Virus record (IMG/VR): IMGVR_UViG_3300008117_000018
Coordinates: 32,001 to 96,000 of that record
Source: a virus
Direction: 5' to 3' (one strand)
DNA length: 64,000 nucleotides
Below are positions 1 to 64,000 of this stretch, piece after piece. Under the pieces are notes generated by a model. That model made no database searches. It saw only the letters and a list, made by a program, of their open reading frames with translations, and was not told where the DNA came from. The position numbers and the translations under genes were made by a program. Within the stretch, counting starts at the first letter, position 1. Each line of letters starts with the position of its first letter.

Positions 1-972
1 TTTATCATTGTCTATGATTTTACACTGAAGAATGTCTTTATTACCCACTCTTACTCTTTCGTATTGGTACTCTAACTTAGACATTGGATTCCAAGTTCTC
101 CCATCATCTGATGTATATCTTGTCGGTTTAGCCAAGTCTGCATCATAAATGACCAATACTCTTCCATCATTACCACCTGTAAATGAAATACCATCAACTA
201 ATGATATAAATCCATCCATTTTACACAATCTTAGAGCAATCGGACCAGTCAAAAATCTACCCTTTTTGTCCTTTTCTAACTCTTCAACAAAACCACCTGG
301 AGTTGTTACTTTTGTCTTTACTAAGATTTCGTTAAAACCATTCAGTAGTTCTTTATTCTTATTATAGAAATTTAAAAACTTACCACCCATTATTTTTTTC
401 AATTGGTCAATAAGTGTGTGATTAGCTCCCCAAACTTTTTTTGCTTGATTATTTCCTTCAGTCATATCAAGTATTAAAAATTTACCAGTGTTATCGACTC
501 TAAATTCAACAATATTTTGTCCATATCCTCTCATATCAGGTTTACCATCACCATCAAAGTCTCTAATCTGATCATCAAACTCATAACAAGTATACAAACC
601 AACACCATAAAAATCTCCTGCACCTGCTCTGAAACCTTGAGAAATTATTCTTGGATCCTGTGTTGTAATTTTATCACCTATTTTAACTATTGGAAAACCT
701 CTATCATCCAATTTGATATCGGGATTCATATCACTTAGTAATTTAATATTGTTACTGATTGCTAATTGATACTCTTTTGTATTTTTAGTTAAACCAAAAA
801 TCATAGACTCAGCAAATTGTTGATAAAAATTTACATTTGGATCAGGTTCTACATTGACTATATAACTTTGTTCGACTAATCTTGTTCTATGGTAAGCTAA
901 AAACTGACCCGACTCTAAAGCCTCATTGATTCTTAATTCTCTAAATTTGGAAAAATCTCTTATAAATTTCAT
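1..972 (-). CDS. PARP/diphtheria-toxin-like ADP-ribosyltransferase domain protein, runs off the window edge; missing from the ORF track
   Basis: Manual translation from ATG 972 stays open to position 1: MKFIRDFSKFRELRINEA...LAYHRT...IISQGFRAGAGDFYGVGLYTC...YGQNIVEFRV...DGISFTGGNDGRVLVIYD. This matches the H-Y ART motif order. Late box 4 nt upstream. Confidence 0.7.
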   Translation of the reverse strand, partial: MKFIRDFSKFRELRINEALESGQFLAYHRTRLVEQSYIVNVEPDPNVNFYQQFAESMIFGLTKNTKEYQLAISNNIKLLSDMNPDIKLDDRGFPIVKIGDKITTQDPRIISQGFRAGAGDFYGVGLYTCYEFDDQIRDFDGDGKPDMRGYGQNIVEFRVDNTGKFLILDMTEGNNQAKKVWGANHTLIDQLKKIMGGKFLNFYNKNKELLNGFNEILVKTKVTTPGGFVEELEKDKKGRFLTGPIALRLCKMDGFISLVDGISFTGGNDGRVLVIYDADLAKPTRYTSDDGRTWNPMSKLEYQYERVRVGNKDILQCKIIDNDK

Positions 973-1034
973 AATCTATATATAAAAAATAAGATTTTAA
1001 TTTAATATATACTTTATAAAAAAAAAATGAAACT

Positions 1035-1436
1035 ATGAAACATTTAAAAAGATTTAATGAAAGTGAAGATACAACCAAACACTTCTACTCACCAGGATTT
1101 GGTAAAGGAACTGAGAGTAACAGAGAATCGGCTGATAAAATGTTTGCAGAAATTGATAGAATTGCAGATTCCGGATCTGATACAGCTCTACATGATCTTT
1201 TTTATACAATAGACCATATCGAAGAATTTATGCAACAATTCGGATATGTACCAGAAGGTGACCGAAATCAAGATGAGGTTTGGGATGACTTAAGTATGCA
1301 TATACATGACTCTATGAGACCACTTATTAGAAGAGCTATAGGAAGTCCTAACTATCCATCGCGTAAACACCAAAGACCAAATATCGCATACACTCGAAAA
1401 TACTCTGATAAGTTTGTTCCAAGTTGGAAAAAATAA
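1035..1436 (+). CDS. Hypothetical protein with N-terminal MKHLKRFNES motif (putative capsid-internal protein)
   Basis: ORF with late box TTTAATATATA at 1001-1011 and a terminator directly downstream. Confidence 0.7.
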   Translation: MKHLKRFNESEDTTKHFYSPGFGKGTESNRESADKMFAEIDRIADSGSDTALHDLFYTIDHIEEFMQQFGYVPEGDRNQDEVWDDLSMHIHDSMRPLIRRAIGSPNYPSRKHQRPNIAYTRKYSDKFVPSWKK

Positions 1437-1440
1437 ATAA

Positions 1441-1470
1441 AAAAACCTTTGATTCAATTCAAAGGTTTTT
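1441..1470. terminator. Bidirectional intrinsic terminator
   Basis: AAAAACCTTTGA-ttcaat-TCAAAGGTTTTT between convergent genes. Confidence 0.8.
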
Positions 1471-2039
1471 TATTTTGAGTAAGTTACTAATCCACCTAAT
1501 TTTTTTTTCTCTAAAATTATTTCTTCAGTATTTATATTTGATTTTTGGAAATCTCTAATTAATTTATAAAGCCTTCTATTTACTAATCGCAATTGACCAG
1601 ATATATCTTGTGTAGTATAGATTTTAGTTGAATTTGAATTCAGCCTCTCAAATTTGGAATTTACAGGAACTAATATCATTTCACTTTTTTCTAAAAATTG
1701 ATAAGAACACTTATTTGATTTTAAAATATTTCTATTTTTAGAAAATAAATTTTGAGATATATCGAACTTGAAAAAAGGCAAATAACTTCTATAGAAAGTC
1801 CGACCAGCATTAATATTAATAAATTTATGATTGGATATATCAGATACACTTATGTCAAATAACTTACAACTTTCTTCATAAAACTCTCTGACACAAGTTT
1901 TTTCAATACTTTCCCCAAAGTCACATTTTCCACCAGCATCTGATAAAACTCCTCTTTTTGAACCAAATGTTAAAAAGTATAAGTCGTCATTTATCTTAAC
2001 AATTGGTAATATACCACCACCTGAGAATTTAGTATTCAT
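1470..2039 (-). CDS. Nudix hydrolase
   Basis: Nudix box GGKCDFGESIEKTCVREFYEES; N-terminal GGGILP strand; TATATTTG (Bacteroidota -7-like) at 2044-2051. Confidence 0.85.
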   Translation of the reverse strand: MNTKFSGGGILPIVKINDDLYFLTFGSKRGVLSDAGGKCDFGESIEKTCVREFYEESCKLFDISVSDISNHKFININAGRTFYRSYLPFFKFDISQNLFSKNRNILKSNKCSYQFLEKSEMILVPVNSKFERLNSNSTKIYTTQDISGQLRLVNRRLYKLIRDFQKSNINTEEIILEKKKLGGLVTYSK

Positions 2040-2076
2040 AATTCAAATATACAAAAAAATATTTAATATATATAAT

Positions 2077-3135
2077 ATGATTATAAAGAAATTTTCAGAA
2101 TTCAAATTAATATTAGAGAATACAGTAAGTCCTACTAGATTTAGAAACGCGAGTGTAGGTGATATAGTTGATTTTGTAGACCAATTTTTATACAATTCTA
2201 AAAATATAGATATAACCGAAAAAATAGCTGGACAACATCTTACCGTAACAATTAAAGATAATTTTGTCATGGTAAATACAAAAGACCAAATTTTATCAGG
2301 GCAATCTGGAAGAAATGCATCACACTCAAGATGGGGATCAGACATCACTAGACCACTCATAGACATAATTGCCAACCAAAAGTTACCAGATCAAACTTGG
2401 GGATTTGAGATACTAAATCCTCGTTCTAATCACGATTACATACAATATAAAAATGTAGATAAAATATACATTGAATACACTGGTAATCTATCTGAGGAGC
2501 TGGCAGAAGAAATAAGAAAAAAATTAAATACAGGAATAAAACTATTGACAAAAAAAGATATCAAAATTAATATCAATAAAAATCAAGCCTTTGAAGATTT
2601 CAAAAAAGTTTGGGAAGGTGGTTTAAGAAATGAATTCATATCAATGACTTTTAAAGACGATTATAAAGTAGGTAAACTAAAAGATATGATAGGTGATTTA
2701 CTAGATGAAGTAATTGTGTCTGTAGTTGATAAAGTATCACCAATTGAAGGAATTGTTATAGGAACTTCAACACCTATAAAACTACAAACTAATAAATTTT
2801 TAAAAATTCAACGAGTTCAAATGCCAATGTATTCAGTATTCAAAATTAGCAGACATGAAATTGACCAAGTAATGAATAACCCTACTACCTCTTTTGAACA
2901 ATTGAAAAATAAATTTGGCTTAAGATTAGACTCAATATATAGACAAAATCTGAGATATAGTTTATACGAAACTTTAAAATATTATCTTCAACAAAATGCT
3001 AAACTTGAAGGAACAGACACTTCTAAATACAAAAGATGGTTGTCAAGCGAAGAGTCAGAGAGTATGCTAAGAAAATTAACTCAACAAAATTGTAAAGAAA
3101 TATATTTAGAACTTTACAATAAAGTCAATTCTTAG
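2077..3135 (+). CDS. ATP-dependent ligase/nucleotidyltransferase-fold protein (RNA-ligase-like) with variant motif I
   Basis: ITEKIAGQ (cf. KxDG), FE, PIEGIVI (motif IV), IKL (motif V); late box 4 nt before ATG. Confidence 0.5.
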   Translation: MIIKKFSEFKLILENTVSPTRFRNASVGDIVDFVDQFLYNSKNIDITEKIAGQHLTVTIKDNFVMVNTKDQILSGQSGRNASHSRWGSDITRPLIDIIANQKLPDQTWGFEILNPRSNHDYIQYKNVDKIYIEYTGNLSEELAEEIRKKLNTGIKLLTKKDIKININKNQAFEDFKKVWEGGLRNEFISMTFKDDYKVGKLKDMIGDLLDEVIVSVVDKVSPIEGIVIGTSTPIKLQTNKFLKIQRVQMPMYSVFKISRHEIDQVMNNPTTSFEQLKNKFGLRLDSIYRQNLRYSLYETLKYYLQQNAKLEGTDTSKYKRWLSSEESESMLRKLTQQNCKEIYLELYNKVNS

Positions 3136-3464
3136 TCTAATAAATTATCTAAATTAAAATCTCTGTAGACTTGTTTAGTAATATCACCTAAACCAGTATC
3201 AATCAATTTATCAAAATTTGAGTCTGTTGTATCAAATTCGTAGTCTTTTAGAGTTTCTAAATTTTTATTATACCACATATAAAAGAAATCACAGGTAGTC
3301 TCAACTATATCTTCAAATGATGGTTCTAAAAACGAATCATATCCACAAAATAGAATTCTAAAATCCAATGGTCGTTCAGTGTCATAAATAATATCAATTG
3401 ATTTATTCCAATTTAAATTTATTGTAAAACCTAACTTTTCAATTCTATCTAAATGTTCAATCAT
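3132..3464 (-). CDS. Hypothetical protein, C-terminal RDFNLDNLL motif
   Basis: ORF overlapping the upstream gene in a minus-strand operon. Confidence 0.7.
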   Translation of the reverse strand: MIEHLDRIEKLGFTINLNWNKSIDIIYDTERPLDFRILFCGYDSFLEPSFEDIVETTCDFFYMWYNKNLETLKDYEFDTTDSNFDKLIDTGLGDITKQVYRDFNLDNLLD

Positions 3465-3687
3465 TTTTAAGTACTTTATTAAGTTTATATTCTCTTTTAT
3501 CTTCTAATTCAATCGGCTCAACTATTAATTCACCATTTGATATTTTTATTTCCCATTTATTACCGGTTACATCATCTAAGAGCGCTAATTTAGTTATGAC
3601 ACAATATCCATCTGGCTCTATTCTAAGAACAGAATCACCAGATGAACTATTCACATTAAATACATTAGGTTGAAGTTTAACAGCCAT
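3457..3687 (-). CDS. Hypothetical protein, C-terminal REYKLNKVL motif
   Basis: ORF translationally coupled to the MTase (start overlaps its stop). Confidence 0.7.
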   Translation of the reverse strand: MAVKLQPNVFNVNSSSGDSVLRIEPDGYCVITKLALLDDVTGNKWEIKISNGELIVEPIELEDKREYKLNKVLKND

Positions 3688-4628
3688 TATAGTTTAATAC
3701 CAGTTTTAGGATCATAATTCATAATCAACAACTCAACACCTTTAGCTTGTTCAGTTTTAAGTTCGGAATTATTTCCACCATGAGCAGAGCTTCTGAAAAC
3801 CTCTTTCTCAGTCCAAACGTATTTATCTTTAGGTAATAACTCTTCTAAAAGTGGAAAATAATAATAAGAAAGAGACCAACGACACTTTGTTTTTTTAAGT
3901 AATTCTAATAACCTTCTATGAGAAGCTGGACCAAATACACCTTCTTTGTCAGCTCCATACCAAAAAAGTCTTTTAGCATCGTCCTCTCCGTTCTCATCTG
4001 GTCTAAAATAAGGAGGATCTAAATAAAGATAAGTATCTTCCGCATCATATTTAGTAATCAACTCTTCAAAGTCAATATTTAAAAATTCAGTAATTGATTG
4101 TAATTTATGAGTATATTTATTTTTCTTCAATTTATCAATGAGAACTTCTAATTTAAGACGGTCTTTATCTTTTTTATAACCATTGAAACCAGCACCTCGT
4201 GGATAAACCGAATTATGAGCAGATGTAATAAGAAAAGCATAAATAGCCGCCTTTTCAAAATCTCCAATTTCAAAGTTCATATCATCCAAGAAATCATTCT
4301 TTTGGTAGTCCTTATAAATCTTTTTATAAAAGTCCCATTTTTTTAATGGTTCTGTTTCAGTTGTGTGTAATAAAGTATTTTTTAAATTTTCCAAATAAGG
4401 TAAAAACTCTTCAGGTTGTGATGAACACTTATATAAGTTCACCTGGTGTCGATTTTTATCATTATAGATAACTACATCAAATTTAAGTTGATCGTCGTCC
4501 ATATACGTTCCCATTGAACCAGAAAAAGGCTCTAAATATGTTTTTATTCCAGTTTTTGGAATTTTTGTATTGATTAACTCCTGAAATGCAGAGGAACTTT
4601 TACCTCCAAAATAACTTATTACTGCCAT
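3687..4628 (-). CDS. DNA adenine methyltransferase, Dam/D12 class
   Basis: YFGGKS, YLEPFSGS (motif I), YND, YLDPPY (motif IV), W-S-L-S-Y, ELLIMNY. Confidence 0.9.
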   Translation of the reverse strand: MAVISYFGGKSSSAFQELINTKIPKTGIKTYLEPFSGSMGTYMDDDQLKFDVVIYNDKNRHQVNLYKCSSQPEEFLPYLENLKNTLLHTTETEPLKKWDFYKKIYKDYQKNDFLDDMNFEIGDFEKAAIYAFLITSAHNSVYPRGAGFNGYKKDKDRLKLEVLIDKLKKNKYTHKLQSITEFLNIDFEELITKYDAEDTYLYLDPPYFRPDENGEDDAKRLFWYGADKEGVFGPASHRRLLELLKKTKCRWSLSYYYFPLLEELLPKDKYVWTEKEVFRSSAHGGNNSELKTEQAKGVELLIMNYDPKTGIKL

Positions 4629-4637
4629 GTTTTATTT

Positions 4638-5123
4638 TTATTTTAATATTTGTTCTAATCCGGTTTTTTGTATGCCGTTGATTTCATCTCTTACTTTCAT
4701 TAATATTTTACCTAAATGATTTTCGCCTTTACCATTGAAGACGCCCCAAAAAGTATCTTTCCATAAATTGACCTCGACAATTTTAGCATCACCCGTCAAC
4801 TTTAGTAGTTCTGCGAGATTTTCGTCTTTGAATTTTTCTCTGATTGCAAAATTCATAATTTCAATTTTTTTTTCAGACCAATCTTTGCGAACTTTTATTT
4901 TTTGACCTATTTTTTTTACCACACCTGGTTCTTTTATTTTAGAAATCATTTCTCTAAAGTCAGCCGATGTATAATATTTTCCATTTAACATTTGATCCGA
5001 ATTAGATTTCATAGCAACATAAAAATGCTCAACTGTAGGATAGGTAATTCCCTGAAATTCAATTTTTGATTCATAAAAATTTGATAAAAAATAATATTTA
5101 CCTCTAAATTGCTCAATAGTCAT
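4638..5123 (-). CDS. NADAR (YbiA-like) family protein; likely start at MTIEQF (5123)
   Basis: FLSNFY, YPTVEH, DW, KF, L..TG, E...DTFWG, GENHLGKILMKVR. Confidence 0.92.
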   Translation of the reverse strand: MTIEQFRGKYYFLSNFYESKIEFQGITYPTVEHFYVAMKSNSDQMLNGKYYTSADFREMISKIKEPGVVKKIGQKIKVRKDWSEKKIEIMNFAIREKFKDENLAELLKLTGDAKIVEVNLWKDTFWGVFNGKGENHLGKILMKVRDEINGIQKTGLEQILK

Positions 5124-5144
5124 ATTTATTATACTATATAAAAC

Positions 5145-5168
5145 AAAAAAGTCCACTTTTGTGGACTT
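5145..5168 (-). terminator. Intrinsic terminator downstream of tmRNA
   Basis: AAGTCCAC-tttt-GTGGACTT hairpin followed by a U-run on the minus strand. Confidence 0.7.
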
Positions 5169-5176
5169 AATTTTAG

Positions 5177-5551
5177 TGGAGATGACGATGTACTGCCCAT
5201 CGTGTCTTCCCTAGTTAACAATAATTATTCATTCACAGGCTTAGAAAGTTTTTCGAAACTTACAAAATAGTTAGTTGAACAACCCATCACTCTAACAATT
5301 CTGGTTTCACATTTTTAACTGTGTGATTCAGCTGGAGAATTTTTTCGAAAGCTTAAAAGATTAAACTAAAGATAGCTCTTCTGCCTTAAGCATGTTGTTT
5401 TGTAACGCCGCTACTAAATCTTCACGGGATGCTACTTCATTTGTTTTGCCATTTACGACTTTTTGCCACCAAATTTATTAGTCGGTTACTTGACCATCCG
5501 ACACCTGCATAATCACCACTACTCTATGAATCTATACTAAAAAACATCCCC
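5177..5551 (-). ncRNA. ssrA: tmRNA (one-piece)
   Basis: 5' GGGGAUG pairs with 3' CAUCUCC-A, including the G3:U alanine identity pair. T-arm CGAUG-GGCAGUA-CAUCG. Internal tag ORF 5450-5361 starts after GUAAAU and reads GKTNEV... Length about 375 nt; CCA not encoded. Confidence 0.92.
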
Positions 5552-5612
5552 ATAGTTTATATTGTAATTATTTCTACAAATGTATATATAATATTATAAA
5601 ATACAAAAAAGT

Positions 5613-6011
5613 TTAGATATTATCTTCATATTTAAAATATATGTCCATTCTACACTCACCAGCATTATATTGAGAGTTTGGCTTATCAAAGGCAACACCA
5701 GTTCCCCAATACTTCGTCTTCTCTGAACTATATAGAAACTTATTATCTTTTAAATAATCAGAAACGACACCTATAACATCACTAACTTCATTCCAAGTTA
5801 ATTCACGAGATTCTTTTTTAAGTTTAATTATTATATAATAACCATTAGGACCTTTTCTATTACCAACTTTTACAAATCGAGACTCACCTTCAATATTTTT
5901 AAAATTCAATTCTAATAAAATATCATTAACAATAGGAGTAATATCATTAATAATCTCACTAACATCAGAATCTATTGATTCAAAAAATTTAAAATCTGTT
6001 AAATATCTCAT
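5613..6011 (-). CDS. Hypothetical protein (MRYLTDFKFFES N-terminus)
   Basis: ORF in the late minus-strand operon. Confidence 0.7.
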   Translation of the reverse strand: MRYLTDFKFFESIDSDVSEIINDITPIVNDILLELNFKNIEGESRFVKVGNRKGPNGYYIIIKLKKESRELTWNEVSDVIGVVSDYLKDNKFLYSSEKTKYWGTGVAFDKPNSQYNAGECRMDIYFKYEDNI

Positions 6012-6014
6012 TAT

Positions 6015-6290
6015 TTAATTAAATACATCAGGAGAATCACCTTCTTCAGGTTCATATTCATCAGAGTCTAAACTCTTTATAATGTTTTCAACTTCTTCAT
6101 AAGAGTCATAATTTGTCCAAAGAGAACCTTTGCCAAACAATTCTTCAGCGTCTTCAGCATCTTTATAAGTTAGACCATCAGCCATCATTTTTGGAGTGAG
6201 TGCGAATATTCTAAAGTGGCTACCAACTCTATTTACAAAATATTTAACTTTATCGTTGTTAAAACTTTCAAATAATTTAATGTATTTCAT
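6015..6290 (-). CDS. Hypothetical protein (MKYIKLFES N-terminus)
   Basis: ORF in the late minus-strand operon. Confidence 0.7.
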   Translation of the reverse strand: MKYIKLFESFNNDKVKYFVNRVGSHFRIFALTPKMMADGLTYKDAEDAEELFGKGSLWTNYDSYEEVENIIKSLDSDEYEPEEGDSPDVFN

Positions 6291-6302
6291 ATTATTTATT
6301 TT

Positions 6303-6872
6303 TTAGAAAGGCATTGTATCATCATCTAAGCCTTCATCTAAAGTAAAACCAAATGAAAGTATCCCACCACCAGATTTTGATTGCCAAATGTCAAATTCAG
6401 CATCATATTGAGCTAAAATATCTCTTTTAAGTTTGTTAGCGACTTCGAAAACTTTGATAACATTTCTTAATGTTTCCTTTTTAGCCATATGAACCTCTAT
6501 TACAATGTCTTCATTTCTTTTAGCGGTAATTTGCACATTATCAACTCCTGAATTTCTAAACATTTGACGAAGTAAATAAGTTAAATGCTGAACATCATCA
6601 TCTTCATCATCTTCATCATATCCATAATCATCATCATCATCATCATCAAACTTCGGATTTGATGATTTTTTTCCAGAATAGTATTTATCGTCTTCATCAT
6701 CATACCAATCATCATACTCACCATAATCTTTAGTAGAATCATCATCATACTCATAATCATCTTCTGGCCAACGTGCTTCATTTTTTTTATTAGCAGAAAG
6801 ACCATTGTTTAGATGACTAAATTCATCTTCTCTGATATTTTCTAAATATTTTATAAATGTTTTTATTTTCAT
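6303..6872 (-). CDS. Acidic Asp/Tyr-rich hypothetical protein
   Basis: Long D/E/Y tract followed by a small globular C-terminal domain. Confidence 0.7.
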   Translation of the reverse strand: MKIKTFIKYLENIREDEFSHLNNGLSANKKNEARWPEDDYEYDDDSTKDYGEYDDWYDDEDDKYYSGKKSSNPKFDDDDDDDYGYDEDDEDDDVQHLTYLLRQMFRNSGVDNVQITAKRNEDIVIEVHMAKKETLRNVIKVFEVANKLKRDILAQYDAEFDIWQSKSGGGILSFGFTLDEGLDDDTMPF

Positions 6873-6873
6873 A

Positions 6874-8409
6874 TTATTTCAATTCTATTTTAAAATATGT
6901 CTCATCAAAGAATCCTAAATCCTCTATTTTATATTTGTTTAATATTGTTTGTACTCTAATTAGAGCATCATAAATTTCACCCATATCGGTTTCTTCTAAG
7001 TCTAAACTAACAAAGATTCTATCATCTTTACCAACAACTTTAACATCAATTCCAAAGACATTCTTTTTTATCTCATTAATCATGCTTTTATGCTTAGCAA
7101 ATAACTCTTCATTATAACCAACTTTTCTTTTAATTGGAAGTTTATTCCAATCAACTTTTACCGAAGCTTCAGCTAATCTTTTAAGGTAAGAAATATTTTG
7201 CATTTCTGTTCCTCTATGTTCATTATAATAACCAACTGATATATTTGTACATTCTGGTATGTCCTCCATTAATGACGCGGAATCTGTATAAACACCAGTT
7301 GGATCTAATGATAAATTTAATCCATTTTTATTATATTCATCACACAAAGCCTGACCAAATTCGTTAGAACAACATTGTCTACCTAATTGATGTGTTATAA
7401 CAGATGTTGTCCTTCTTCTATCAAAAGAAACACAAGCTTTTACATCAGTTAGATAATCACATCTATCATAAATAGATGAAAGAGCATTAGAACCAATACC
7501 ACCTCTCTCTTCACCAATAAAGAAGTAATAAATACCTGGAACATTATTAGCCATCATATATAACATAACAGCAGTACCAGCTTTATCATCAGCGCCTAAT
7601 ATTGAAGAGCCGTCGGTATAGATATGTTCATCACCAGTTCCACTTTTTATCAATCTAAATGAATAACCTTCTTCAACTACTCGACCATTGACTTGAAATA
7701 ATTTTGTCGTTTTTTGTTCTCTATCAGCCGTATCTAAATGACAAGTAAACATTATTGTTGGTTTTTCAGAACCAATTATTTTATAATAATTTCCAACTTG
7801 GTCTCTCTCAAGAGATGGTAAAAATTTTAAAACTTCCTTTTCATGTCTACAATCATCAAAATGTGGATATGTTTTTGTAGTTAATGAAAGAAAAGTTGCT
7901 TTAACATCTTTAGGATTATACGAAAACTCAGGAACCTTTATTCTTTGAGCTGAGGTAATTGATTCATCGCCAATATTATCAGATGTCATATCATTATATT
8001 GATATATGAATGACTTAATTTCATCTTCTGTTAATAATCCTGGCCAATAATATCTGAAAAATTTACCAATCTTCATATCAAATTTTTTACCACCAATAGT
8101 TACTTCAAAACAATAAGGTTTATTAGAAATAGTCACATCAGTTATACCTAAACCATTCTGGTACTTAGAATCAGACTCACCTAACCAAAGCATCTCAAAA
8201 GCAAGATAACTATCATTGTCTTCCATTTTTTTAAGAACTTTCTCTAATTCAGAAGATATTTTTATTCTAGCAGATCTATCAACATTTTTTGATTCATCAA
8301 AGACATCTTCTTTGCTTTTGTAACCACCACTTGGTTTGTAATCTTTAGCCTGGTCAACTACACTTTGTGTACCAGCTTCAAATATTTGACTATATTTTAA
8401 TAAATTCAT
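6874..8409 (-). CDS. M28/M20-family zinc peptidase with N-terminal extension
   Basis: FTCHLDT, LGADDKAG, GEERG, SFDRR, YTDS, NISVGYYNEH metal-ligand motifs. Confidence 0.85.
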   Translation of the reverse strand: MNLLKYSQIFEAGTQSVVDQAKDYKPSGGYKSKEDVFDESKNVDRSARIKISSELEKVLKKMEDNDSYLAFEMLWLGESDSKYQNGLGITDVTISNKPYCFEVTIGGKKFDMKIGKFFRYYWPGLLTEDEIKSFIYQYNDMTSDNIGDESITSAQRIKVPEFSYNPKDVKATFLSLTTKTYPHFDDCRHEKEVLKFLPSLERDQVGNYYKIIGSEKPTIMFTCHLDTADREQKTTKLFQVNGRVVEEGYSFRLIKSGTGDEHIYTDGSSILGADDKAGTAVMLYMMANNVPGIYYFFIGEERGGIGSNALSSIYDRCDYLTDVKACVSFDRRRTTSVITHQLGRQCCSNEFGQALCDEYNKNGLNLSLDPTGVYTDSASLMEDIPECTNISVGYYNEHRGTEMQNISYLKRLAEASVKVDWNKLPIKRKVGYNEELFAKHKSMINEIKKNVFGIDVKVVGKDDRIFVSLDLEETDMGEIYDALIRVQTILNKYKIEDLGFFDETYFKIELK

Positions 8410-8413
8410 AATG

Positions 8414-8424
8414 TATATATTAAA
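8414..8424 (-). promoter_or_regulatory. Representative late-promoter box TTTAATATATA (more than 20 copies or variants in the window)
   Basis: Also at about 977, 1001, 2062, 5583, 8815, 10641, 12815, 17860, 18946, 23141, 24326, 25359, 26830, 27585, 28549, 31660, 33434, 34846, 38182, 44315, 48624, 56900, 58786 and 60707; found upstream of structural and putative capsid-cargo genes. Confidence 0.8.
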
Positions 8425-8425
8425 T

Positions 8426-8809
8426 TCAAATTGTTATTTCTTCTGAATTTAGATAATCAACTTTTACTTGACCATCATTCATATTTGGCTCCTTCTTAAC
8501 AAACTTTCTTTGACAATATACAACTTTTACAGATGGCTCTTTAGCAGCTTTGCTATTTTTTTTAGCTAATTCCGCAGCATATTTCAATATCTCAGGTGTT
8601 GGTAAATTTTCTCTGACTCTAATTACAACATGGCTTCCAGGAACGCCTTTGACATGCATCCATATATCTTCATCTTCTGCTGTATTAAAGGTTAAAAAGT
8701 CATTAGATTTAGCGTCTCGACCAACCATTATTAAATAACCATCAACTTCTATTTTTTTGATGTCAGGAAATTTAACTTTTTTTGATTCAAAATATTTTAA
8801 ATATTTCAT
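8426..8809 (-). CDS. Stand-alone NFACT-R (DUF814) RNA-binding domain protein
   Basis: VGRDAKSNDFLT, DIWMHVKGVPGSHVVI, AAELA..NS, V.Y.QRKFVKK, GQV. Confidence 0.9.
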   Translation of the reverse strand: MKYLKYFESKKVKFPDIKKIEVDGYLIMVGRDAKSNDFLTFNTAEDEDIWMHVKGVPGSHVVIRVRENLPTPEILKYAAELAKKNSKAAKEPSVKVVYCQRKFVKKEPNMNDGQVKVDYLNSEEITI

Positions 8810-8834
8810 ATACTTATATATTAATTTATATAAA

Positions 8835-8867
8835 ACAAAAAAAGACCCATTAAGGGTCTTTTTTTGT
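8835..8867. terminator. Intrinsic terminator after the major capsid gene
   Basis: AAAAAAAGACCC-attaa-GGGTCTTTTTTT. Confidence 0.85.
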
Positions 8868-8884
8868 TAATATTTAAACTATTT

Positions 8885-10609
8885 TTAGTTTAATAATCCA
8901 TAAGAATCAGAAACTTTAATAGTCATAAACTGTTTTTGTGGGAACCAACCAACTTCAGCAACAGCATATCTAGATCTCAACAACATTCTTGGAGCAAAAG
9001 TAGCCTCAGAAATCAAAGAGATTGATTGTGCCATTAAATAAGGTACGAAAATGATACCTGGTTGATCAGGATTGTTCTTTCTACCAAGAACGATTCTGTT
9101 ATCATTATATCTCATATATGGATCAACGTAGATAGAAATATCACCGATTGAACCAACAGGATATAATTGACCTTGTCCGTTTAACTTAGACTTAACTGGG
9201 TTAATAGTGTAACCAGAAATATCAGCTAAAGCAGCAGCAAGACCCCCGTTTGTGATAAGGTATTGAGCTGGACCTACACGACCTTCAGTTGCAATGTAGT
9301 TAGAAGCGTGAGCAATTTTAGTGATAAGTTTTCTTTGTACGGCGTGAGTAGTTTCACCACCAACTGTACTAGTTACATAAGTAGTATCTAAGTCAAAGAT
9401 TGTTTGGCTAGCAATATTAGTTGAGAAAGTTAATCCAGCTAAAGGCGCGCTAGTTCTGTTAAGATCACCCATTTCAAAAATCTTAGCAACGATTTGCTTA
9501 GAAATTGTTTGAGATAATTCATTAACAAGAATAGATTCCATTTTTTGAACGATATCCATACCTGTGTTAGCTTTGATATCTTCAATTTCAGTTCTTCTAA
9601 GAGCTGAAGATACTTCAATAGTACCAACTGCGATAGTTTTAGAAGAGATTTTTGGTCCGATAACTCCAGAATATCTTGAGTCATCTTGATCTCTATCCAT
9701 TGGATATTGTCCAGAGAATTGAGAAGTTGAACCAGAGTTCCAGTTTGCAGAAAAACCAGGGATATGATCTTCTAACGCAGAAACCAATTCGATTGCAGGC
9801 TCACCACCTAAAGCAGTACCACCTAAAGCAATGATTTGAGAAGCCATAGACGTTGTAGAATCAAATGTATTTCTTGTTGTATCAAAAGCCCAAGTTGTAG
9901 CTGCAGAACCAACCGCTGTATGAGACGTGTTGAATTGTCTGTAAGCTCTGAACATTGGATAACCATCAATTCTTGAGAATCCTAAAAATTCAACTTTATT
10001 TTCTTTATCAGATGGCTCTGAAGTAATTGCAGCACCTGTATCGATGTTATTCCAAATTCTACCATTTAAACCACCTGTAGTTTCGCTAATAACTGGAGAA
10101 GAAGCTGCTAACTGAGCTCTAAGACCAGCGATAACTGCTGTTAATTTAGTAGAAGTCAATCCTGCTGTTTTAGGAGCAATTTTGAAAACTTGTGGTCTTT
10201 CATCTTCATTTCCTAAACGAGTATCATCGTATTGGAAGTCGATGTAAAGAAGGTCGATTTTCGGACCTGGAGATGGTTTAACAGCAACAAGGTCAAGACC
10301 GATTGTTTGAGCAGCAATTTTCATAGCTACAGGAAGTAAGTTTTGACCTACATCTCCTGAACCATTTGAACCACCAAAACCAGCCCAATTGTTACCAATT
10401 GTTGAACCAGCTAAAGTTGAAGGTTGTGGAGCAACAACACCACCCATACCAGCAACGTTAGAAGCATTCACATAAGCGTTCTCGTTGATTGAGTGGAACT
10501 CAGCATATTCTGACATCCAATCAATTCTCTCACCAGTAACACCCATGTTCTCAAGAACTGGAGACCATTTCTTGATAGCTTTAGATTTGTCTATTCTAAT
10601 GTGTGACAT
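8885..10609 (-). CDS. gp23: Major capsid protein (T4 gp23-like)
   Basis: KKWSPVLE N-terminus, IGLDLVAVKP, ILVNELSQTISKQI, IYVDPY, IIFVPY, TFAPRMLLRSRYA; strongly biased codon usage. Confidence 0.93.
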   Translation of the reverse strand: MSHIRIDKSKAIKKWSPVLENMGVTGERIDWMSEYAEFHSINENAYVNASNVAGMGGVVAPQPSTLAGSTIGNNWAGFGGSNGSGDVGQNLLPVAMKIAAQTIGLDLVAVKPSPGPKIDLLYIDFQYDDTRLGNEDERPQVFKIAPKTAGLTSTKLTAVIAGLRAQLAASSPVISETTGGLNGRIWNNIDTGAAITSEPSDKENKVEFLGFSRIDGYPMFRAYRQFNTSHTAVGSAATTWAFDTTRNTFDSTTSMASQIIALGGTALGGEPAIELVSALEDHIPGFSANWNSGSTSQFSGQYPMDRDQDDSRYSGVIGPKISSKTIAVGTIEVSSALRRTEIEDIKANTGMDIVQKMESILVNELSQTISKQIVAKIFEMGDLNRTSAPLAGLTFSTNIASQTIFDLDTTYVTSTVGGETTHAVQRKLITKIAHASNYIATEGRVGPAQYLITNGGLAAALADISGYTINPVKSKLNGQGQLYPVGSIGDISIYVDPYMRYNDNRIVLGRKNNPDQPGIIFVPYLMAQSISLISEATFAPRMLLRSRYAVAEVGWFPQKQFMTIKVSDSYGLLN

Positions 10610-10693
10610 AATTTTATTTATTTTTTTTTGTTTTATAATCTATATATTTCCTTTATTTTTCGATTTTTTCGAAGGTGGATTTTTTATAGATTA

Positions 10694-12784
10694 TTATAAA
10701 TTTTTGAATCTTTCTAAGATTGCTTGAGCTTCATTGTCTGAGATTTTATCTTCTTGGATAAGTGCCTCATGTGAAACTAATTTCTTAGTAACTGATTCAT
10801 TCTTTTTGAGATTTCTAGTCAACCAGAAATGCTCAACTTGTGCTTCAGTTTTTAATACATCTTCTGGATAAAGTCTTGCTTGAGAAAGCAATGATTTTTT
10901 AGAAGACTCATTTAACTGATTCCAGACTGGCTTAACGTTTTCAGGCATCAATCTGATAACTCTTTCTTCAAGAGTCTCGTTCTTAGTTGATAATGCTTCT
11001 GCGATCAGACCTAACACATCTTTCTGTGTGAAATAACTTCTTTCGTTTATGTGAAGTTTTACAGTTTCCTGTTCTTCGTCTGATAATGCATAAAAGCTAT
11101 CTACTTGTGACTTGTTTAAGAACTTTAAGAAATTCAAGTCAGTAGTTTCAGAAACTTTACGTTTTTTAGCTTCTTCAATAAGTTTATTAATAGATTCTGA
11201 TAATTCAGTATCGTCTTTTCCTGTTACTTCGTAAGAAGATGGACCACATTCTTCCTCTTCTTCCTCTTTATTATGAACGTGAGTCGCTTCAGCAGCTGGA
11301 ACACCATTCATGTTATATTCTGCTTCTTCATCATCTTCTTTATTCCAAGAATTTTCTTTTTCATCATCTTCAACCATTTCAAAACCAGCAGCGTTTAAAG
11401 AAGGAAATGCACCTTCTGATTCGAATAATTTACCACCATTTAATTTTTCAACGATTAATCCTTGATAAGAAATTGATTTATCTAAGCTTTCAGCGATGTA
11501 TTCAGAGTAAGCAATATTATCATCTAAATGTTCAGCGATGTATTCAGAGTAAGCAATATTACCTTCAACATGCTCTGCTAAATACTCAGAATAAGCAATA
11601 GAATTATCAACATGTTCAGCTATATACTCAGCATAAGCAATGTTTTTATCTAAGTTTTCAGCGATGTATTCAGAGTAAGCAATATTTTTGTCTAAGTTTT
11701 CAGCCAAATATTCAGAGTAAGCAATATTTTTGTCTAAGTTTTCAGCCAAATATTCAGAATAAGAAATGTTTTTGTCTAAGTTTTCAGCGATATATTCAGA
11801 ATAAGAAATATTCTTATCAAGATTCTCAGCTAAATACTCTGAGTACTCAATATTTTTATCTAAATTTTCAGCAACATACTCTGTGTAATTAATAGCCTTT
11901 TCTAAGTTTTCAGCTAAATAATCATTGTGTTTAACTAATTTTTCAGTCGTAGATTTAAGAGATTTGTTCTCATTTACAACAACTTGAATTTTCTCAGCTA
12001 AATAATCTAAGTATTTTACCACTTTAGAATTTGTCTCGTTTAACTCCTCATAATACTCAAGTAGTTGTTCTAATTTTTTAGGACTCATATTTCCTTTAGA
12101 AATTGCATTTTTGACTTCTTTCTTAGTAGAGGCAATCTCATTTACTAAGTATTGTGAATAATCAGTCAACTGTTTTTTTGTTACGAATTCGTTTTTGTTC
12201 ATGTTGAATAATTCATTTATTTTAGACTCGTCGGACATTTCATATATCCTAAAGTTAGATTGTGGATTGTATCCTAAGGACTCATTCAAAACTTTAACAC
12301 TCATTTTTGCAGAAGCAAAACCTGGGTCAGCTACTATATCATATGTGAAAAGTTTTTTCAAAGAAACAGAACCATCAGATTCAGTGATACCAGCTGCTCT
12401 TGATGATACAAATACTGGACAACCATCATCAACCAAAGCCTTTGCCTCTTTACCCCAATAAGTTGATAAAAGTTTAATTTCACCAGATACTAAGTTTTGT
12501 TCTTTAATGTATTGCGCTTTAGTGATTGTGTGAGATGCTCTTGCCAAAGATGTATCAAAAACATCTGGGTGGTCAAATTCACCATAAACAGCACCTAAAC
12601 TATTCATTCTTTCGTTTAATTCATCTAAGGCAGGAAGGAATTTATCTGCAGTATAGATTCTTTCGTTTCTATTCTTAACACCAAATTCCGTGAATGTACC
12701 TCCTAAGATATAATCCTTCTTACTAGAAGAATTTTCTCTAATAAGAGAATTAGTTGAGTTTTCTACTATTAAAACTGGTTTCAT
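10694..12784 (-). CDS. gp21: Prohead protease (gp21-like) fused to a scaffold/core-like coiled coil
   Basis: NRNERIY, GEFDHP, SH, VSSRAAG, TYDIVADPGF; long repeat-containing C-terminal coiled coil. Confidence 0.9.
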   Translation of the reverse strand: MKPVLIVENSTNSLIRENSSSKKDYILGGTFTEFGVKNRNERIYTADKFLPALDELNERMNSLGAVYGEFDHPDVFDTSLARASHTITKAQYIKEQNLVSGEIKLLSTYWGKEAKALVDDGCPVFVSSRAAGITESDGSVSLKKLFTYDIVADPGFASAKMSVKVLNESLGYNPQSNFRIYEMSDESKINELFNMNKNEFVTKKQLTDYSQYLVNEIASTKKEVKNAISKGNMSPKKLEQLLEYYEELNETNSKVVKYLDYLAEKIQVVVNENKSLKSTTEKLVKHNDYLAENLEKAINYTEYVAENLDKNIEYSEYLAENLDKNISYSEYIAENLDKNISYSEYLAENLDKNIAYSEYLAENLDKNIAYSEYIAENLDKNIAYAEYIAEHVDNSIAYSEYLAEHVEGNIAYSEYIAEHLDDNIAYSEYIAESLDKSISYQGLIVEKLNGGKLFESEGAFPSLNAAGFEMVEDDEKENSWNKEDDEEAEYNMNGVPAAEATHVHNKEEEEEECGPSSYEVTGKDDTELSESINKLIEEAKKRKVSETTDLNFLKFLNKSQVDSFYALSDEEQETVKLHINERSYFTQKDVLGLIAEALSTKNETLEERVIRLMPENVKPVWNQLNESSKKSLLSQARLYPEDVLKTEAQVEHFWLTRNLKKNESVTKKLVSHEALIQEDKISDNEAQAILERFKNL
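11466..11926 (-). repeat. About 11 tandem 42-nt repeats encoding SEY(L/I)AENLDKNI(A/S)Y
   Basis: Visible directly in both DNA and protein. Confidence 0.9.
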
Positions 12785-12958
12785 TCGCGAATAATTATTT
12801 TTTTCAGTTCAAAGTATATATATGCTTTATAAAACCATACTTTTTAAAAGGTGGATTTTTTACAGAACTTCTAATTCTTTTGACAAACACTACGTTTCAA
12901 AGGACTAAAAAGGAAGAATTAACTTTTTAATAAATAATTAAATTTTTTGCGGTTTTTT

Positions 12959-13360
12959 ATGATTTTGACCAGAGAGATAGTAGTAAAAATAAATGAGGCC
13001 AATTTCTCATACTATGAGAATTTAGGCTATGAGGATATAATAATAGGCGAAGAACTCATGATACCCGTAGAATTATTATCAAAAGGTTCTCATCACAAAA
13101 TAAAGTGCAAATGTGATTCATGTGGTATTGAAAAAGATGTGATATTTAAAAATTATGTAAAGTACGATAATAAATTTGGAGAATATAGTTGTAGAAAATG
13201 CTCCGAAAAGAAAAGAAAAGAAACATTACAAAAAAACTACGGTGTGGATTATCCTATTCAAAATAAAAAAGTTATGAGTAAAATGAAGAAAACACTTGTA
13301 AAAAAATATGGTGTAGACAATATTTCGAAAAGAGAAACTAAACAAAAGAGTTCTAAATAA
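12959..13360 (+). CDS. Zn-ribbon protein with YGVD repeats (homing-endonuclease-associated-like, no nuclease domain seen)
   Basis: CDSCG...CRKC, NYGVDYP, KYGVDNIS; ATG at 12959. Confidence 0.6.
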   Translation: MILTREIVVKINEANFSYYENLGYEDIIIGEELMIPVELLSKGSHHKIKCKCDSCGIEKDVIFKNYVKYDNKFGEYSCRKCSEKKRKETLQKNYGVDYPIQNKKVMSKMKKTLVKKYGVDNISKRETKQKSSK

Positions 13361-13370
13361 TAAAACTTCT

Positions 13371-15248
13371 ATGATAAATATAATAGAAGGTGACCGATAT
13401 GAAGGTCAAATAGAGTTTTCGAATAACGGAAATGCAACAACAACAATAGGTGAAAAATTAATATTCATACATAGAAAAAACACAAAAAATTCTTTACACT
13501 TAGATAATGTACGAATAGAAATATTCAAAGGTGAAAAAAAACTTGAAGGAAAAGTTATAGAAGTTATTTCAAGATTCAGAACAGAATTTGTAGGCAGAGT
13601 TCAAATAGGAAAAAAATCAACATTTGTAATTCCAGATAGTGATAAATTATCAGTCGATTTTTATATAAAAGGAGGTTTAGTAGCAAAGGATGGTCAAAAA
13701 GTAATTGTAGAACTTACAAAATGGGAAGATAGCAAATCACCACAGGGAAAAATAACAAAAATATTAGGAGATGCTGGTGATAACAACGCAGAGATGAATT
13801 CAATAATGTATGAATATAATCTACCAGTAGATTTTCCACAAGAAGTACTTAACGAGTCGGAATTAGTTCCAGAAGTTATATTTGATAAAGAAATATCTCT
13901 AAGAAGAGATATGAGAAACATAACTACATTAACAATTGATCCAGTAGATGCTAGAGACTTTGATGACGCTCTTTCAATTAATATAATAAATGAAAATAAT
14001 ATTGAAGTTGGGGTTCATATTGCAGATGTAGGTCATTATGTAAAACCAGGAACTAAATTAGACGATGAGGCATTTAAGAGAGCAACTTCTGTCTATCTTG
14101 TAGATAGATGTGTACCAATGATTCCCGAAAGACTAAGTAATGGAATATGCTCATTAAAACCAAATGAGGACAGATTAGCATTTTCAGTTGTTTTTAATAT
14201 TGACAAAGATGGAAAGATTATCAATGAGTGGCATGGAAAAACTGTCATTCACTCCGATAGAAGATTTACTTATGAAGAAGCTCAAGAAATAATTGAAGGA
14301 CAAGAAGGTGATTTCCAAAATGAAATAAGAGTTCTTAACGGACTAGCTCAAAAAATTAGAAAGAAAAGAATAAGTGATGGCTCCATTGAAATGGGTGGAA
14401 TTGAAGTCAGGTTTAAGTTAGCAGATGATAATAAAAAACCGATTGGTGTCTATTTCAAAGAACAAAAAGAAGCTAACAAACTTATTGAAGAATTTATGCT
14501 ACTTGCAAACAAGTCAGTAGCTAAGATACTTTCTAATAATCAATGGTTTAATGTCTATAGAATACACGATACACCAAATATGGAAAAACTTCAACAACTT
14601 GTAGGAGTTTGTCAAAATTTTGGACACGATGTTGCAATAGAAGGCGAGGGTGATGAGTTAAAAAAATCCATAAACAAATTACTAAAAGAAATAAAAGGAA
14701 CTCCTGAAGAAAACATGATTGAAACTTTAGTAACAAGATGTATGTCTAAAGCAAAATACACAATAAAAAACATTGGACACTACGGATTAGGTTTCACACA
14801 TTACTCACACTTTACCTCACCAATTAGGAGATATCCAGACTTAATAACACATAGAATTCTTTTTGATTTTTTAAATAAAGGAAAACAAGGAAATCCTAAT
14901 AAAATTGAAGAACAAGCCAGTTGGTGTTCAAGTAGAGAGCTAATTGCGGCAAAAGCTCAACGAGATTCAATTAAGTATAAACAAGCAGAATTCTTACAAG
15001 ATAAAATTGGTCAAGTTTTTGATGGAATAGTATCAGGAGTCACTGATTGGGGTATCTATGTAGAGCTTATAGATTCTAAATGCGAAGGAATGATTCGATA
15101 TAATAGTATTGGTAAAGTAAAAGTAGATTTAGACCACTATACCATCACTGATGAAATGGGAAATAAAATCAGACTAGGAGATCCTTTAAAAGTTATTGTT
15201 TCATCAGTTGATTTAGAAAAGAAACAAATTGATTTTAAATTATTCTGA
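13371..15248 (+). CDS. rnr: Ribonuclease R (RNB family)
   Basis: TIDPVDARDFDDALS, VHIADV, EEFMLLAN, HYGLG..YSHFTSPIRRYPDLITHR, C-terminal S1 domain. Confidence 0.95.
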   Translation: MINIIEGDRYEGQIEFSNNGNATTTIGEKLIFIHRKNTKNSLHLDNVRIEIFKGEKKLEGKVIEVISRFRTEFVGRVQIGKKSTFVIPDSDKLSVDFYIKGGLVAKDGQKVIVELTKWEDSKSPQGKITKILGDAGDNNAEMNSIMYEYNLPVDFPQEVLNESELVPEVIFDKEISLRRDMRNITTLTIDPVDARDFDDALSINIINENNIEVGVHIADVGHYVKPGTKLDDEAFKRATSVYLVDRCVPMIPERLSNGICSLKPNEDRLAFSVVFNIDKDGKIINEWHGKTVIHSDRRFTYEEAQEIIEGQEGDFQNEIRVLNGLAQKIRKKRISDGSIEMGGIEVRFKLADDNKKPIGVYFKEQKEANKLIEEFMLLANKSVAKILSNNQWFNVYRIHDTPNMEKLQQLVGVCQNFGHDVAIEGEGDELKKSINKLLKEIKGTPEENMIETLVTRCMSKAKYTIKNIGHYGLGFTHYSHFTSPIRRYPDLITHRILFDFLNKGKQGNPNKIEEQASWCSSRELIAAKAQRDSIKYKQAEFLQDKIGQVFDGIVSGVTDWGIYVELIDSKCEGMIRYNSIGKVKVDLDHYTITDEMGNKIRLGDPLKVIVSSVDLEKKQIDFKLF

Positions 15249-15685
15249 TGACAAAAGAGTTTAGTGTTGAGTTAGATAATAATAAAATAACTGATTATGA
15301 ACATTTATTATCGAGATTTTCAAATTGGAAAAAATACAAAAGAGAAATAAATCTCAACCAATTATTAGAGAAAGGAAAAAAAATTCAATTTGATATAGAA
15401 ATCAAAAATAATCCAATGGTCTTTTATATCTCAGTAAGTGACCAAGAATATACATACACAACATCACTAACAAATGCATGTTCATCTTTGAAAAAATTAA
15501 CTTTTATAATTTTAGAAAATGAAATTTTGAAACTAGAAGCTGAATTAATTTTATTAAACACACGATGGGGTAAAGTAATTAAAAACTTAGTAGAGTCCGG
15601 CTTAGAATTAAAACTTAATCAACATATAAATATAGAAGGACAAATAGATAACTTTTATTTTGAATTACCAAAACAAGCAGCATGA
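15248..15685 (+). CDS. Hypothetical protein (internal REINLNQLL motif)
   Basis: ORF coupled to rnr. Confidence 0.7.
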   Translation: MTKEFSVELDNNKITDYEHLLSRFSNWKKYKREINLNQLLEKGKKIQFDIEIKNNPMVFYISVSDQEYTYTTSLTNACSSLKKLTFIILENEILKLEAELILLNTRWGKVIKNLVESGLELKLNQHINIEGQIDNFYFELPKQAA

Positions 15686-16116
15686 GGTTTTATAAGATAA
15701 CAACCACTAAACACCAAAGAGAGATTGATGAAATAATTATGTCTATGTCATCAACAGAGGTAGATTATGTATCAACATTATACAACAAGATATCAATGGT
15801 TGAGTTTACCGATGAAAAAGAATACGAATGTATGTTTGCCATTCTAGACAAATATCTATTAAATAAGATATCTGAACTATATCTAAAATACTCTATCGAT
15901 CATAAAATATTTGATTTGACAAAGGATATTATTTTTGATAATAATTTAAAATTATCATATAAAAACTATAGAAATCAACCAGTTAAGAATGAAGTTCTAA
16001 AACTTATTAAATTGTTCAAAAAAGACTGGACTACAAAAGATGATGTTTTGGATAAAATACTAGAAAAAGGAATCAATTCATTATCAGATTTTGATTTAGA
16101 AATTCTGAACTCTTAG
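15682..16116 (+). CDS. Hypothetical protein with C-terminal DUF6576-like helix pair
   Basis: DDVLDKILEKGINSLSDFDLEIL. Confidence 0.65.
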   Translation: MRFYKITTTKHQREIDEIIMSMSSTEVDYVSTLYNKISMVEFTDEKEYECMFAILDKYLLNKISELYLKYSIDHKIFDLTKDIIFDNNLKLSYKNYRNQPVKNEVLKLIKLFKKDWTTKDDVLDKILEKGINSLSDFDLEILNS

Positions 16117-17834
16117 AATTCAAACTCTCCACCACCTTCTCCACCACCTTCAGCAGGAGCTTCTCCACCACCTTCAGCAGGAGCTTCACCTTCAGCAGGA
16201 GCCGCTTCACCACCTTCCGCAGGAGCTGCCTCACCGCCTTCAGCCGGAGCTGCCTCACCACCCTCTGCAGGAGCAGCACCAGCTGCACCAGCCGCGACAT
16301 TCGCCACATCTCTAGCCCAATATCTTTCATTTTCAGCCTTCTGTTCAGGTGTTAGTTTGAATACATTATCCATAATCCATTCAATATGGAAATAAGGTTT
16401 TTCACCATTCATAACTCCTAATAAAGTTCCAACAATCTCAGATCTTTTAGACAGATTATTGATTTTCTTCCAATCTTCAAATAGTTGATTAGAATAGAAT
16501 TGAATATCTACCTGATTTGTGAAAACTTCATCATCTTTCAGTTCAGGAAACTCTATCAACATCTGTAGTTTCAGAGGTTTCACTATCAATTCTTTAAAGT
16601 TAGCACGTAATCTTGAAATGAAATTGTGAAATTTAATTTCATCTCTAGTCATTTCTGATGAGTCTCCAAATAAATTTCCACCACCATTCTCAGCCTCAAA
16701 TCGTTGCATAGGTATCTTAGAGGCTCTTTTAAGAGCTTTATAAAACCAAGATAGCATAGTTTCATCATTCAAATCATGACCCTGTGGAGAAACTAATTCC
16801 ATATTCGGAGTTCCAGCATCACCTTCAGGAAACCATATTTGTTTATTATAAGGTAAATGCTTGGCGCCATTAATAGTCAAAGTTCCTAAAGAATCATCCC
16901 ATTCAACTTCTTCTGAATAATCATGAATAAGTTGACCTATTTGTTCCTCAGCTCTTTGTCTTGATAAACCTTTGATTGGAATCGTGAATTTTTGATATAC
17001 AGTCGCATTTACTATATTGAACATAATTCTTGTTTGTTCAAGTATTTTTAATTGATTATAAGGCTTTATTAAACCCTCAACATAAGATGTCTCTGAATAA
17101 TCATTTTGTGTAGAGTAGGAGACATAAATAATCTGAGAATCTAAAAATATTCTTCTTAATTGAGGATCTTCAGGAAACTGAATCCATAGATGTCCTATAG
17201 TTGGTTCATATGCCGGAACTAAAGTGTCAGGTCTCAATCTATTAAAACCAATAATGTTTTTCTTTTTATCATCAAAAATTATTTCTATTGCAATATGACC
17301 ATCAATTAGAAAATCTTTCATCATACTCCAAGCAGTTATATTATCAGAAAATCCAAATTTGTTATAAATTTTCTCAAAATATTCTTGATATTTGTCTCTT
17401 ACCTCTTGAGAATATTCATTTGAAATAGATTTAGGAGCACAAAAGTCACTATCATCATTGAAAACAATAGATTCATCACAAATTGTAGAAACAAAATCTC
17501 TTATTTCATCTTTGATTGAATATTCTCTTAATATTCTTCTTTTATCAGCATATGCTTTATCTAAATAAGGTATAGATTTTCTGTTCAAAACAGACGCAAC
17601 TGCTCTTTGAGAAAAGAAATCATACATCGAGTTACCTTTAGCCGCATATGGATCTTCATTTATACCAATACCAACTTGATTACGAATTATCATATCATCG
17701 TAATTCATTCCATAGTTAGAAAGTGTTCTGAGAATCCTAGAAAATAATCCTTTGTTTTCTACTGCAGAATTAGAAGCAAATGCAAAGTTTGAATTATTTT
17801 GTTGAGTGGAACCAAAATTGTTATAAGTTGCCAT
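16113..17834 (-). CDS. gp20: Portal protein (T4 gp20-like)
   Basis: EI..FV..I.DE.I, FLIDG, SYVEGLIKPYNQLKILE, ALKRASKIP..RF, TRDEIKF..FI.RLR..F; Ala/Glu/Gly tail. Confidence 0.92.
   Translation of the reverse strand: MATYNNFGSTQQNNSNFAFASNSAVENKGLFSRILRTLSNYGMNYDDMIIRNQVGIGINEDPYAAKGNSMYDFFSQRAVASVLNRKSIPYLDKAYADKRRILREYSIKDEIRDFVSTICDESIVFNDDSDFCAPKSISNEYSQEVRDKYQEYFEKIYNKFGFSDNITAWSMMKDFLIDGHIAIEIIFDDKKKNIIGFNRLRPDTLVPAYEPTIGHLWIQFPEDPQLRRIFLDSQIIYVSYSTQNDYSETSYVEGLIKPYNQLKILEQTRIMFNIVNATVYQKFTIPIKGLSRQRAEEQIGQLIHDYSEEVEWDDSLGTLTINGAKHLPYNKQIWFPEGDAGTPNMELVSPQGHDLNDETMLSWFYKALKRASKIPMQRFEAENGGGNLFGDSSEMTRDEIKFHNFISRLRANFKELIVKPLKLQMLIEFPELKDDEVFTNQVDIQFYSNQLFEDWKKINNLSKRSEIVGTLLGVMNGEKPYFHIEWIMDNVFKLTPEQKAENERYWARDVANVAAGAAGAAPAEGGEAAPAEGGEAAPAEGGEAAPAEGEAPAEGGGEAPAEGGGEGGGEFEF
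16128..16290 (-). repeat. GGEAAPAE-type coding repeats in the portal C-terminal tail
   Basis: About 6 imperfect 21-24 nt units. Confidence 0.8.
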
Positions 17835-17891
17835 CTATTATTTATATAAAAATTTACCATATATATTAAATTATGGTTATTCCTCCAAAAC

Positions 17892-17921
17892 AAAAAAAAA
17901 TCGAGACTATTTCTCGATTTT
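17892..17921 (-). terminator. Probable intrinsic terminator
   Basis: AAAATCGAGA-ctatt-TCTCGATTTT with an A9 run (U-run on minus). Confidence 0.6.
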
Positions 17922-18215
17922 AAAAATATCATGACCTGTTCTACCAGCTCTTGGTTTGTATTTTGAATTTAATTCTTTTATAGCTTTTATATAATCTTCT
18001 GCCTCAGGACCAAACAATCTATCAGATATTTCTTGTAAGAAATATGGATCCATAGATTTTATCTTCTCTTTTTCTTTTTTTGTATCAGAGATTAATTTTT
18101 GTAACTCATCATCACTTAATCTGTTTACAGGTTGAAATGGTCTTTCTACCGTTTTCTTTACACCCATAGGTTTTAACTCTGACTCTTTTTTTGATTTAAA
18201 ATTGAAAATTTTCAT
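17907..18215 (-). CDS. Hypothetical protein
   Basis: ORF downstream of the gp2-like gene. Confidence 0.65.
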   Translation of the reverse strand: MKIFNFKSKKESELKPMGVKKTVERPFQPVNRLSDDELQKLISDTKKEKEKIKSMDPYFLQEISDRLFGPEAEDYIKAIKELNSKYKPRAGRTGHDIFKIEK

Positions 18216-18220
18216 ATGAT

Positions 18221-18922
18221 TTATTTTAACTTGTTTCCGTATTTTATTTGATTTGTTCTAATTCGATTTATATGGTTTTTTAACGTACTATATTTTTCAT
18301 CTATATCAAAAGCAACATCATAAAATTCACTTAATATTGAAGTTGTCATTTCTTTATGTCTGCTATCTCTTTTTTCTAATTTAACTTTCCAAATATCCAC
18401 TAACTTTTTAGGATCATATAAATTTTTAGGATGTTGATGATATAAAAATCTTGGCAATACATTTAATCCGATTCTATGAACTAATTGTATTCTAGAAGAA
18501 TCAAACTCCATAAGTGCATATTCAAATCCTATACTTCTTAATTCATTATACATACCATTAAAATCTACTTTTAAAAAATTATTTTTTTCAAAATCTTCAG
18601 GTTTTATAAACTTATCAAATAAAAAAACTCTGATTTCCAATGGTATTAAATTAAAGTTTACTGCAAATATAATAATTTTATTTGAAAACTTCCTAAAATC
18701 CGAAACAAAAACAGGAGACCATTTCATCCAGTTAGAATCATCTAAATAATGAAAGAAATAAAATCCACCAGGAAATATATCTTTTGTTTGAATATTTTTA
18801 ATCTCTTCAGAAGATTTTTGGTATTGTTCATAAAACCATAAAGAATTTTTTTTGAAATTATCAGCCAAACCATTACCATTAACTAACAAACTAAGCTTAG
18901 ACCTTTCGATTAATTCACCCAT
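18221..18922 (-). CDS. gp2: DNA end protector protein (T4 gp2-like)
   Basis: PGGFYFFHY, W..WSPVF, AVNFNLIPLEIR pattern; divergent from the gp4-like gene. Confidence 0.6.
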   Translation of the reverse strand: MGELIERSKLSLLVNGNGLADNFKKNSLWFYEQYQKSSEEIKNIQTKDIFPGGFYFFHYLDDSNWMKWSPVFVSDFRKFSNKIIIFAVNFNLIPLEIRVFLFDKFIKPEDFEKNNFLKVDFNGMYNELRSIGFEYALMEFDSSRIQLVHRIGLNVLPRFLYHQHPKNLYDPKKLVDIWKVKLEKRDSRHKEMTTSILSEFYDVAFDIDEKYSTLKNHINRIRTNQIKYGNKLK

Positions 18923-18967
18923 AAAGAGTTTTTGTTTTTATATATAAAATAAAGAAAGTAGACAAAT

Positions 18968-19495
18968 ATGTTAAACTCTAAGCCAAATAATACTAATTAT
19001 TCTCAAGGTAATTATATTCCTAAAAACAAAGATAAAATAATAAAATTAAATACAATAGGTGGTGTTTACTACAGAAGTTCTTGGGAAAAAAAAATTATGA
19101 CTTGGTTAGATCATAATGAAAAAATAACTAAGTGGGGAGCAGAATGTATGAGAATACCTTATCAAATGACTCATTTTGATAATGGTGACATGAAAGTAAA
19201 AGAGCACTGCTACTATCCAGATTTTTATTATGAGATGAGAAACGAAAACGGTCAGTTAAGGCAAGTAGTTGTAGAAGTAAAACCTATGAAAGAATATAAA
19301 ATGGTCATTGCGTTAAACGAAGGTAAACTCCAAGTTCCAGAAAAGGGTACAAAAAAGTTAAAAAACTTTGAATATGATTTGAAAATGGCATATAAGAATA
19401 AAAACAAGTGGGAAACGATGATAAACTGGTGCAATAAAAAGGGTTATGAGTTTATAATAATTACTGAAGACCATCTAAAGAAATTTAATGTTTGA
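18968..19495 (+). CDS. gp4: Head completion nuclease (T4 gp4-like, TnsA-like PD-(D/E)xK)
   Basis: QG.Y.PKNKDK, YRSSWE, W..E...IPY, YYPDF, VEVKP, N..KW, F.IITE. Confidence 0.9.
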   Translation: MLNSKPNNTNYSQGNYIPKNKDKIIKLNTIGGVYYRSSWEKKIMTWLDHNEKITKWGAECMRIPYQMTHFDNGDMKVKEHCYYPDFYYEMRNENGQLRQVVVEVKPMKEYKMVIALNEGKLQVPEKGTKKLKNFEYDLKMAYKNKNKWETMINWCNKKGYEFIIITEDHLKKFNV

Positions 19496-19832
19496 AAAAC
19501 AAATAAAACATTATAATTATCATTATTATTATAGAAAATATCGGAACCAAAACATTATATAATCTATATAATTTTTTAACTAAATGATAAATCGGAAACT
19601 TGGCTATATTTATTAAAATCATTGATAAGAAGAAAAAGTAGATTGATGTAAAAAAACCAATAAACAACCAAATCCAATAAGTTACTCTTAAAAAATAGTA
19701 AAAAAAATCACTCTTACTCATATTAGACAAATCTTTCTGGTAAAATCTAGCATCTAATTTAGTCAAATTAGCTAAATAGTATAGATTCATCCATATAAAG
19801 AATGGTATAAATATGTAAAAAATACTAGTCAT
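19485..19832 (-). CDS. Membrane protein (about 4 TM)
   Basis: Multiple hydrophobic segments. Confidence 0.7.
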   Translation of the reverse strand: MTSIFYIFIPFFIWMNLYYLANLTKLDARFYQKDLSNMSKSDFFYYFLRVTYWIWLFIGFFTSIYFFFLSMILINIAKFPIYHLVKKLYRLYNVLVPIFSIIIMIIIMFYLFFKH

Positions 19833-20124
19833 TTGATATTTCGATTTCTCTTAGACCTAAAAGATTATTAAACTCATGTTCCTGTAGTCTAACGTTTTTA
19901 TCTCTTTGTAGAATTCCATATATTACATCATTCACAAAAACATAAACAGGATCACCAACAAAGTTTTCATATATAGCAGGAACAATTTCACTATTTCTAG
20001 AATTTACTATAAAATTAATATATTCTTTATGACTTGCATAATCCAAATGTAACGAACAACCATCCGGTCTTAATTGATTTCCTAACTCTGATTCCTCCCA
20101 AATCTGTAATAATATTTGATTCAT
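19825..20124 (-). CDS. Conserved phage hypothetical protein
   Basis: Q.WEESE.G...RPDGCSLH motif. Confidence 0.7.
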   Translation of the reverse strand: MNQILLQIWEESELGNQLRPDGCSLHLDYASHKEYINFIVNSRNSEIVPAIYENFVGDPVYVFVNDVIYGILQRDKNVRLQEHEFNNLLGLREIEISND

Positions 20125-20198
20125 AAAAACAATTTATGATTTTTGTATTTAAAAATTAAACAAAGTTTAAATATGAAATAAAATAAAAAAAACACTTT

Positions 20199-21272
20199 AT
20201 GAAAATTAAATTAGAGTATATTTGGTTAGATGGTTCTGAGCCACAACAACTCAGAAGTAAAACAAAAATTGTTGACAAAGCAGATACAAATAATCCAGAG
20301 GATTACGCAATGTGGTCTTTTGATGGAAGTTCAACTCTTCAAGCAGAGGCAGGAAAAGGGAAAAACACTGATTGTTTACTAAAACCAGTTTTTGTCTGTA
20401 AAGACCCATTTAGAGAGTATCCTAATAAATTGGTATTTTGTGAGGTACTTAGTCCAGATGGAACTCCTCATCCAACAAATAATAGAAGAAATTTATCTAA
20501 TGTTATAGATGAGTTAAATCTTACGAATTTAACTAAAGACGAGTCTCCATGGTTTGGTTGGGAGCAAGAGTATACACTTACTCATAAACCAGGATTGCCA
20601 TTTGGTGAGGGTGTTGGTCTTCCACTTGGATTTGAAATTGGTAAAACACCAAGAGCACAAGGTGATTATTATTGCGGAATCGGAGCTGACACTGTAATTG
20701 GAAGACAAATAGTTGAAGAGCACATGGATATGTGTTTAGAGATTGGTTTAGATATTTCTGGTATTAATGCTGAGGTTTTACTTGGTCAATGGGAATATCA
20801 AATTGGCCCCGTAACTGCTTTGAACGGTTCTGATCAATTATGGATATCAAGATATATTTTGGAAAGAGTTGCAGAAAAACATAATGTCAACGTATCTTTA
20901 CATCCGAAACCAATTAAAGGAGATTGGAATGGAACCGGTTGTCACGTCAATTTCTCTTCTAAAGAAATGAGAAAAGATGGTGGTATCGAATTGATTAAAG
21001 AAACAATGACAAAGCTTGAATCAACTCATATGGAACACATCCAGGTTTATGGTCTACATAATGAACAAAGACTTACTGGTGAACATGAGACATCAGGAAT
21101 TCATGAATTTAGTTATGGATATAGCACTAGAGATACTTCTATTAGAATTCCAGCACAATCTTTGGTTGAAGGTAGAGGTTATTTTGAAGACAGACGACCA
21201 GCCTCAAATTGTGACCCTTACTTAGTATCTGCTAAAATGTTAGAAACAGTTTATTCTGAAGTATTAGTATAA
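20199..21272 (+). CDS. glnII: Glutamine synthetase type II
   Basis: EYIWLDG, LRSKTK, WSFDGSST, EQEY, GINAEV..GQWEYQIG, HPKP..GDWNGTGCH, RLTG.HET, YFEDRRPASNCDPY. Confidence 0.95.
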   Translation: MKIKLEYIWLDGSEPQQLRSKTKIVDKADTNNPEDYAMWSFDGSSTLQAEAGKGKNTDCLLKPVFVCKDPFREYPNKLVFCEVLSPDGTPHPTNNRRNLSNVIDELNLTNLTKDESPWFGWEQEYTLTHKPGLPFGEGVGLPLGFEIGKTPRAQGDYYCGIGADTVIGRQIVEEHMDMCLEIGLDISGINAEVLLGQWEYQIGPVTALNGSDQLWISRYILERVAEKHNVNVSLHPKPIKGDWNGTGCHVNFSSKEMRKDGGIELIKETMTKLESTHMEHIQVYGLHNEQRLTGEHETSGIHEFSYGYSTRDTSIRIPAQSLVEGRGYFEDRRPASNCDPYLVSAKMLETVYSEVLV

Positions 21273-21283
21273 ACATACTACTC

Positions 21284-21318
21284 AAAAAAAACCCACTCAA
21301 TTTGAGTGGGTTTTTTTT
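21284..21318. terminator. Bidirectional terminator
   Basis: AAAAAAAACCCACTCAA-t-TTGAGTGGGTTTTTTTT between convergent genes. Confidence 0.85.
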
Positions 21319-21333
21319 ATTTTGATAAACTAT

Positions 21334-21699
21334 TTAAATAGAATGTAGTCCTTGGCCATCATTACTACCTTCTATAGATATTAATTTTATTTGATTCTCA
21401 TTATCACCCTTTTTCTTATACAACTCATTAAAACCCTTAGCTATTCCTCTTTTAAAGACTTCTGTAAAATAAGCAAAAGCATTCACTGATTTATCTTCAT
21501 TAAAATTATACCAATTTTGATACATATCTAATAAACCCGATTGATAACAATCAAGTTTATCATCATTTGACCAATATCTCATTTTTTTGATTGTTTTCTT
21601 ACCAAGAAGTTCTAACATTTTTTCAGCATTTCTGGTCAGTTTACCTTGTGCTTTTGATACGATTATCTCAACATAGAGATCTTTATTATTTAAATACAT
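21334..21699 (-). CDS. gp55: Late-transcription sigma factor (T4 gp55-like, compact)
   Basis: YLNNKDL N-terminus, D...G, NFNEDKSVNAFAYFT region-2 motif. Confidence 0.75.
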   Translation of the reverse strand: MYLNNKDLYVEIIVSKAQGKLTRNAEKMLELLGKKTIKKMRYWSNDDKLDCYQSGLLDMYQNWYNFNEDKSVNAFAYFTEVFKRGIAKGFNELYKKKGDNENQIKLISIEGSNDGQGLHSI

Positions 21700-21780
21700 C
21701 CATTATAGCTTATTTTTTTAAGAGATTAACTCTTTGAAGCTATTTACTTCATGTTATATCTCTATAGTCTAAAAAGTTTA

Positions 21781-21819
21781 AAAAATAAAAAACCCTCAAA
21801 AAGAGGGTTTTTTATTTTT
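21781..21819. terminator. Intrinsic terminator
   Basis: AAAAAACCCTC-aaaaa-GAGGGTTTTTT. Confidence 0.8.
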
Positions 21820-21830
21820 ATTTATATAAA

Positions 21831-23111
21831 TTAAATTTTAACTCTTTCTTTATATTGTAATTCTTTAACACCTAACAATTCAGCATCTAAATTAGCTCTT
21901 CTTTTTTCAAGATTTTTAAGAGCAGTAGAAAGAATTTCAGACTCACCTAAAAGCTCCATAGAACCTTTAACCTTTTCAATGTTGAATTGAACATCTTCTA
22001 ATTTAAGAGTAACTTCTCTTTCTTTATCTTCAAGTTTTCTTTTAATAACTAATTCTTTATCTAATTTATTTTCATAAAAATAACTCAAATCATAATTTAA
22101 CTCATTCTTAACTTCATTAACTAATTCTATAGCAGATTCATATTTAAAGAATGAATTACCATATCTTTCATCACATCTATAAAGAAATGTATTATTTTTA
22201 TAATTAAAAGCAAAACACTCCAAATGTGGATTAATTAAATTATTAATTCTTTTAACAACATCTAATTCAACAAACTTATCCATATTTTGAGATACTTCTA
22301 ATAACACAGGATAAAAGTTTTTATTTACTATCGGAACAATAGGAGATGAGAAAAGAGACTCTAACGTAGTTTCGTCATTCAATTCATCTTCATTAATAAA
22401 AATTCCTTTTCCATTAACACCTAAACCAATTGTTAAGTACTCAGATACTCTAAAATTAACTCTATCCTCAGAAATTTGAGCATATTTTAAAGCAGATTCA
22501 ATAACTCTTAAAGTTTTCAACTCAGCTTCATCTTTAACATGATTTTCTAAAAGTGTTTTCTCAATTGAATTTTCAGTAAGTAAGAACCAAGAATCCTTAA
22601 CTAAAGCAATATGACCATCTTCAACTTGTTCTACAATAGTAAATACAGATTCACCCTTACCACCACTTAACAAGTTTGTTCTCTGTTCAGGTGATTTTGT
22701 CAAATTATGAACAAATAATTTAATCTCAGGAACCCAATCATAAATAGCCAATTCATTAAGAACTTTAGACATCCTATCTTGTTCTGACTCTACGTTAATA
22801 GCTTCTAAAAGAACATTGATAGGTTGTCTATACAATTCTCCTTGATTTTTAGAGTTCAATATGTTATATAGACTTTTAAGTTCATATAACAATTCATGAG
22901 CTTTAACATCATCATTCAAATTTTCTAAAAGAGATTTTACACTTTTATCATATGTATACGCTTTTAATTTTTCATTAAGAGAATTAATAATAGTCTTTTC
23001 TGAATGTTCATTGCATGCATTCATATGCCCTTCAATTATAACTGAAATCTCTTCTTGGTCAAGTGAAAGATTCTTTTTGAAGTTAAACAATTCTAGTTTA
23101 AGATTCTTCAT
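21831..23111 (-). CDS. Hypothetical late (probably virion/head-associated) protein
   Basis: 426 aa; late box at 23141-23150; many I/L-x-E sites; C-terminal coiled coil. Confidence 0.6.
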   Translation of the reverse strand: MKNLKLELFNFKKNLSLDQEEISVIIEGHMNACNEHSEKTIINSLNEKLKAYTYDKSVKSLLENLNDDVKAHELLYELKSLYNILNSKNQGELYRQPINVLLEAINVESEQDRMSKVLNELAIYDWVPEIKLFVHNLTKSPEQRTNLLSGGKGESVFTIVEQVEDGHIALVKDSWFLLTENSIEKTLLENHVKDEAELKTLRVIESALKYAQISEDRVNFRVSEYLTIGLGVNGKGIFINEDELNDETTLESLFSSPIVPIVNKNFYPVLLEVSQNMDKFVELDVVKRINNLINPHLECFAFNYKNNTFLYRCDERYGNSFFKYESAIELVNEVKNELNYDLSYFYENKLDKELVIKRKLEDKEREVTLKLEDVQFNIEKVKGSMELLGESEILSTALKNLEKRRANLDAELLGVKELQYKERVKI

Positions 23112-23183
23112 ACTTATAAATATTATTTTTTTATATAATCTATATATTAAGACAAAAAACTCATTTTTTGCTATTTTTTATTT

Positions 23184-24320
23184 TTAAATTGGATTCGGAT
23201 TTATAGGTGGATTTTGAGTATCATTTCCATTTGCACCTTTACCAGCATTTGGATTTGAATTTATTGCATTCGCATTTTGTCTTGCTTTCAATATATTATT
23301 AAACCACCTAGTTCTTTTCGGAGCATATGAAAAATAATCAGAGTCAGACTTAGGAGTAGGAGCAGAACCAGCGGGCCATCCACCAAAACTACCAGTTTGT
23401 CCATATTGAGGAAGTTCACCAGGTATATCAAACGGAGTTTCGTTGTAAGGCCAAGGAAGCGAACCAGGGAAAGGTCTACCTGGTGGACCACCAGGTGGTA
23501 ATGAATCCGGATTTAAAGGTATAAAATCAGGTCCATTAGGATCACCAGTGACAGTAGGATTAGGCGCAGTACCATCACCACCAACATCAAAGGCATTACC
23601 TAAATCACTACCAGTGTTCCAATTATTCAAATCAGCACCATCTGACTGACCAGTACCATAAAGTGTAGGATAACCATCTAGATTTACTCTATCTCTTCTA
23701 AATGCAGGATAGTATGTTTGAACTTGAAATGATAATGTCAACTTTATCGTATTATCACTTGTTAAATTTTTTTCTCTGTTTATTTCAATTGAACTTGAAT
23801 CAGGCATTATTATCACAGCATCTATGTTCATGAAATTATGCTCAAAATACATGAATTTATAAATCCAAAGAGTATCCAAAATAGCTTGACTACATTTAAA
23901 TGTATCAATTTCATTTGACAGAAGTATAGATAGTTCATAATCAACCGTGATAGGAACTGCCCTAACCTTTGCTAATATTTTTCGTATCTCTACCTGGTTC
24001 TCTACAACCATTCTTAACCAAACATTTGGATTAGCAAATTCATCTGACATAATATTAAACGACTTAAGTGTTATATGTCCTCTCGGGATTATATCAGTGT
24101 TTAATTCTACAAATCTGTTTTCAGAAACTATATCATCCTGAAAAGTATCAAGCAAAAATCTTTCATCTCCAGAAAGTGAGTAATAAAAGGGAACCTGAAC
24201 ATATATATCACCTGATGAAAATCTGTTAACCCATTTTATTTGACCCTCTAATGTATCAAGTACACAGACTGTCAAATCTCGAAAGAACACATCTTCCATG
24301 TTAAACTTTCCTGCTATCAT
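23184..24320 (-). CDS. gp15: Tail terminator/sheath stabilizer (T4 gp15-like) with Pro/Gly-rich tail; start revised to 24320
   Basis: VQVPFYY...ERFL, IIPRG, VPITVDYELSI, LTLSFQVQTY; late box 5 nt before ATG 24320. Confidence 0.7.
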   Translation of the reverse strand: MIAGKFNMEDVFFRDLTVCVLDTLEGQIKWVNRFSSGDIYVQVPFYYSLSGDERFLLDTFQDDIVSENRFVELNTDIIPRGHITLKSFNIMSDEFANPNVWLRMVVENQVEIRKILAKVRAVPITVDYELSILLSNEIDTFKCSQAILDTLWIYKFMYFEHNFMNIDAVIIMPDSSSIEINREKNLTSDNTIKLTLSFQVQTYYPAFRRDRVNLDGYPTLYGTGQSDGADLNNWNTGSDLGNAFDVGGDGTAPNPTVTGDPNGPDFIPLNPDSLPPGGPPGRPFPGSLPWPYNETPFDIPGELPQYGQTGSFGGWPAGSAPTPKSDSDYFSYAPKRTRWFNNILKARQNANAINSNPNAGKGANGNDTQNPPINPNPI

Positions 24321-24382
24321 AAGCATATATATTAAATAGAGTTTGTCCCTAAACTTATTCAATATTTAAAAATATATTTTCT

Positions 24383-25348
24383 ATGAGCATAAATAAATTA
24401 TTACTTTGGGAAAAATGGAGACCAAAAAAAATTGATGACATTATATTACTACCAAGAATAAAAAAACATTTTGAAGATGGATTAAATGGTAACTATATAT
24501 TTTATGGTAATTATGGTACAGGTAAAACAAGTCTGGCTAGAATATTAATAGGTAAGTATTCAAAAGATAAACCAAATTTAGAGATAAATAGCTCACTTTC
24601 AACTTCAATAAATATTTTAAGAAGTGAAATTGAAGACTTTTGTAAATTTACACCTATGATGGAATCAGAATCAGACTTAAAATATGTATTTTTAGATGAA
24701 TTTGAAAGAACATCACCTGAATTTCAGGATGCATTCAAAGCATTCATCGAAACATACTCAAAAAGAGGCGTAAGGTTTATTATAACAACTAATCACATTA
24801 ATAAAATATCAGATGGAATAAAAAGTAGAATACCTCAAATAAATTTTGATTGCCAGAATATTGAAGAAGAAAAATATTTAAAACAAGAAATTTACAAAAG
24901 AATATCAAATACAATATTACCATCTGAAAATTTTGAAATTCCAAAAGAAGATTTAGTTACAATAATAACAAAAAAATTTCCAGACTTTAGATCCACATTA
25001 GTAGAAGTAGGTAACTATATCAACACAGGTTCTCTAACTTCTTCATCAAATACAATAAACACAAAGACTAAATTAGAACTATACAATTTAATTTATGATA
25101 AAAATATAGACTATATCTCAATATATAATTTTGTGATTTCAAATTTTGGACCCGAAAAAATAGATGTTTTAATTAATTTATTAGGCAAATATTTCATAGA
25201 TTGGTCATTAAATGAAAATAAAAATATAGAAAAACTATTTGAATGTAACTATATAATAGCTGATTACACATCAAAGTTAGAGACTAACACTGATCCTATA
25301 GTATTAGCATTAACAATAATAGGTAAATTCAGGGATATATTATTATAA
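24383..25348 (+). CDS. gp44: Clamp loader large subunit (T4 gp44/RFC-like AAA+)
   Basis: LWEKWRP, GNYGTGKTS, FLDEFE, FIITTN, SR, FPDFR. Confidence 0.9.
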   Translation: MSINKLLLWEKWRPKKIDDIILLPRIKKHFEDGLNGNYIFYGNYGTGKTSLARILIGKYSKDKPNLEINSSLSTSINILRSEIEDFCKFTPMMESESDLKYVFLDEFERTSPEFQDAFKAFIETYSKRGVRFIITTNHINKISDGIKSRIPQINFDCQNIEEEKYLKQEIYKRISNTILPSENFEIPKEDLVTIITKKFPDFRSTLVEVGNYINTGSLTSSSNTINTKTKLELYNLIYDKNIDYISIYNFVISNFGPEKIDVLINLLGKYFIDWSLNENKNIEKLFECNYIIADYTSKLETNTDPIVLALTIIGKFRDILL

Positions 25349-25373
25349 GATAAAATATTTTAATATATAAAAT

Positions 25374-25748
25374 ATGCCAGTAAACTTTAAAGATTTCTAC
25401 ATAGGATATAAAGGTCATCCAAGATACGAATCTTCTAAATTTATAGAAGATGATGTAATTAGAGTAATCGTTCAAAAATATGAAATGATAATTTTCACTA
25501 ACAAAGGTGAGTTATTAGGTGATCCTAGTTTTGGTGCTGATTTACCGCTATTACTTCATGAGACAAGACTCTCAGAAGATAGTATACAAGGCGATATAAA
25601 CGCTCAAATATTTGAATATATACCTGAAATAAGTAATATACCCTATACTTTAGAGGTCAATATTTATGATGATCCAGAAAGACACCAAGAGTGGATGGAA
25701 ATTCTTTTTCAGATTAGAGACTTAGAAGTATACGCAACAGTAATCTAA
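25374..25748 (+). CDS. gp25: Baseplate wedge protein gp25-like
   Basis: IIFTNKGELLGDPSFGADL...LHE, YIPEI. Confidence 0.8.
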   Translation: MPVNFKDFYIGYKGHPRYESSKFIEDDVIRVIVQKYEMIIFTNKGELLGDPSFGADLPLLLHETRLSEDSIQGDINAQIFEYIPEISNIPYTLEVNIYDDPERHQEWMEILFQIRDLEVYATVI

Positions 25749-26197
25749 TCTACTCTATAACTATTTCTTTGCCAATATCTTTTACCATAACCGACAAATA
25801 TTTCTTCACCGGAACGAATATCTCTATCAGCAACTAAAACAACTTCATCATCATCATTCATTGTTATGATAGAATTATTTTTGAAATTTGAAGAGATACC
25901 CTCCGCATCATTTGCAAATTTCGCAAAACAAAAAGTTTTCTTACAATCTAATGTTTCACCAGACGGCAACATCATAAAATAATCATCTTCTTTTGCATTT
26001 GCTCTTTTTGCGGCCTCTTCATTTGATATTACTTCACCCATAAATTTTGATATTACTTCACCACATTCTATATCTATAGATGTAAAGAGTCCATTTCCGG
26101 AATTTGGAATTTGAGAAGACTGTACATATAAAAAATCTTCTTCTGGTAAATCTATTGAGTCGTAATCGAAATTTTCAAAAAATTTAAGATATTTCAT
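25745..26197 (-). CDS. SET-domain lysine methyltransferase; start at MKYLKFFE (26197)
   Basis: SQIPNSGNGLFT, GE.I..F.GE, AKFANDA, ADRDIRSGEEIFVGYG..YW. Confidence 0.88.
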   Translation of the reverse strand: MKYLKFFENFDYDSIDLPEEDFLYVQSSQIPNSGNGLFTSIDIECGEVISKFMGEVISNEEAAKRANAKEDDYFMMLPSGETLDCKKTFCFAKFANDAEGISSNFKNNSIITMNDDDEVVLVADRDIRSGEEIFVGYGKRYWQRNSYRVD

Positions 26198-26210
26198 ATA
26201 CACTTAGGCT

Positions 26211-26825
26211 TTATTTGATAGGACAACTTGTGGCTGTCCAGATATATTTATAGTCTCTTTTTATTTTAACTCCTAAACTTTCAGCGGTTGTTACAACATC
26301 CTCCAAACACTCACCATCAGCACCACCAACTATTACTACCTCTCTTCCTTTAAGATCGGTAAGTAATTCATAAAGTTTTTTAGGACAATGAAACCAAACG
26401 TGATTGTTGTTGATAAAAGTAATTATTGTACCTTCTTTTGTTGGAAATATATCACCTTTTTTTAAAGACTTATTTTCTTCCCTTTTGCTAATGTCTTCAT
26501 ATACATTTTTATCTAATATTTTCTTGTAAAAATCAGCATCAACATCGTAATTATATCTTTTTTCAATTAATTCTTTTTGATTAGGAAAATGGTACAAATC
26601 TTTGTGTATTGGAATTTCAGGTTCATCTTCATATAAATAATCTTTATCTACGTTTTTACCATCAGGATGATTATCCCAAATTTGATAAACATTATTAAAA
26701 TTTTTACAATATTTTTTAAGTTCATTTAGATACATTTCAGAAAAAAACTTTCTGAATGATTTTTGAACATCAACTATTATTAGCGTATCTTCATTATAAC
26801 TCTCAAAGGTTTTAAGAAATCTCAT
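26211..26825 (-). CDS. Isochorismatase/nicotinamidase-like cysteine hydrolase
   Basis: LIIVDVQKSF (Asp), D.H, IEK (Lys), IVGGADGECL (Cys). Confidence 0.75.
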   Translation of the reverse strand: MRFLKTFESYNEDTLIIVDVQKSFRKFFSEMYLNELKKYCKNFNNVYQIWDNHPDGKNVDKDYLYEDEPEIPIHKDLYHFPNQKELIEKRYNYDVDADFYKKILDKNVYEDISKREENKSLKKGDIFPTKEGTIITFINNNHVWFHCPKKLYELLTDLKGREVVIVGGADGECLEDVVTTAESLGVKIKRDYKYIWTATSCPIK

Positions 26826-26841
26826 AAACTATATATTAAAT

Positions 26842-26867
26842 AAAAAACCCATCATTTCTGATGGGTT
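26842..26867 (-). terminator. Intrinsic terminator
   Basis: AAAAAACCCATCA-tttc-TGATGGGTT. Confidence 0.75.
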
Positions 26868-26887
26868 ACTTAAATATTTTAATTAGA

Positions 26888-27559
26888 TTAAGCCGGTAGT
26901 TCTTCCTCACCCTCTTCCTCTTCTTGTGCTTGACCCTGTCCTTGTGCTTGACCCTGTCCTTGTGCTTGACCCTGTCCTTGTGCTTGACCCTGTCCTTGTG
27001 CTTGACCCTGTCCTTGTGCTTGAGGTTCTTCAAATTCACCTTCTTGAGCTTGAGCTTGACCTTGTGCTTGACCTTGTCCTTGTGCTTGACCTTGTGGCTG
27101 TGCTTGACCTTGTCCTTGTGCTTGACCTTGTCCTTGTGCTTGACCTTGTCCTTGTGCTTGACCTTGTGGTTGTGCTTGACTTTGTGGCTGTGCTTGACCT
27201 TGTGGCTGTGCTTGCATTTGAGCCTCACCTTCTACTTCAACTTGCGGTTGAGATTGAGATGATTGTCCCTGAGCTTGACCACCCATAAGAGCATTACCTG
27301 GAAGCTTTTCAACGTCCAAATTATTCATATTAATATATTTAACAATTTCCTCGGCGATATCAACATCCCCAAAAAATTGGCGTAAATTCTTACCTGTTGT
27401 ATCTTTTACTTTTTTAACATAAGCATTGATTAATGACTGAGGAATGTCAATCATTGTCTTAACTTTATAGATATCGTTTACTTGTAAAACAGATTCTTTT
27501 ATAATCTCTTCTCTGTTTTTTCTAATACGATAACTTTCAAATGTTCTAATGTGCTTCAT
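26888..27559 (-). CDS. Putative capsid-internal protein with Gln/Gly/Ala low-complexity tail
   Basis: MKHIRTFES...IIKES N-terminus; QAQGQG repeats; late box upstream. Confidence 0.7.
   Translation of the reverse strand: MKHIRTFESYRIRKNREEIIKESVLQVNDIYKVKTMIDIPQSLINAYVKKVKDTTGKNLRQFFGDVDIAEEIVKYINMNNLDVEKLPGNALMGGQAQGQSSQSQPQVEVEGEAQMQAQPQGQAQPQSQAQPQGQAQGQGQAQGQGQAQGQGQAQPQGQAQGQGQAQGQAQAQEGEFEEPQAQGQGQAQGQGQAQGQGQAQGQGQAQGQGQAQEEEEGEEELPA
26925..27215 (-). repeat. 18-nt coding tandem repeats (CAAGCACAAGGACAAGGT-like, QAQGQG)
   Basis: Two arrays seen directly in the DNA. Confidence 0.9.
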
Positions 27560-27616
27560 TTTTTAGCTATATTTTTTATAAATTATATATTAAGTAAAAA
27601 AAATCATTTTTTTCAC

Positions 27617-28108
27617 TTATTTTAGAATAGATAATAATATCAATCCTATTATTCCAGCAACGCCTATACCATAACCAACATTCTTTTTCACCTTTAATCT
27701 TGTTATCTCACCTTCCAAAGTCGTGACTTTAGTATTTAATTCAATTTTCTGATTCTCACACTCGACAGAGAGCCTATTTGCATTGTCTAATCTTTGTTGT
27801 AAATTTGAAATAAGTAAATCTTTATCAACTAATTGTTCTTTTAACAACTTTACATCTAATTCAAGAAAAGAAATTGTCTTTTTTTGCTCATCTATAACTT
27901 TTATATAAGAATTACTAAGATTATCACAATCCACTATTGCCTTTTCTAAAAGTGATAATATTTCCATATTGTTGTCTAATTTTTGAGCCTGTTCTATAGT
28001 CATCACTACAACTTTATTACCACTCGAATCAACTTCAATTTTAGGGTAGGTTTGTGAAAAACAAAGTAAGCTAGTAAATAAAACTAATATAGTAAGAACG
28101 TGTTTCAT
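27617..28108 (-). CDS. Exported coiled-coil protein with C-terminal TM (spanin-like candidate)
   Basis: Signal peptide ...LLCFS|Q, coiled coil, C-terminal hydrophobic helix. Confidence 0.5.
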   Translation of the reverse strand: MKHVLTILVLFTSLLCFSQTYPKIEVDSSGNKVVVMTIEQAQKLDNNMEILSLLEKAIVDCDNLSNSYIKVIDEQKKTISFLELDVKLLKEQLVDKDLLISNLQQRLDNANRLSVECENQKIELNTKVTTLEGEITRLKVKKNVGYGIGVAGIIGLILLSILK

Positions 28109-28112
28109 ATAT

Positions 28113-28529
28113 TCAATTATTTTTTAATTTGTCTTTTAAAGAATTTATTAAGTCATCACCTTCTCTTTTTAAAGGATTATCTTTAAGTTTCTGTATTCTT
28201 TTTTTTGACTCTTCAAGTATTTTTTTATTATCAGATAATTGATTGTTTGCAATTATCAAATTATTTTTTGCCACTCTTAAATCTTTTTCAATATTTTTTA
28301 TTTTTTCATCCCTATTAGAGATTATTTTCTGTATAGAAATATAATCTTTTTCCAATTTTTTATTTACTATTTTCAAAGAGTCTCTAATCTTTTCTATTTC
28401 TTGAATCTTTCTATCAGATTCTTTAATTTTCTTCTTATAATCACTACCTTGCATATACCACATTGTAGCAAAAATGATAGAACTAACAAGTAATGCTAAA
28501 GTTATTATTGAATTAACATTTAACTTCAT
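28113..28529 (-). CDS. N-terminal TM plus coiled-coil protein (i-spanin-like candidate)
   Basis: Single N-terminal TM, long coiled coil, late box upstream. Confidence 0.5.
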   Translation of the reverse strand: MKLNVNSIITLALLVSSIIFATMWYMQGSDYKKKIKESDRKIQEIEKIRDSLKIVNKKLEKDYISIQKIISNRDEKIKNIEKDLRVAKNNLIIANNQLSDNKKILEESKKRIQKLKDNPLKREGDDLINSLKDKLKNN

Positions 28530-28574
28530 AAACTTTAATTTTTTTGATTATATATAATTATAGTTACCTTCAAT

Positions 28575-28605
28575 TTTGATTTAAAAAACAAAATTTGTAT
28601 TTTTG
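28575..28605 (+). promoter_or_regulatory. Bacteroidota sigma70-type (-33/-7) early promoter
   Basis: TTTG(28575-78)-N19-TATTTTTG(28598-605). Confidence 0.7.
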
Positions 28606-28631
28606 TATCAAATTATTTTAATAAATAAGAA

Positions 28632-29213
28632 ATGTCTAAAACTTTATACTCATTCGATTTTGACGATACTCTTTGTCATACTATGTTACCAGAAAATGGT
28701 GAAAAAATCTGGTTTGAAAAAACTGGAACAAAGTGGCCTTATAGAGGATGGTGGTCAAAACCAGAAACAGTAGACCCTGAAATATTTTTTACTCCAAAGA
28801 ATGAATGGGTTTATTTAGAGTATTTAAAAGCCAAAAGAGATGAAGACTCTACAATTATTATGGCAACTGGTAGATTACAAATAGTTCCTAATATGAGAGA
28901 AAATATCATAAAAATCTTAAACCAACATAATTTATCTTTTGATGAAGTTTGGATTATAAATTCCACAGACGAACAACAAAGTGGAAATGGAAAAGATGGA
29001 ATTTATTTAAATTGGGGCGGTGATACATTTATGTTTAAAACTACACTTTTTGAAAAACTAATATCTATTACTCAATGCGAACACTTTGTAATGTATGACG
29101 ATAGACAAGAACACTTAGGTAGATTTGAAGAGTGGGCATCAACTCAAAATTGTAAAGTAACAATAGTAGACGTTGTAAATAAAAAATCAACAATTATAAA
29201 CGAAAATATATAA
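28632..29213 (+). CDS. HAD-family phosphatase, Swiss-Army-Knife RNA-repair-like
   Basis: FDFDDTL, GWWS, ATGR, K, MYDDR. Confidence 0.75.
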   Translation: MSKTLYSFDFDDTLCHTMLPENGEKIWFEKTGTKWPYRGWWSKPETVDPEIFFTPKNEWVYLEYLKAKRDEDSTIIMATGRLQIVPNMRENIIKILNQHNLSFDEVWIINSTDEQQSGNGKDGIYLNWGGDTFMFKTTLFEKLISITQCEHFVMYDDRQEHLGRFEEWASTQNCKVTIVDVVNKKSTIINENI

Positions 29214-29220
29214 GATGAAT

Positions 29221-29505
29221 ATGGCAACAATTACAAAAAAGAAAACATCAACAAAAGTTGAAGAATTATTATCTAAACCATATCTTTTGGTTTTACACAA
29301 TGATGATTATAACACATTCGACCACGTAATAAATTGTCTGATGAAACACTGCGGTCATGAATTTGAACAAGCGAATCAGTGCGCACATATAGTTCATTTT
29401 AATGGTAAATGTGACGTCAAATATGGAGATTATGACACGATTTCAACTATGAAAGATAAATTGAAAAATGCGGGTCTTTCGGTAACAATGGAGGCTAATT
29501 CATAA
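29221..29505 (+). CDS. clpS: ATP-dependent Clp protease adaptor ClpS
   Basis: LVLHNDDYNTFDHVI..L, QA.Q.A..VH..GKC.VK.G. Confidence 0.9.
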   Translation: MATITKKKTSTKVEELLSKPYLLVLHNDDYNTFDHVINCLMKHCGHEFEQANQCAHIVHFNGKCDVKYGDYDTISTMKDKLKNAGLSVTMEANS

Positions 29506-31644
29506 TTATTTTAATCCAAACCAATTTCCATTATTTCCAACACTTCCTTTAGAACGATTTAAAAATTGTCTTCTAACCTTAAGAACTTGACCATAGTCAA
29601 CACCCTCGACATAGTCAACGTTCTTTAAACAATCATTAATATAGTTAGTCATTGATTTATCCATGTGCCTTGACATCCAGTCCTCACACATTTCCTTGAA
29701 CTCATTTTTACCAAAAAAAGATGTTGTGTTTACAATAGTCATAACTGTGTCATCATGACCGACATCGGCTGCATATTTTATATTACCAGCGTTTGTAGTA
29801 TGTTTAACAAAAGTAGTAATTTCTCTAATTGTATCTTCATTATTAATATAGAAAGATTTCGATGTCATCAAGTCTTGGTAATCTTTTACTAATAAATTTT
29901 TATTTTCTCCAACCTTTAATCCTATTTTTTCTTCGTTAGAGTCTGCTCTGTGTTTATATCTTACAAATACAGATGAGCCATAATTATTATTACCATCAAA
30001 AACTTGTGGCATCTCGGCTAATAATGTATTACCATAATTATTTAATTCTAATACAACTTTACAATTTTCCGGATTCAAATATTCAAAAACTAGAAGGTAT
30101 AATAACTCGGCTAATTGTTTTACAGAAACTAAATTACTTCTATATATTCCAACTTGTTCTAATCTAAAAAAATCAACTAAGGATTTATAAGAATTTTTTT
30201 GAGATTCTATTGTGTCTTTGGTTTTACTATTTAATTTAAAAATATTAATAACTGAATAATCTTGTCCCAGACCCTCTGAGATATCGACCGAGATTACAAA
30301 TCTATACTCCTTTCTTCTTAGTGGAATATAAACGTCATCGTCGTCTATCCAGATTAAATCTTTATAACTAAATTTTATCTTTCTTTCAAACTCAGACAAT
30401 TCTTCCCATTCATAATTTCTTTTATTATTAGTAAGATCATTAATTATAGCCTCATTTAATAATGATTTAGAAGCATTAATAAATCTAAGTCCATATTCCT
30501 GGTTAAAAGCATCCTCTCCACCAATATCCTTTATCGCCTCTTCTTTCCATGTAGTTATCTCAGCTAATGATAATAGAGGTATTTCATAATCTTTATCATT
30601 TTTCAACGTAAAAGTCTTAATTTCTTGATCTGAACAAGCATCATTATTATAAATGGATATAACATCTTTTTGTAAGTCAGTATTCCAATACATCTCTACT
30701 TTGGTGAGATGACCCCATTTAGATTTAATAATATCAAAAACATCTTCTTTTTTCAAACCATTATCAAATAACTGATGATTATTTAATCTTACATAAGTTA
30801 CAAATCTACCCGGCACTTGATACCAGTATACCCTCATTGGTTTATAGTTGTTTTTTAATGGATCACCCTGAGGTCTCTCAGCATCTGTAAGTAATTTATG
30901 AAACAAATTCATACCATTTGGAGTTGATGTAATTATAATTTTAGAATTTTGAACAGCGGCTGTTGTAGGAAATGCAGCGGTGTAATATGGCTCTATTATA
31001 TTAGATGGTATATGGGCAAACTCATCTAAGTAAAGCACATCTATTGTAAAACCAATAGCAGGTGTTTTAGTTCTAGCAGATGTTTTGATTCGACAACCAT
31101 TCTCAAATGTCAGCGATTTTTGATTCCAAGTTTTTATACCTGGTTTTAAAAAAAATGGTAGTAGTGAATAAATTGACTTTATCTTATCAACAATTTCAAC
31201 AGCAGTATCACCTTTATTAGCAACTATCATTATGTTTTTATCGTTATCAAATAAAATTTTATGCAACATGAAAATTGCAGAAGATATTGTTTTACCAACC
31301 TGCCTTGATGCCATTAATATATTAAATCTATTATTAATAAAATTATCAAGTATCTCTTTTTGATAATCTCTTAAAAGTATATTACCTATACTACCATCTT
31401 CTCTTTTTACTTTACAATATTTCTCAACAAAATAATGCACATCTAATGCACATCTAACATATTCCTGTTGCTCATCTGGTGTCATTCTGAAAGTCACACC
31501 TGATCTTCTTAATCCAACTTCACTTTTCAACCAAGGATTTTGATATCGCTTTACAACAATACCATCATTTATTTTATCTGTTGCCTCATCTACTAATTTA
31601 GTAGTAAATATCATTTGTTTTTCTTGAGCTTCATTAAAAGCCAT
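29506..31644 (-). CDS. gp17: Terminase large subunit (T4 gp17-like)
   Basis: LRDYQ, ASRQVGKT, LYLDEFAH, ITSTPNG, FNQEYG, VDISEGLGQDYS, GHDDTVM. Confidence 0.95.
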   Translation of the reverse strand: MAFNEAQEKQMIFTTKLVDEATDKINDGIVVKRYQNPWLKSEVGLRRSGVTFRMTPDEQQEYVRCALDVHYFVEKYCKVKREDGSIGNILLRDYQKEILDNFINNRFNILMASRQVGKTISSAIFMLHKILFDNDKNIMIVANKGDTAVEIVDKIKSIYSLLPFFLKPGIKTWNQKSLTFENGCRIKTSARTKTPAIGFTIDVLYLDEFAHIPSNIIEPYYTAAFPTTAAVQNSKIIITSTPNGMNLFHKLLTDAERPQGDPLKNNYKPMRVYWYQVPGRFVTYVRLNNHQLFDNGLKKEDVFDIIKSKWGHLTKVEMYWNTDLQKDVISIYNNDACSDQEIKTFTLKNDKDYEIPLLSLAEITTWKEEAIKDIGGEDAFNQEYGLRFINASKSLLNEAIINDLTNNKRNYEWEELSEFERKIKFSYKDLIWIDDDDVYIPLRRKEYRFVISVDISEGLGQDYSVINIFKLNSKTKDTIESQKNSYKSLVDFFRLEQVGIYRSNLVSVKQLAELLYLLVFEYLNPENCKVVLELNNYGNTLLAEMPQVFDGNNNYGSSVFVRYKHRADSNEEKIGLKVGENKNLLVKDYQDLMTSKSFYINNEDTIREITTFVKHTTNAGNIKYAADVGHDDTVMTIVNTTSFFGKNEFKEMCEDWMSRHMDKSMTNYINDCLKNVDYVEGVDYGQVLKVRRQFLNRSKGSVGNNGNWFGLK

Positions 31645-31688
31645 ACAGAGAAGTTATTTTTTATATATATTGCAAAAACCGAATCTCT

Positions 31689-32333
31689 ATGTCTAAATCA
31701 GAAAATGAAAGAAATAGAATTAAAGACGAATTTGACCAAATTCAATCAGAAGGTGGTGATTTTGATATATCAAAGCATTTAGCATCACCGGATGATTTAC
31801 CGGATCTAGGCGAAATTGAAATATATGACTACGATTCGGACTTAACAGCCTCTTCACATCAGTCAATGGATGTATTAGAATCTCTTGTAGATTTGTATCT
31901 CAGTGATGTACCTCAACTAAAAGAACATCCTTACATAAAAAATAAAATGAAAGAAGACGCAACAGTCTACGCTGAGGCTATTTTTTTATCTAAAATGACG
32001 AGAAAAAACTTTTTAAATCAACTAAGACAAGTTGATAATGGTGATAATTCAGCCAGAATGCATGAAGTTGTCAATCAAACCATAGGACAAATTAGAGAAA
32101 ATTCTAAATTTTTATCAGGACAAAGAACCGAATTAGAAAAATTCTATAAAACATTAAGAAAGGATTTAGGATTAAATGACATAGAAAATCCAGAAGTAAT
32201 AAAATCACAAAATATTACCGAGGAGAACAACCCAGAAAACCAAAATGGTGAGATTTTTGACAACAGAAAGTTAAACGATTTAATAAAATCAGCAATGATA
32301 GCAAAAGATCAAGATAACAAAAAGAAAGACTAA
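31689..32333 (+). CDS. Helical protein divergent from TerL; terminase small subunit candidate
   Basis: Shares a palindromic late box with TerL; ARMHEVV motif resembles the gp16 PRxxEV helix. Confidence 0.45.
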   Translation: MSKSENERNRIKDEFDQIQSEGGDFDISKHLASPDDLPDLGEIEIYDYDSDLTASSHQSMDVLESLVDLYLSDVPQLKEHPYIKNKMKEDATVYAEAIFLSKMTRKNFLNQLRQVDNGDNSARMHEVVNQTIGQIRENSKFLSGQRTELEKFYKTLRKDLGLNDIENPEVIKSQNITEENNPENQNGEIFDNRKLNDLIKSAMIAKDQDNKKKD

Positions 32334-33181
32334 TACCTGTATTTAAAACTCTCAAACGTTTTTACTATGTTTGAAAATTTTATTGGGACTTTTGTTTCTT
32401 GAATAGGATTTGCGAGATTGTGTGTGACTTGTTTTACAAAAATAAAATGTTCCTGTGATTTCAAATCACTTTTTATGACTGAAACTAAATCTTTATCTGT
32501 GTTTGAAATTAAAAAATCAAACATTTGAGCAGAATTTTTAGCCAATTCTATAACCTTGACCTCATCATCATAAAAATAAACATTTTGATATTTTTTTATG
32601 TCTTCTTCTATAAATTTATTATCATCTGTTTTTTTTCCTATCAAATGTTGTATCAATAATCTAACTTTTTTATGAGTGATATAATCAGTGTCTCTATTAT
32701 AAAAAGTCTCTGATAGATAATAGAATTTTTCTATTTTTAGACCAAGTTCAGATAATTTTACATTCAATTTTTTTATTATAGGTAAATAGTTATTTTCTGA
32801 ATTCTTTGAACATATCACATAAATATCATCGTTTGTATTCTTTAGATGTTGAAAATTATGTAATAATATAGAATGTTCTAAGTTATCAATTATTTCAGAA
32901 TTCATGAACTCCTGCATTGAAAATGCCAAACTTGTAATATCAACTCTATGGTTCTTACACTTTATTTTAATATCATTATATAAATTTTCAGGTAACCAAT
33001 AGTCTATATTTGAAATCTTTAAAGGTGTATTATATTTTCTATAAACTCCTTTTTTTATAAGGTTGAACTCTGAAGTAGTAATTTTTATTATAGGATACTT
33101 AGGATTTGTTTTACTAACAATCCAAACATCACTTTTAACTGATATTAAAACATCTAAATCAAAAAAATGTGCTGATTTCAT
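32330..33181 (-). CDS. HAD-like hypothetical protein
   Basis: HFFDLDVL and YFYDDE motifs. Confidence 0.5.
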   Translation of the reverse strand: MKSAHFFDLDVLISVKSDVWIVSKTNPKYPIIKITTSEFNLIKKGVYRKYNTPLKISNIDYWLPENLYNDIKIKCKNHRVDITSLAFSMQEFMNSEIIDNLEHSILLHNFQHLKNTNDDIYVICSKNSENNYLPIIKKLNVKLSELGLKIEKFYYLSETFYNRDTDYITHKKVRLLIQHLIGKKTDDNKFIEEDIKKYQNVYFYDDEVKVIELAKNSAQMFDFLISNTDKDLVSVIKSDLKSQEHFIFVKQVTHNLANPIQETKVPIKFSNIVKTFESFKYRY

Positions 33182-33429
33182 GACTTATAATTAGTTACTC
33201 TATATTTTATTGGAAATGGACCACTAGCAAATGGATCATCTTCATATTGTCTTTCTTCCCACGAAACACCACCACTTAACTCTGTATTAAAACTTTTACA
33301 TTTAGGACAATAGGGTGGTTCAATTTTTACTATCTCACCGGTCTCATCACTTTCAACCATATCATTTTCTGTAAAATAAAATTGAGCTTTACACCAAGCA
33401 TTTTGACAAATTTTAGGTATCATTTCCAT
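33178..33429 (-). CDS. Small Zn-ribbon protein; start revised to 33429
   Basis: CQNAWC...CPKC; late box 4 nt upstream of ATG 33429. Confidence 0.65.
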   Translation of the reverse strand: MEMIPKICQNAWCKAQFYFTENDMVESDETGEIVKIEPPYCPKCKSFNTELSGGVSWEERQYEDDPFASGPFPIKYRVTNYKS

Positions 33430-33457
33430 AATGTATATATAAAAAAAATTAGTTACT

Positions 33458-33486
33458 AAAAAGCCTCTCAAACGAGAGGCTTTTTT
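33458..33486. terminator. Intrinsic terminator
   Basis: AAAAAGCCTCTC-aaac-GAGAGGCTTTTT. Confidence 0.8.
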
Positions 33487-33940
33487 ATCTTATTAAGTTT
33501 TTACTTACCGCAAAATCATAAAGTATAGGCAAATTCAAATATTTTATAAAATTGTCTCTTATCTCATATAATTTTTTTGATCTTTTTATAGTGTTAACTA
33601 TTATAAAACCAAACTCTTCTTGAAAATCTAAATAAGCCTCACACCATGGTCTGTTATAATGTTCTAAAACTCTCCATTCATTATAACCACCAGTCAACCA
33701 AAATAAACTTTTTTCTGGTATTATGTCTTCAATATTCACATCTTGTATTTCTAAATTCCAGATATCACTTTTAAAATCAACTTCTCTCATCATTATTGCC
33801 ACGGCCTCTGCTAAATCCTGCGTCATCTCTTTACCAATTTCAAAGAAAAAAACAGAATTATTTTTACTTACTTTTACTTTACCATCAGAAAAAATTGTTT
33901 TTGATGGGTCGTTTTCAAGTAATAACTTTTTCTTCTTCAT
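33485..33940 (-). CDS. Hypothetical protein
   Basis: ORF in the minus-strand operon. Confidence 0.65.
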   Translation of the reverse strand: MKKKKLLLENDPSKTIFSDGKVKVSKNNSVFFFEIGKEMTQDLAEAVAIMMREVDFKSDIWNLEIQDVNIEDIIPEKSLFWLTGGYNEWRVLEHYNRPWCEAYLDFQEEFGFIIVNTIKRSKKLYEIRDNFIKYLNLPILYDFAVSKNLIR

Positions 33941-33949
33941 AACAAATTA

Positions 33950-34243
33950 TTATTTTTTGTTTAGTCTAATACCACTATTCCATACACCATTAAAATAGCC
34001 GTCTTCAAAAATTCCATTCAACCAATTACCATAAAATCCACCATTTTTAAATATACCATATAACCAATCCCCATTCATAAAAATACCCTCATGCCAAATC
34101 AGTGTGTTATTATGAATTTCAACTATAGCCTTATCGACCTCAGCATCTATTAACCAATAAAATTTCAGTGACTTTAGTATATTTATGATTTCTCTTTGGT
34201 TAGTATAAGTTTTTCCATTATACTTTAATTCTAAAAATTCCAT
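33950..34243 (-). CDS. Small protein with G-x-(W/F)-x-x pentapeptide-like repeats; start at MEFLELK
   Basis: WHEGIFMNGDWLYGIFKNGGFYGNWLNGIFEDGYFNGVWNSG. Confidence 0.7.
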   Translation of the reverse strand: MEFLELKYNGKTYTNQREIINILKSLKFYWLIDAEVDKAIVEIHNNTLIWHEGIFMNGDWLYGIFKNGGFYGNWLNGIFEDGYFNGVWNSGIRLNKK

Positions 34244-34352
34244 AATAAATAATAAATTATAAGTTATATATTCTGTAATTTTTATCAAATATTTGTTAGG
34301 TGTGGATTTTTTAAAAAATTCAAAGATTTATTAAAAAAAAATTATTTTAAAT

Positions 34353-34382
34353 AAAAAAAACCGAGTTTTTACTCGGTTTTTT
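34353..34382. terminator. Intrinsic terminator
   Basis: AAAAAACCGAGT-tttt-ACTCGGTTTTTT. Confidence 0.8.
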
Positions 34383-34388
34383 ACAATT

Positions 34389-34757
34389 TTATAATTTTGA
34401 AAATTCGTCTAAAAATTCTCTTTCTTCTTTCACCAAAGAACTCATACCATATTTATGTATTTTATCAAGTATTTTATCCACATCTAATTCAATAGAAATA
34501 TTTGAATCAATCTCAACAACACAATTTGGAATTGAAAGAAAAACACTATCAACAACGTCAGTAAAGTGAACCTTTTGTTTATCGCTATTAAATGTGTAAG
34601 CAAATAATTTATGAGAATCTAAATCTATAAAAATCTTATGTAGATTATATTTAGTTCTTTTTTCTAAAATCTCTTCAAAAATTAAGCTGTATTTATCACA
34701 GATAAGTTTAAGATCTTGATTTTTTGTGATTGAATAGTCTATACAAATTATGTTCAT
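34389..34757 (-). CDS. Early protein with C-terminal DUF6576-like motif
   Basis: LDVDKILDKIHKYGMSSLVKEEREFL. Confidence 0.7.
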   Translation of the reverse strand: MNIICIDYSITKNQDLKLICDKYSLIFEEILEKRTKYNLHKIFIDLDSHKLFAYTFNSDKQKVHFTDVVDSVFLSIPNCVVEIDSNISIELDVDKILDKIHKYGMSSLVKEEREFLDEFSKL

Positions 34758-34776
34758 AGTGGTAATTTTTATAATA

Positions 34777-34807
34777 CAAATATAAGGCTTATTTAAAAAT
34801 AAACAAA
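34777..34807 (-). promoter_or_regulatory. Bacteroidota sigma70-type (-33/-7) early promoter
   Basis: Minus strand TTTG-N19-TATATTTG. Confidence 0.7.
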
Positions 34808-34877
34808 TATTTTATTGAAAATTTTTTAGAAATAGATGTTTTAGATTTAATATATACCTAAAAAATTACTTTTTAGA

Positions 34878-37607
34878 ATGAAATATCTAAATAACAGAGA
34901 CGAATTTCTCAATGCTATAAAAACAGTAAAATATGAAGATTTTAAACTAAATGAGTCTGTTGACATGACTAACTCTGGTCCATTTAGTAATGATGTGCCT
35001 TGGGGTGATACATTAGTCGGAAGATTAGTTAATGCAATAAGGAGAAAAATAGGTATTGGAGTTAATATAGTTCGAATACAACCATTAATAAGAAGGTTAA
35101 AAACAGAATTTGACAATATTATTGAATATTCGCTTGTAGGTGAGTTATCCGAGGAAGATAAGAAAAAAATGGTAATGATAATTATCTGTACTATAATAAG
35201 AGATATTAAACTTGCGATTATAGATAGTGCTTCAACAGGAGATGATTCTGATGAGTTAGCAGATATAGCCAACTTTGAGATTTCTGATGATAAAATGACA
35301 CCAATAAAAGACGAAGACTATCTAAAAGAAGTCGATAGTATAATCACCGAAGTAATTATTCTTATACAGGATATTTCTGTTGAAATCGGTGTTGAAATAG
35401 ACAATCAAGATGAGTTGATAAAAATATTACAGGAACTTCAAAAACAAGTCAAAGAAATGAAGAAGAAGTTCAAAGAAGAAGAAGAAGGCGCGCAAAAAGA
35501 TGAAGAGGATAAAGAAAATAAAGACAACTCAAAATCCAAGTCTTACAACGAAAACTTTAAATCAGTTGCTCAGCTAATGATTCAATATAAATCAGCCAAA
35601 GACAAACAAGCGGAATTATACAAAGGTAAAAATATATTGGCTGGAAAAGAAGTGGCTGGAAAAGAAGTGGCTGGAAAAGAAGTGGCTGGAAAAGAAGTTG
35701 GTCCAGGCTCTGAATTAGGTAAGTCAAACAAAGAAGTGACTGCTGAGGTAGATAATAAAAATCTTTCTAGAGTAACAGATTCTTTTTTATTCGAGGCAAA
35801 CCAACAATCACCCGTGCTTTTACAATTAAAAAAGACATATGACACATTTATACAAATAGAACCGGATACTATAAAAAGTCTGGAATCTTACTTAAAAATG
35901 AGTGAAGAAAATCAGTTAGCATCAAAATTCTCTGGCGCTTTAGATAGAATCTATACTCAAATTAGAAAAAAACAAGGAATATCAGAAAGAATTTTAATTA
36001 AAGAGGACATAAATGTATTGTTATCTAATGATACAAAAATAGCCGATTCAATTAACAATTTATATAATGTATCAAAACAAAAACCAGACGGTTCTTTTGA
36101 TGGTATAAGTCCAGAAATGAAATCAGCATTAGTAAGTTTCAATACAACAATGAAGAATATTCTATCAAGTGAAAAAACAAAAGATACTTCAGATGAAGAC
36201 AAAGAAGAGGTAAATAAAAATATCTCTGATGTAATGGACTCTTTTAGTTCTAGAAAATTAATGAGATATAATAGCTTCAGAAAAATAAATGAAGCAGATG
36301 ACAATACGAGTAAGGGAGATGATAATAAAGCTCAGAAACTTGAAGATGTTGAGTTTGTAACTATTTCTAATCAAAAATCTATACTATCCGCATATTGGAC
36401 AGAAATTTATGAATCTAAAATATCTAAAATCTTAGTTACAGAACAAAAATACAAAGAACTTAAAAAAGAGGTTGTTAAAATAAATGTTGAAGTCAAAACA
36501 GCATTAACACTGGATGGAATGGATCCAATTATCTCAGTATTGAAGTTATTTAACCGAGCTTACAAATTATACACAGTAAATTCTATACCAGGTGGAAGAA
36601 CGGGTGGTAAAATTTCAAGAGGTGTTTCAAATGAGTACACACCTGTTGGTGGGGGTAGCTTTGGTTCTGGTGAAAATTTGTCAGGTACTAATGGACCATA
36701 CAGAAACAATAGAATATTTAATATGTGGGAAAATGCAGTTTTAGACATAACTAGAGATAGAAAATATCAACCGATTTTTTCAAAGAAAACTAAAATAAGA
36801 GTAGGTGATGAATTAAAAGAAGCAGCTGGTCCTATTTTTCTAAAACTAATAAATGATTTGTTAGATGGTTCTAAGCTCTATGGACAAGGACAAACAGGTA
36901 AAGGCGCACAGCATGAATTCATTGAAAAATACTTTGGTACTGAATCCGCTGGTGAAATAAAGCCTGAAGCTATATCACCTGGTGGTGCAGAGGAGACTAA
37001 GCAGACTCAAGAAATAGCAGAAAAAGTAAAATCTACTCAATTAAGTTTTGAAGATAAAGAATTCGAAATCAAAAATGTTGGTGATTTGAAAAGAACTATA
37101 ATTAAACTAGAAGTTGACATGATACCTAAAGATGGTCTATCTGATGAAGAAAAAGAAAAATTAAAAGAAAATAAAGAATTTACAACAGAAAAAAGATATT
37201 TCCTAATCTTAGAAGGGAATAATGATTTGTTGTATGTTATCCACTCAAGCACATTCTTCAACATATTGAAGTATATCAGAAATGATTTTGAGAAAAAAGG
37301 TGGTGAAGTGACATTCAAAGACTCATCATTATTGGCTGAACTTGATAGAGATGTATATCTTATGAGAATGAAACCACAAAACTTCAATAAAATGATAAGA
37401 AAAGGAACGATTGTAAATCTTGTAGGATTAAAATCTGACAGCACATCAAGCATTGATTTAGGAAAACAAAAAACTATTTCGAGAAAATGGCTTTGTCAAG
37501 ACGAAGAAAAAAATAAGTATTTGCTAGAAAACTACAGCTATAAAAACGCAAAAGGTTTCGCAACAGATAGACTAGCATCAAATACGAGAGAAAGTACAAT
37601 TGTATAA
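34878..37607 (+). CDS. Large putative internal/ejection protein (909 aa)
   Basis: Late box at 34846-56; MKYL N-terminus; internal KLNES, FLFEA, KINEA sites; AGKEV x4 repeat at about 35640-35700. Confidence 0.65.
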   Translation: MKYLNNRDEFLNAIKTVKYEDFKLNESVDMTNSGPFSNDVPWGDTLVGRLVNAIRRKIGIGVNIVRIQPLIRRLKTEFDNIIEYSLVGELSEEDKKKMVMIIICTIIRDIKLAIIDSASTGDDSDELADIANFEISDDKMTPIKDEDYLKEVDSIITEVIILIQDISVEIGVEIDNQDELIKILQELQKQVKEMKKKFKEEEEGAQKDEEDKENKDNSKSKSYNENFKSVAQLMIQYKSAKDKQAELYKGKNILAGKEVAGKEVAGKEVAGKEVGPGSELGKSNKEVTAEVDNKNLSRVTDSFLFEANQQSPVLLQLKKTYDTFIQIEPDTIKSLESYLKMSEENQLASKFSGALDRIYTQIRKKQGISERILIKEDINVLLSNDTKIADSINNLYNVSKQKPDGSFDGISPEMKSALVSFNTTMKNILSSEKTKDTSDEDKEEVNKNISDVMDSFSSRKLMRYNSFRKINEADDNTSKGDDNKAQKLEDVEFVTISNQKSILSAYWTEIYESKISKILVTEQKYKELKKEVVKINVEVKTALTLDGMDPIISVLKLFNRAYKLYTVNSIPGGRTGGKISRGVSNEYTPVGGGSFGSGENLSGTNGPYRNNRIFNMWENAVLDITRDRKYQPIFSKKTKIRVGDELKEAAGPIFLKLINDLLDGSKLYGQGQTGKGAQHEFIEKYFGTESAGEIKPEAISPGGAEETKQTQEIAEKVKSTQLSFEDKEFEIKNVGDLKRTIIKLEVDMIPKDGLSDEEKEKLKENKEFTTEKRYFLILEGNNDLLYVIHSSTFFNILKYIRNDFEKKGGEVTFKDSSLLAELDRDVYLMRMKPQNFNKMIRKGTIVNLVGLKSDSTSSIDLGKQKTISRKWLCQDEEKNKYLLENYSYKNAKGFATDRLASNTRESTIV

Positions 37608-38161
37608 TGAAATATTTGAAAAAATATCAACTCTTTTTAGAAGAAGATGAGTTTGAAATTAAAGACACAGATAAAGAAGATGTAAAATTATCAAAAGATA
37701 AACTTAATCTTTTGAAAAAACATCTTACTGAATATCAGTCAAAAAAACAAGCAATTGATGAAGTCTATAAAAACTCTCAAAATTTAGAAGAGACAGGTGA
37801 AAAGATTAAAACAATTTTAGGTGAAGAATCAGAAGAGAGAAATCCATTTTTAGTAGATTATAACAACATTGCAAGAATAACCAAAGAAATTGATATTATT
37901 CATAAAGAGTTAGTTCAAGATAAATTAAGAGCAGATGACTTTAGAGAAGAATCAACTTTAGTGAAAGACTCAGAGACTAAAGCCGCAATTGTTGGTAAAC
38001 TAACAGATGTTCAGAATAGAATAGCGGAAAAAAACAAAAAAATTGTTGATAAACAAAAAGAAATACAAGAGCTAACTACCGAACATCAGGAAAAAATGTC
38101 TCAAATGAAAGAGGATATGGAAGAATATATCAAAAAAATATCCGAAACAGAGAAAAAATAG
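37607..38161 (+). CDS. Coiled-coil protein (MKYLKKYQLFLEE N-terminus)
   Basis: ORF coupled to the 909-aa gene. Confidence 0.7.
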   Translation: MKYLKKYQLFLEEDEFEIKDTDKEDVKLSKDKLNLLKKHLTEYQSKKQAIDEVYKNSQNLEETGEKIKTILGEESEERNPFLVDYNNIARITKEIDIIHKELVQDKLRADDFREESTLVKDSETKAAIVGKLTDVQNRIAEKNKKIVDKQKEIQELTTEHQEKMSQMKEDMEEYIKKISETEKK

Positions 38162-38220
38162 AAAAAATATCATTTTAAAAGTTTTATATATACTTTAAAT
38201 TAAAAAATTAAAATAACAAT

Positions 38221-41200
38221 ATGGCAATTCAAATTGGAAAATACAAGAGACCAGGAATCTTCATAGAAGAATTTGACAATTCAATAATCGCTTCTCCAGT
38301 TGTTGAAGGTATAACTAACCTTATCATAGGTGTTTCTAAAAAAGGACCTGTGAATACACCAATTAGAGTACAGACAGTTGGTGACTTTGAAGCCATTTTT
38401 GGTCAATTGGACAGAAATCTTGAAAGAAAAGGTTCTTTCTTTCATAGAACAGTTGCAAAAATGCTTGAGACAGCGCCAGTTTTCGCGATGAATCTTTTAA
38501 TGACAGATGATAATTTAGACTTAATTGATTATAAATCAATGTCTTCATCAGCACAATATAATAATGACATTTTAAGAGATGGTCCTTATAGAAGATTTTT
38601 CGATACAACAGGGTTCTGGAAAAGAGATACTGAGTCATTCATTAACTTAACTAAAAATAATACAGGTTATGCAGAGAGAGCATTTAGTTTCACTAATCTT
38701 TCCGACAGAGCAATATCAGTATTTATTTTTAAATCAAGTTTAGTTGGATTCAATAGAACTCTATTAGAATGGTACGGTTCTATTGACAAAATGCCAACCT
38801 ATGTTAATCCACAAGATTACGCATCTGACTATTTAGTAGATGTAGTTGTAGTTGGAGGAGACTGGTCAAACTATCAAGAACTAGCTGTTGATACAAGATG
38901 GAGTGCTTATTTTAACGCATCGGGTCTTAGAAAAGAACAAATTAGAAATTTTGCCAATGACAGAAATGTAAACCTACTAGCATACTACGAAGGTTTATCA
39001 TTAATTCCATATTTTAGAGATTTAAATGGTAGAAATATTTTCATTGAAACCACTATTAACAGAGACACAGATAGAACTGGTTTATTCTGCGCATTCAACA
39101 CAGACTTAGTAGAAGATGATTACTACAATGGTTTGCTAGATATAATTGGTAATACAATTGTTGGCCAAGTAGAAGCAGATATTGACTTTTTATCATATAA
39201 AGAAACAATTGCTGAACAAATTGAAATAACAGCAGTTCCATTAGATTTACCAGGAAACGTAACATCTATATTTGGAGCAACCGGTGCTTATAGTTCAGGA
39301 TATCAAGGTCAGGATGAACACGCTTTTGGTGAATCAGGTATTTACGGACCTAACGGAGGCGGTGATCCTGCTACAACATCAGCAGTTATCAATAACGGTG
39401 ATAATAGAACTGGATGGTTTGGTGAAGGGTCAGTTTATAACGTGGAAGAAGGAACAACAAGCTTAACTGGAACTGGTTCTATTTCAATTAGTTATAATGT
39501 AGGCGCAGGAGCTTTTGCTATTATTGGTGATACTTATATAACTTTATCAACTACATCATCAACTACAGAAACATTGACTGTTAATTCTAGTGATTATCCT
39601 ATATCATCTAGCACAAACTCATATGTAGCAACTTTTGTTGTAGACTCTACAGGAGAATTTAAAACAATAACATCTACTTTAGCATTTGACGGCACTAATT
39701 ATCCGACGGTAAGTAGCACAGATGTAGTTTTAGGTTATGTAACATTCGGAATAGGTAGCAATGGTCAATTCGCTGGTGGAAAAACTATGTCTAGAGTAAC
39801 AATTGACTCTAACGGATTCAAAAACCTTAACTTTGGAACAGCATCAGGAAATGACTTCTATATATCAGAAGTGAATGGCGTTGGTTCTGGAGATTCAATA
39901 AAAATTGAATTCTTAGGCACAAACACACAACCTTCAGTAAGAAACTATGCACAATACAGAAGGTTTAAAATGTTTAATAGATTAGTAAATCTTATTGATA
40001 GCCCTAATAAAAATAAAATGTCTCTAAACTTAGGAAAAACTAAAAATTATAGAAAAATTAGTTTTGACCAAATTGAAATTAGTGATATTCAAACTAATTC
40101 AACTCAAAACAAATCTTTTGTTTTGAAAACAGGACTAACTTCATCTGAATTATCAGAAGTATTACAGGGTCAACTTGTTATTTATACATTAGATAACGAA
40201 TTTATTCTTGGTTCTGAATCAGTATCTACAAAAGAATCAGCAGCAACAACAACAGACGGTGTCGTGGCTAAATATTCTAAGTTTTATTCAAGATACTATG
40301 ATGGTATTACAAATACTAGAGACTTCTTCTACAGCAACAGACTTTATCAAGATTATAGTGGTTCAACAAACACTTTATTAGGTGAAATGGTTGACATTAC
40401 GTTCTTAGACGGAGAAGTAGCTGCGGGTCTTACTTCATCATATGCAGGATATGACTACATTGTTTTTGAAACAGATGCGATGTCAGCCACTGCTGCGGCA
40501 ATTCAATTAGATTTTCAGACTTATGAACAAATTTTGTTCCCAGGTGCTCAATTAAATAAAGGCACATTCACCATAGTAACAAATGCGGTTGATCCGTTAA
40601 TGACACCAAATGAATTAGCTAATGAATTGGGTATACCAAATGGATTCGCTTACCAGATTAATGAGGAAGTTGAATTTGAATACTTACCTGAGCAAAATCT
40701 TGTTTATAATTTCTTAAAGAAACATTACTTAAAAATGTATCTTGAAAATGACGGAGACCTACAAGTAGAATTTTTAGATGAACTTCTTGAATCAGATGAA
40801 GATGTTAATATTGAAGCTAATAATACATTCTATATTCAATCTAATAAATCAAATCTTAAACAAACAGTTGAGATTGAAATACCTACATCATATGTTCAAA
40901 CACCAAATAAGATACTTATCAAAGGTGATAGATATACTGAAGTAAAAGTAGGTGATTTCTTAGAAGCTTATGTAGACGAAAGTACTCTACAATTAGGTCA
41001 ATATCCAAGAAAACTAACAAGAATTCTTAGCAAAAGAGCTTGGTCAGGTGACTCTACTCTTACAGAAGTAACTTGTGATGCTAGAATTAAAAAATACAAT
41101 TTTGGTGGTGATTATCAAACAATGAGATACGTTTCCATCGAAAATTATGTAACTACATACAAAGCAATTCCTTTGGATGGATTCAGAATAAGACAAGCAT

Positions 41201-42204
41201 CTTTACCAGATGGTACAGAAACTAGACAAAATTCAATACTAAACTTAGTATCTAAAGGAACACCTTTATTCAAAGCAATTACAAATAAAGAGGCAATAGA
41301 CTTCAGATATCTAATTGATTCATTTGGATTAGGTCTTACTGAGAGATCAAAACAACAATTAGTTGATATATGTGGTGAAAGATTAGACGCATTTGGTATA
41401 TTAAATATGCCATCTTTGAGACAATTCAAAAACTCTTCTTCACCATCATTTGTAAACGCAGAGGGTGTGTTACAATTAGAATATGTTGCACAAGGAGGTG
41501 ATCCTGAAAGCAACCCGGCATTCCTTTACTCTTTTGGAGAAGGAGCTGGTTCTACTTGTGTAGGTTACTTTAGTCCATACGTGTTAATTAATGACAACGG
41601 TAGACCATTAGAACACCCACCAGCACCATTCGTAGCAACTACATTTATGAGAAAACACATTTCAAATGTCACATCTGTTACACCGTGGACAATATCAGCT
41701 GGTATTACTAATGGTAGAATTACAAATATAAACGGACTTGAAATGGATTTCACACCGAGTGATGTAGAGTATATGAATCAAGCACAAATGAATCCACTTG
41801 TATTCAAAAGAAACAGAGGATATGTAATTGAAACTGAAAACACTGCTCAAACACTTTACAAATCAGCTCTATCTTACATTCACGTTAGAGAGGTATTGAT
41901 TGAACTTGAAAGAGATTTATCAGCTATGTTACTTGATTATCAGTGGAAATTTAACACATCTGATGTTAGAGCGGAAATTAAACTAAGAGCTGACTCTATT
42001 TGTGAATCATTTGTAAGTAGAAATGGTCTTTATAACTTCTTCAACAAAATGGACGAAGAAAACAATACACCAGAGATTATAGATAATCAAATTGGTGTTC
42101 TTGATACCTATGTAGAACCAATTAAAGGTATGGGTATTATTGTGAACAATATCACAATTCTAAGAACAGGAGCTATAAGCGCTGGTGGATTTATAAATCC
42201 TTAA
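38221..42204 (+). CDS. gp18: Tail sheath protein (T4 gp18-like) with large insertions
   Basis: RPGIFIEEFDNS, GVSKKGPVNTP...F..IFG, PW...AG..NG, NP, SALSYIHVREVLI, DEENNTPEIIDN. Confidence 0.93.
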   Translation: MAIQIGKYKRPGIFIEEFDNSIIASPVVEGITNLIIGVSKKGPVNTPIRVQTVGDFEAIFGQLDRNLERKGSFFHRTVAKMLETAPVFAMNLLMTDDNLDLIDYKSMSSSAQYNNDILRDGPYRRFFDTTGFWKRDTESFINLTKNNTGYAERAFSFTNLSDRAISVFIFKSSLVGFNRTLLEWYGSIDKMPTYVNPQDYASDYLVDVVVVGGDWSNYQELAVDTRWSAYFNASGLRKEQIRNFANDRNVNLLAYYEGLSLIPYFRDLNGRNIFIETTINRDTDRTGLFCAFNTDLVEDDYYNGLLDIIGNTIVGQVEADIDFLSYKETIAEQIEITAVPLDLPGNVTSIFGATGAYSSGYQGQDEHAFGESGIYGPNGGGDPATTSAVINNGDNRTGWFGEGSVYNVEEGTTSLTGTGSISISYNVGAGAFAIIGDTYITLSTTSSTTETLTVNSSDYPISSSTNSYVATFVVDSTGEFKTITSTLAFDGTNYPTVSSTDVVLGYVTFGIGSNGQFAGGKTMSRVTIDSNGFKNLNFGTASGNDFYISEVNGVGSGDSIKIEFLGTNTQPSVRNYAQYRRFKMFNRLVNLIDSPNKNKMSLNLGKTKNYRKISFDQIEISDIQTNSTQNKSFVLKTGLTSSELSEVLQGQLVIYTLDNEFILGSESVSTKESAATTTDGVVAKYSKFYSRYYDGITNTRDFFYSNRLYQDYSGSTNTLLGEMVDITFLDGEVAAGLTSSYAGYDYIVFETDAMSATAAAIQLDFQTYEQILFPGAQLNKGTFTIVTNAVDPLMTPNELANELGIPNGFAYQINEEVEFEYLPEQNLVYNFLKKHYLKMYLENDGDLQVEFLDELLESDEDVNIEANNTFYIQSNKSNLKQTVEIEIPTSYVQTPNKILIKGDRYTEVKVGDFLEAYVDESTLQLGQYPRKLTRILSKRAWSGDSTLTEVTCDARIKKYNFGGDYQTMRYVSIENYVTTYKAIPLDGFRIRQASLPDGTETRQNSILNLVSKGTPLFKAITNKEAIDFRYLIDSFGLGLTERSKQQLVDICGERLDAFGILNMPSLRQFKNSSSPSFVNAEGVLQLEYVAQGGDPESNPAFLYSFGEGAGSTCVGYFSPYVLINDNGRPLEHPPAPFVATTFMRKHISNVTSVTPWTISAGITNGRITNINGLEMDFTPSDVEYMNQAQMNPLVFKRNRGYVIETENTAQTLYKSALSYIHVREVLIELERDLSAMLLDYQWKFNTSDVRAEIKLRADSICESFVSRNGLYNFFNKMDEENNTPEIIDNQIGVLDTYVEPIKGMGIIVNNITILRTGAISAGGFINP

Positions 42205-42223
42205 TTTAATCAAATAAAAATAG

Positions 42224-42250
42224 AAACCCTCAATTTATTGAGGGTTTTTT
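42224..42250 (+). terminator. Terminator after the sheath gene
   Basis: AAACCCTCAAT-tt-ATTGAGGGTTTTTT. Confidence 0.85.
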
Positions 42251-42259
42251 GTTTTATAT

Positions 42260-42288
42260 TAAACTTTTAACGTATTAATTATTATAAT
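42260..42288 (+). promoter_or_regulatory. Representative putative middle promoter TAAAC(T/A)-N16/17-TA(T/C)AAT
   Basis: TAAACT-N17-TATAAT here; variants at 13339, 20157, about 20169 (-), about 21780 (-), 24350, 44352 and 48640. Confidence 0.6.
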
Positions 42289-42335
42289 AGAGGAATAGTT
42301 ATATAGAATATATATTTAAAAAATAACAAATTAAT

Positions 42336-43277
42336 ATGTCAAATAATAAGAATGAAATGTCTGAAGAAGAATACTTAAAAAGACATTTGACCGAAATGGA
42401 TCAAGGTAAAAATCAATTTAGCGATATACCTTTCCAAAATGCAGAACCCGTGATAGAACAAAGAGTAGATGACTTACATTTCTTCAGTTTTGATGTAAAA
42501 GAATTACCTTGCGGTAAGTTTTATCCATCCGGAACACTACTACAAGTAAGAGCAGCACAAGTAAAAGAAATTCAAGCATATTCAATGGTTGACGATAATA
42601 ACTTTTACGATATAGTAGAAAAGATGAATTCTATGTTACAATCTTGTATAAGAGTAAAATACTCTGACGGTAGAGTTGGTTCTTATTTAGAAATTAGAGA
42701 CCAAGATAGATTATATCTGATATTCCTTATAAGAGAATTGACTTTTCAACAGGGAAATAGTCTATCAGTAAAAACAAATTGTAAAGCTTGTAATACAGAA
42801 ACACAAATAGAAATAAAAAGAAGTACATTTGTATATTATGACGTAGATGAAAAATTAGAAAAATTCTACAGCCCATCTACAAATTCTTTTCATTTTAGAT
42901 TGAAAAACGGAAAAGAATTCGAGGTGACACCTCCAAATATTGGTTTACAAAAATCTTTTACAGATTATATCATTAAAGAAAATCAAGAAAAAAGAACACC
43001 AAACCTTTCTTTCTTGAAAATAATTCCTTTTATGTTACCTGGTAGAACATCTATAACATACGATGGTATAAAATCAAAACTACGCGAATTTGAAGATATG
43101 GATGATATATCATTTCAATTTTTGAATTCAGCCATAGGTAAAATGACATTTGGTGTAAAAGAACTGAAATATGATTGTTCGTGCGGAGAGGAGGTCCGCA
43201 CAGATATGCAATTTCCCAACGGAGCCTCAGGCATTTTCGTTATTCACGATGCCTTTGAAGCATATATTAAAGAATAA
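42336..43277 (+). CDS. gp26: Baseplate hub protein (T4 gp26-like)
   Basis: LPCGK.Y, VKEI, DRLYLIFLIRELT, CxxC, terminal C.CG...F. Confidence 0.7.
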   Translation: MSNNKNEMSEEEYLKRHLTEMDQGKNQFSDIPFQNAEPVIEQRVDDLHFFSFDVKELPCGKFYPSGTLLQVRAAQVKEIQAYSMVDDNNFYDIVEKMNSMLQSCIRVKYSDGRVGSYLEIRDQDRLYLIFLIRELTFQQGNSLSVKTNCKACNTETQIEIKRSTFVYYDVDEKLEKFYSPSTNSFHFRLKNGKEFEVTPPNIGLQKSFTDYIIKENQEKRTPNLSFLKIIPFMLPGRTSITYDGIKSKLREFEDMDDISFQFLNSAIGKMTFGVKELKYDCSCGEEVRTDMQFPNGASGIFVIHDAFEAYIKE

Positions 43278-43500
43278 ACTTTTACTTCAGAAACATTTCA
43301 ATCTTCAAGAATTATCAATTGATAAATGGCCATTTTGGATGTTCGAAGAAAATATTAAAATTGTTAATGAGATTGTTGAAGAGGAAGAAAAACAGAGAAA
43401 GAAAGACGAAGAAGCTCAAAACAAACAAATGGGTAACTTCGATGCAAACTCAATGATGAGAAATGCACAAAGTATGACAAACAATGTCCCTAAATTTTAA
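43249..43500 (+). CDS. gp51: Baseplate hub assembly protein (gp51-like); start revised to MPLKH (43249)
   Basis: LLLQKHFNLQELSIDKWPFWMFEENIKIVNEIVEEEEK; positioned directly after gp26-like. Confidence 0.6.
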   Translation: MPLKHILKNKLLLQKHFNLQELSIDKWPFWMFEENIKIVNEIVEEEEKQRKKDEEAQNKQMGNFDANSMMRNAQSMTNNVPKF

Positions 43501-43502
43501 AT

Positions 43503-43568
43503 AAAAAACCCTCAGATTCTGAGGGTTTTTTTTGCACAAAAAAAACCCTCTTTATTAAAGAGGGTTTT
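43503..43568. terminator. Two tandem intrinsic terminators between convergent genes
   Basis: AAAAAACCCTCAGA-t-TCTGAGGGTTTTTT and AAAACCCTCTTTA-t-TAAAGAGGGTTTT. Confidence 0.85.
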
Positions 43569-43585
43569 ACTAAATATTTTTAGTA

Positions 43586-44221
43586 TTAGTATAATCCAGT
43601 AGGAGCCGCAACAGTTTGCTCACTAGCACTATCAATGTATTCATCAACAAAGTAATCCCATACAAATGTTCCTGTAACATCCTGAACGATTGTATTAGAA
43701 GACCAATCTAAATCCCAACCAGTCAATGACTTTAACTGAACACTATTAAAAGTTACTCTTCTTAACACAACACCTTTTTTATCGTGTTGGTTTACAATAA
43801 TAGAACCAATAAGGTCTGCTTTATAGTGAGTATAACCATTTTGAGAGTTAAATAACAAATCATACCAAGCTTTTAACGTATTCCAAACTTCCATTGAACC
43901 AGCATCATTAACATTGACTTGGAATGGTATAGAAAGTTCACCAGACGTTTTAGTTGGTGTAGTTAAAAACTCTCTTGTTGAATACTTAAAACGTTGAGTA
44001 GCTTGTCCAACATCAAAGGCTGTAAGGTTAGCACCTCCTAAGTTTACTTTTGTAGCATTTTCTAACAAAAGAACTGGGTCTCTACCTTGATCATCTACTA
44101 ATATTGTAGGTAAGATAAAAGTTATCTCAAATAAGTTAAGATACACAACTTCTTCTGGTAATGAACCAGGAACTCCCGGTGTTCCAGTTTGTTTTAAATT
44201 GGTAAAATGTGGTAATGGCAT
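43586..44221 (-). CDS. gp19: Tail tube protein (T4 gp19-like)
   Basis: NLFEITF, L..WYD, YKAD...I.V.Q.DKKG, LDWS, TF.WDY. Confidence 0.8.
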   Translation of the reverse strand: MPLPHFTNLKQTGTPGVPGSLPEEVVYLNLFEITFILPTILVDDQGRDPVLLLENATKVNLGGANLTAFDVGQATQRFKYSTREFLTTPTKTSGELSIPFQVNVNDAGSMEVWNTLKAWYDLLFNSQNGYTHYKADLIGSIIVNQHDKKGVVLRRVTFNSVQLKSLTGWDLDWSSNTIVQDVTGTFVWDYFVDEYIDSASEQTVAAPTGLY

Positions 44222-44384
44222 CTTTTTTTTATTATTTTTTATTTAATTTATAAACAAATTATGTATTATATATTATAATTTTATTCGTCTCTATCTTTTT
44301 TAATCTTTATAAGGTATATATTTATTTAAAAAATTGATTTTTTTCTAAATCTAAACAAACAAATCACTTTACAATACAATAAAT

Positions 44385-45512
44385 ATGAGTAAAATATATT
44401 TAATTGGTGATAGCCACATAGGCTTAGGATACCCAAATTCAGTCGACAAATGGTATAAAGTACACAAAGAATATTTTTCGGAATTTCTTATACCGACATT
44501 AAAAAAAAGAGTCAAATCAGGAGATATAATAATACACTTAGGTGACTTATTTGATAACAGAAACATTATTCCTATAAATCTTTTGAATTACGGAATGGAT
44601 ATAGTTGAAGAACTATCTAAAATAGCACCGACACACATTATCATTGGAAATCACGACCTTTGGTCAAAATCAGCCTCTGAAATCAACTCTATAAGACCAT
44701 TTAGGTATATTCCTAATGTCACAATTTATGATAAAGTATCAAAGATTGAATATAATGGTGGAAAACTATTAATGATGCCATACATTGAAAAGAGGTTAGA
44801 ACAAGTCAAACACATAGACGAAAATAGAGATTGTGATTATTTATTCTGTCACTCAGACTTAAATGGTTGTAAAATGCACCTAACATCAGTTGCTCACAAA
44901 AATTCAGACAAAATTGACATAGAAAACTTTTCAGCCTTTAAAGGTGTTTATTCAGGTCACATTCATTTAGTACAGACAAATAAAAACTTTACTTTTGTTG
45001 GCTCTATATTCCAAATGGATAGAAATGATTTTGGTGACCAAAAAGGAATCTTCGTTATTGATACAGAAGACAATACAGAAGAGTTTATTCCTAATAAAGT
45101 ATCACCGGTTTTCAAAAAGGTAAGAGTGGTCGGAGAGGAAGATATAGAAGTTTTAGAAACATTAAAAGACACAAAAGACTACGTTGATATTTCAATATCA
45201 AATAATCTACTAATATCTAATAGAAAATTAAGAAGAAAGCTTGAGATCATTTTAGAAAAGAGCAATTTTGCATCAGTAGAATACATAGATGATATAACTA
45301 AAGAATTAGAAGATAACGAACAAGAATCAATAAATGAAAATTTAGACGAAGAAAAAATAGACATTTCTATACAACTTGACTATGAAGACTACGTAAAAGA
45401 ATATATTCTGAAACAAAACTATGATAATGAAAAGTTCAAATCTGGTCTTTTAACAGAGTATGATGAAGTAATAAGAATTTTTAAAGAAAACTATAACTCA
45501 AAATTAGATTAA
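44385..45512 (+). CDS. gp47: Recombination nuclease (T4 gp47/Mre11/SbcD-like)
   Basis: GDSHIG, HLGDLFDNR, GNHD, CH, SGHIH, VGS. Confidence 0.92.
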   Translation: MSKIYLIGDSHIGLGYPNSVDKWYKVHKEYFSEFLIPTLKKRVKSGDIIIHLGDLFDNRNIIPINLLNYGMDIVEELSKIAPTHIIIGNHDLWSKSASEINSIRPFRYIPNVTIYDKVSKIEYNGGKLLMMPYIEKRLEQVKHIDENRDCDYLFCHSDLNGCKMHLTSVAHKNSDKIDIENFSAFKGVYSGHIHLVQTNKNFTFVGSIFQMDRNDFGDQKGIFVIDTEDNTEEFIPNKVSPVFKKVRVVGEEDIEVLETLKDTKDYVDISISNNLLISNRKLRRKLEIILEKSNFASVEYIDDITKELEDNEQESINENLDEEKIDISIQLDYEDYVKEYILKQNYDNEKFKSGLLTEYDEVIRIFKENYNSKLD

Positions 45513-45513
45513 A

Positions 45514-45744
45514 ATGAAATGCTTAGAAGTTTTTGATAGGTGCAAAATAAATAAACCATTCTCAAAAGAACTCAAAATATACTCGGAAAAATATTTGAAA
45601 TCAATACTGAAAGAATTAGAAGAAATAGAAGAATACGAGAAATGTCATTTTTTAAATTCATTCATTAAAGAAAGATTTAATCACAAAAAAAACTATTTAA
45701 ATGGTAGCCATTTGCACAATGATATGCAAACCATTTCACTTTGA
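45514..45744 (+). CDS. Small protein with UVR (UvrB/UvrC)-like motif
   Basis: LKELEEIEEYEKCHFLNSFI. Confidence 0.5.
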   Translation: MKCLEVFDRCKINKPFSKELKIYSEKYLKSILKELEEIEEYEKCHFLNSFIKERFNHKKNYLNGSHLHNDMQTISL

Positions 45745-46501
45745 AACTTGGTTAAACTATCACTTTAGTATAGGTGTCGAATATATTTTCTTGAGAGTTG
45801 AAAATACTCCGGAGTTAGAAGAAATTATTTCAAAATATTCAAACGTATTTGCATACTACGACTCTGATGTTAATACTTTTAATAACTACTGGACAATTCA
45901 AAAAAGACAAAACCATTTTTTTGAAACAATAAAACAAAAAATGTTAGATTTAAACATTGAATGGGTCGTCTCAAATATAGATTCTGACGAACTACTTTGT
46001 TGTGAAAACATAAATGAAATTTTAAAAAATGTTCCAAAAAATTATGACGTTGTTCAAATATCTAATTACGAGGCAGTTTACTCAAATGACAACGTTGATA
46101 ATCCATTCATAGAAACAAATACTTTTATAGAAAATAATTTTTTAGCATACGGAAATGGTAAATCCGCGTCTAGATTAAATGAAAAAACCGAAACACATGG
46201 TCCACATTCATTCAAAGGTTCGGTTTTTAAACTTCTTCCAAGAAAAATCTGCGTTTTACACTACGAATCTTCAAATTTTGAAAGATGGTACACTAAATTT
46301 AAAAACTACAACCAGACAGATAAAGAATTAATTGATAAAATACCATTTCCATTTTATAAAGAATCAATCGAAATAATAAGAGAAGGTAACAAAGAAAAAG
46401 CAAGAAAATATTTTAATAAAAAAAAGGTTGATATATCAGAAAACACTTTAAAATTGTATTGGACACCTACATTACAACAAAAAAATATTTGCTGGGGTTA
46501 A
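45701..46501 (+). CDS. GT-A fold glycosyltransferase (GT92/GT2_4-like)
   Basis: WLNYH..IGV..IFL, RQ, NIDSDE, Y.NGKSA, LHYES. Confidence 0.75.
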   Translation: MVAICTMICKPFHFETWLNYHFSIGVEYIFLRVENTPELEEIISKYSNVFAYYDSDVNTFNNYWTIQKRQNHFFETIKQKMLDLNIEWVVSNIDSDELLCCENINEILKNVPKNYDVVQISNYEAVYSNDNVDNPFIETNTFIENNFLAYGNGKSASRLNEKTETHGPHSFKGSVFKLLPRKICVLHYESSNFERWYTKFKNYNQTDKELIDKIPFPFYKESIEIIREGNKEKARKYFNKKKVDISENTLKLYWTPTLQQKNICWG

Positions 46502-46502
46502 T

Positions 46503-47147
46503 TTACTTTTTAAGAGTGATTGTAATAGTAGCACTTTTATCACCATATCTATCTTCTGTTATTTCCTTTTCAACATTAAATTTTGAAAAATCTATACCTC
46601 TAAAAAGACCATTCCATTTTCTATCAGTATAAGAACTTACATATCCATTACAATTAACAGTGATTTTCAATTCTTCTTTATCCAATTTCTTAGTCATACC
46701 ATTAACAAAGTCGCTTTTAGCAGCAAATGTTTTTTTAGTCATTTCATTATAAAGTTGTTGAACTAAAAACAAAGGTCCATCGACTTTAGATTTTTGTATA
46801 AAAGTAACTACTATATGATGTCTCATATGTGGATTTATTGAAACTCTAGAGCTTTCTAAGCGATTTTTAAGAGCTATTAACTCATCTAAGAAATCCCAAA
46901 ATTTATCATCAATAATTGTTTCACTGTATCCACCAGATGGTCCTAATTTAAAAGAGTTTCTAAATATTATATTAATAGATTTATATCCAGAAAATTCACC
47001 TTCGGTTATAATTCTTGGTTCCGAAAAAGAATATTCAATTCCTAGGTCAGCAATAGGAAGTAATAACTCATCTAAATCTTCTTTAGATAAATCTGTTATA
47101 TCCTGAGATTCATTTAAATGTTGTAAAAACTTATGTAAGTATTTCAT
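46503..47147 (-). CDS. Hypothetical protein (MKYLHKFLQHLNES N-terminus)
   Basis: ORF in the late operon. Confidence 0.7.
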   Translation of the reverse strand: MKYLHKFLQHLNESQDITDLSKEDLDELLLPIADLGIEYSFSEPRIITEGEFSGYKSINIIFRNSFKLGPSGGYSETIIDDKFWDFLDELIALKNRLESSRVSINPHMRHHIVVTFIQKSKVDGPLFLVQQLYNEMTKKTFAAKSDFVNGMTKKLDKEELKITVNCNGYVSSYTDRKWNGLFRGIDFSKFNVEKEITEDRYGDKSATITITLKK

Positions 47148-47848
47148 TATTTGTTTTTAAGTTTTTTATCTAATATCTGAGCAATATGACTTCCTATAAA
47201 AAAGTGAAAGTTTTTCAGTGTATCTGTATCAAAAGTTTCTATTTCGTCCATAAATCTAAACTGAAATCTATAATAATCATTTGAGTTATCACTATCATCA
47301 ATATAAACTTTTTTTATAGACAACTCCATATCATATTGATTATTAATGTTGATTTTAAAATCAAAAGTGGTTTTGTCACAAGGAGTGTGTTTAAATTTTG
47401 GTTGATACTGAACATCAAAAACCGAATAATCAGTTATATTCTCTCTGCGCATATAATAATTTAAGAACATTGAAGGTGCCTCAATAAAGTCCGAAAGTAT
47501 CTGTAAATCTTCTCCAAAATCATTTGAATCTACTATATCTTCTATCTTTTTCTTTAAATCTAAGAGATTTTCAAATTGAATTTTATGATAAACACAATTA
47601 ATTTCGTACAAATAAATAAACGAATTTTCAATTAAGTTCTTTTTTTCCGAGTCTACTTTAAATATAAATTTAGTATGAATTATTGAAATATCTTCAGTTG
47701 ACAATCCATGTAAAGTTATTACAAGTTTTAAATAACTATCATCATCTGGTTTTTCATATAATGTCTCAATAGACGAAACCACTGTCTCATCTTCAGTTGT
47801 AAACAACTCTTTAAATATTTCTTCGACCTCTGATATTTTTACTCCCAT
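47147..47848 (-). CDS. Hypothetical protein
   Basis: ORF in the late operon. Confidence 0.7.
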   Translation of the reverse strand: MGVKISEVEEIFKELFTTEDETVVSSIETLYEKPDDDSYLKLVITLHGLSTEDISIIHTKFIFKVDSEKKNLIENSFIYLYEINCVYHKIQFENLLDLKKKIEDIVDSNDFGEDLQILSDFIEAPSMFLNYYMRRENITDYSVFDVQYQPKFKHTPCDKTTFDFKININNQYDMELSIKKVYIDDSDNSNDYYRFQFRFMDEIETFDTDTLKNFHFFIGSHIAQILDKKLKNK

Positions 47849-47853
47849 ATTAA

Positions 47854-48618
47854 TTATTTAAATTGTTTATCGTATAACTTTCTTTTCATTTCCATTACTT
47901 TACCGATATATCCATTTCTTCTAAGTAGTTTAAAAACTAAATTACCTAAAGAAAATTCCCCACTTTCAGAATCTAAACCACTTTGACGATAGTTTTTGAT
48001 TTTTTTCCAAACTTTTTTTATCTTTGGCTCTAATTCGTCAAAGTCTTTACTCTTTGACTCTTCTTCAATATCATCTATTGACATTATAATATTTTTAGAC
48101 TTTTCTTTTATCATTCTTTCATTGGGTTTGAAATCCATTTTGACTGGTTTTTTAACCCATTTATCATGTAGTAACGAATAAACACCACCCATTTTCCCGG
48201 TTTTGAGTTCATCTCTCATAACATCGTCATCTTGAATACAAACCTCAACTTCATATCCTTTTATTTTGATATCATGTTGTTCATTCCAAATCTTTTTAGC
48301 ATAATCACATAGTTTTTCAACTAAGTCATAGTCTTCATCAACATCTTTAAATTTAATTGTTATATGTAAATCATAATCAGAATATTTCTCGGACCAGTTA
48401 TAATTACAAAGAGAACCACAAAGAATTATATCAATTACATCCGCTTTAATTTCAGTACCATCAAAAAAATCCTGACCAATTTGAAGTAATTGTTTTCTAA
48501 CTTCGTTGTCTAATTCAAAATCATCCCATAATTTAGTAGGTAAATTGTCTTGCAATCTAAATGACTTTATAGGTGTAAATGTTCCTCTTTTGAATTCAAA
48601 AAACTTTGTCAATTTCAT
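47854..48618 (-). CDS. Pol-beta-superfamily nucleotidyltransferase
   Basis: ILCGSLCNYNWS..SDYDLHI (GS..DxD), VEVCIQD, GVYSL. Confidence 0.8.
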   Translation of the reverse strand: MKLTKFFEFKRGTFTPIKSFRLQDNLPTKLWDDFELDNEVRKQLLQIGQDFFDGTEIKADVIDIILCGSLCNYNWSEKYSDYDLHITIKFKDVDEDYDLVEKLCDYAKKIWNEQHDIKIKGYEVEVCIQDDDVMRDELKTGKMGGVYSLLHDKWVKKPVKMDFKPNERMIKEKSKNIIMSIDDIEEESKSKDFDELEPKIKKVWKKIKNYRQSGLDSESGEFSLGNLVFKLLRRNGYIGKVMEMKRKLYDKQFK

Positions 48619-48666
48619 ACCAGTATATATTAAATTAGGAAAACTTAATTTGATAATCTAAATATA

Positions 48667-50328
48667 ATGATTATGAAAAAAATTCTAATTATCGCGCCGC
48701 ACTTATCAACAGGTGGATTACCTCAATTTCTATTAGAAAAAATTCAGATTCTAATAGAAAATTATAAAGTCTTTCTAATAGAATGGTCAAATATAACTGG
48801 TGGAGTATTTGTAGTTCAAAGAAATAAAATCTCTAAATTACTCGGAAATGACTTTTATACTTTAGGTGAAGATAAAAAAATGGTATTAAAAATAATAGAC
48901 GAATTGAAACCGAATGTTGTTCATTTTGAGGAGTTTTCCGAAACATTTATTGACTTTGAAATATTACATAGTATTTATCAAAATAAAAATTATTTTATAA
49001 CCGAAACCACACACGGTACATCTTTCAATATTAATGATAAAAAATTCATTCCTGATAAAATAATGTTTGTCTCAAAGGGTAATTTTAATCAATACAGAAC
49101 AATTACTCAAGATTGTGATGTGATAGAATTTCCTGAAAAAAATAAAAAAAGAGTTGAAAACTTAGAAAAATTAGGTTTAGACCCAAGTTACAAACATATT
49201 TTAAATGTAGGCCTTTTTACCAGTGGTAAAAATCAAGGTGAAATATTTGATTATGCCAGAAAACTAACAGATTATAAAATTAAGTTTCACTTTATAGGAA
49301 ACCAAGCTGGTAATTTTCAAGATTATTGGAAACCAATAATGGATAACAAACCAGATAATTGTATAGTATGGGGTGAAAAGGAAAATGTTAAGGATTTCTA
49401 TGATTCTATGGATCTATTTCTATTTACATCAATTTGGGAAAATAGACCTCTGTCTGTTTTAGAAGCAATAAATAGCGACATGAAAGTTTTAATGTATAAC
49501 TTAACTAATTATGCAAATGACTTTGCCAGATTTAATAATGTTTCTTTTTTAACATCTGACTTTGATTCTAATATAAATTTAATATTAGAGAATCTTTCTA
49601 TTCAAAAATCAAATAAACAAAATAAAAACTCTGTTAAAATTGATACAAATTTTAATCAAAACTCATTAAAAAATACAAATAGAATTTCAACATATCATAT
49701 ACTAACCGATATTGACACAGAAAGAGAAATAAGGTCTATTGCCGACCTATCTAAACTAGAAGATTTTGATTTCTCTTACAATACAATAATTAGTAAAAGA
49801 TGGACAGAACTTCCACCAAAAGAAACTTGTGCCTTTCCAGACATAGTTGCTATGGAACCAGGTGGTAAATTGACACCCGCACACTATGGTTGTTATTTAG
49901 GACACAGAAAAGCTTTTGAAACAGGCTACATAGATAATCCAGAGTATATGATTATATTTGAATGTGATTGCATCTTAGACACTACACATGAAGAGTTTGT
50001 AAAAAAAGTAAATGAAGCTATTGAAATAGTCGAAAAGAATGACCTGTTTATGTTTTCTTTTGGTTTTCACAATAACCAATCAATTTTATCAAAAGAGGAA
50101 AAATATTATAAAGTTTACGAATTTATAGGTGCACATGCTTATTTAATTCCTAGAAAATCTTATAAAACAATTTACGATACTTATCAGAACGAAAAATGGA
50201 ATGTTGCGGATTTATTTATGGGAAACAACTTCAGAAATTTTGTTCATGGAATTTTTCCAAAACCAATTACCAAACAAGCTGGTGGTATATCAATATTAGA
50301 AAATTTAGCAAATGAGGACAGATATTAA
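48667..50328 (+). CDS. Two-domain glycosyltransferase (GT4-like GT-B plus GT25-like)
   Basis: PHLSTGG, NVGLFTSGKNQ, DLFLFTS.WENRPLSVLEA; C-terminal GCYLGH, IFECD, GAHAYLI. Confidence 0.85.
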   Translation: MIMKKILIIAPHLSTGGLPQFLLEKIQILIENYKVFLIEWSNITGGVFVVQRNKISKLLGNDFYTLGEDKKMVLKIIDELKPNVVHFEEFSETFIDFEILHSIYQNKNYFITETTHGTSFNINDKKFIPDKIMFVSKGNFNQYRTITQDCDVIEFPEKNKKRVENLEKLGLDPSYKHILNVGLFTSGKNQGEIFDYARKLTDYKIKFHFIGNQAGNFQDYWKPIMDNKPDNCIVWGEKENVKDFYDSMDLFLFTSIWENRPLSVLEAINSDMKVLMYNLTNYANDFARFNNVSFLTSDFDSNINLILENLSIQKSNKQNKNSVKIDTNFNQNSLKNTNRISTYHILTDIDTEREIRSIADLSKLEDFDFSYNTIISKRWTELPPKETCAFPDIVAMEPGGKLTPAHYGCYLGHRKAFETGYIDNPEYMIIFECDCILDTTHEEFVKKVNEAIEIVEKNDLFMFSFGFHNNQSILSKEEKYYKVYEFIGAHAYLIPRKSYKTIYDTYQNEKWNVADLFMGNNFRNFVHGIFPKPITKQAGGISILENLANEDRY

Positions 50329-51898
50329 ACACGGATTTATTGTAACTTACTTTAGAAGTTCAGACGAATCAGAAAAATTACTTTCTGATATGATCGAAGT
50401 ATTAAGTAAAGAAAATTTCTATTTAGTATTAGCAGCACATAGCTTAGTACCAGTTGAGATACAACAAAAATGTGACTTTTTTATTTATGAGTCTCTAAAC
50501 ATCTCAGATGATAGAAAATATTCACACGGTGTTGCAGAAAGCTCTCTAATTGAAATGTCACTAAATCACCTAAAATATCAAAATATTGAGTGGACATTTA
50601 AAACCTGTTATGATATCATATTAAATGATGTTTCAGTATTTTCTAAAGTTACTAATAATTACAAATTTCCATTTGTAACATGTAATTGGGGCGATCATTT
50701 TATATGCACCCATACTTTTTTTGCAAACGTAGATTTTATACTCAATAATATCAATTTCTACAAAACAGTAGAAGAAATGTTCCAAAACAGCAATGTATTA
50801 GAATTGTGCTGGCAAAATGATATTTTAAATAAAAACTTAAAAGACCAACTCTATATCTACGAAAGTAAAGCAGAGTTATTTGGTAATTCAAATATAATAG
50901 ATGTAGTTGGTTTCAACTATCACAATGTTGAATTCTGGTACGAAGAACAAGAAAATAAATTTTATGTAAAAAATAATGGAGTTGATTATTCAGCAGAACT
51001 TAGAATCTTTGATTACTACAGCGATACTTGTTTGTATGTAAATAAAGATTTTAATCAACCAAAAGGAGCTGTCCATTGGATAGTATCACCAGTGACAGAT
51101 TATTTAAAATTTTCTAAAAACGGATATTATTTAGAGATTTATTTAGAAAATAAAACTATAACAAAAAATATCTTAATAAAAGATTTTAGACTAAAAGATC
51201 CTAACTCAAAAAAATTTAAAAGAATCAAAAGAAAAGAAGTCAAATTTAATGAATATTGTGATTTTACAAATTTTGACCTTTATTCAGAATTTGGGATAGA
51301 TATTAAAAAAATTAATAATTATGTAGACATCGGTGCTTGCTATGGTCTTTCTATTTTACCTTTTTTAGAAAATAATTGTAAAATATACATGATTGAACCC
51401 GATACAAATAATTTAGATATTCTAAAAGATATATGGAGTAACTCAAATAATATAAAAATAATAGATAAAGCAATATCAGACACAAATGGAGTAATAAATT
51501 TCTACATAGAAGAAAATTTGAGTGTTGTATCTAGCATTTTTGAAAAAAATGCCTTAGGTAACGAAAATGGTAGAAAATCTATCGAGATAGAATCCATAAC
51601 ACCAAACAATTTAATAGAAAATTACATAGATGAATCTGAGATTGACCTTATGAAAGTTGACATTGAAGGAGCAGAGTATCAATTTTTTGAAAATATCACA
51701 AAAGAAAACTTATCTAAAGTTAAAAGATTTATTATTGAGTTTCATAATAACGAAGACTTTAGAGTGATGAATATATTAAAAACACTAGCTAAAAACGGAT
51801 TTAGATATAAATTATCCAAATGGCAAAATTGGGATGATGATTTTATCATTTCAAATAAAATGGGTATAATTTACGCAGAAAAAACTAATAAATTATGA
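50312..51898 (+). CDS. FkbM-family methyltransferase with N-terminal GT-like domain
   Basis: VDIGACYG, IEP, KAIS, IDLMKVDIEGAE, IEFH. Confidence 0.85.
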   Translation: MRTDIKHGFIVTYFRSSDESEKLLSDMIEVLSKENFYLVLAAHSLVPVEIQQKCDFFIYESLNISDDRKYSHGVAESSLIEMSLNHLKYQNIEWTFKTCYDIILNDVSVFSKVTNNYKFPFVTCNWGDHFICTHTFFANVDFILNNINFYKTVEEMFQNSNVLELCWQNDILNKNLKDQLYIYESKAELFGNSNIIDVVGFNYHNVEFWYEEQENKFYVKNNGVDYSAELRIFDYYSDTCLYVNKDFNQPKGAVHWIVSPVTDYLKFSKNGYYLEIYLENKTITKNILIKDFRLKDPNSKKFKRIKRKEVKFNEYCDFTNFDLYSEFGIDIKKINNYVDIGACYGLSILPFLENNCKIYMIEPDTNNLDILKDIWSNSNNIKIIDKAISDTNGVINFYIEENLSVVSSIFEKNALGNENGRKSIEIESITPNNLIENYIDESEIDLMKVDIEGAEYQFFENITKENLSKVKRFIIEFHNNEDFRVMNILKTLAKNGFRYKLSKWQNWDDDFIISNKMGIIYAEKTNKL

Positions 51899-54171
51899 TT
51901 AAAACAAAAGTTAAAATAGATTTTCAGGGCTCTGATGTAGTCGAAGTCACAAACATGACCGATATAAGATTAGAAAATTGTTTATTAGATATAAAGAACA
52001 TTCTTTACGGAACAATATGTTATCAAACATTCGATTTATCACCAAACGAAACTATAACATTTCAATTATCAAAAGATAATTTTTATGAAGAGTGGAAGGA
52101 TGAAAAATTTAATGTTAAATTTTATTCAAACCATAAGTTGATTATTGAAAAAAGTTATAATGATAAATCAAAATGTTTTGTGATTTTAACAAATGATAAG
52201 TTTGAAAAATTAGCTGAACAATTAATCATAGGATTAGTTAAATATACCGATATTGATATTTTACATTATAACATCGGTTATAAATCTACACTAAACTATC
52301 CAAATCTAAAAAATATAGAATTTGGAATTGGTGAAGACACAAATGATCCTCACTACATGCAGTTTTCAAAAGCTCCTGTGTTTTTAGATGTGATTGAGAA
52401 AGGTTATAAAAATTGCATATTTTTAGATGTTGATATACAAGTGAGACCAAATATCTATAAAATGTTCGAATTATTGAGTGAAATAGAAGATGGTCCGATT
52501 TTTCAAAAAGGCGCACATGATTACACTTTAGTTGGTAAAGAATATGTTCCAGGCCCATTGGTTCAAAATTTGTTAGAGCTTCCTAATCAAAAATACCCAC
52601 ATGGGATAACCAATGTAGTTCTTTTTACAAATAATCACAAGAATTTATTTCAACAATGGAAGGATGTATGCTTTTCCAAAGAGATAAAAGAAATAAAAAA
52701 AGTAGAGTTCCTACATGATGAATTGTTGTTAAATGGATTGATGTGGAAAAATAACATCAAGCCAAAATATTATTGGTTTGGTTTGAATATTGACTCAATT
52801 GAAGATGTTAAATTTTTCTATAACTATAATAATAATACATTCAATGATCGTGTCGATTTAAATGACTACGGTATAGGTCATCCTTTTCAATCCTTTATAC
52901 CTTTTGATAAAGAACAAATAATGTTCTTTCATTGTATAAAAGATCCAAATGTTGCAAAAAAAATAAATGATTATGTATCTGAAAGAGAATATGGTAGTTT
53001 CTCCGATAGAATTTCATCATTCTATAAAGACATAAAATTTACCGAAAATAGAATATTAGAAAAAACAAATATTCAAATAATATCACACTACATAGATGGA
53101 CCATACGTTGAAATTTTATGTAATGAAAAAAGAAACTTTATTGTAAATTTCTTTGACGGAAAAATGAAATTAATACATCGTTCAGAAATCACTAGTAATA
53201 TGTGGACAAGAGCAAATAAAAGATATTATGATGATTATACCGTTCAAATAATAGAAAACGGAGAGGTTATTTTTGAAGAACAAATTAATTTAGAAAATAA
53301 AAGAGTTTTGATAACAATAGAATCTTCATCACTTGGAGATTCTCTAGCATGGATGCCATACGCTGAGGAATTTAGAAAAAAACATAATTGTGAGGTCATA
53401 TTATCAACATTCAATAATGAAGTTTTTGAACAAAACTATCCAAATTTAATTTTCTCAAAACCAGGTGAAGTTGTTCACAATCTACACGCATTATATAGGA
53501 TTGGCTGGTATTACGACGCTTCAATGGAAGTAGACTATTCAAGAGTTCCAAATAACTTTAGAATGCAACCTATGCAAAAAACTGCCTCTGATATTTTAGG
53601 TTTAGAGTATAAGGAAGTTATGCCATTACTCACATTACCCAATGTAGAAAAGAAAAGAAAAGTAGGTATTGCAATACATGCAACAGCACAAGCTAAATAT
53701 TGGAACAATCCAACTGGTTGGCAAGAGGTTGTAGATTATCTAAATAGTTTGAACTATGAAGTAATGTTATACTCACGAGAAGGAGATGGCTATATGGGAA
53801 ATTATCATCCATCTGGTATAACTAAATATCCAGGCGGAACGTTACAAGATGTTATAAATGATTTAGCAACTTGTGAATTCTTCATAGGCATAGGTTCAGG
53901 TCTCAGTTGGTTATCTTGGGCTACAAAATTACCAACCATTATTGTGTCTGGATTTAGTTACGATTATACTGAAACAATTTCAAATACGTGGAGAGTAATA
54001 AATAAAAAGACTTGCACAGGTTGCTTTAATACTCATAGATTGGATCCAGGAGATTGGAATTGGTGTCCTATATTTAAAGGAACTGAAAAACATTTTGAGT
54101 GTAGTAAGGAAATAAGTAGTCAAGTGGTAATAGATAAAATAAATGATGTTATAAATACTTTACGTAATTAA
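51895..54171 (+). CDS. GT-A domain fused to Aah/TibC-type (BAHT) protein O-heptosyltransferase
   Basis: FLDVD (DxD); HYIDGPYVEI, SSSLGDSLAW.PY...F...H.C, AQAKYWN...GW..V, FFIGIGSGLSWL.WA, iron finger CTGC...WCP...FEC. Confidence 0.8.
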   Translation: MIKTKVKIDFQGSDVVEVTNMTDIRLENCLLDIKNILYGTICYQTFDLSPNETITFQLSKDNFYEEWKDEKFNVKFYSNHKLIIEKSYNDKSKCFVILTNDKFEKLAEQLIIGLVKYTDIDILHYNIGYKSTLNYPNLKNIEFGIGEDTNDPHYMQFSKAPVFLDVIEKGYKNCIFLDVDIQVRPNIYKMFELLSEIEDGPIFQKGAHDYTLVGKEYVPGPLVQNLLELPNQKYPHGITNVVLFTNNHKNLFQQWKDVCFSKEIKEIKKVEFLHDELLLNGLMWKNNIKPKYYWFGLNIDSIEDVKFFYNYNNNTFNDRVDLNDYGIGHPFQSFIPFDKEQIMFFHCIKDPNVAKKINDYVSEREYGSFSDRISSFYKDIKFTENRILEKTNIQIISHYIDGPYVEILCNEKRNFIVNFFDGKMKLIHRSEITSNMWTRANKRYYDDYTVQIIENGEVIFEEQINLENKRVLITIESSSLGDSLAWMPYAEEFRKKHNCEVILSTFNNEVFEQNYPNLIFSKPGEVVHNLHALYRIGWYYDASMEVDYSRVPNNFRMQPMQKTASDILGLEYKEVMPLLTLPNVEKKRKVGIAIHATAQAKYWNNPTGWQEVVDYLNSLNYEVMLYSREGDGYMGNYHPSGITKYPGGTLQDVINDLATCEFFIGIGSGLSWLSWATKLPTIIVSGFSYDYTETISNTWRVINKKTCTGCFNTHRLDPGDWNWCPIFKGTEKHFECSKEISSQVVIDKINDVINTLRN

Positions 54172-54715
54172 CATAACAATCTGAACTATTATGATAAGTA
54201 TTGGTCGGAATGTCACAAGTAATATTCATAATATATTGATGTAATCTATCACCATATTTATATCGGTCTCTTCCTTTTGGATCAAAATAAGAAAAAACCC
54301 CATTTTTAGAAAGAGATCTATCAACAACTTTTTCTCTAAAAAATGAGATATTATCACAATCAGCATCATAGAATATACCATCATATTTATGTTGATTTAT
54401 CTTCCAATATATTTTATACCAATCACCATAAATCACTCTAACATTTTCCTTTGACTCTGACCATATTTTTAACTTCTCGTAGATTTGTGGATTTACTTCA
54501 ACTATTGTATGTGATTGAATTGAAAAACTTTGAACATAATTTGCAAAAATTCCCATGCCAAAACCTATTTCTAAAATATGACCACCATTCTGACAGACTA
54601 CTTTTGAATGTTCAAACATAAGCTCATTTTCCCAACTCATCATAACAAATGAATTAGGTTCATTTTCTAAATGAATTGAATCTTCACTAAATACAACATT
54701 TCTACCATTTGTCAT
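54149..54715 (-). CDS. Class I SAM methyltransferase (GAMT/RMT2-like)
   Basis: VMMSWE..LM, ILEIGFGMGI, HTIVE, GDW, YDGIFYD. Confidence 0.85.
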   Translation of the reverse strand: MTNGRNVVFSEDSIHLENEPNSFVMMSWENELMFEHSKVVCQNGGHILEIGFGMGIFANYVQSFSIQSHTIVEVNPQIYEKLKIWSESKENVRVIYGDWYKIYWKINQHKYDGIFYDADCDNISFFREKVVDRSLSKNGVFSYFDPKGRDRYKYGDRLHQYIMNITCDIPTNTYHNSSDCYVNYVKYL

Positions 54716-55020
54716 ATTACCTCACATATATATCCCATACTTTCATATCTCTGAACAGCATATGTGTAAACCGAATCCAATGATTGTATCTCATTAGTGG
54801 CGTCTATACTACATAAAATATTACCATCATGTAAATCAGTGAATATTTTGATGCCTTGATGGTATTTTTCTTTTGAATAATATATCTCAATTTCAATTTC
54901 CATATTTCTACCATTTGAATGTGCTTTAAATCCAACTCTAGCATAAACTGAATCAAGCTCAACATCTGTACCTAATATGTGAATTTTTCTTTTTTCTGTA
55001 CTCTTTATTAATAAACCCAT
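54712..55020 (-). CDS. Small hypothetical protein (possible fibre accessory)
   Basis: Directly downstream of a fibre gene. Confidence 0.6.
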   Translation of the reverse strand: MGLLIKSTEKRKIHILGTDVELDSVYARVGFKAHSNGRNMEIEIEIYYSKEKYHQGIKIFTDLHDGNILCSIDATNEIQSLDSVYTYAVQRYESMGYICEVI

Positions 55021-55032
55021 AAAATCTTTTTT

Positions 55033-56895
55033 TTAAAAATACGTAGTTACTACAACAATCCCATCACCACCACGGCCACCAGCACCTGATACAACACCAA
55101 CACCAACATTACTTGAAGCAGCACCACCACCACCTCCGCCTCCATATAGACCACCAGCGGATCCAGAACCGGCTGCAATATTACTAGAGCCTCCGCCTCC
55201 GCCTCCTTGACCAAACAAAGTTCCAGCAACTTGACTCAAAGCAAGACCACCACTTGCAGCAATAGGACCACCGTTTGTATCACCTGTAATAAATATTTGT
55301 CTTATGTTACCACCACTTCCACCAGATTGTAAAGCATTAGCCGAACTAATTGAGCCTCCGCCTCCGCCTCCGCTCGGTCCATATGGTATTTCAGCACCAT
55401 CATCCGCAGTAGCAGCCGTATTCGATCTACCTCCATTAGCAGGGTTAGTTAGATAAGTATTACCAACACCTCCAATCGGTGGAAGTATACTTTTAGCAGA
55501 AGAGCCACCAAAACCGGCGCCTCCGCCTCCAGCAAAAGAAAAAGTTCCAAAAAGACTATTACCACCAGCCGAACCAGGTCTACCATTAGTTGAGTCAGTT
55601 GCTTGAGAACCACCTCCTGTACCAGATGTACCAACTGTAACCGAGACAGTAGATGGCAAATCTTGACCGATGAAATTAGTAACAGAAACACCACCACCTC
55701 CACCACCATCACCACCCATTCTAGTAGAAGAAGCAGCACCTCTTCTACCAGAGCCACCTCCACCACCAGCACCAATAAGAATAACATTTACTAATTTAGC
55801 TCCATTTGGTTTAGTCCAAGTAGAATTTGAGGTATAAACTTGGACATTTGAAGCACTAACGTTTCCTTGACCCGACGTACCAGAAGTAGAACCTGACGTA
55901 CCAGAAGTACCAGAGGTAGTTGCTTGACCTCTTGTTCCAGATGTACCTTCAGAAGCTTGAGTACCAGATGTACCAAATGTTCCACTCGTTCCACTTGTAC
56001 CATTTGAACGACTTATTCCAGATGTACTAATACCACTTGTTCCAGATGTAGATGAGAGTGCAGAAAAGCCAACTATTGATGAACCACTTGTTCCAGCAGT
56101 AGAAACACCACCTGAACTTCCCGAGGTACCGGATGTTGAAACATCACCATTAGTACCAGATGTTCCTTTAGTACCGGAAGTAGCAACTTGACCCGTTGTT
56201 CCAGCAGTACCAGACTGACCAGATGTACCATTAGTACCAGATGTACCCTGAGTACCAGATGTACCAGATTGACCAGATGTTCCAGCAGTTCCAGTTTGTA
56301 CACCGGATGTACCGGATGTACCAGATTGAGTAGAAACAGCATTTGTAGTTATGTTACCTGATGTACCAGATGTCGTAAGAGAAGCATTTGCAGTTGAAAT
56401 ACCAAAATTACCAGATGTTCCGGATGTATTAGAGTTCCCGGATGTTCCGGATGTGTTAGATGTTCCTGATGTTCCTGATGTTGTTATTTGACCTCTTGTA
56501 CCAGAGGTACTTGATAAACCAGATGTTCCAGCAGTCGTTGATAAAGTATTATTAGTTGATATTCCAGAGAGACTACTGACTGAAGAAAAACCCTGTGTAC
56601 CAGATGTTCCAGATGTTCCATTTGTACCAGATGTTCCAGATGTTCCATTTGTACCAGATGTTGCATTAAAAACAGCACCTGAGCTACCAGAAGTTGAATT
56701 CTGACCAGATTGACCAGATTGACCATTTGTACCAGAAGTATTTGAAATACTACTATTTCCAGATGCACCGGATGACAAAGAATTTCCAGAAGTACCGCTG
56801 GTTTTAGAAGAACCATTTGTACCAGAAAGTCCATTTGTACCAGACGTTCCACTCTGTATTAAACCACTAACACTATTAATTTTAGATAACGACAT
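55033..56895 (-). CDS. Gly-Thr-Ser repeat fibre-like protein with C-terminal glycine-rich domain (paralog 3)
   Basis: TSG triplets; [24 protein letters not shown]...[12 protein letters not shown]; own late box. Confidence 0.8.
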
Positions 56896-56905
56896 AATTT
56901 ATATA

Positions 56906-58780
56906 TTAAAATCTAGTAATGACAACAACCACACCGTCACCACCATCACCACCACGACCCGAACTAAATCCGTTAGTAGAAGCACCTCCGCCTCCGCCAC
57001 CACCTCCATATAGACCACCATCACCTCCCCTGCCTCCAGGAGTAAGCGCGATATTACTTCCAGCACCACCACCAGCACCACCTCTTCCCAATAAAGAAGC
57101 ATCTGAACCAGGTCCAGTTTGACCATTTACCCCAACAGCTGCACCAGCAGCAAATATTGTACTATTATCAACCGTCAATATTGACCCACCGTTTCCTCCA
57201 GTCCCGAATACATTAGTAGCAGAAATGTTACCACCACCTCCACCACCAGTCGGTTTATAAGGAGTATCCTCAGCAGCACCACCCGATGTTCCACCATCAC
57301 CAGTATTACCTGAAGTTCCTGGATAATTAACATCACCACCAATACCACCGGTACTAAATGAAGCGGTTTTACCACCATCTCCACCTCGACCACCTCCCAC
57401 AGTCAAATAGACATTAGCACCAGTAATATAATCACCAAATATAGTATCGTCACCATTATTACCATCATTACCGTTTGTGTTTATAGTTGAAATTGCAGCA
57501 CCACCACCACCACCAGCACCCGGATTACAAAGCACACTAGATGGTAGTATTGAGGCATTAATAAGAACTCTAACATGTCCTCCTGAACCACCACCAGATC
57601 CACCGAATCTTGTTCTACCAGAAGCATTCAAAGCACCAGAACCACCACCACCGCCACCACCTATACAAATGACCTCAACCATTTTAGCACCGCTTGGTTT
57701 AGTCCATGTAGCATTTACAGCCGAATAGGTATTAATTTGTATAGAAACAGCACTGGTACCACTTGTACCAAAAGTACCCGATGTTCCCGAAAACCCACCA
57801 GAACCGGAAGTTCCAGAGGTTCCACCAGTTTTTGAGATACCAGAAGTTCCGGATGTTTGAGATGTTCCTGAAGAACCACTAAGAGTACCAAAACCAGAAG
57901 TTCCTGAAGTAGTACCAGATGTACCGGAAGTAGATGATAAACCAGAAGTACCGGAAGTTCTGAATGCACTAGATGTACCCGAATTACCACTATTTCCTGT
58001 TGTTCCTGAAGTACCACTATTACCATTAGTTCCAGATGTTCCAGAAGTCGATGATAAACCAATTGTACCTGATGTACCTCGTGTACCACTAGTACCAGAA
58101 CCACTTGATACACCAGAACCACCAGAAAATGAAGAGACACTTGATACCCCAGAACTTCCTGATGTACTTGAATTTCCAGATAAAGAAGAAGTTCCAGATG
58201 TACCAGAAGTTCTACTTTGACCAGAACTTCCTGATGTACCTGTAGTTCCTGAACTACCCGATGTTCCAGAAGTAGTCAATCCAGAGGTACCGGAGGTTGA
58301 CGAATTTGCGGAGGTTCCTGATGTATTTGAAGTTCCAAAAGTTCCAGAAGTTGATGAGTTATTACTCAAACCAGAAGTTCCAGAAGTAGTATTCAAACCA
58401 TTAGAAAAAGAATTACCGGACGTCCCTGATGTCGTATTGACACCGGATGTACCGGAGGTTGTATTAATACCTGATGTTCCAGAAGTATTTGAAGAATTAC
58501 TTATGCCAGATGTACCAGATGTACCAAATCCTCCAGATGTACCAGAAGTATTGTTATTTCCAGATGTACCAGAAGTATTGTTATTTCCAGATGTACCAGA
58601 TGTTCTAGTTAAACCGGATGTTCCAGCGGTTGAAGATAAACCAGATGTTCCTGAAGAACTATTATTACCAGAACTACCACTAGTGCCGTTGGTTCCTGAT
58701 GTACCAGAACTACCAGAAGTCGATGATAAACCAGATGTACCGGATGTATTATAATTTACACTATCTATTTTATTTATCAT
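56906..58780 (-). CDS. Gly-Thr-Ser repeat fibre-like protein with C-terminal glycine-rich domain (paralog 2)
   Basis: TSG triplets; WTKPSGAKMVEVICIGGGGGGGSG...GGDGVVVVITRF; own late box. Confidence 0.8.
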   Translation of the reverse strand: MINKIDSVNYNTSGTSGLSSTSGSSGTSGTNGTSGSSGNNSSSGTSGLSSTAGTSGLTRTSGTSGNNNTSGTSGNNNTSGTSGGFGTSGTSGISNSSNTSGTSGINTTSGTSGVNTTSGTSGNSFSNGLNTTSGTSGLSNNSSTSGTFGTSNTSGTSANSSTSGTSGLTTSGTSGSSGTTGTSGSSGQSRTSGTSGTSSLSGNSSTSGSSGVSSVSSFSGGSGVSSGSGTSGTRGTSGTIGLSSTSGTSGTNGNSGTSGTTGNSGNSGTSSAFRTSGTSGLSSTSGTSGTTSGTSGFGTLSGSSGTSQTSGTSGISKTGGTSGTSGSGGFSGTSGTFGTSGTSAVSIQINTYSAVNATWTKPSGAKMVEVICIGGGGGGGSGALNASGRTRFGGSGGGSGGHVRVLINASILPSSVLCNPGAGGGGGAAISTINTNGNDGNNGDDTIFGDYITGANVYLTVGGGRGGDGGKTASFSTGGIGGDVNYPGTSGNTGDGGTSGGAAEDTPYKPTGGGGGGNISATNVFGTGGNGGSILTVDNSTIFAAGAAVGVNGQTGPGSDASLLGRGGAGGGAGSNIALTPGGRGGDGGLYGGGGGGGGASTNGFSSGRGGDGGDGVVVVITRF

Positions 58781-58791
58781 AACTATATATA

Positions 58792-60702
58792 TTAAGTAAA
58801 ATAAGTTGTAACAACAACAATTCCATTCGCACCAAAACCACCGTTTCCAAACTTATCACCACGAGGTATGTTATCGCCATTAAGACCAGCACCACCGCCT
58901 CCACCGCCTGCACCATAAAGAGCACCATTAGCACCAATACCGGATCTAGCAGCTCCTCCACCTCCTCCACAACCAATATCAGAAAAAGAATCACCCTCAT
59001 TACCATCAGTTAATGATGGGTCAGTACTAGCAATTCCAGGATTACCACCTAAACCGTTGGTATATTGAACTGTACCACCATCTCCCCCGTCGAAATTAGT
59101 ATTACTAGCGTTTATACTACCACCACTACCTCCACCAGTTGGTGCTCTGAATGTGAGAGCACCAGCAACACCAATACCACCAGCACTATTTCCACCAGAA
59201 CCTCCACGTTCAATATTACCATAACCACCTGAATTGTTAGAAGTCGGAATACTAGCAGATGAACCACCTCCACCACCTCCACCACCAAAAGCAATTAGGT
59301 TACTACCAAATCCAGAACCTAGTGCTGAAGTACCAAATATCGAATCAGTACCCGCGGCACCATCACTTCCATCTTGATTATTGGCAGTCACTACTCCTCT
59401 ACTACCACCCTGACCAACCTGAACCGTCTCTGAGTTTTGTAAATCAGAAGCCCTGAAAATAGCTCGTGAAAAACCTCCACCACCTCCACCATTACCACCC
59501 CATCGAGCAGTACTAGTAGCTGACCTTCTACCAGCACCTCCTCCTCCGCCACCACCAATACAAATCACTTCAACCTTATCTGCATTTGCAGGCTTTGACC
59601 AACTAAAAATTGTTGTAAGTGGACTAGCAATAACCGTGTAAACCTGAACATCAATAACATTCAGTGTACCGGATGTTCCAGATGTTCTTGATAAACCAGA
59701 AGGAGCAATAGCTCCTTGACTAGTTGATATACCAGAAGTTCCACTTGTCGTAGCATTAGGAAAAGAAGATTGAAAACCAGAAAAATTTGGATTATTACCG
59801 GTAGTTCCTGAAGTACCTTGTGTACCAGATGTACCTACAGCTCTGCTAAGACCACCCGTACCAGAGCTACCAGAGGTACCATTGGTTGAATTTAATCCAG
59901 CAGTACCACTAGTAGAAAAATTGGTTGATATTCCTGTGTTACCACTACTACCAGATGTTGTGGAAAATCTGTTACCACCACTCTCTCCACTCGTACCAGA
60001 AGTTCTAGATAGACCGTTAGTAGTCAGACCTGATGTTCCATTTGTTCCTGAAACCGAAACAAAACTACTTGAGGTTCCAGACGATCCAGCGGTACTCTGT
60101 GGCGTTTGAGCAGATATACCTGAATTTCCAAATGTACCAGATGAACCAGAGGTCAATGAAACCCTGCTTGAACCAGAATTTGATGAATTTGATGAATTTC
60201 CAGACGTACCAGAAGTTTTATTTGAACCAGATGTTCCACTTGTACCATTCGTACCTGATGTAGAAGAATTTCCAGCGGTTCCTGTAGTACCATTTGCTGA
60301 AGACTGACCAGAAGTACCGGAAGTTGAATTTGTACCAGAAGTGGATGATTGGCTTGACAAACCAGACGTACCACTCGTACCATTAGTTCCAGAAGTAGAA
60401 GAATTTCCAGCGGTTCCTGTAGTACCATTACTTCTTGAATTACCAGCCGTGCCTGATGTAGAAGAGGTACCAGCTGTTGAATTTATACTTGAAATCCCAC
60501 TTGAACCTGAAGTACCAGAACTACCAGAACTACCGGATGTTGTAGATAAACCACTAGTACCTGTTGTACCAGAACTACCAGAAGTACCAGAAGTACCAGA
60601 AGTAGAACTTACTAAGCTATTAGTAGATTGTCCAGATGTACCAGATTGACCATTTGTACCGGACGTACCAGTATCTATAACAATACCATTTATTTTCTGC
60701 AT
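58792..60702 (-). CDS. Gly-Thr-Ser repeat fibre-like protein with C-terminal glycine-rich domain (paralog 1)
   Basis: TSG triplets; [24 protein letters not shown]...[13 protein letters not shown]; own late box. Confidence 0.8.
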   Translation of the reverse strand: MQKINGIVIDTGTSGTNGQSGTSGQSTNSLVSSTSGTSGTSGSSGTTGTSGLSTTSGSSGSSGTSGSSGISSINSTAGTSSTSGTAGNSRSNGTTGTAGNSSTSGTNGTSGTSGLSSQSSTSGTNSTSGTSGQSSANGTTGTAGNSSTSGTNGTSGTSGSNKTSGTSGNSSNSSNSGSSRVSLTSGSSGTFGNSGISAQTPQSTAGSSGTSSSFVSVSGTNGTSGLTTNGLSRTSGTSGESGGNRFSTTSGSSGNTGISTNFSTSGTAGLNSTNGTSGSSGTGGLSRAVGTSGTQGTSGTTGNNPNFSGFQSSFPNATTSGTSGISTSQGAIAPSGLSRTSGTSGTLNVIDVQVYTVIASPLTTIFSWSKPANADKVEVICIGGGGGGGAGRRSATSTARWGGNGGGGGGFSRAIFRASDLQNSETVQVGQGGSRGVVTANNQDGSDGAAGTDSIFGTSALGSGFGSNLIAFGGGGGGGGSSASIPTSNNSGGYGNIERGGSGGNSAGGIGVAGALTFRAPTGGGSGGSINASNTNFDGGDGGTVQYTNGLGGNPGIASTDPSLTDGNEGDSFSDIGCGGGGGAARSGIGANGALYGAGGGGGGAGLNGDNIPRGDKFGNGGFGANGIVVVTTYFT

Positions 60703-60726
60703 GTCTTATATATTAAAATACAAGTC

Positions 60727-63251
60727 TTACAATTCTATCCAATCTTGAGAAGGATTAAAATAAATTCTTCTATTTGTAGAAGTTCCTATTACATAACCTA
60801 TGACTCTTACAATATTTCCAGCAGAAGAAGGCGCAGCAGCGACTGTTCTACCAGCTGTTGAAGAACTCAAAAATAATGGCTCTCCTATATTACCAACGGT
60901 GAATAAAGAAGAACGATAGAAGCCTCTTACTAACATACCATCATTGGTTGAGTTTGTGCCAATTGCAACGGCTAATAAATCATTTCCGCCATTTACCAAT
61001 ACATCACCTTGTGCTTTAGTCCAAGTACCACCGGTATTTAGGTAGTAAATTTCACCAGCAACAGTTGTTGTATTTCCAAAATTAACAATATCACCATAAC
61101 CGGTGCTATCAGCCGATAAATAAGTATTGGATGTAGGGTCAGATATTAAATCATAACTACCAGATAATACTAAATTTGTACCATCAAAAGTAAAGTTTGG
61201 TTCACCATCTAATGTAGAAGCAGTACCAGTCATAGTAACAACTCTGTTATTAGAATTACCATTTAGTGTGACCGTCGCTGAGTTGCCAGATGTTCCAGAA
61301 GTTCCTTGGTTTGTTGTTATAAACAATAATAAATCAATTGAATTACTAAAGTTAGTAGTACCTGTTCCACCAGAATCTATATAAGTTACCGGAAATGAAT
61401 AGTAGTTATTAGAAACAAAAGTTGGATTAGAATTTACTTTCCAAGTCTGATAATTATTTGAATTTGTTCTATCTTGAATTATAATATTCTGACCAATTTG
61501 CATCAACCCTAGAAATACATCAATATCATCACTATTTGTAGTAAAATGATCGATGTTGATAATAGTAGAAGCTGTCTGACCTGAGCTATTCCAAATTATG
61601 AAACCTGGTCCTGGATCTCCACTGAATATTGTTGTGTTGGATTGATACGGAAATACATTGGACGAACCACCGTTTAAACCACTAGTACCGGAAGTTCCTT
61701 TAGTTCCGGAAGTTCCAGCAGTTCCATTGGCACCATTAGCACCGGAAGTTCCGGTAGTTCCATTAGCACCATTAGCACCCGAGGTTCCAGCAGTTCCGTT
61801 AGCACCATTAGCACCCGAGGTTCCAGCAGTTCCGTTAGCACCATTAGCACCGGAAGTTCCTGATGTTCCGTTAGCACCATTTGCACCAGAAGTTCCTGAT
61901 GTTCCGTTAGCACCATTTGCACCAGAAGTTCCTGATGTTCCATTAGCACCGGAAGTTCCTGATGTTCCATTAGCACCGGAAGTTCCGGCAGTTCCATTAG
62001 CACCCGAGGTTCCAGCAGTTCCGTTAGCACCATTAGCACCCGAAGTCCCCGAAGTCCCAGCAGCTGAATTGATTGTTAATATGTTACCATTTGTATCAAA
62101 ACCAAGAGCTCCAATAGAAGTTCCTGGAAATTTACCAGCGGTGTTATAATTAGGTAGTTGTAATTGACCAGTCAAATGATTTATTTGTAAATCAACAGCA
62201 CTTGAAGTAGTATTATTTCCTTTAAGTATTCTAAAGGAGTCTTGATAGTTATCTATAGCAGAAGCTGTACCATATCCAGAACCAGATTGAAGTGTTATTT
62301 GACCACCTTCACCAGAACCTCCTCTTGCGCCCAGAAATAAAGTAGCCTCTGTTGATGAATAAGTTGTTCCTATTAGAACGGATATTGAATTCTGTGTCGA
62401 AGACTGCGTAACTGTCATCCATGTTGAAGCAACAGCAGCATTTGTAGAACCATCTGACAATAAAACACGTAAATTGCCAGCATTACTGATTGTGTTGAAA
62501 CCTGTTCCAGAAGTACCTGATGTTCCGTTAGCACCCGAGGTTCCAGCAGTTCCGTTAGCACCATTAGCACCCGAGGTTCCAGCAGTTCCGTTAGCACCAT
62601 TAGCACCAGAAGTTCCAGCAGTTCCGTTAGCACCGTTAGCACCCGAGGTTCCAGAAGTGCCATTAATTCCAGAGGTTCCGGATGTTCCCGATACCCCATC
62701 AAGACCATTTAATAAAATCCAATCATTAAGTGAAGATGGAACATTATTATTATTATTTGCAGTGGATTGATAAGAAAACAAACCATCAATACAGCAGCAC
62801 CGTTAACACCGGATGTCCCAGAAGAACCTGATGTACCATTATCTCCTTGATTACCGGAAGTTCCTGATGTACCATTATCTCCTTGATTACCGGAAGTTCC
62901 AGCAGTCCCATTATTTCCATTAACACCGGAAGTTCCAGCAGTTCCGTTAGCACCATCTACACCAGAAGTTCCTGATGTTCCATTAGAACCTGTTGCACCC
63001 ATGCCAGATGTACCTGATTGTTTTAAAACTAAATTCCCATCTAAAATACCACCATAAAACCAATATTCTACTATGGGATCAGAACCAACAATAATACCAA
63101 CCGTCAAACCTTCATATCTATAAGATGGTAATAAGTAAGTAGTTGCTGCCGAAAGAGCTGCTGATAAGTTGGCACCAGTATATGGACCATATTTGGCATC
63201 ACCGGGACCTGTAGTTTTAGCTAGTATGTTATCACTTAAATTAATTGCCAT
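60727..63251 (-). CDS. Collagen-like (GTS/GAN) fibre protein split by a frameshift near 62790 (track ORFs 62709..63251 plus 60727..62781)
   Basis: Repeats continue across a frame change at ...GCT GCT GT ATT GAT GGT...; the C-terminus of the 180-aa ORF is out-of-frame junk and the downstream ORF has no credible start. Confidence 0.7.
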
Positions 63252-63268
63252 TTTATTCTAAATCTATT

Positions 63269-64000
63269 TTAGGAGATTGTCGCAGTTCCCAAAGTTGTTA
63301 CTTTATTCGCTGGATAAATTTTAAACGTGACAGTCCAGTAACCATCCGGTGAAACAACAGAAAGCGTTGTAGGAGAAGCAAATAAATCCGTAACACCACC
63401 AATACTTCCATTATTTAAAGCATTTTCAAACCAAGTTGTCTTCGTTGGGTAAACACTATATACAGCAAACCAAGGCCACTCACCTGAAGCATTAAATGCC
63501 ATACTCAAAGAACCACTACCAGCATTTACAACTTTTGTAAAATCAGTACCAGATTCAATTATACTAACAATTTGACTAGCCGTTTTCTGTGTAGAAGTTT
63601 TACCATAAAAATATGGATAGTAACCAGTAATAGTCTGTGAGTTTGATGCAAAATTTGTACTAGATGCCTGAGGAGCTGAAGTTGTCCTAACAGCAGGCGT
63701 AGCACTATGAGTAATACCCTTATTATTCTTTTTTGCTATACCAGCATCATAGTCACCTGTACCAGAATAAACTATCGTGCTACTATCCCCCGAAACAGGA
63801 GCAGGCACCATTATTGACTCAGATGTATTTATTTGATATGTTAAATTTGGGTTATTTGGATCCGCATAACCAAACTGAGCAGCAATTGAAGTAGTTGTAT
63901 TTACCGTCATACTCGCAGTTGAGGTAACTGTCAATAAAGCAGTATTTCCAGCACCATTTATATTTTTATTAATAACCAGTTTGGAAAAAGGACCAGAATC
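63269..64000 (-). CDS. Ser/Thr-rich virion structural protein, 5' end outside the window
   Basis: Frame is open to the window edge (DSGPFSKLVINKNINGAGNTALLTVT...); YPYFYG motif. Confidence 0.7.
   Translation of the reverse strand, partial: DSGPFSKLVINKNINGAGNTALLTVTSTASMTVNTTTSIAAQFGYADPNNPNLTYQINTSESIMVPAPVSGDSSTIVYSGTGDYDAGIAKKNNKGITHSATPAVRTTSAPQASSTNFASNSQTITGYYPYFYGKTSTQKTASQIVSIIESGTDFTKVVNAGSGSLSMAFNASGEWPWFAVYSVYPTKTTWFENALNNGSIGGVTDLFASPTTLSVVSPDGYWTVTFKIYPANKVTTLGTATIS

Follow-up and report, generated by a model that had tools for sequence, protein, structure and literature searches.

Here we report that a short N-terminal peptide is shared by otherwise unrelated proteins of an uncultivated "huge" phage, and that this tag is probably, if not firmly so, a capsid-targeting propeptide working like the capsid-targeting sequence (CTS) of phage T4 and expanded in a clade of huge T4-type phages. 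The analysis covers a window of 64,000 nt (w), the whole stretch of DNA studied, and the 111,418-bp contig (C1), a fragment of that phage's genome. Because the tag ends in a probable cleavage motif for the head protease of the same phage, its most likely role is to load cargo into the capsid.

A shared N-terminal tag on unrelated proteins

The tag is 8-17 residues long, basic and aromatic, with Lys at positions 2 and 5, Leu or Ile at 4 and Phe or Tyr at 7, and it closes with (F/N/hydrophobic)-Glu, after which Ser or Asn comes next (S, N, A and E all occur at that place). Three or four length classes can be told apart, the shortest and commonest being MKYLKxFES, with a variable residue at P3, and the second MIKKYxQFIKE↓A; conservation is strongest at hydrophobic positions 4 and 7 and at the Glu-Ser end, which lies at a variable distance from the start. 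The initial annotation had claimed such an N-terminus for about 15 proteins of the window, and all 15 were recovered with the positions and strands it gave. They are listed here in window coordinates, "box" being the late-type element TAATATATA, HMM a profile of the tag and orthologs those in LR745206, the closest complete relative (635 kb, 921 N-termini).

w1..972 (C1 30498-32972), minus strand: 5' part of an 824-aa tagged gene, starting MKFIRDFSKFRELRINEALES; tag at about w910-972
1035..1436, plus strand: 133-aa tagged gene, MKHLKRFNES; HMM 23.5 bits; box upstream
2077..3135, plus strand: 352-aa tagged gene, MIIKKFSEFKLILEN, second tag class; box end 4 nt before ATG
5613..6011, minus strand: 132-aa tagged gene, MRYLTDFKFFES; HMM 19.8 bits
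6015..6290, minus strand: 91-aa tagged gene, MKYIKLFES; HMM 20.8 bits
6303..6872, minus strand: 189-aa tagged gene, MKIKTFIKYLEN; ortholog tagged too
6874..8409, minus strand: 511-aa tagged peptidase, MNLLKYSQIFEA; phrog_4191, E 9e-66; box end 4 nt before ATG
8426..8809, minus strand: 127-aa tagged NFACT-R protein, MKYLKYFES; Pfam NFACT-R_1, E 1.5e-17; box upstream
25745..26197, minus strand: 150-aa tagged SET-domain protein, MKYLKFFEN; Pfam SET, E 1.2e-12; domain from residue 34
26211..26825, minus strand: 204-aa tagged gene, MRFLKTFES; box end 4 nt before ATG; ortholog tagged
26888..27559, minus strand: 223-aa tagged gene, MKHIRTFES; HMM 19.9 bits; ortholog tagged
34878..37607, plus strand: 909-aa tagged gene with a long tag, MKYLNNRDEF...KLNES; box 21 nt upstream
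37607..38161, plus strand: 184-aa tagged gene, MKYLKKYQLFLEE; HMM 18.2 bits
46503..47147, minus strand: 214-aa tagged gene, MKYLHKFLQHLNES; HMM 9.7 bits
47854..48618, minus strand: 254-aa nucleotidyltransferase-like gene, weakly tagged, MKLTKFFEF; HMM only 4.7 bits

On C1 as a whole about 23 of the 110 genes are tagged (roughly one protein in five or six), the tagged starts beyond the window lying at C1 759, 27691, 28050, 28268 and 29259 on the plus strand and at 15594, 30498 and 110415 on the minus strand. A strict regular expression matched 12 of the 110 called starts on C1 against 3 of 3683 other ATGs, two of these three being probably true starts; the tag is enriched more than 100-fold at true starts and chance is excluded as the source of the matches. 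A looser expression applied to LR745206 picked out 78 of the 921 called starts and 16 of 7369 other open ATGs; among these 16, about 11 are probably true starts as well, since they are in-frame ATGs just inside the called ORF. At a threshold of at least 10 bits the HMM found the tag at 116 of the 921 N-termini and in 4 of 2873 internal-Met windows, a count that is partly circular because the profile was trained on the regular-expression hits; internal Met and out-of-frame ATGs of that genome give a background of 0.1%. Between C1 and LR745206 the tag was kept in 13 of 14 orthologous pairs while its sequence drifted within the motif: the ortholog of the 909-aa protein starts MKYLSKRSEYLKSAKYKVINES, and that of the 511-aa peptidase has no clear tag. 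In 20 homologs of the 824-aa protein M1, I4, F10, E17, L19, E20 and S21 are invariant, and nearly all of residues 1-33 have an AF2 pLDDT below 50.

The tag is confined to viral contigs: IMG/VR yielded 49 loci, and the 2 matches in 596 Gb of cellular genomes are attributable to chance. It is carried by 13-18% of the proteome, or 116-170 proteins per genome, in a clade of huge T4-type phages with genomes of about 460-735 kb and hosts predicted to be Bacteroidota; to our knowledge, such a number of cargo species per genome is without precedent. None of the cultured relatives carries a tag, PTm1 (30% GC, as here) among them.

That the tag is a modular unit on unrelated late proteins, as originally claimed, was borne out. 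After removal of their first 15 residues, 89 carriers of LR745206 fell into 85 BLAST families with differing Pfam domains, and recognised domains begin right behind the tag, which is prepended to complete, unrelated domains (in the NFACT-R protein, whose gene lies directly downstream of the capsid gene, from residue 21). Codons within the tags follow genome-wide use (AAA 0.76 against 0.74, GAA 0.73 against 0.72), with Ser drawn from both of its codon boxes, which argues for selection on the peptide rather than on RNA or through AT bias. Carriers have fewer TM-like segments than other proteins (2/89 against 81/832) and are acidic on average (net charge per residue -0.049 against -0.011); T4 internal proteins are basic. 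The longest reach 1284 aa, and complete enzyme domains are found among them.

The domain labels given earlier fared unevenly. NFACT-R and SET stand by Pfam and the peptidase by phrog_4191, and the nucleotidyltransferase is weak (phrog_36119, of unknown function, E 3.5e-35; Pfam MTPAP-like, E 0.005; box end 5 nt before ATG), but neither the ART label of the 824-aa protein nor the "Cys hydrolase" label of the 204-aa protein drew support from Pfam, PHROGs or AF2 plus Foldseek, and the "ligase-like" 352-aa protein had no Pfam or PHROG match and no AF2 plus Foldseek support. With three enzyme labels thus unsupported and only 2 of the 89 LR745206 carriers matching any Pfam family, the description as "enzyme cargo" was overstated. 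Among the genes put forward as untagged comparisons, glutamine synthetase, the clamp loader, the Mre11-like protein (gp47) and NADAR were confirmed and are tag-free, but "rnr" was not found; w29506-31644, the only ORF of that size tested, is a T4-type large terminase.

Late-type box and head genes

Each of the 15 genes of the window either has the late box upstream or belongs to an operon that follows one, as had been stated, and the proposed association with late promoters holds as a five-fold enrichment behind the TAATATATA box: in LR745206 it stands upstream of 48/116 tagged and 98/805 untagged genes (odds ratio 5.1, p 7e-13). A box of its own stands before only about 41% of carriers, and 68 tagged genes are without one. 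The box also precedes the portal, gp25-like baseplate wedge and fibre genes, and because it ends 4-5 nt before the ATG in many genes the mRNAs are probably leaderless. The expression timing that we assign to tagged and comparison genes is predicted from motif and homology.

The same window encodes the head machinery:

8885..10609, minus strand: gp23-like major capsid protein (MCP); Pfam Gp23, E 1.2e-27
10694..12784, minus strand: gp21-type head maturation protease and scaffold fusion; phrog_207, E 5.9e-30; Pfam Peptidase_S77 weak
11477..11914, minus strand: 42-nt tandem repeat, 10.4 copies (TRF), encoding NIAYSEYIAENLDK with repeated I-A-E↓N sites
16113..17834, minus strand: portal protein, gp20-like; phrog_213, E 9e-58; TAATATATA box 25 nt upstream
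21334..21699, minus strand: gp55-like late sigma factor; phrog_234, E 1.6e-6

Tagged genes adjoin the MCP and portal genes, five of them directly behind the former. The tag end (F/N-E then S/N) recurs in the MCP, behind the protease domain and in the scaffold repeats. In an alignment of seven phages E43-N44 of the MCP (INE↓N; HSINE↓NAY) is invariant, no other Glu lying between E43 and the conserved core, and we predict a maturation site after it; the MCP profile matches T4 gp23, which in its mature form lacks 65 residues. The protease occupies about residues 1-230 of the fusion; in PTm1 the homolog has been annotated as both scaffold and protease. A conserved LNE↓S follows immediately behind the protease domain, and the scaffold-like C-terminal part, which includes acidic 14-residue repeats, has many hydrophobic-x-E-(S/N) sites, with KLFE↓S after ten IAE↓N repeats. 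The fusion ranks first of 110 proteins both for [LIVFMY].E[SN] (15 sites, p 2.5e-7) and for [FN]E[SN], although this enrichment comes mostly from one repeated unit, so that the sites are not independent events.

Proposed pathway and rival explanations

Motif and homology suggest that the tagged genes would be transcribed late, from TAATATATA promoters read by the gp55-like sigma factor, alongside portal, baseplate and fibres. Every product begins with the 8-17-residue tag before a complete unrelated domain. By analogy with T4 IPIII, the tag may dock on the scaffold core, namely its acidic 14-residue-repeat part, so that cargo would be enclosed as the gp23-like shell forms. The motifs shared by the MCP (E43), scaffold repeats and tags are consistent with a gp21-type protease cutting all three after Glu, at hydrophobic-x-E↓(S/N/A), which would free the cargo inside the head; it could then exit with the DNA at infection and act before any phage gene is expressed.

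It is unlikely, in our view, that the tag addresses instead some other late structure or partner (tail or baseplate assembly, a cytoplasmic compartment made by the phage, a shared chaperone) and resembles a protease site by coincidence. Such an address would suit a tag without homology to the T4 CTS on an unprecedented number of acidic carriers, as well as the class-8 tags without a hydrophobic P3 residue and the two tagged genes that closely precede the tail sheath gene; it sits poorly with an end motif found again at the scaffold sites and at the invariant site of the MCP, and with tagged genes directly adjoining the MCP and portal genes, and no candidate alternative receptor was identified. 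The position of the box 4-5 nt before many ATGs raises another reading, in which the tag is an expression element that raises the translation of mostly leaderless late mRNAs in a host not using Shine-Dalgarno sequences. The tag is indeed commonest in the leaderless-box class (29/73), and N-termini in general are rich in Lys at position 2. We nonetheless hold this to be improbable: synonymous sites are unconstrained, conservation peaks at residues 4 and 7 and at a Glu-Ser end whose distance from the start varies, 60% of leaderless-box genes, fibres and baseplate wedge included, are tag-free, and the 68 boxless genes are tagged all the same.

A ClpS is encoded in the window (Pfam E 3.3e-19), and the tag was also considered as a degron read by that protein, or as a leader for a modifying enzyme (RiPP-like or a radical-SAM maturase), rather than as a sorting signal. 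This appears very improbable, given that Radical_SAM (PF04055) is absent from the contig and from a tag-rich 464-kb relative (98% complete), that neither the Met-Lys start nor S/N/A/E after the Glu offers a ClpS N-degron residue under the established N-end rule, and that carriers reach such lengths, some with complete enzyme domains. Least credible is a functionless tag, inherited through one expanded paralog family or produced by AT-rich mutational bias. The genome has 29% GC, tagged genes form arrays, with 44 adjacent pairs where 14.4 would be expected, and an acidic "D-I-x-D-x-x-x-E-L-x-D-x-G" region follows the tag in some carriers, but this account is largely refuted by the controls: the many BLAST families and differing Pfam domains speak against one family, orthologs keep a tag that drifts within the motif, and an AT-bias artefact, which the initial annotation had named as what might undo its proposal, is contradicted by the ATG and internal-Met backgrounds, by codon use and by the tag-free PTm1 at equal GC.

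Comparison with known systems

Mullaney and Black reportedly dealt in 1996 with the CTS of T4 internal proteins. This sequence is found on IPI, IPII, IPIII and Alt and is removed by the prohead protease gp21; it is 10-19 aa long, residues 4 and 7 targeting and residues 8 and 10 directing processing (PMC9026906). The tag resembles it as a short N-terminal peptide on otherwise unrelated proteins (8-17 residues here), with a Met-Lys start, hydrophobic or aromatic residues at 4 and 7 and a final Glu before a small residue, and in its setting of gp21-, gp20- and gp23-type head genes, a scaffold-like region and gp55-type late transcription. T4 IPII and IPIII start MKTYQEFIAE↓A, whose Y-x-x-F-I-x-E spacing is matched by the second tag class (MIKKYxQFIKE↓A). 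The tag HMM, however, gave the T4 CTS only 1.1 bits, less than certain T4 control proteins scored, so that the relation is one of analogy and not homology. Capsid targeting, as originally proposed, gains indirect support from the modular protein-level tag, the T4-type head genes, the shared Glu sites and the promoter-like box, but not from any detectable T4 CTS homology. Unlike T4, which has a handful of such proteins, these phages have more than 100 per genome, mostly acidic, of unknown function and putatively packaged and cleaved; the MKYLKxFES class lacks the hydrophobic P3 of the T4 L/I-x-E rule, and a single fusion protein with a tandem repeat of 14 residues combines protease and scaffold.

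In phiKZ-like giant phages (201phi2-1, phiKZ, SPN3US), head and ejection propeptides are cut at S/A/G-x-E by a gp21-related protease, 8-19 proteins being processed according to mass spectrometry (PMC5694885, PMC7411985). These phages belong to a different lineage with another P3 preference, and their propeptides, unlike the tag, are mostly longer than 100 residues and have no common sequence. They share with the phages described here a T4-related prohead protease, by which many of their head-internal proteins are processed after Glu; their propeptides are believed to direct proteins to the inside of the prohead, as we propose for the tag, and multiple redundant sites occur in scaffold and propeptides alike.

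Extent of the N-terminal tag

A peptide of 8-17 residues that ends in Glu followed by Ser or Asn (hereafter the tag) opens many proteins of this virus, examples in the contig being MKYLKYFES, MKHLKRFNES and MIKTFSQFIKES. The observation is robust and its scale is much larger than first described. All 15 N-termini listed in the initial annotation were found at their coordinates, and at least eight further tagged genes lie in the flanks of the contig outside the window. When the core was searched for with the strict regular expression M-[KRI]-x-[LIVFK]-[KRT]-x-[FYN], 12 of the 110 called starts of the contig matched, as did 3 of the 3683 other ATGs in six frames, two of these three being in-frame ATGs that are probably true starts. 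In LR745206, the complete relative from which the whole-genome counts were taken, a looser expression covering the whole tag matched 78/921 called starts against 16/7369 other open ATGs; about 11 of these 16, which sit just within a called ORF, are probably true starts, and the number of tagged genes was 89 once starts were refined. With a profile HMM of the tag, 116 of the 921 N-termini scored at least 10 bits compared with 4 of 2873 internal-Met windows, a count of 116 that is partly circular, since training of the HMM used the regular-expression set, while approximately 27 of the 116 are new beyond that set and the internal-Met background is independent. Below the 10-bit threshold up to 170 N-termini score with this HMM.

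Three main length classes were distinguished by the position of the first Glu, which is 8 (MKYLKxFES), 9 (MKYLKxFNES) or 11 (MKYLKxYKIFES), and a second tag class, MIKK[YW]xxFIxE, is common in genes missed by the strict model. The residue after the Glu is Ser in half of the cases, followed in frequency by Asn, Glu or Ala. Over all 921 N-termini of LR745206, Leu/Ile is enriched at position 4 and Phe/Tyr at position 7.

The virus, its relatives and its head genes

The viral contig (111,418 bp, with the window at bases 32001-96000) has a GC content of 29%, and its capsid and protease region shows 76-77% DNA identity to LR745206 (635 kb) and LR756502 (642 kb), LR756504 and LR756501/3 (735 kb) being more distant matches to this region. 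These complete genomes are 'Mahaphages' of Al-Shayeb et al. 2020, the largest phages reported there, whose hosts are predicted to be Bacteroidetes (PMC7162821). Judged by the capsid protein, Lak phages are related more distantly, as are the cultured jumbo phages that infect Tenacibaculum (PTm1, pT24) and Chryseobacterium.

Features of the window (w, window coordinates)
w8885-10609, minus strand: gp23-like major capsid protein, MCP (Pfam Gp23, E 1.2e-27)
w10694-12784, minus strand: head maturation protease with a long fused C-terminal part (phrog_207, E 5.9e-30, residues 4-230; Pfam S77 weak)
w11477-11914, minus strand: 42-nt tandem repeat, 10.4 copies, inside the protease-scaffold gene w10694-12784, encoding NIAYSEYIAENLDK (unit N-I-A-Y-S-E-Y-I-A-E-N-L-D-K)
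w16113-17834: portal (phrog_213, E 9e-58)
w20199-21272, plus strand: glutamine synthetase, untagged (Pfam Gln-synt_C, E 3.9e-20, plus N-terminal domain)
w21334-21699: gp55-like late sigma (phrog_234, E 1.6e-6)
w29215-29505, plus strand: ClpS adaptor, adjoining the terminase (Pfam ClpS, E 3.3e-19)
w29506-31644, minus strand: T4-type large terminase, 712 aa (Pfam Terminase_6N, E 1.6e-21)
w55033-60702, minus strand: three consecutive genes of ~620-636 aa with long Gly-Thr-Ser / Gly-x-y collagen-like repeats

Clamp loader, tail sheath and baseplate wedge are also encoded in the window. The PTm1 homolog of w10694-12784 is annotated as 'prohead core scaffolding protein and protease', and in PTm1 the fused protease-scaffold likewise adjoins the MCP. 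The gp21-type (S77) protease, the scaffold core and the gp23-type capsid protein, which make up the T4-type set required for reading the tag as a capsid targeting sequence (CTS), are hence present.

The carriers are unrelated proteins

After removal of their first 15 residues, the 89 carriers of LR745206 (the proteins bearing the tag) fell into 85 BLASTP families, 76 of them singletons, which refutes paralogy as the cause of the common N-terminus. Complete and differing domains follow the tag in the window (NFACT-R from residue 21, SET from residue 34, and a peptidase), and a Nudix hydrolase just outside the window is also tagged. In an 824-aa protein the tag MKFI[KR]D[FY]xKF[KR]xx[RK]I[ND]ExLES is conserved throughout a family of 20 sequences, and its AF2 model has pLDDT < 50 at almost every position from 1 to 33, pointing to a flexible appendage. 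Reciprocal best hits link 14 tagged contig genes to LR745206, and in 13 of these pairs a tag is kept, its sequence drifting between orthologs and even switching class (MKYLKYFES versus MIKKYKLFKEG). The carriers are more acidic than the remaining proteins of LR745206. A Sec or lipoprotein signal peptide was rejected, as the tags contain no hydrophobic stretch and TM-like segments occur in only 2/89 carriers against 81/832 other proteins of that genome.

The proposal that the tagged proteins are an enzyme cargo fits a minority of them, most being without assignable function (Pfam matches for 2/89 and PHROGs matches for 5/89 carriers in LR745206). Individual labels fared unevenly. Neither Pfam nor PHROGs returned anything, even at E 1, for the 824-aa protein that had been called an ART, an identity which, if true, would parallel T4 Alt; Foldseek with its AF2 model (20 homologs, pLDDT 71) gave only alpha-solenoid matches, to the C-terminal part, the N-terminal domain being poorly modelled. 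The labels 'ligase-like' and 'Cys hydrolase' found no support in Pfam and PHROGs searches. Among the genes cited as lacking the tag, glutamine synthetase, clamp loader, Mre11-like nuclease and NADAR have the identities given to them and carry no tag; the 'rnr' gene was not found, the sole candidate of that size tested (w29506-31644) being the large terminase, which rules it out as a ribonucleotide reductase or RNase. ClpS and a Dam methylase, both confirmed, are likewise untagged.

One of the 89 carriers of LR745206 is a Peptidase_M15_4 protein (E 9e-15), a D-Ala-D-Ala carboxypeptidase-type cell-wall hydrolase; if tagged proteins are packaged, it could travel in the virion and act as an entry lysin.

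Selection on the peptide and association with a late-promoter-like box

Codon usage within the tags follows that of the genome: AAA makes up 0.76 of Lys codons in tags and 0.74 elsewhere, GAA 0.73 and 0.72 of Glu codons, and TAT 0.76 of Tyr codons both in tags and at other N-termini, while tag Leu is written with TTA, CTA, CTT and TTG and tag Ser with both TCN and AGT. Because synonymous choice in the tags is the genome-wide choice, selection works on the amino-acid sequence. Together with the controls on other ATGs and internal Met windows, the codon test rules out AT bias or an RNA element. PTm1, the nearest cultured relative, has the same GC content, and no tag was seen among about 80 of its genes.

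The box TAATATATA, a motif resembling a late promoter, lies at most 40 nt upstream of 48/116 tagged and 98/805 other genes in LR745206 (odds ratio 5.1, p 7e-13), and of 35/89 versus 111/832 when the set defined by regular expression is used. On the contig it also precedes the portal, the gp25-like baseplate wedge, the three fibres with Gly-Thr-Ser repeats and several very large ORFs of structural appearance; this placement before virion genes and the gp55-like sigma make it a plausible T4-style late promoter. That tagged genes stand under the late box or downstream of it held for all 15 listed genes, each having a box or following a gene that has one. The end of the box is usually 4-5 nt before the ATG. 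The tag was found in 29/73 such 'leaderless' box genes, in 19/72 box genes with a leader and in 68/776 genes without a box, and the fibres and the wedge have the box and lack the tag. The tag is thus not bound to the leaderless arrangement, which argues against a function in translation start.

Capsid protein, protease and scaffold

We aligned the capsid proteins of seven phages and found in the N-terminal region a T4-like KKW-x-P-[VI]-L-E segment followed by an invariant Glu43-Asn44 in H-S-I-N-E↓N-A-Y (arrows denote cut or putative cut positions); after E43 no further Glu occurs before the conserved core, which begins at G83-S-G-D. Direct phmmer of the MCP against the PDB gave no match; the seven-sequence profile was needed to reach T4 gp23, which loses 65 residues in its mature form, and it aligns K-I-F-E-N of T4 with the E43 site. 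In the protease-scaffold protein, aligned with six orthologs, a conserved [VI]-[LI]-N-E↓S stands immediately C-terminal to the protease domain, the place of the C-terminal autoprocessing position of the T4 gp21, phiKZ and SPN3US proteases (PMC9026906, PMC5694885). Ten tandem 14-residue units follow in the scaffold part, each with a putative protease site I-A-E↓N, and after the repeats comes K-L-F-E↓S, for which the two closest orthologs have K-L-N-E-S or K-L-N-E-N. Given the motif at the MCP and scaffold sites, the tag endings F-E-S, F-N-E-S, L-N-E-S, I-N-E-A and I-L-E-N thus correspond to the short motif where a T4-type protease would be expected to cut shell and scaffold.

With N-terminal tags excluded, the protease-scaffold tops the list of the 110 contig proteins for [LIVFMY].E[SN], with 15 sites (binomial p 2.5e-7, a value inflated because the repeats are copies of one unit), and also for [FN]E[SN] (5 sites) and [LIVFMY][FN]E[SN] (4 sites). 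The capsid gene is immediately followed by five tagged genes in the same orientation, and the LR756502 portal gene has two tagged genes just upstream of it. Tags may dock on the 14-residue repeat, a concrete candidate surface with a putative cut site per unit; the repeat may serve both this docking and the disposal of the scaffold.

The repeat array is kept as an array in the huge-phage orthologs and is absent from PTm1, and its unit resembles the end of the T4 CTS (EFIAE).

Comparison with known systems and alternative readings

In T4, gp21 removes the N-terminal propeptides of 10-19 residues by which IPI, IPII, IPIII and Alt are directed to the scaffold core; targeting of IPIII involves residues 4 and 7, and its processing residues 8 and 10 (PMC9026906), and the 10-residue CTS alone suffices to package foreign proteins (PMC9026906; PMC3012670). 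IPII and IPIII begin MKTYQEFIAE↓A in the T4 record. Like the CTS, the tag starts with Met-Lys, has a hydrophobic or aromatic residue at positions 4 and 7, a length of 8-17 aa and a Glu followed by a small residue, a likeness that is a pattern match only; the second tag class has the Y-x-x-F-I-x-E spacing of the CTS. A hydrophobic P3 is present in the FNE↓S and KIFE↓S classes and in the second class (FIKE↓S) but absent from the commonest class, KxFE↓S, which in this differs from the L/I-x-E↓ motif of T4. Sequence homology to the CTS was not detectable, since the tag HMM gives IPII/IPIII 1.1 bits, a score that T4 control N-termini also reach. On present evidence the tag would work like a CTS rather than being a sequence relative of it. 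The phiKZ-like giants, in which proteomics identified 8-19 head proteins that are processed behind the Glu of S/A/G-x-E and mostly have long propeptides (PMC5694885), are a second precedent for a large processed cargo but without a common tag. We found no description of such a tag expansion in the literature searched.

The best-supported reading is that the tag is a capsid-targeting signal, which we consider reasonably probable on the basis of motif sharing, gene neighbourhood and promoter association. A late address of another kind, directing proteins to the tail, to a compartment or to a chaperone, appears rather improbable, and an expression element still more so, the codon test and the existence of untagged leaderless genes both speaking against the latter. 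The tag could alternatively be the leader for a modifying enzyme (a radical-SAM or RiPP-like maturase), a reading that fails and was rejected because neither the contig nor a 464-kb tag-rich record of 98% rated completeness contains Radical_SAM PF04055, so that tag and domain do not co-occur. A ClpS degron is unlikely in view of the residues that would be exposed, and paralogy or composition bias is refuted.

Beyond capsid targeting itself lies a broader and more tentative proposition, to which we give slightly less than an even chance: the largest known phages would package an 'injected proteome' of at least 100 mostly unknown proteins (13-18% of genes) by means of one short, evolvable N-terminal tag that docks on a repeat-built scaffold and is removed by the head protease. 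Virion cargo could in that case be read from sequence alone across a whole uncultivated clade, and the tag would be a ready-made packaging handle for phages of Bacteroidota. It would also partly explain the use of the hundreds of unknown genes of huge phages, a large share of which would be pre-made effectors arriving with the DNA before phage transcription, and would yield a delimited set of candidate proteins for anti-defence and host takeover.

Distribution and further observations

One exact codon version of MKYLKxFES occurs at 49 loci in IMG/VR, in which 204/664 ORFs are tagged, often half of the locus. Many of these loci are on contigs of 140-500 kb, and those checked represent 30-70% of a complete genome (~700 kb) according to CheckV. 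In the 464-kb tag-rich record the protease-scaffold is 71% identical. Among cellular genomes (596 Gb, 185,579 prokaryote species) the same codon pattern gave only two chance matches, neither at a gene start. The comparison of sequences suggests a tag system that is clade-wide and diverging between subclades. Distinct related tags were seen in LR756501 (735 kb; locus L019), ..[LN]xxYKxFxxE, and in Lak-B5 (locus L022), MNKLIKKL[VM]E[SG]LFDD, for example MNKLIKKLVES.

Tagged genes of LR745206 are clustered (44 adjacent pairs against 14.4 +/- 3.3 expected), yet they occur in every 50-kb bin. Arrays of 3-5 consecutive small tagged genes lie at 450900-458342 (L013), 360690-373967 (L011) and 624229-626406 (L016), and many array genes have an acidic D-I-x-D-x-x-x-E-L-x-D-x-G segment behind the tag. 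The tagged arrays of this genome recall the hyperplastic internal-protein loci of T-even phages.

No tRNA or tmRNA was detected anywhere in the window with ARAGORN, and a 490-nt ORF-free gap within w5000-5700 had no Rfam match at E <= 0.01. The phage ClpS could redirect N-degron proteolysis by host ClpAP during infection. Each of the repeat genes at w55033-60702 has a TAATATATA box ending 4-5 nt before the ATG, and GC content there climbs to 39-43%, against 29% elsewhere.

Follow-up and report, generated by a model that had tools for sequence, protein, structure and literature searches.

On the minus strand of the window, as the whole analysed stretch of 64,000 nucleotides is called here, positions 5551-5177 attracted attention as a possible phage tmRNA gene with an unusually long tag. 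The window is a part of a 111-kb IMG/VR contig. According to an earlier note on this DNA, a canonical tag of about 15 residues ending in VAA had been extended to 29 residues because a stop codon TAA had turned into TTA, and the degron had become hidden in this way. The locus raises the question of whether a tmRNA that the standard finders do not see is real, whether its long tag goes back to the loss of a stop codon or belongs to a whole phage family, and what would become of the proteins that carry it.

A divergent one-piece tmRNA gene and its family

Standard finders fail at this locus. No tmRNA was called in the window by ARAGORN, at default or at permissive settings, and none by Rfam, even at E-values of up to 10; ARAGORN also returned nothing at 12 related loci, those of LR745206 and LR756502 included. 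The failure of ARAGORN is probably explained by the T-loop, which in the window and in most relatives is GGCAGUA instead of the canonical UUCRANY, a sequence that is typical, though not strictly defining. Two of the most divergent relatives, L025 and L028, retain a T-loop of the UUCG type. Together with L064, they match the Rfam tmRNA model RF00023 over positions 1-374, but their scores of 33-37 bits, with E-values between 2e-11 and 1e-9, stay under the gathering threshold of 47; the window gives no match, and control tmRNAs of Flavobacteriaceae score 69-135 bits. In one Flavobacteriaceae tmRNA (L236 1503-1894 (-), Rfam 135 bits), ARAGORN reported VNIERKAL as the tag, located internally where a tag is implausible; this looks like a mis-called resume codon.

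The family was assembled by pattern scans of IMG/VR followed by nhmmer, which gave 71 loci, or 56 unique sequences, all of them on phage contigs, the longest of which has 483 kb. A BLASTN search against phage records returned two matches only, LR745206 (634 kb, with an identity of 77%) and LR756502 (642 kb, 69%), which are the nearest GenBank relatives of the window. Both seem to belong to the four largest genomes described by Al-Shayeb et al. 2020 (PMC7162821), where genomes above 634 kb were assigned to the Mahaphage clade with Bacteroidetes as predicted hosts. A scan of 185,579 species genomes for the tag core, limited to exact matches to one pattern, produced 37 matches, none of which was homologous to the tmRNA by nhmmer, and pointed to no cellular source or host of the family.

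The assignment of the gene is based on its consensus structure (Table 1). RNAalifold, applied to 24 diverse members, recovered the acceptor stem, the long helix H2, the first stem of the pseudoknot PK1, a hairpin inside the tag frame, downstream hairpins and the T-arm; a covariation scan supplied the second stem of PK1 and an H5-like hairpin. In the combined structure of 11 helices and 66 pairs, 96.1% of the cells are paired, compared with 36-50% when the partners are slid by 1-3 columns. Compensatory changes occur in 30 pairs, compared with 3-8 in the slid controls, and the observed values of pairing and covariation were attained in none of 500 shuffles. The pairs were counted on a MAFFT alignment in which the window and L026 are offset by two columns at the 5' end, and this offset is the cause of the few acceptor-stem cells that count as "unpaired". 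The single-sequence fold of the tmRNA shows no stability above that of shuffles (z -0.39).

Table 1. Elements of the tmRNA gene and of its tag frame, with the adjoining terminator, in coordinates of the window
Feature	Coordinates	Strand	Remarks
One-piece tmRNA (ssrA) gene, 375 nt	5177..5551	-	Homologous to 71 loci; covarying consensus structure
tmRNA ends	5551; 5177	-	5' GGGGAUG at 5551; discriminator A at 5177
Acceptor stem, 5' strand GGGGAUG	5545..5551	-	G3 of G3:U70 at 5549; partner CAUCUCC 5184-5178
Long helix H2, 5' strand	5503..5530	-	Partner 5207-5240; several pairs covary, e.g. CG 12, UA 7, AU 3 at one position
Pseudoknot PK1	5465..5502	-	Stem 1 GUCGG 5502-5498 with CCGAC 5485-5481; stem 2 GUCA 5494-5491 with UGGC 5468-5465
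Resume context GUAAAU, U-A-A at -5 to -3	5451..5456	-	UAAA invariant in the family; UAA matches the RF00023 consensus just 5' of the resume codon
Tag reading frame	5364..5450	-	29 codons, GKTNEVASREDLVAALQNNMLKAEELSLV; 27-30 codons kept in 56 unique sequences
Hairpin inside the tag frame	5408..5427	-	CCGU 5427-5424 with GCGG 5411-5408; compensatory changes in 4 of 4 pairs
Codon 16, TTA (Leu), singled out in the earlier note	5403..5405	-	In the family always Leu, never a stop
H5-like hairpin, 3' part of the frame	5375..5391	-	GCUU with GAGC; compensatory changes in 3 of 4 pairs
Tag stop codon TAA	5361..5363	-	Invariant in 24 of 24 aligned sequences
Downstream pseudoknot region	5247..5326	-	Supported stems UCAC/GUGA (5326-5323 with 5310-5307) and AGUUU/AAACU (5260-5256 with 5251-5247)
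Long helix H2, 3' strand, includes CUAAGCCUGUGAAUGAAUA	5207..5240	-	Consensus structure and pair counts
T-arm, 6-bp stem ACGAUG/CAUCGU, loop GGCAGUA	5185..5203	-	Strands 5203-5198 and 5190-5185; compensatory changes in 5 pairs
Acceptor stem, 3' strand CAUCUCC	5178..5184	-	7-bp stem
Intrinsic terminator, 8-bp stem followed by a T-run	5141..5168	-	Just past the tmRNA 3' end; 2 terminator-like sites against 0.1 expected

The acceptor stem with its G3:U70 pair and the discriminator A are those of a tRNA-Ala-like molecule. The G:U pair is kept in every correctly aligned row, and pair 5 of the stem covaries between A-U, G-U and G-C. CCA is not encoded at the 3' end, where the sequence continues with CTA (5176-5174). 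H2, which occupies the place of the anticodon arm, consists of 23 pairs, each 97-100% paired. In PK1, three of the four pairs of stem 2 show compensatory changes, and the closing pair of stem 1 is AU in 18 sequences and GC in 6. By its structure, the sequence at 5551-5177 (-) is a real but divergent one-piece tmRNA.

The long tag and codon 16

The tag was read correctly in the earlier note, coordinates included: GUAAAU is directly followed by the resume codon GGC (5450-5448), which opens a run of 29 sense codons with TTA at 5405-5403 and the stop TAA at 5363-5361. The possibility, also raised there, that translation resumes in another frame did not hold, since codon periodicity and the resume codon of RF00023 both support the GGC frame. 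In the Rfam alignments of the relatives, the resume codon of the model falls on the GGC of the family. Over codons 1-20 of 24 aligned relatives, the entropy is 0.56 bits at the third position versus 0.32 and 0.34 bits at the other two, both shifted frames misplace the variable codon position, and all four GCN codons are in use at codon 15. The tag frame is beyond chance. A frame that begins one base upstream (AUG GCA AAA … UAG, 6 codons) was considered and rejected, as the pattern of variation does not fit it.

In the tag frame of the window, no in-frame ATG, GTG or TTG precedes codon 20, so that ordinary initiation cannot yield the conserved N-terminal part of the tag. The frame contains no in-frame TAG or TGA and stops at TAA; alternative genetic codes therefore leave the reading unchanged. 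The resemblance between the first 15 residues and the Bacillus tag, on which the idea of a canonical tag had leaned, turned out to be superficial, the relatives beginning with GNVNEV or DNVSEV.

If a canonical tag ending in VAA had lost its stop, by mutation of TAA to TTA or through a sequencing error, the degron would be buried and the products would escape ClpXP. It is true that TTA is one base away from TAA, that residue 15 closes an LVAA motif and that the tag does not end in Ala-Ala. However, the family alignment has largely refuted this explanation. Codon 16 is CTA in 45 of the 56 unique sequences, TTA in 7, CTT in 2 and CTC in 2; it encodes leucine in every one of them and is mostly CTA, and the TTA of the window is thus a synonymous C-to-T variant of CTA rather than the result of a change in TAA. 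Nine further contigs of IMG/VR, which come from other datasets, share this TTA, and the recurrence argues against a sequencing error. No member among the 56 stops after VAA, and the most divergent ones, L025, L028 and L153, also have tags of 29-30 codons, of which GKTNEVASREELVAALRNNILKVNEVAVA is an example. The LVAA motif itself is replaced by LVFA in about one third of the members and by LVAT or IVSA in others, and residues 9 and 14 are encoded by the two covarying strands of an RNA hairpin, which leaves the hidden degron without support. The loss of a stop codon in a shorter tag is very improbable; to the claim of a one-base change, the answer is negative and ordinary, codon 16 being a conserved leucine.

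The extension, by contrast, withstood the alignment of related phage tmRNAs that the same note had suggested as a check. The 56 unique sequences contain 36 distinct tags, each of 27-30 residues, and the last residue is V in 41 and A in 15 of the sequences, with no tag ending in AA. The tag of the window, 29 residues with the end LV, likewise lacks the Ala-Ala end typical of a ClpX-type degron. The C-terminal half differs by subfamily and may read QNNMLKAEELSLV, KAIGAKTPELV or RNNILKVNEVAVA.

The hairpin inside the frame couples residue 9 (Arg/Lys) with residue 14 (Ala/Phe) in the combinations CCGU/GCGG and CAAA/UUUG. Since the codons of these residues are the two strands of a covarying hairpin, this stretch of the peptide is in part determined by the fold of the RNA, and a part of the amino-acid conservation could stem from the RNA and not from the function of the peptide. 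Taken to its end, this would mean that the RNA rescues ribosomes, that rescue alone is selected and that the tag is no degradation signal but a neutral spacer or helix kept mainly by RNA structure. The two covarying hairpins within the frame and the C-terminal half that varies between subfamilies are consistent with such a role, as is the general knowledge that in many bacteria the essential part of trans-translation is the release of ribosomes and not proteolysis. However, the variability of third positions and the fourfold synonymous use at codon 15 indicate selection on the peptide, the length is fixed at 27-30 codons, and the final residue is always V or A. It is unlikely that the tag has no part in degradation.

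Partner genes and the fate of tagged proteins

Partner genes were searched for in five near-complete relatives of 385-642 kb, namely LR745206, LR756502 and contigs of 483, 436 and 385 kb. All five encode a full-length SmpB (E 1e-50 to 1e-54, an equivalog-level match), and none of them contains another tmRNA, as only tRNA-sized matches and no canonical tmRNA were found. A nucleotidyltransferase of the CCA-adding type is encoded by four of the five. No complete AlaRS was found in the five genomes, one of which has a short fragment, and none of them encodes Lon. Four relatives possess 2-3 genes of ClpP each, while one relative that is 95% complete has none. An AAA+ protein of about 705 aa similar to ClpC is encoded by all five; it aligns with residues 154-803 of B. 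subtilis ClpC, which means that the N-domain is missing, and it keeps the VGF loop, the ClpP-docking motif.

In the relatives, the genes of SmpB and the Clp proteins are not clustered with the tmRNA but lie scattered across hundreds of kb. Neither SmpB nor ClpP is encoded on the window's own 111-kb contig; as this contig is only a fragment, the co-occurrence of the tmRNA with SmpB rests on the relatives. In two genomes, a short ClpP-like gene (E about 1e-27, profile positions 45-180) is located 2-3 kb from smpB (LR756502 364599-368013; G002 79293-81875), and in G002 a thioredoxin gene adjoins smpB.

These data also bear on the suggestion that the RNA is not a working tmRNA at all but a decoy titrating host SmpB, a degenerating copy, a small protein gene of the ordinary kind or some other RNA. 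Several observations speak against the tmRNA call: ARAGORN and Rfam miss the copy in the window, its T-loop GGCAGUA is non-canonical, the relatives score below the Rfam gathering threshold, and the 111-kb fragment carries no SmpB. There is also the tmRNA of phage DS6A, which is a tRNA-like domain alone (PMC4131195). Nevertheless, the architecture of the present gene is full-length, with covariation in every tested helix, and its frame is intact in all 56 unique sequences and offers no start codon for ordinary translation. Moreover, the phage SmpB found in all near-complete relatives has no other tmRNA that could serve it. A non-working RNA seems highly improbable.

The best reading of the locus, to which a probability of about 80% is given as a whole, is that of a huge-phage tmRNA-SmpB system, which on sequence grounds would be a working one, with a lineage-specific long tag that is probably ancestral to the family as a whole and kept by selection. 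Charging, tagging and the fate of the tagged proteins are predicted from the observed identity, structure and frame of the gene, the conservation of its tag and its co-occurrence with a phage SmpB. The precursor would be trimmed, and CCA would then be added, because it is not encoded. Host alanyl-tRNA synthetase would charge the tmRNA via G3:U70, and the charged molecule, together with the phage's own SmpB, would enter ribosomes stalled on broken mRNAs. Translation would resume at GGC (5450), and the stalled product would receive Ala and 29 residues with the end Leu-Val. The internal LVAA would not act as a buried degron, a part of it being set by the RNA hairpin.

The most likely fate of the tagged products is proteolysis signalled by the conserved hydrophobic V/A terminus, since the invariant hydrophobic end suggests a C-terminal degron. 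The protease that reads it is possibly other than host ClpXP: the lack of Ala-Ala and the presence of the phage's own ClpC and ClpP leave room for such a reader. Of the earlier proposal of a phage tmRNA with altered handling of its products, the phage tmRNA, the long tag and the missing canonical Ala-Ala have stood, and a long tag without an Ala-Ala end makes handling unlike that of a host-type tag possible; a degron hidden through the change of TAA to TTA is not supported.

A more specific proposal is that the tag is a degron private to the phage and that the products of the tmRNA-SmpB system go to the phage ClpC without N-domain and to ClpP, not to host ClpXP. This would constitute an orthogonal pathway of quality control and amino-acid recycling, insulated from the host SsrA-ClpXP, and the altered T-loop may tie the tmRNA to the phage's own SmpB. 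The ClpC-like protein of about 705 aa with its VGF loop in five of five relatives, the 2-3 ClpP genes in four of them and the small ClpP-like gene 2-3 kb from smpB in two genomes fit this proposal, and so do the conserved core and the V/A end of the tag, which are unlike the tags of the host phylum. For such a change of reader there is a precedent: in Mesoplasma, Lon recognises a longer tag (PMC9382460). On the other side, the genes concerned are dispersed in the relatives across hundreds of kb, ClpP is missing from one relative of 95% completeness, none of these genes is on the window's own contig, and the phage homologues of ClpP may have other roles. A dedicated route through phage ClpC and ClpP is possible but rather doubtful.

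Comparison with known systems and genomic neighbourhood

In its layout, the gene resembles the standard bacterial tmRNA (SsrA, RF00023). The common features include the G3:U70 acceptor stem and discriminator A, H2 and PK1 before the resume codon, UAA at -5 to -3, a resume codon that starts with G, a start-less frame closed by UAA, a downstream pseudoknot region, the T-arm and an SmpB partner in the lineage. Unlike the standard molecule, the phage family is invisible to ARAGORN, has the T-loop GGCAGUA and two covarying hairpins in frame, and occurs on phage contigs only. The tag of the Flavobacteriaceae tmRNA L237, as called by ARAGORN, is GESNFAMAA, about 9 residues with an AA end, whereas the tag of the window has 29 residues and an LV end.

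Neither tmRNA-SmpB systems in phages nor long phage tags are new. In huge phages, genes of tmRNA and SmpB were reported by Al-Shayeb et al. 2020 (PMC7162821), with the tmRNAs called by ARAGORN; the phage group and the system are the same as here, but the tag of the window's lineage is not described there. As that survey was based on ARAGORN, which makes no call in LR745206 and LR756502, the tmRNA of this lineage was probably not counted. Lists of ssrA genes in phages, among them those of Bacillus phage G and of mycobacteriophages of the Bxz1 group, go back to 2014 at the latest (PMC4131195). These genes are phage-borne like that of the window, but they belong to another lineage with other hosts and are found by ARAGORN. 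The tag of phage G is AKLNITNNELQVA, which ends in VA, not AA (PMC12484599); it has 13 residues versus 29 in the window, and neither of the two tags ends in AA.

In Mesoplasma and Mycoplasma, the ssrA tag is also longer than usual and has a recognition end that is not of the AA type, which has been tied to a switch of the protease to Lon (PMC9382460). The sequences of these tags are unrelated to that of the window, their tmRNAs are cellular, and the phage relatives of the window encode no Lon. Mitochondrial (jakobid) tmRNAs and two-piece alphaproteobacterial tmRNAs have a T-loop of the GGCAGUA type, as the window has, and the Rfam mt-tmRNA consensus agGCaGUau lies over the window's GGGCAGUAC. 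However, the gene of the window is unpermuted and full-length and has a long frame, and its Rfam matches to these groups are weak (16.2 and 14.4 bits). The likeness of the T-loops is probably convergent.

What is new is a lineage invisible to both ARAGORN and Rfam, with an unusual T-loop and a tag of 27-30 residues that contains structured RNA in frame. Since both standard detectors miss the tmRNA of this lineage, surveys that rely on them undercount the ribosome-rescue systems of phages, and the undercount extends to the largest phage genomes on record. A tag three times as long as that of the host phylum, kept in dozens of phages without Ala-Ala, provides a testable case for a reader other than ClpXP. 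If it is true that phage ClpC and ClpP read the tag, the lineage would possess a natural orthogonal degradation system, of value for phage biology and as a tool.

Upstream of the tmRNA, within 5552-5585 (-), a block ATAATTACAA is located 5-12 nt 5' of the gene and is conserved between the window and the two GenBank relatives (L001 and L002); in two of these three sequences, TTTG is found further upstream. The block could be a phage-specific promoter. A scan for promoters of the sigma-70 type picks a different site, 5647-5619.

Directly downstream of the tmRNA terminator lies a gene with a NADAR domain (4638-5156 (-), E 3e-25), and beside it the gene of a D12-class adenine methyltransferase (3687-4628 (-)). 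On the other side, the gene at 8426-8809 (-) encodes a protein of 127 aa with an NFACT-R RNA-binding domain (Pfam E 1.5e-17) and a weak NCBIfam match to RqcH (E 9e-7). The ribosome-quality-control factor RqcH contains NFACT-R in its C-terminal part, and as the gene of the 127-aa protein is 3 kb from the tmRNA, a second element related to ribosome rescue may be close by. At 8885-10609 (-) lies the gene of a major capsid protein similar to Gp23 of T4 (E 1e-27), adjoined by that of a 696-aa protein (10694-12784 (-)) with a weak match to a prohead protease (E 0.002). At 55033-63251 (-), the window contains an array of five genes that are paralogues of one another, with collagen-type repeats, a glycine-rich C-terminal domain or both (PF21722, PF01391); their products are probably fibre proteins. 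Where this array lies, the G+C fraction increases from about 0.29 to 0.39-0.43.

Follow-up and report, generated by a model that had tools for sequence, protein, structure and literature searches.

Positions 48667-63251 of a 64,000-nucleotide stretch of DNA from a large uncultured phage (the window, by which we mean the whole 64-kb stretch that was analysed) contain two convergent gene blocks. On the plus strand, three overlapping genes (48667-54171) encode GT4 plus GT25, GT-A-like plus FkbM, and GT-A plus BAHT domains, respectively. Opposite them, the minus strand has the gene of a GAMT-like methylase and a 102-aa ORF, and beyond these the genes of three paralogues rich in Gly, Ser, and Thr and of a collagen-like fibre. 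The phage operon totals five sugar-transferase domains and two methylases, and it faces the phage's own Gly-Thr-Ser collagen-like tail-fibre genes. The individual features are as follows.

48667..50328, plus strand: P0001, 553 aa; residues ~1-330 form a GT4-type GT-B glycosyltransferase and ~398-513 a fused GT25 domain
50312..51898, plus strand: P0002, 528 aa; residues 1-195 fold as a GT-A-like nucleotide-sugar transferase, followed by a beta-sandwich (200-290) and an FkbM-family methyltransferase (339-499)
51895..54171, plus strand: P0003, 758 aa; GT-A domain and BAHT domain
51895..53130, plus strand: P0003 N-terminal half; beta-sandwich (1-90) and GT-A glycosyltransferase with a DxD motif (D178, D180)
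53131..54171, plus strand: P0003 C-terminal half; BAHT (TibC/Aah-type) protein O-glycosyltransferase domain
54149..54715, minus strand: P0004, 188 aa; small class-I SAM methyltransferase, GAMT-like
54712..55020, minus strand: P0005, 102 aa; overlaps P0004 by 4 nt
55033..56895, minus strand: P0006, 620 aa; first 350 aa rich in Gly, Ser, and Thr (96 Ser and 75 Thr, no Pro), then a C-terminal Gly_rich_2 domain; candidate acceptor
56906..58780, minus strand: P0007, 624 aa; paralogue of P0006 by pairwise comparison, with 113 Ser, 75 Thr, and 0 Pro in residues 1-350; PF21722, 38.4 bits
58792..60702, minus strand: P0008, 636 aa; third paralogue, 38% identical to P0006 over 428 aa; PF21722, 33.9 bits
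60727..62781, minus strand: P0009, 684 aa, TTG start; collagen-like fibre with a globular C-terminal domain
62709..63251, minus strand: P0010, 180 aa; N-terminal domain and 23 Gly-X-Y triplets; PF01391, 51.9 bits

All ORF coordinates in this interval agreed with those of the first-pass annotation, which had described a plus-strand operon converging on a minus-strand methylase and fibre block. That layout is correct, because the plus-strand genes overlap by 17 and 4 nt and the minus-strand genes are spaced by 10-25 nt. The block of fibre genes runs on beyond the end of the window. A scan of the locus for sigma-70 promoters and terminators gave no useful excess over shuffled sequence in this AT-rich DNA. 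An origin in a giant eukaryotic virus, considered for the low GC content and collagen-like genes, was ruled out by the phage tail sheath, terminase, portal, capsid, and protease genes in the window.

Accessory transferases, methylases, and fibre proteins

Pfam searches with P0001 returned PF00534 (Glycos_transf_1, 41 bits against a cut-off of 26.4) and PF01755 (Glyco_transf_25, 30.5 bits against 24). In 73 of 83 loci, a GT4 domain was located either ~1.2 kb upstream of the BAHT domain or in the same polypeptide. The FkbM domain of P0002 exceeded both curated cut-offs (PF05050, 58.4 bits against 22.7; TIGR01444, 68.3 bits against 37.7), and nearly all of 91 P0002 homologues share the same domain fusion. 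No Pfam match was found for the N-terminal halves of P0002 and P0003, for P0005, or for the flanking ORFs, and both N-terminal halves were assigned by structure prediction. That of P0002 is GT-A-like (AF2 pLDDT 89.5), with glycogenin/GT8 and PBCV-1 A64R as the best Foldseek matches (E 6e-6 to 1e-4). That of P0003 (AF2 pLDDT 86.5) has a GT-A fold resembling the GT6/GT8 retaining enzymes, its CAZy family not being established; Foldseek matches in the PDB at a probability of 1.0 were alpha-1,3-GalT, ABO GTA/GTB, and LgtC, together with chondroitin synthase (E ~1e-7 to 1e-8). Within its DxD motif, D180 is invariant and D178 nearly so among 21 homologues. Residues 22-118 of P0004 matched guanidinoacetate N-methyltransferase (PDB 1XCJ, E 5e-13), alongside a weak RrnaAD match in Pfam, and a P0004 homologue also follows the BAHT gene in locus L004. 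The Foldseek matches and 1XCJ bear out the GT-like, GT-A, and GAMT-like assignments made at first reading. P0005 had no match in Pfam, PHROGs, or NCBIfam.

Four collagen-like fibres had been proposed for the minus strand, and this was only partly upheld. Regular Gly-X-Y runs are present in P0009 and P0010; in P0006-P0008 the runs are short and interrupted (4-12 triplets) within ~350 aa that are 72-77% G+S+T, with Gly_rich_2 at the end. The longest runs in these three proteins are 12, 8, and 6 triplets, and none passes the PF01391 cut-off of 27.2 bits (23.9 and 19.3 bits, with no match for P0008). P0006 matches PF21722 (40.3 bits) and PHROG minor-tail and tail-fibre families. In P0009 one unbroken run has 23 triplets and another 44, with Thr/Ala as X and Ser/Asn as Y; the protein scores 82.1 bits against PF01391 and matches PHROG tail-fibre families, and its C-terminal domain was found again downstream of BAHT in 15 loci. 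The frames of P0010 and P0009 overlap at 62709-62802, and the tail of P0010 past GVNG appears to be out of frame, so P0010 may be the 5′ part of the P0009 gene, split off by a frame change. Searches of BAHT loci by tblastn with the Gly_rich_2 C-termini of P0006-P0008 returned no matches, which tells little because the low-complexity filter may have masked the queries.

The BAHT domain of P0003 and its donor site

BAHTs are bacterial autotransporter heptosyltransferases, which move heptose from ADP-heptose onto Ser; TibC of E. coli glycosylates an adhesin. An iron-finger domain of the BAHT family had been claimed for the C terminus of P0003, and the comparisons confirmed it. By phmmer, the C-terminal half matches TibC (4RAP) with an E value of 4e-61, and the protein passes the NCBIfam equivalog model TIGR04414 (hepto_Aah_TibC) at 268.2 bits (cut-off 200) over profile positions 27-373 of 374. 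Homology extends across TibC residues 61-385, and identity to plasmid Aah-like enzymes is ~36%. Residue mapping places the catalytic base of TibC, Asp-110, at D482 and the donor contacts Thr-226, Lys-230, and Trp-305 at T597, K601, and W672. The cysteines of the CTGC..WCP..FEC motif (C707, C710, C724, and C736) align with C339/342/358/370 of the TibC iron finger, so that P0003 keeps the four Cys of a predicted 1Fe-0S site. In TibC numbering, D110, T226, K230, W305, F368, and the four Cys are invariant in all 84 phage homologues, and the catalytic Asp, T226, K230, and W305 are likewise invariant in ~20 bacterial members. An LPS heptosyltransferase of family GT9, the competing assignment, was ruled out, because P0003 scores far better on the BAHT model and on TibC than on PF01075 (a weak 23.1 bits, cut-off 22).

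The donor site differs from that of TibC. In TibC, Arg-286 contacts adenine N1 and is the basis of ADP-sugar specificity, and its replacement by Ala abolished or largely diminished activity (PMC4358343). The corresponding residue of P0003 is V653. This position is V, L, or I in 82 of 84 phage homologues and in all Methylococcales/Burkholderiales members, whereas all classical members checked have R. The tip of the beta-hairpin thumb also departs from TibC: Y633-M634 replaces F265 and V266, hydrophobic but different, and Y/H-M rather than F-V is found throughout the fibre-linked clade; TibC F368 corresponds to F734. The earlier caution that the donor need not be heptose was therefore apt, given the aliphatic residue at the adenine-contacting position of this clade. 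The Val in place of Arg-286 counts against glycosylation of the fibres.

Heptose-pathway genes of the GmhA or RfaE type were not found in the 111-kb genome fragment, and GmhA-like and cytidylyltransferase-like genes occurred in only 1 of 5 near-complete relatives. This pattern also counts against fibre glycosylation. Phage-encoded synthesis of ADP-heptose was rejected on these grounds, a result that is uninformative about the donor itself; the host could supply ADP-heptose, though the Arg that confers ADP specificity is missing.

Linkage of BAHT genes to Gly-Thr-Ser repeat genes

Co-occurrence of BAHT-like genes with Gly-Thr/Ser-Ser repeat genes, a check suggested by the first-pass annotation, was positive in both directions in phages and was also seen in bacteria. 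Starting from the enzyme, a GTS-rich ORF lies within 10 kb of BAHT in 45 of 80 viral loci, often convergent and immediately downstream, and near BAHT in 23 of 39 non-redundant phage rows. Among whole contigs of 110-290 kb, 9 of 12 had GTS genes 0.5-7 kb from BAHT. Five contigs of 220-290 kb were searched with a loose pattern, and several of them had their sole GTS site in the vicinity of BAHT. Starting from the repeat, 18 of 28 contigs selected only by a GTS run contained TIGR04414, against 4 of 50,697 phage records overall. The base rate was drawn from this record collection because sufficiently complete TerL relatives of the phage all carry BAHT, leaving no BAHT-negative control. The cultured Microcystis phage Mel-JY01 encodes an unannotated 805-aa GTS ORF adjoining a GT4/methylase/BAHT fusion. 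A literature search found no relevant paper on phage BAHT, nor on collagen-like proteins combined with a heptosyltransferase.

In loci of the Methylococcales/Burkholderiales type, a stand-alone BAHT gene adjoins a small (GTS)n protein in 16 of 21 cases. A signal or lipoprotein leader is present in at least 14 of these (GTS)n proteins, and the two loci inspected are flanked by housekeeping genes. Plasmid Aah-like genes, by comparison, adjoin AIDA-I genes. A single branch with support of 100 separated the GTS-linked from the autotransporter-linked enzymes in a quick IQ-TREE analysis built partly on truncated domains.

Because the pairing of enzyme and repeat recurs in many phages and in ordinary bacteria, the fibres are the likely sugar acceptor, and we consider it probable that fibre Ser residues are O-glycosylated in the cytoplasm, with extension and methylation to follow. 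The mapped sites of TibA are Ser-Gly (NSGG and VSGT; PMC4358343), and their resemblance to the T-S-G of the phage fibres was counted in favour of this reading. The recognised BAHT acceptors are beta-helical autotransporter repeats rather than collagen-like tracts, which speaks against it, as do exceptions to the linkage: in one phage lineage the GTS genes lie ~40 kb from BAHT, in the closest TerL relatives ~75 kb away, and one 58-kb phage, 98% complete, contains a GTS run and no BAHT.

It is linkage alone that points to the acceptor, and a protein other than the fibres, such as a different virion protein or a host adhesin, would accommodate the two lineages with 40-75 kb separation and locus L003, in which no GTS ORF lies within 15 kb of BAHT. 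We think such an acceptor unlikely, as co-occurrence at the genome level persists where adjacency fails, the bacterial two-gene modules implicate the repeat protein, and classical BAHTs have their acceptor gene as a neighbour.

Alternatively, the operon could remodel a surface glycan of the host (LPS core, O-chain, or capsule), perhaps to prevent superinfection or facilitate release, and its proximity to the fibres would then reflect only a shared variable host-recognition region. LPS synthesis typically employs enzymes of the GT4, GT25, and GT8-like families, a further point against fibre glycosylation; large-phage tail-fibre regions often contain glycosyltransferases with other proposed roles, and those within the tail-fibre region of pelagimyophages have been interpreted as remodelling enzymes of this kind (PMC7029224). 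Against this, the anchor enzyme P0003 passes the equivalog model of a protein O-glycosyltransferase, BAHT is hugely enriched in contigs chosen only by their GTS run, and the clade pairs with (GTS)n proteins on bacterial chromosomes, where adjacency is inexplicable by phage module structure. Host-glycan remodelling accordingly seems distinctly improbable.

Very unlikely, finally, is a fibre-linked clade with lost or altered transferase chemistry, acting as a fibre-binding chaperone or using a donor that is not a sugar, and binding the repeats instead of placing glycans on them: the replaced Arg-286 and altered thumb tip would fit, but the invariance of the catalytic Asp, T226, K230, and W305 is unexpected for a non-enzyme, and the GT4 and FkbM domains that often share one polypeptide with phage BAHT suit a glycan pathway.

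Candidate pathway and known glycosylation systems

Taking fibre glycosylation as the preferred reading, we infer the acceptor, the order of steps, the methylation of the sugars, and every biological role, among them the shielding, helix stabilisation, and adhesion suggested at first reading. Late in infection, P0003 would use its BAHT domain to attach the first sugar, taken from a nucleotide sugar, to the hydroxyls of Ser residues set in Thr-Ser-Gly within the Gly-Thr-Ser tracts; candidate acceptors are P0006-P0010 and one more fibre beyond the window. The domain probably forms an iron-finger-stabilised oligomer comparable to the TibC dodecamer. Separately, we note that the N-terminal fusion in P0003 might change the BAHT ring. 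Extension of the glycan could then fall to P0001 (GT4 and GT25 domains), P0002 (GT-A-like domain), and P0003 (GT-A domain), and its methylation to the FkbM and GAMT-like methylases. The product would be a proline-poor collagen-like fibre, densely glycosylated.

The wider proposal, for which we put the chances at about even, is that a widespread and so far undescribed TibC-type clade is specialised for Gly-Thr/Ser-Ser collagen-like repeats instead of autotransporters. Marked by an aliphatic residue at the Arg-286 position and a Y/H-M thumb tip, it would occur in large phages, fused to transferases and methylases, and in Methylococcales/Burkholderiales, paired with the gene of a secreted (GTS)n protein in a two-gene module. 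On collagen-like fibres poor in proline it would assemble a methylated, mucin-like coat of glycans, perhaps with a sugar donor that is not ADP-heptose, and it would represent a new enzymatic route to virion glycosylation.

Tail fibres determine host range, particle stability, and recognition, and virion protein glycosylation has been documented in few phages. If collagen-like fibres are coated by TibC-type enzymes across hundreds of environmental phages, many phage glycosyltransferases currently credited with DNA or LPS modification would gain a function, the BAHT family would reach past virulence autotransporters to a second class of acceptor, and there would be a hint as to how proline-free Gly-Thr-Ser triple helices could be stabilised or shielded. 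Tractable systems exist in the cultured phage Mel-JY01 and in the two-gene modules of culturable Methylobacter and Polaromonas.

The study [quoted passage not shown] is said to describe phage-encoded glycosyltransferases thought to decorate the phages' own structural proteins. There, the modified proteins are reported to be those of the capsid and tail tube in actinobacteriophages, and the enzymes are not known to be BAHT-type; here the phage is large, the putative acceptors are fibres, and the enzyme is TibC-type. BclA of the Bacillus anthracis exosporium and the fibrils of Mimivirus, which has collagen-modifying enzymes, are external filaments whose Gly-X-Thr/Ser collagen-like repeats carry dense O-glycans. 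Their repeats are similar to those of the phage, whereas enzymes and sugars differ, and we know of no BAHT domain in either system. The LPS heptosyltransferases WaaC/WaaF (CAZy GT9, PF01075) belong with BAHT to the GT-B superfamily but lack the iron finger, thumb, and beta-barrel.

Closest are TibC-TibA and Aah-AIDA-I of E. coli (BAHT; TIGR04414; PDB 4RAP/4RB4; PMC4358343), which have in common with the phage enzyme the catalytic Asp, the Thr/Lys/Trp contacts, the four Cys, and F368, and in which, as in the phage, the enzyme gene adjoins that of a long Ser-rich repetitive protein. That protein is an AIDA-type beta-helical autotransporter, whereas the putative phage acceptors are the neighbouring Gly-Thr-Ser collagen-like fibres; TibC has Arg-286 and an F-V tip where the phage enzyme has Val and Y-M. 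Unlike TibC/Aah, the phage BAHT domain is fused to a GT-A domain, has three further transferase domains and two methylases beside it, and falls in a separate clade.

Gene layout and candidate acceptor fibres

The viral record carrying the window is 111,418 bases long with a completeness of 44% (CheckV), and structural genes in the window include those for a 1327-aa tail sheath, large terminase (TerL), portal, major head protein, and prohead protease. TerL relatives were found at 76–86% identity, among them contigs of 436 and 476 kb. The tail sheath protein (38221–42204, plus strand) is unusually long; sheath-family matches were confined to the C-terminal 360–400 residues, with none over the N-terminal 900.

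The arrangement proposed in the first-pass annotation, a plus-strand transferase operon converging on a minus-strand fibre block, was borne out, with the following open reading frames:

48667–50328, plus strand: P0001, GT4 and GT25 domains
50312–51898, plus strand: P0002, GT-A-like and FkbM domains
51895–54171, plus strand: P0003, GT-A and BAHT (bacterial autotransporter heptosyltransferase family, TibC/Aah-type, TIGR04414) domains
54149–54715, minus strand: P0004, GAMT-like methylase
54712–55020, minus strand: P0005
55033–56895, minus strand: P0006, Gly/Ser/Thr-rich, 620 aa
56906–58780, minus strand: P0007, Gly/Ser/Thr-rich, 624 aa
58792–60702, minus strand: P0008, Gly/Ser/Thr-rich, 636 aa
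60727–62781, minus strand: P0009, collagen-like fibre
62709–63251, minus strand: P0010, N-terminal domain and Gly-X-Y triplets
Past the 3' end of the window (locus L204, 3516–5882; whole contig G000, 98715–101081): 788-aa fibre-like protein with a Gly-Thr/Ser-Ser run of ~50 aa

The plus-strand genes overlap by 17 nt (P0001/P0002) and 4 nt (P0002/P0003), successive minus-strand genes are spaced 10–25 nt, and the two convergent blocks overlap by 23 nt. GC content is 26–33% over most of the window and 37–43% across the fibre block, which is rich in Gly, Ser, and Thr codons and therefore higher in GC.

Directly upstream of the operon lie three small minus-strand genes (46503–48618; 214, 233, and 254 aa), which are syntenic with a GT4-BAHT gene in 7–11 other viral contigs; the 254-aa product gave a weak Pol-beta nucleotidyltransferase-like match, and these genes may be connected with the glycosylation module. 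A 266-aa ORF (45701–46501, plus strand) with a sub-threshold Glyco_tranf_2_4 match (E 0.0023, 18.8 bits) may encode a sixth transferase near the cluster.

P0006, P0007, and P0008 are mutual paralogues whose first 350–360 residues are 72–77% Gly+Ser+Thr, with 96–113 Ser and 0–4 Pro; a Gly_rich_2 domain forms each C terminus, and matches to phage minor-tail families were obtained for all three. Since their Gly-X-Y runs are interrupted and short (4–12 triplets), it is doubtful that they form a continuous triple helix. In P0009, Gly-X-Y runs extend over 23 and 44 triplets, with Thr or Ala at X and Ser or Asn at Y. This protein has a globular C terminus, begins with a TTG start, and lacks an N-terminal domain; P0010 consists of an N-terminal domain followed by 23 triplets. 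The two differ in frame and overlap at 62709–62802 on the minus strand, where the P0010 tail beyond GTSGVNG resembles out-of-frame sequence as the P0009 frame opens. Together they are probably a single ~860-aa fibre gene with a frameshift, and the frame change could be programmed, mutational, or an assembly error. The fibre block runs on for ~11 kb beyond the window, and the further run in the 788-aa protein brings the candidate acceptors to at least six.

Predicted BAHT domain and companion domains

TibC residues 61–385 aligned with P0003 residues 435–755 (E 4e-61), and P0003 scored 268 bits, above the equivalog cut-off (200) of the NCBIfam model for autotransporter strand-loop-strand O-heptosyltransferases. 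In TibC, the catalytic base is Asp-110, the donor is contacted by Thr-226, Lys-230, Arg-286, and Trp-305, the thumb tip comprises Phe-265 and Val-266 (Phe-368 is also listed), and the iron finger is formed by Cys-339, -342, -358, and -370 (PMC4358343). In the alignment, the Asp-110 position is occupied by D482 of P0003, those of Thr-226, Lys-230, and Trp-305 by T597, K601, and W672, that of Phe-368 by F734, and the iron-finger positions by C707, C710, C724, and C736; Y633-M634 fall at the thumb tip and V653 at the Arg-286 position. The listed positions are invariant across 84 phage homologues, except the thumb tip, which is nearly always Y-M, and the Arg-286 position, where 82 carry Val, Leu, or Ile. 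Arg-286 of TibC touches adenine N1, the basis for ADP-sugar use, and its replacement by Ala abolished or largely diminished heptosylation (PMC4358343). Because the functional residues are kept but Arg-286 is replaced, the domain looks active as an enzyme, and its donor need not be ADP-heptose; a non-catalytic role is less likely.

In total, the locus carries five transferase-type domains and two methylases. Both Glycos_transf_1 and Glyco_transf_25 were above the Pfam cut-off in P0001, and an FkbM methyltransferase domain was present in P0002 (Pfam, NCBIfam). No Pfam match was found for the N-terminal half of P0002; its predicted model (35 homologues, pLDDT 89.5) suggests a GT-A-like nucleotide-sugar transferase fold with a beta-sandwich, closest, at modest TM-scores, to glycogenin/GT8 and the chlorovirus capsid-glycosylating A64R. 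The N-terminal half of P0003 is rare (54 cluster representatives in 1.84 billion proteins) and was modelled (pLDDT 86.5) as a beta-sandwich followed by a GT-A fold resembling the retaining enzymes alpha-1,3-galactosyltransferase, ABO GTA/GTB, and LgtC; among its homologues D180 is invariant and D178 nearly so. P0004 resembles guanidinoacetate N-methyltransferase across the SAM-binding half (E 5e-13).

Linkage of BAHT enzymes to GTS repeats

Viral relatives of the BAHT domain comprised 259 stretches, and neighbourhoods were counted in the best 80 loci. Of these 80, 45 had an ORF reaching 65% Gly+Ser+Thr or more over 100 aa within 10 kb, often convergent and directly downstream of BAHT as in the window; with near-copies collapsed, 23 of 39 phage rows had one. 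One locus (L016) has a six-domain order identical to that of the window, right behind a 1446-aa GTS (Gly-Thr-Ser-type repeat) ORF. A single polypeptide combines GT4 and BAHT at 50 of 83 loci, with FkbM also included at 11 of these. Among 12 whole contigs (110–290 kb), GTS genes were 0.5–7 kb from BAHT in nine and ~40 kb away in three of one lineage; by a loose pattern, the BAHT vicinity was the sole GTS site in several of five contigs of 220–290 kb. In the nearest TerL relatives, a collagen-like gene is ~75 kb from BAHT.

Only 4 of 50,697 deposited phage records contained the domain. In Microcystis phage Mel-JY01 (PP395634.1), a 1227-aa GT4/methylase/BAHT fusion adjoins an unannotated 805-aa GTS ORF. 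This ORF is on the plus strand just upstream of the fusion gene (L001, 635–3052); the record annotates its minus-strand shadow as a 'hypothetical protein' (739–2298) and labels the fusion merely 'methyltransferase FkbM'. In the 735-kb phage LR756501/LR756503, a GTS ORF is 5 kb from BAHT; none was found within 15 kb of BAHT in LR756504.

In the reverse direction, 28 viral contigs, each 55 kb or longer, were chosen with a DNA pattern matching GTS-type runs as the sole criterion. TIGR04414 was matched in 18 (17 above cut-off), including four of the five that were at least 90% complete. The negatives were mostly fragments; a 98%-complete 58-kb phage had the repeat and no TIGR04414 match. That the BAHT acceptor is a protein other than the fibres is less likely.

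A 436-kb contig classed as provirus (G009, contig of L126) has 131 strict-GTS-pattern matches and two BAHT loci, at ~278.6 kb and, in two pieces, at ~160.2–161.2 kb. A 344-kb BAHT-bearing phage (G020, contig of L018), alone among five near-complete genomes checked, has GmhA-like SIS_2 and cytidylyltransferase-like genes (119292–119696 and 127242–127376) and may encode a heptose-nucleotide pathway.

The nearest genomic homologues of the domain (43–50% identity) are from Methylococcales, Polaromonas, and other Burkholderiales. Of 21 such loci, 16 encode a stand-alone enzyme (~370–385 aa) within a few hundred bases of a 100–336-aa (GTS)n protein; 43 GTS triplets stand in a row in one of these proteins, and at least 14 of them carry a Sec or lipoprotein leader. 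At the two loci inspected, the flanking genes are housekeeping ones such as lgt, thyA, ppa, and a DEAD-box helicase. Autotransporter-type repeats adjoin the more distant homologues of Selenomonadaceae and Acidisphaera as well as the plasmid Aah-like genes. In a quick maximum-likelihood tree, built partly on truncated domains, one branch (support 100) separated autotransporter-linked from GTS-linked enzymes; neighbour type required one change, equalled in none of 500 label shuffles. The Arg-to-aliphatic change and a Y/H-M thumb tip coincide exactly with the GTS-linked clade. One notable exception is the 735-kb phage enzyme (L002, LR756501.1, ~15001–16050), which lies on the classical side with Arg kept and a GTS-rich ORF 5 kb away, and may be either intermediate or independently recruited.

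Proposed modification and comparison with known systems

TibC and Aah work in the cytoplasm, where their substrate is the protein encoded by the neighbouring gene. By analogy, Ser in the GTS tracts is the most likely BAHT target, which the domain would glycosylate in the cytoplasm. TibC modified Ser and not Thr, and the two mapped TibA sites are both Ser-Gly (NSGG, VSGT; PMC4358343); every GTS triplet presents T-S-G. Priming by BAHT would be followed by glycan extension and methylation by the companion domains, and fusion of GT4 and FkbM domains to BAHT argues that these steps belong to one pathway. What follows priming, which sugars take part, and what the glycans do biologically are all inferences. 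Remodelling of a host glycan by the transferase operon is less likely than fibre glycosylation.

Full-text literature searches returned no paper in which BAHT enzymes were tied to phages or collagen-like repeats. Together with their autotransporter partners, these enzymes are well documented, and virion glycosylation is reportedly known in mycobacteriophages.
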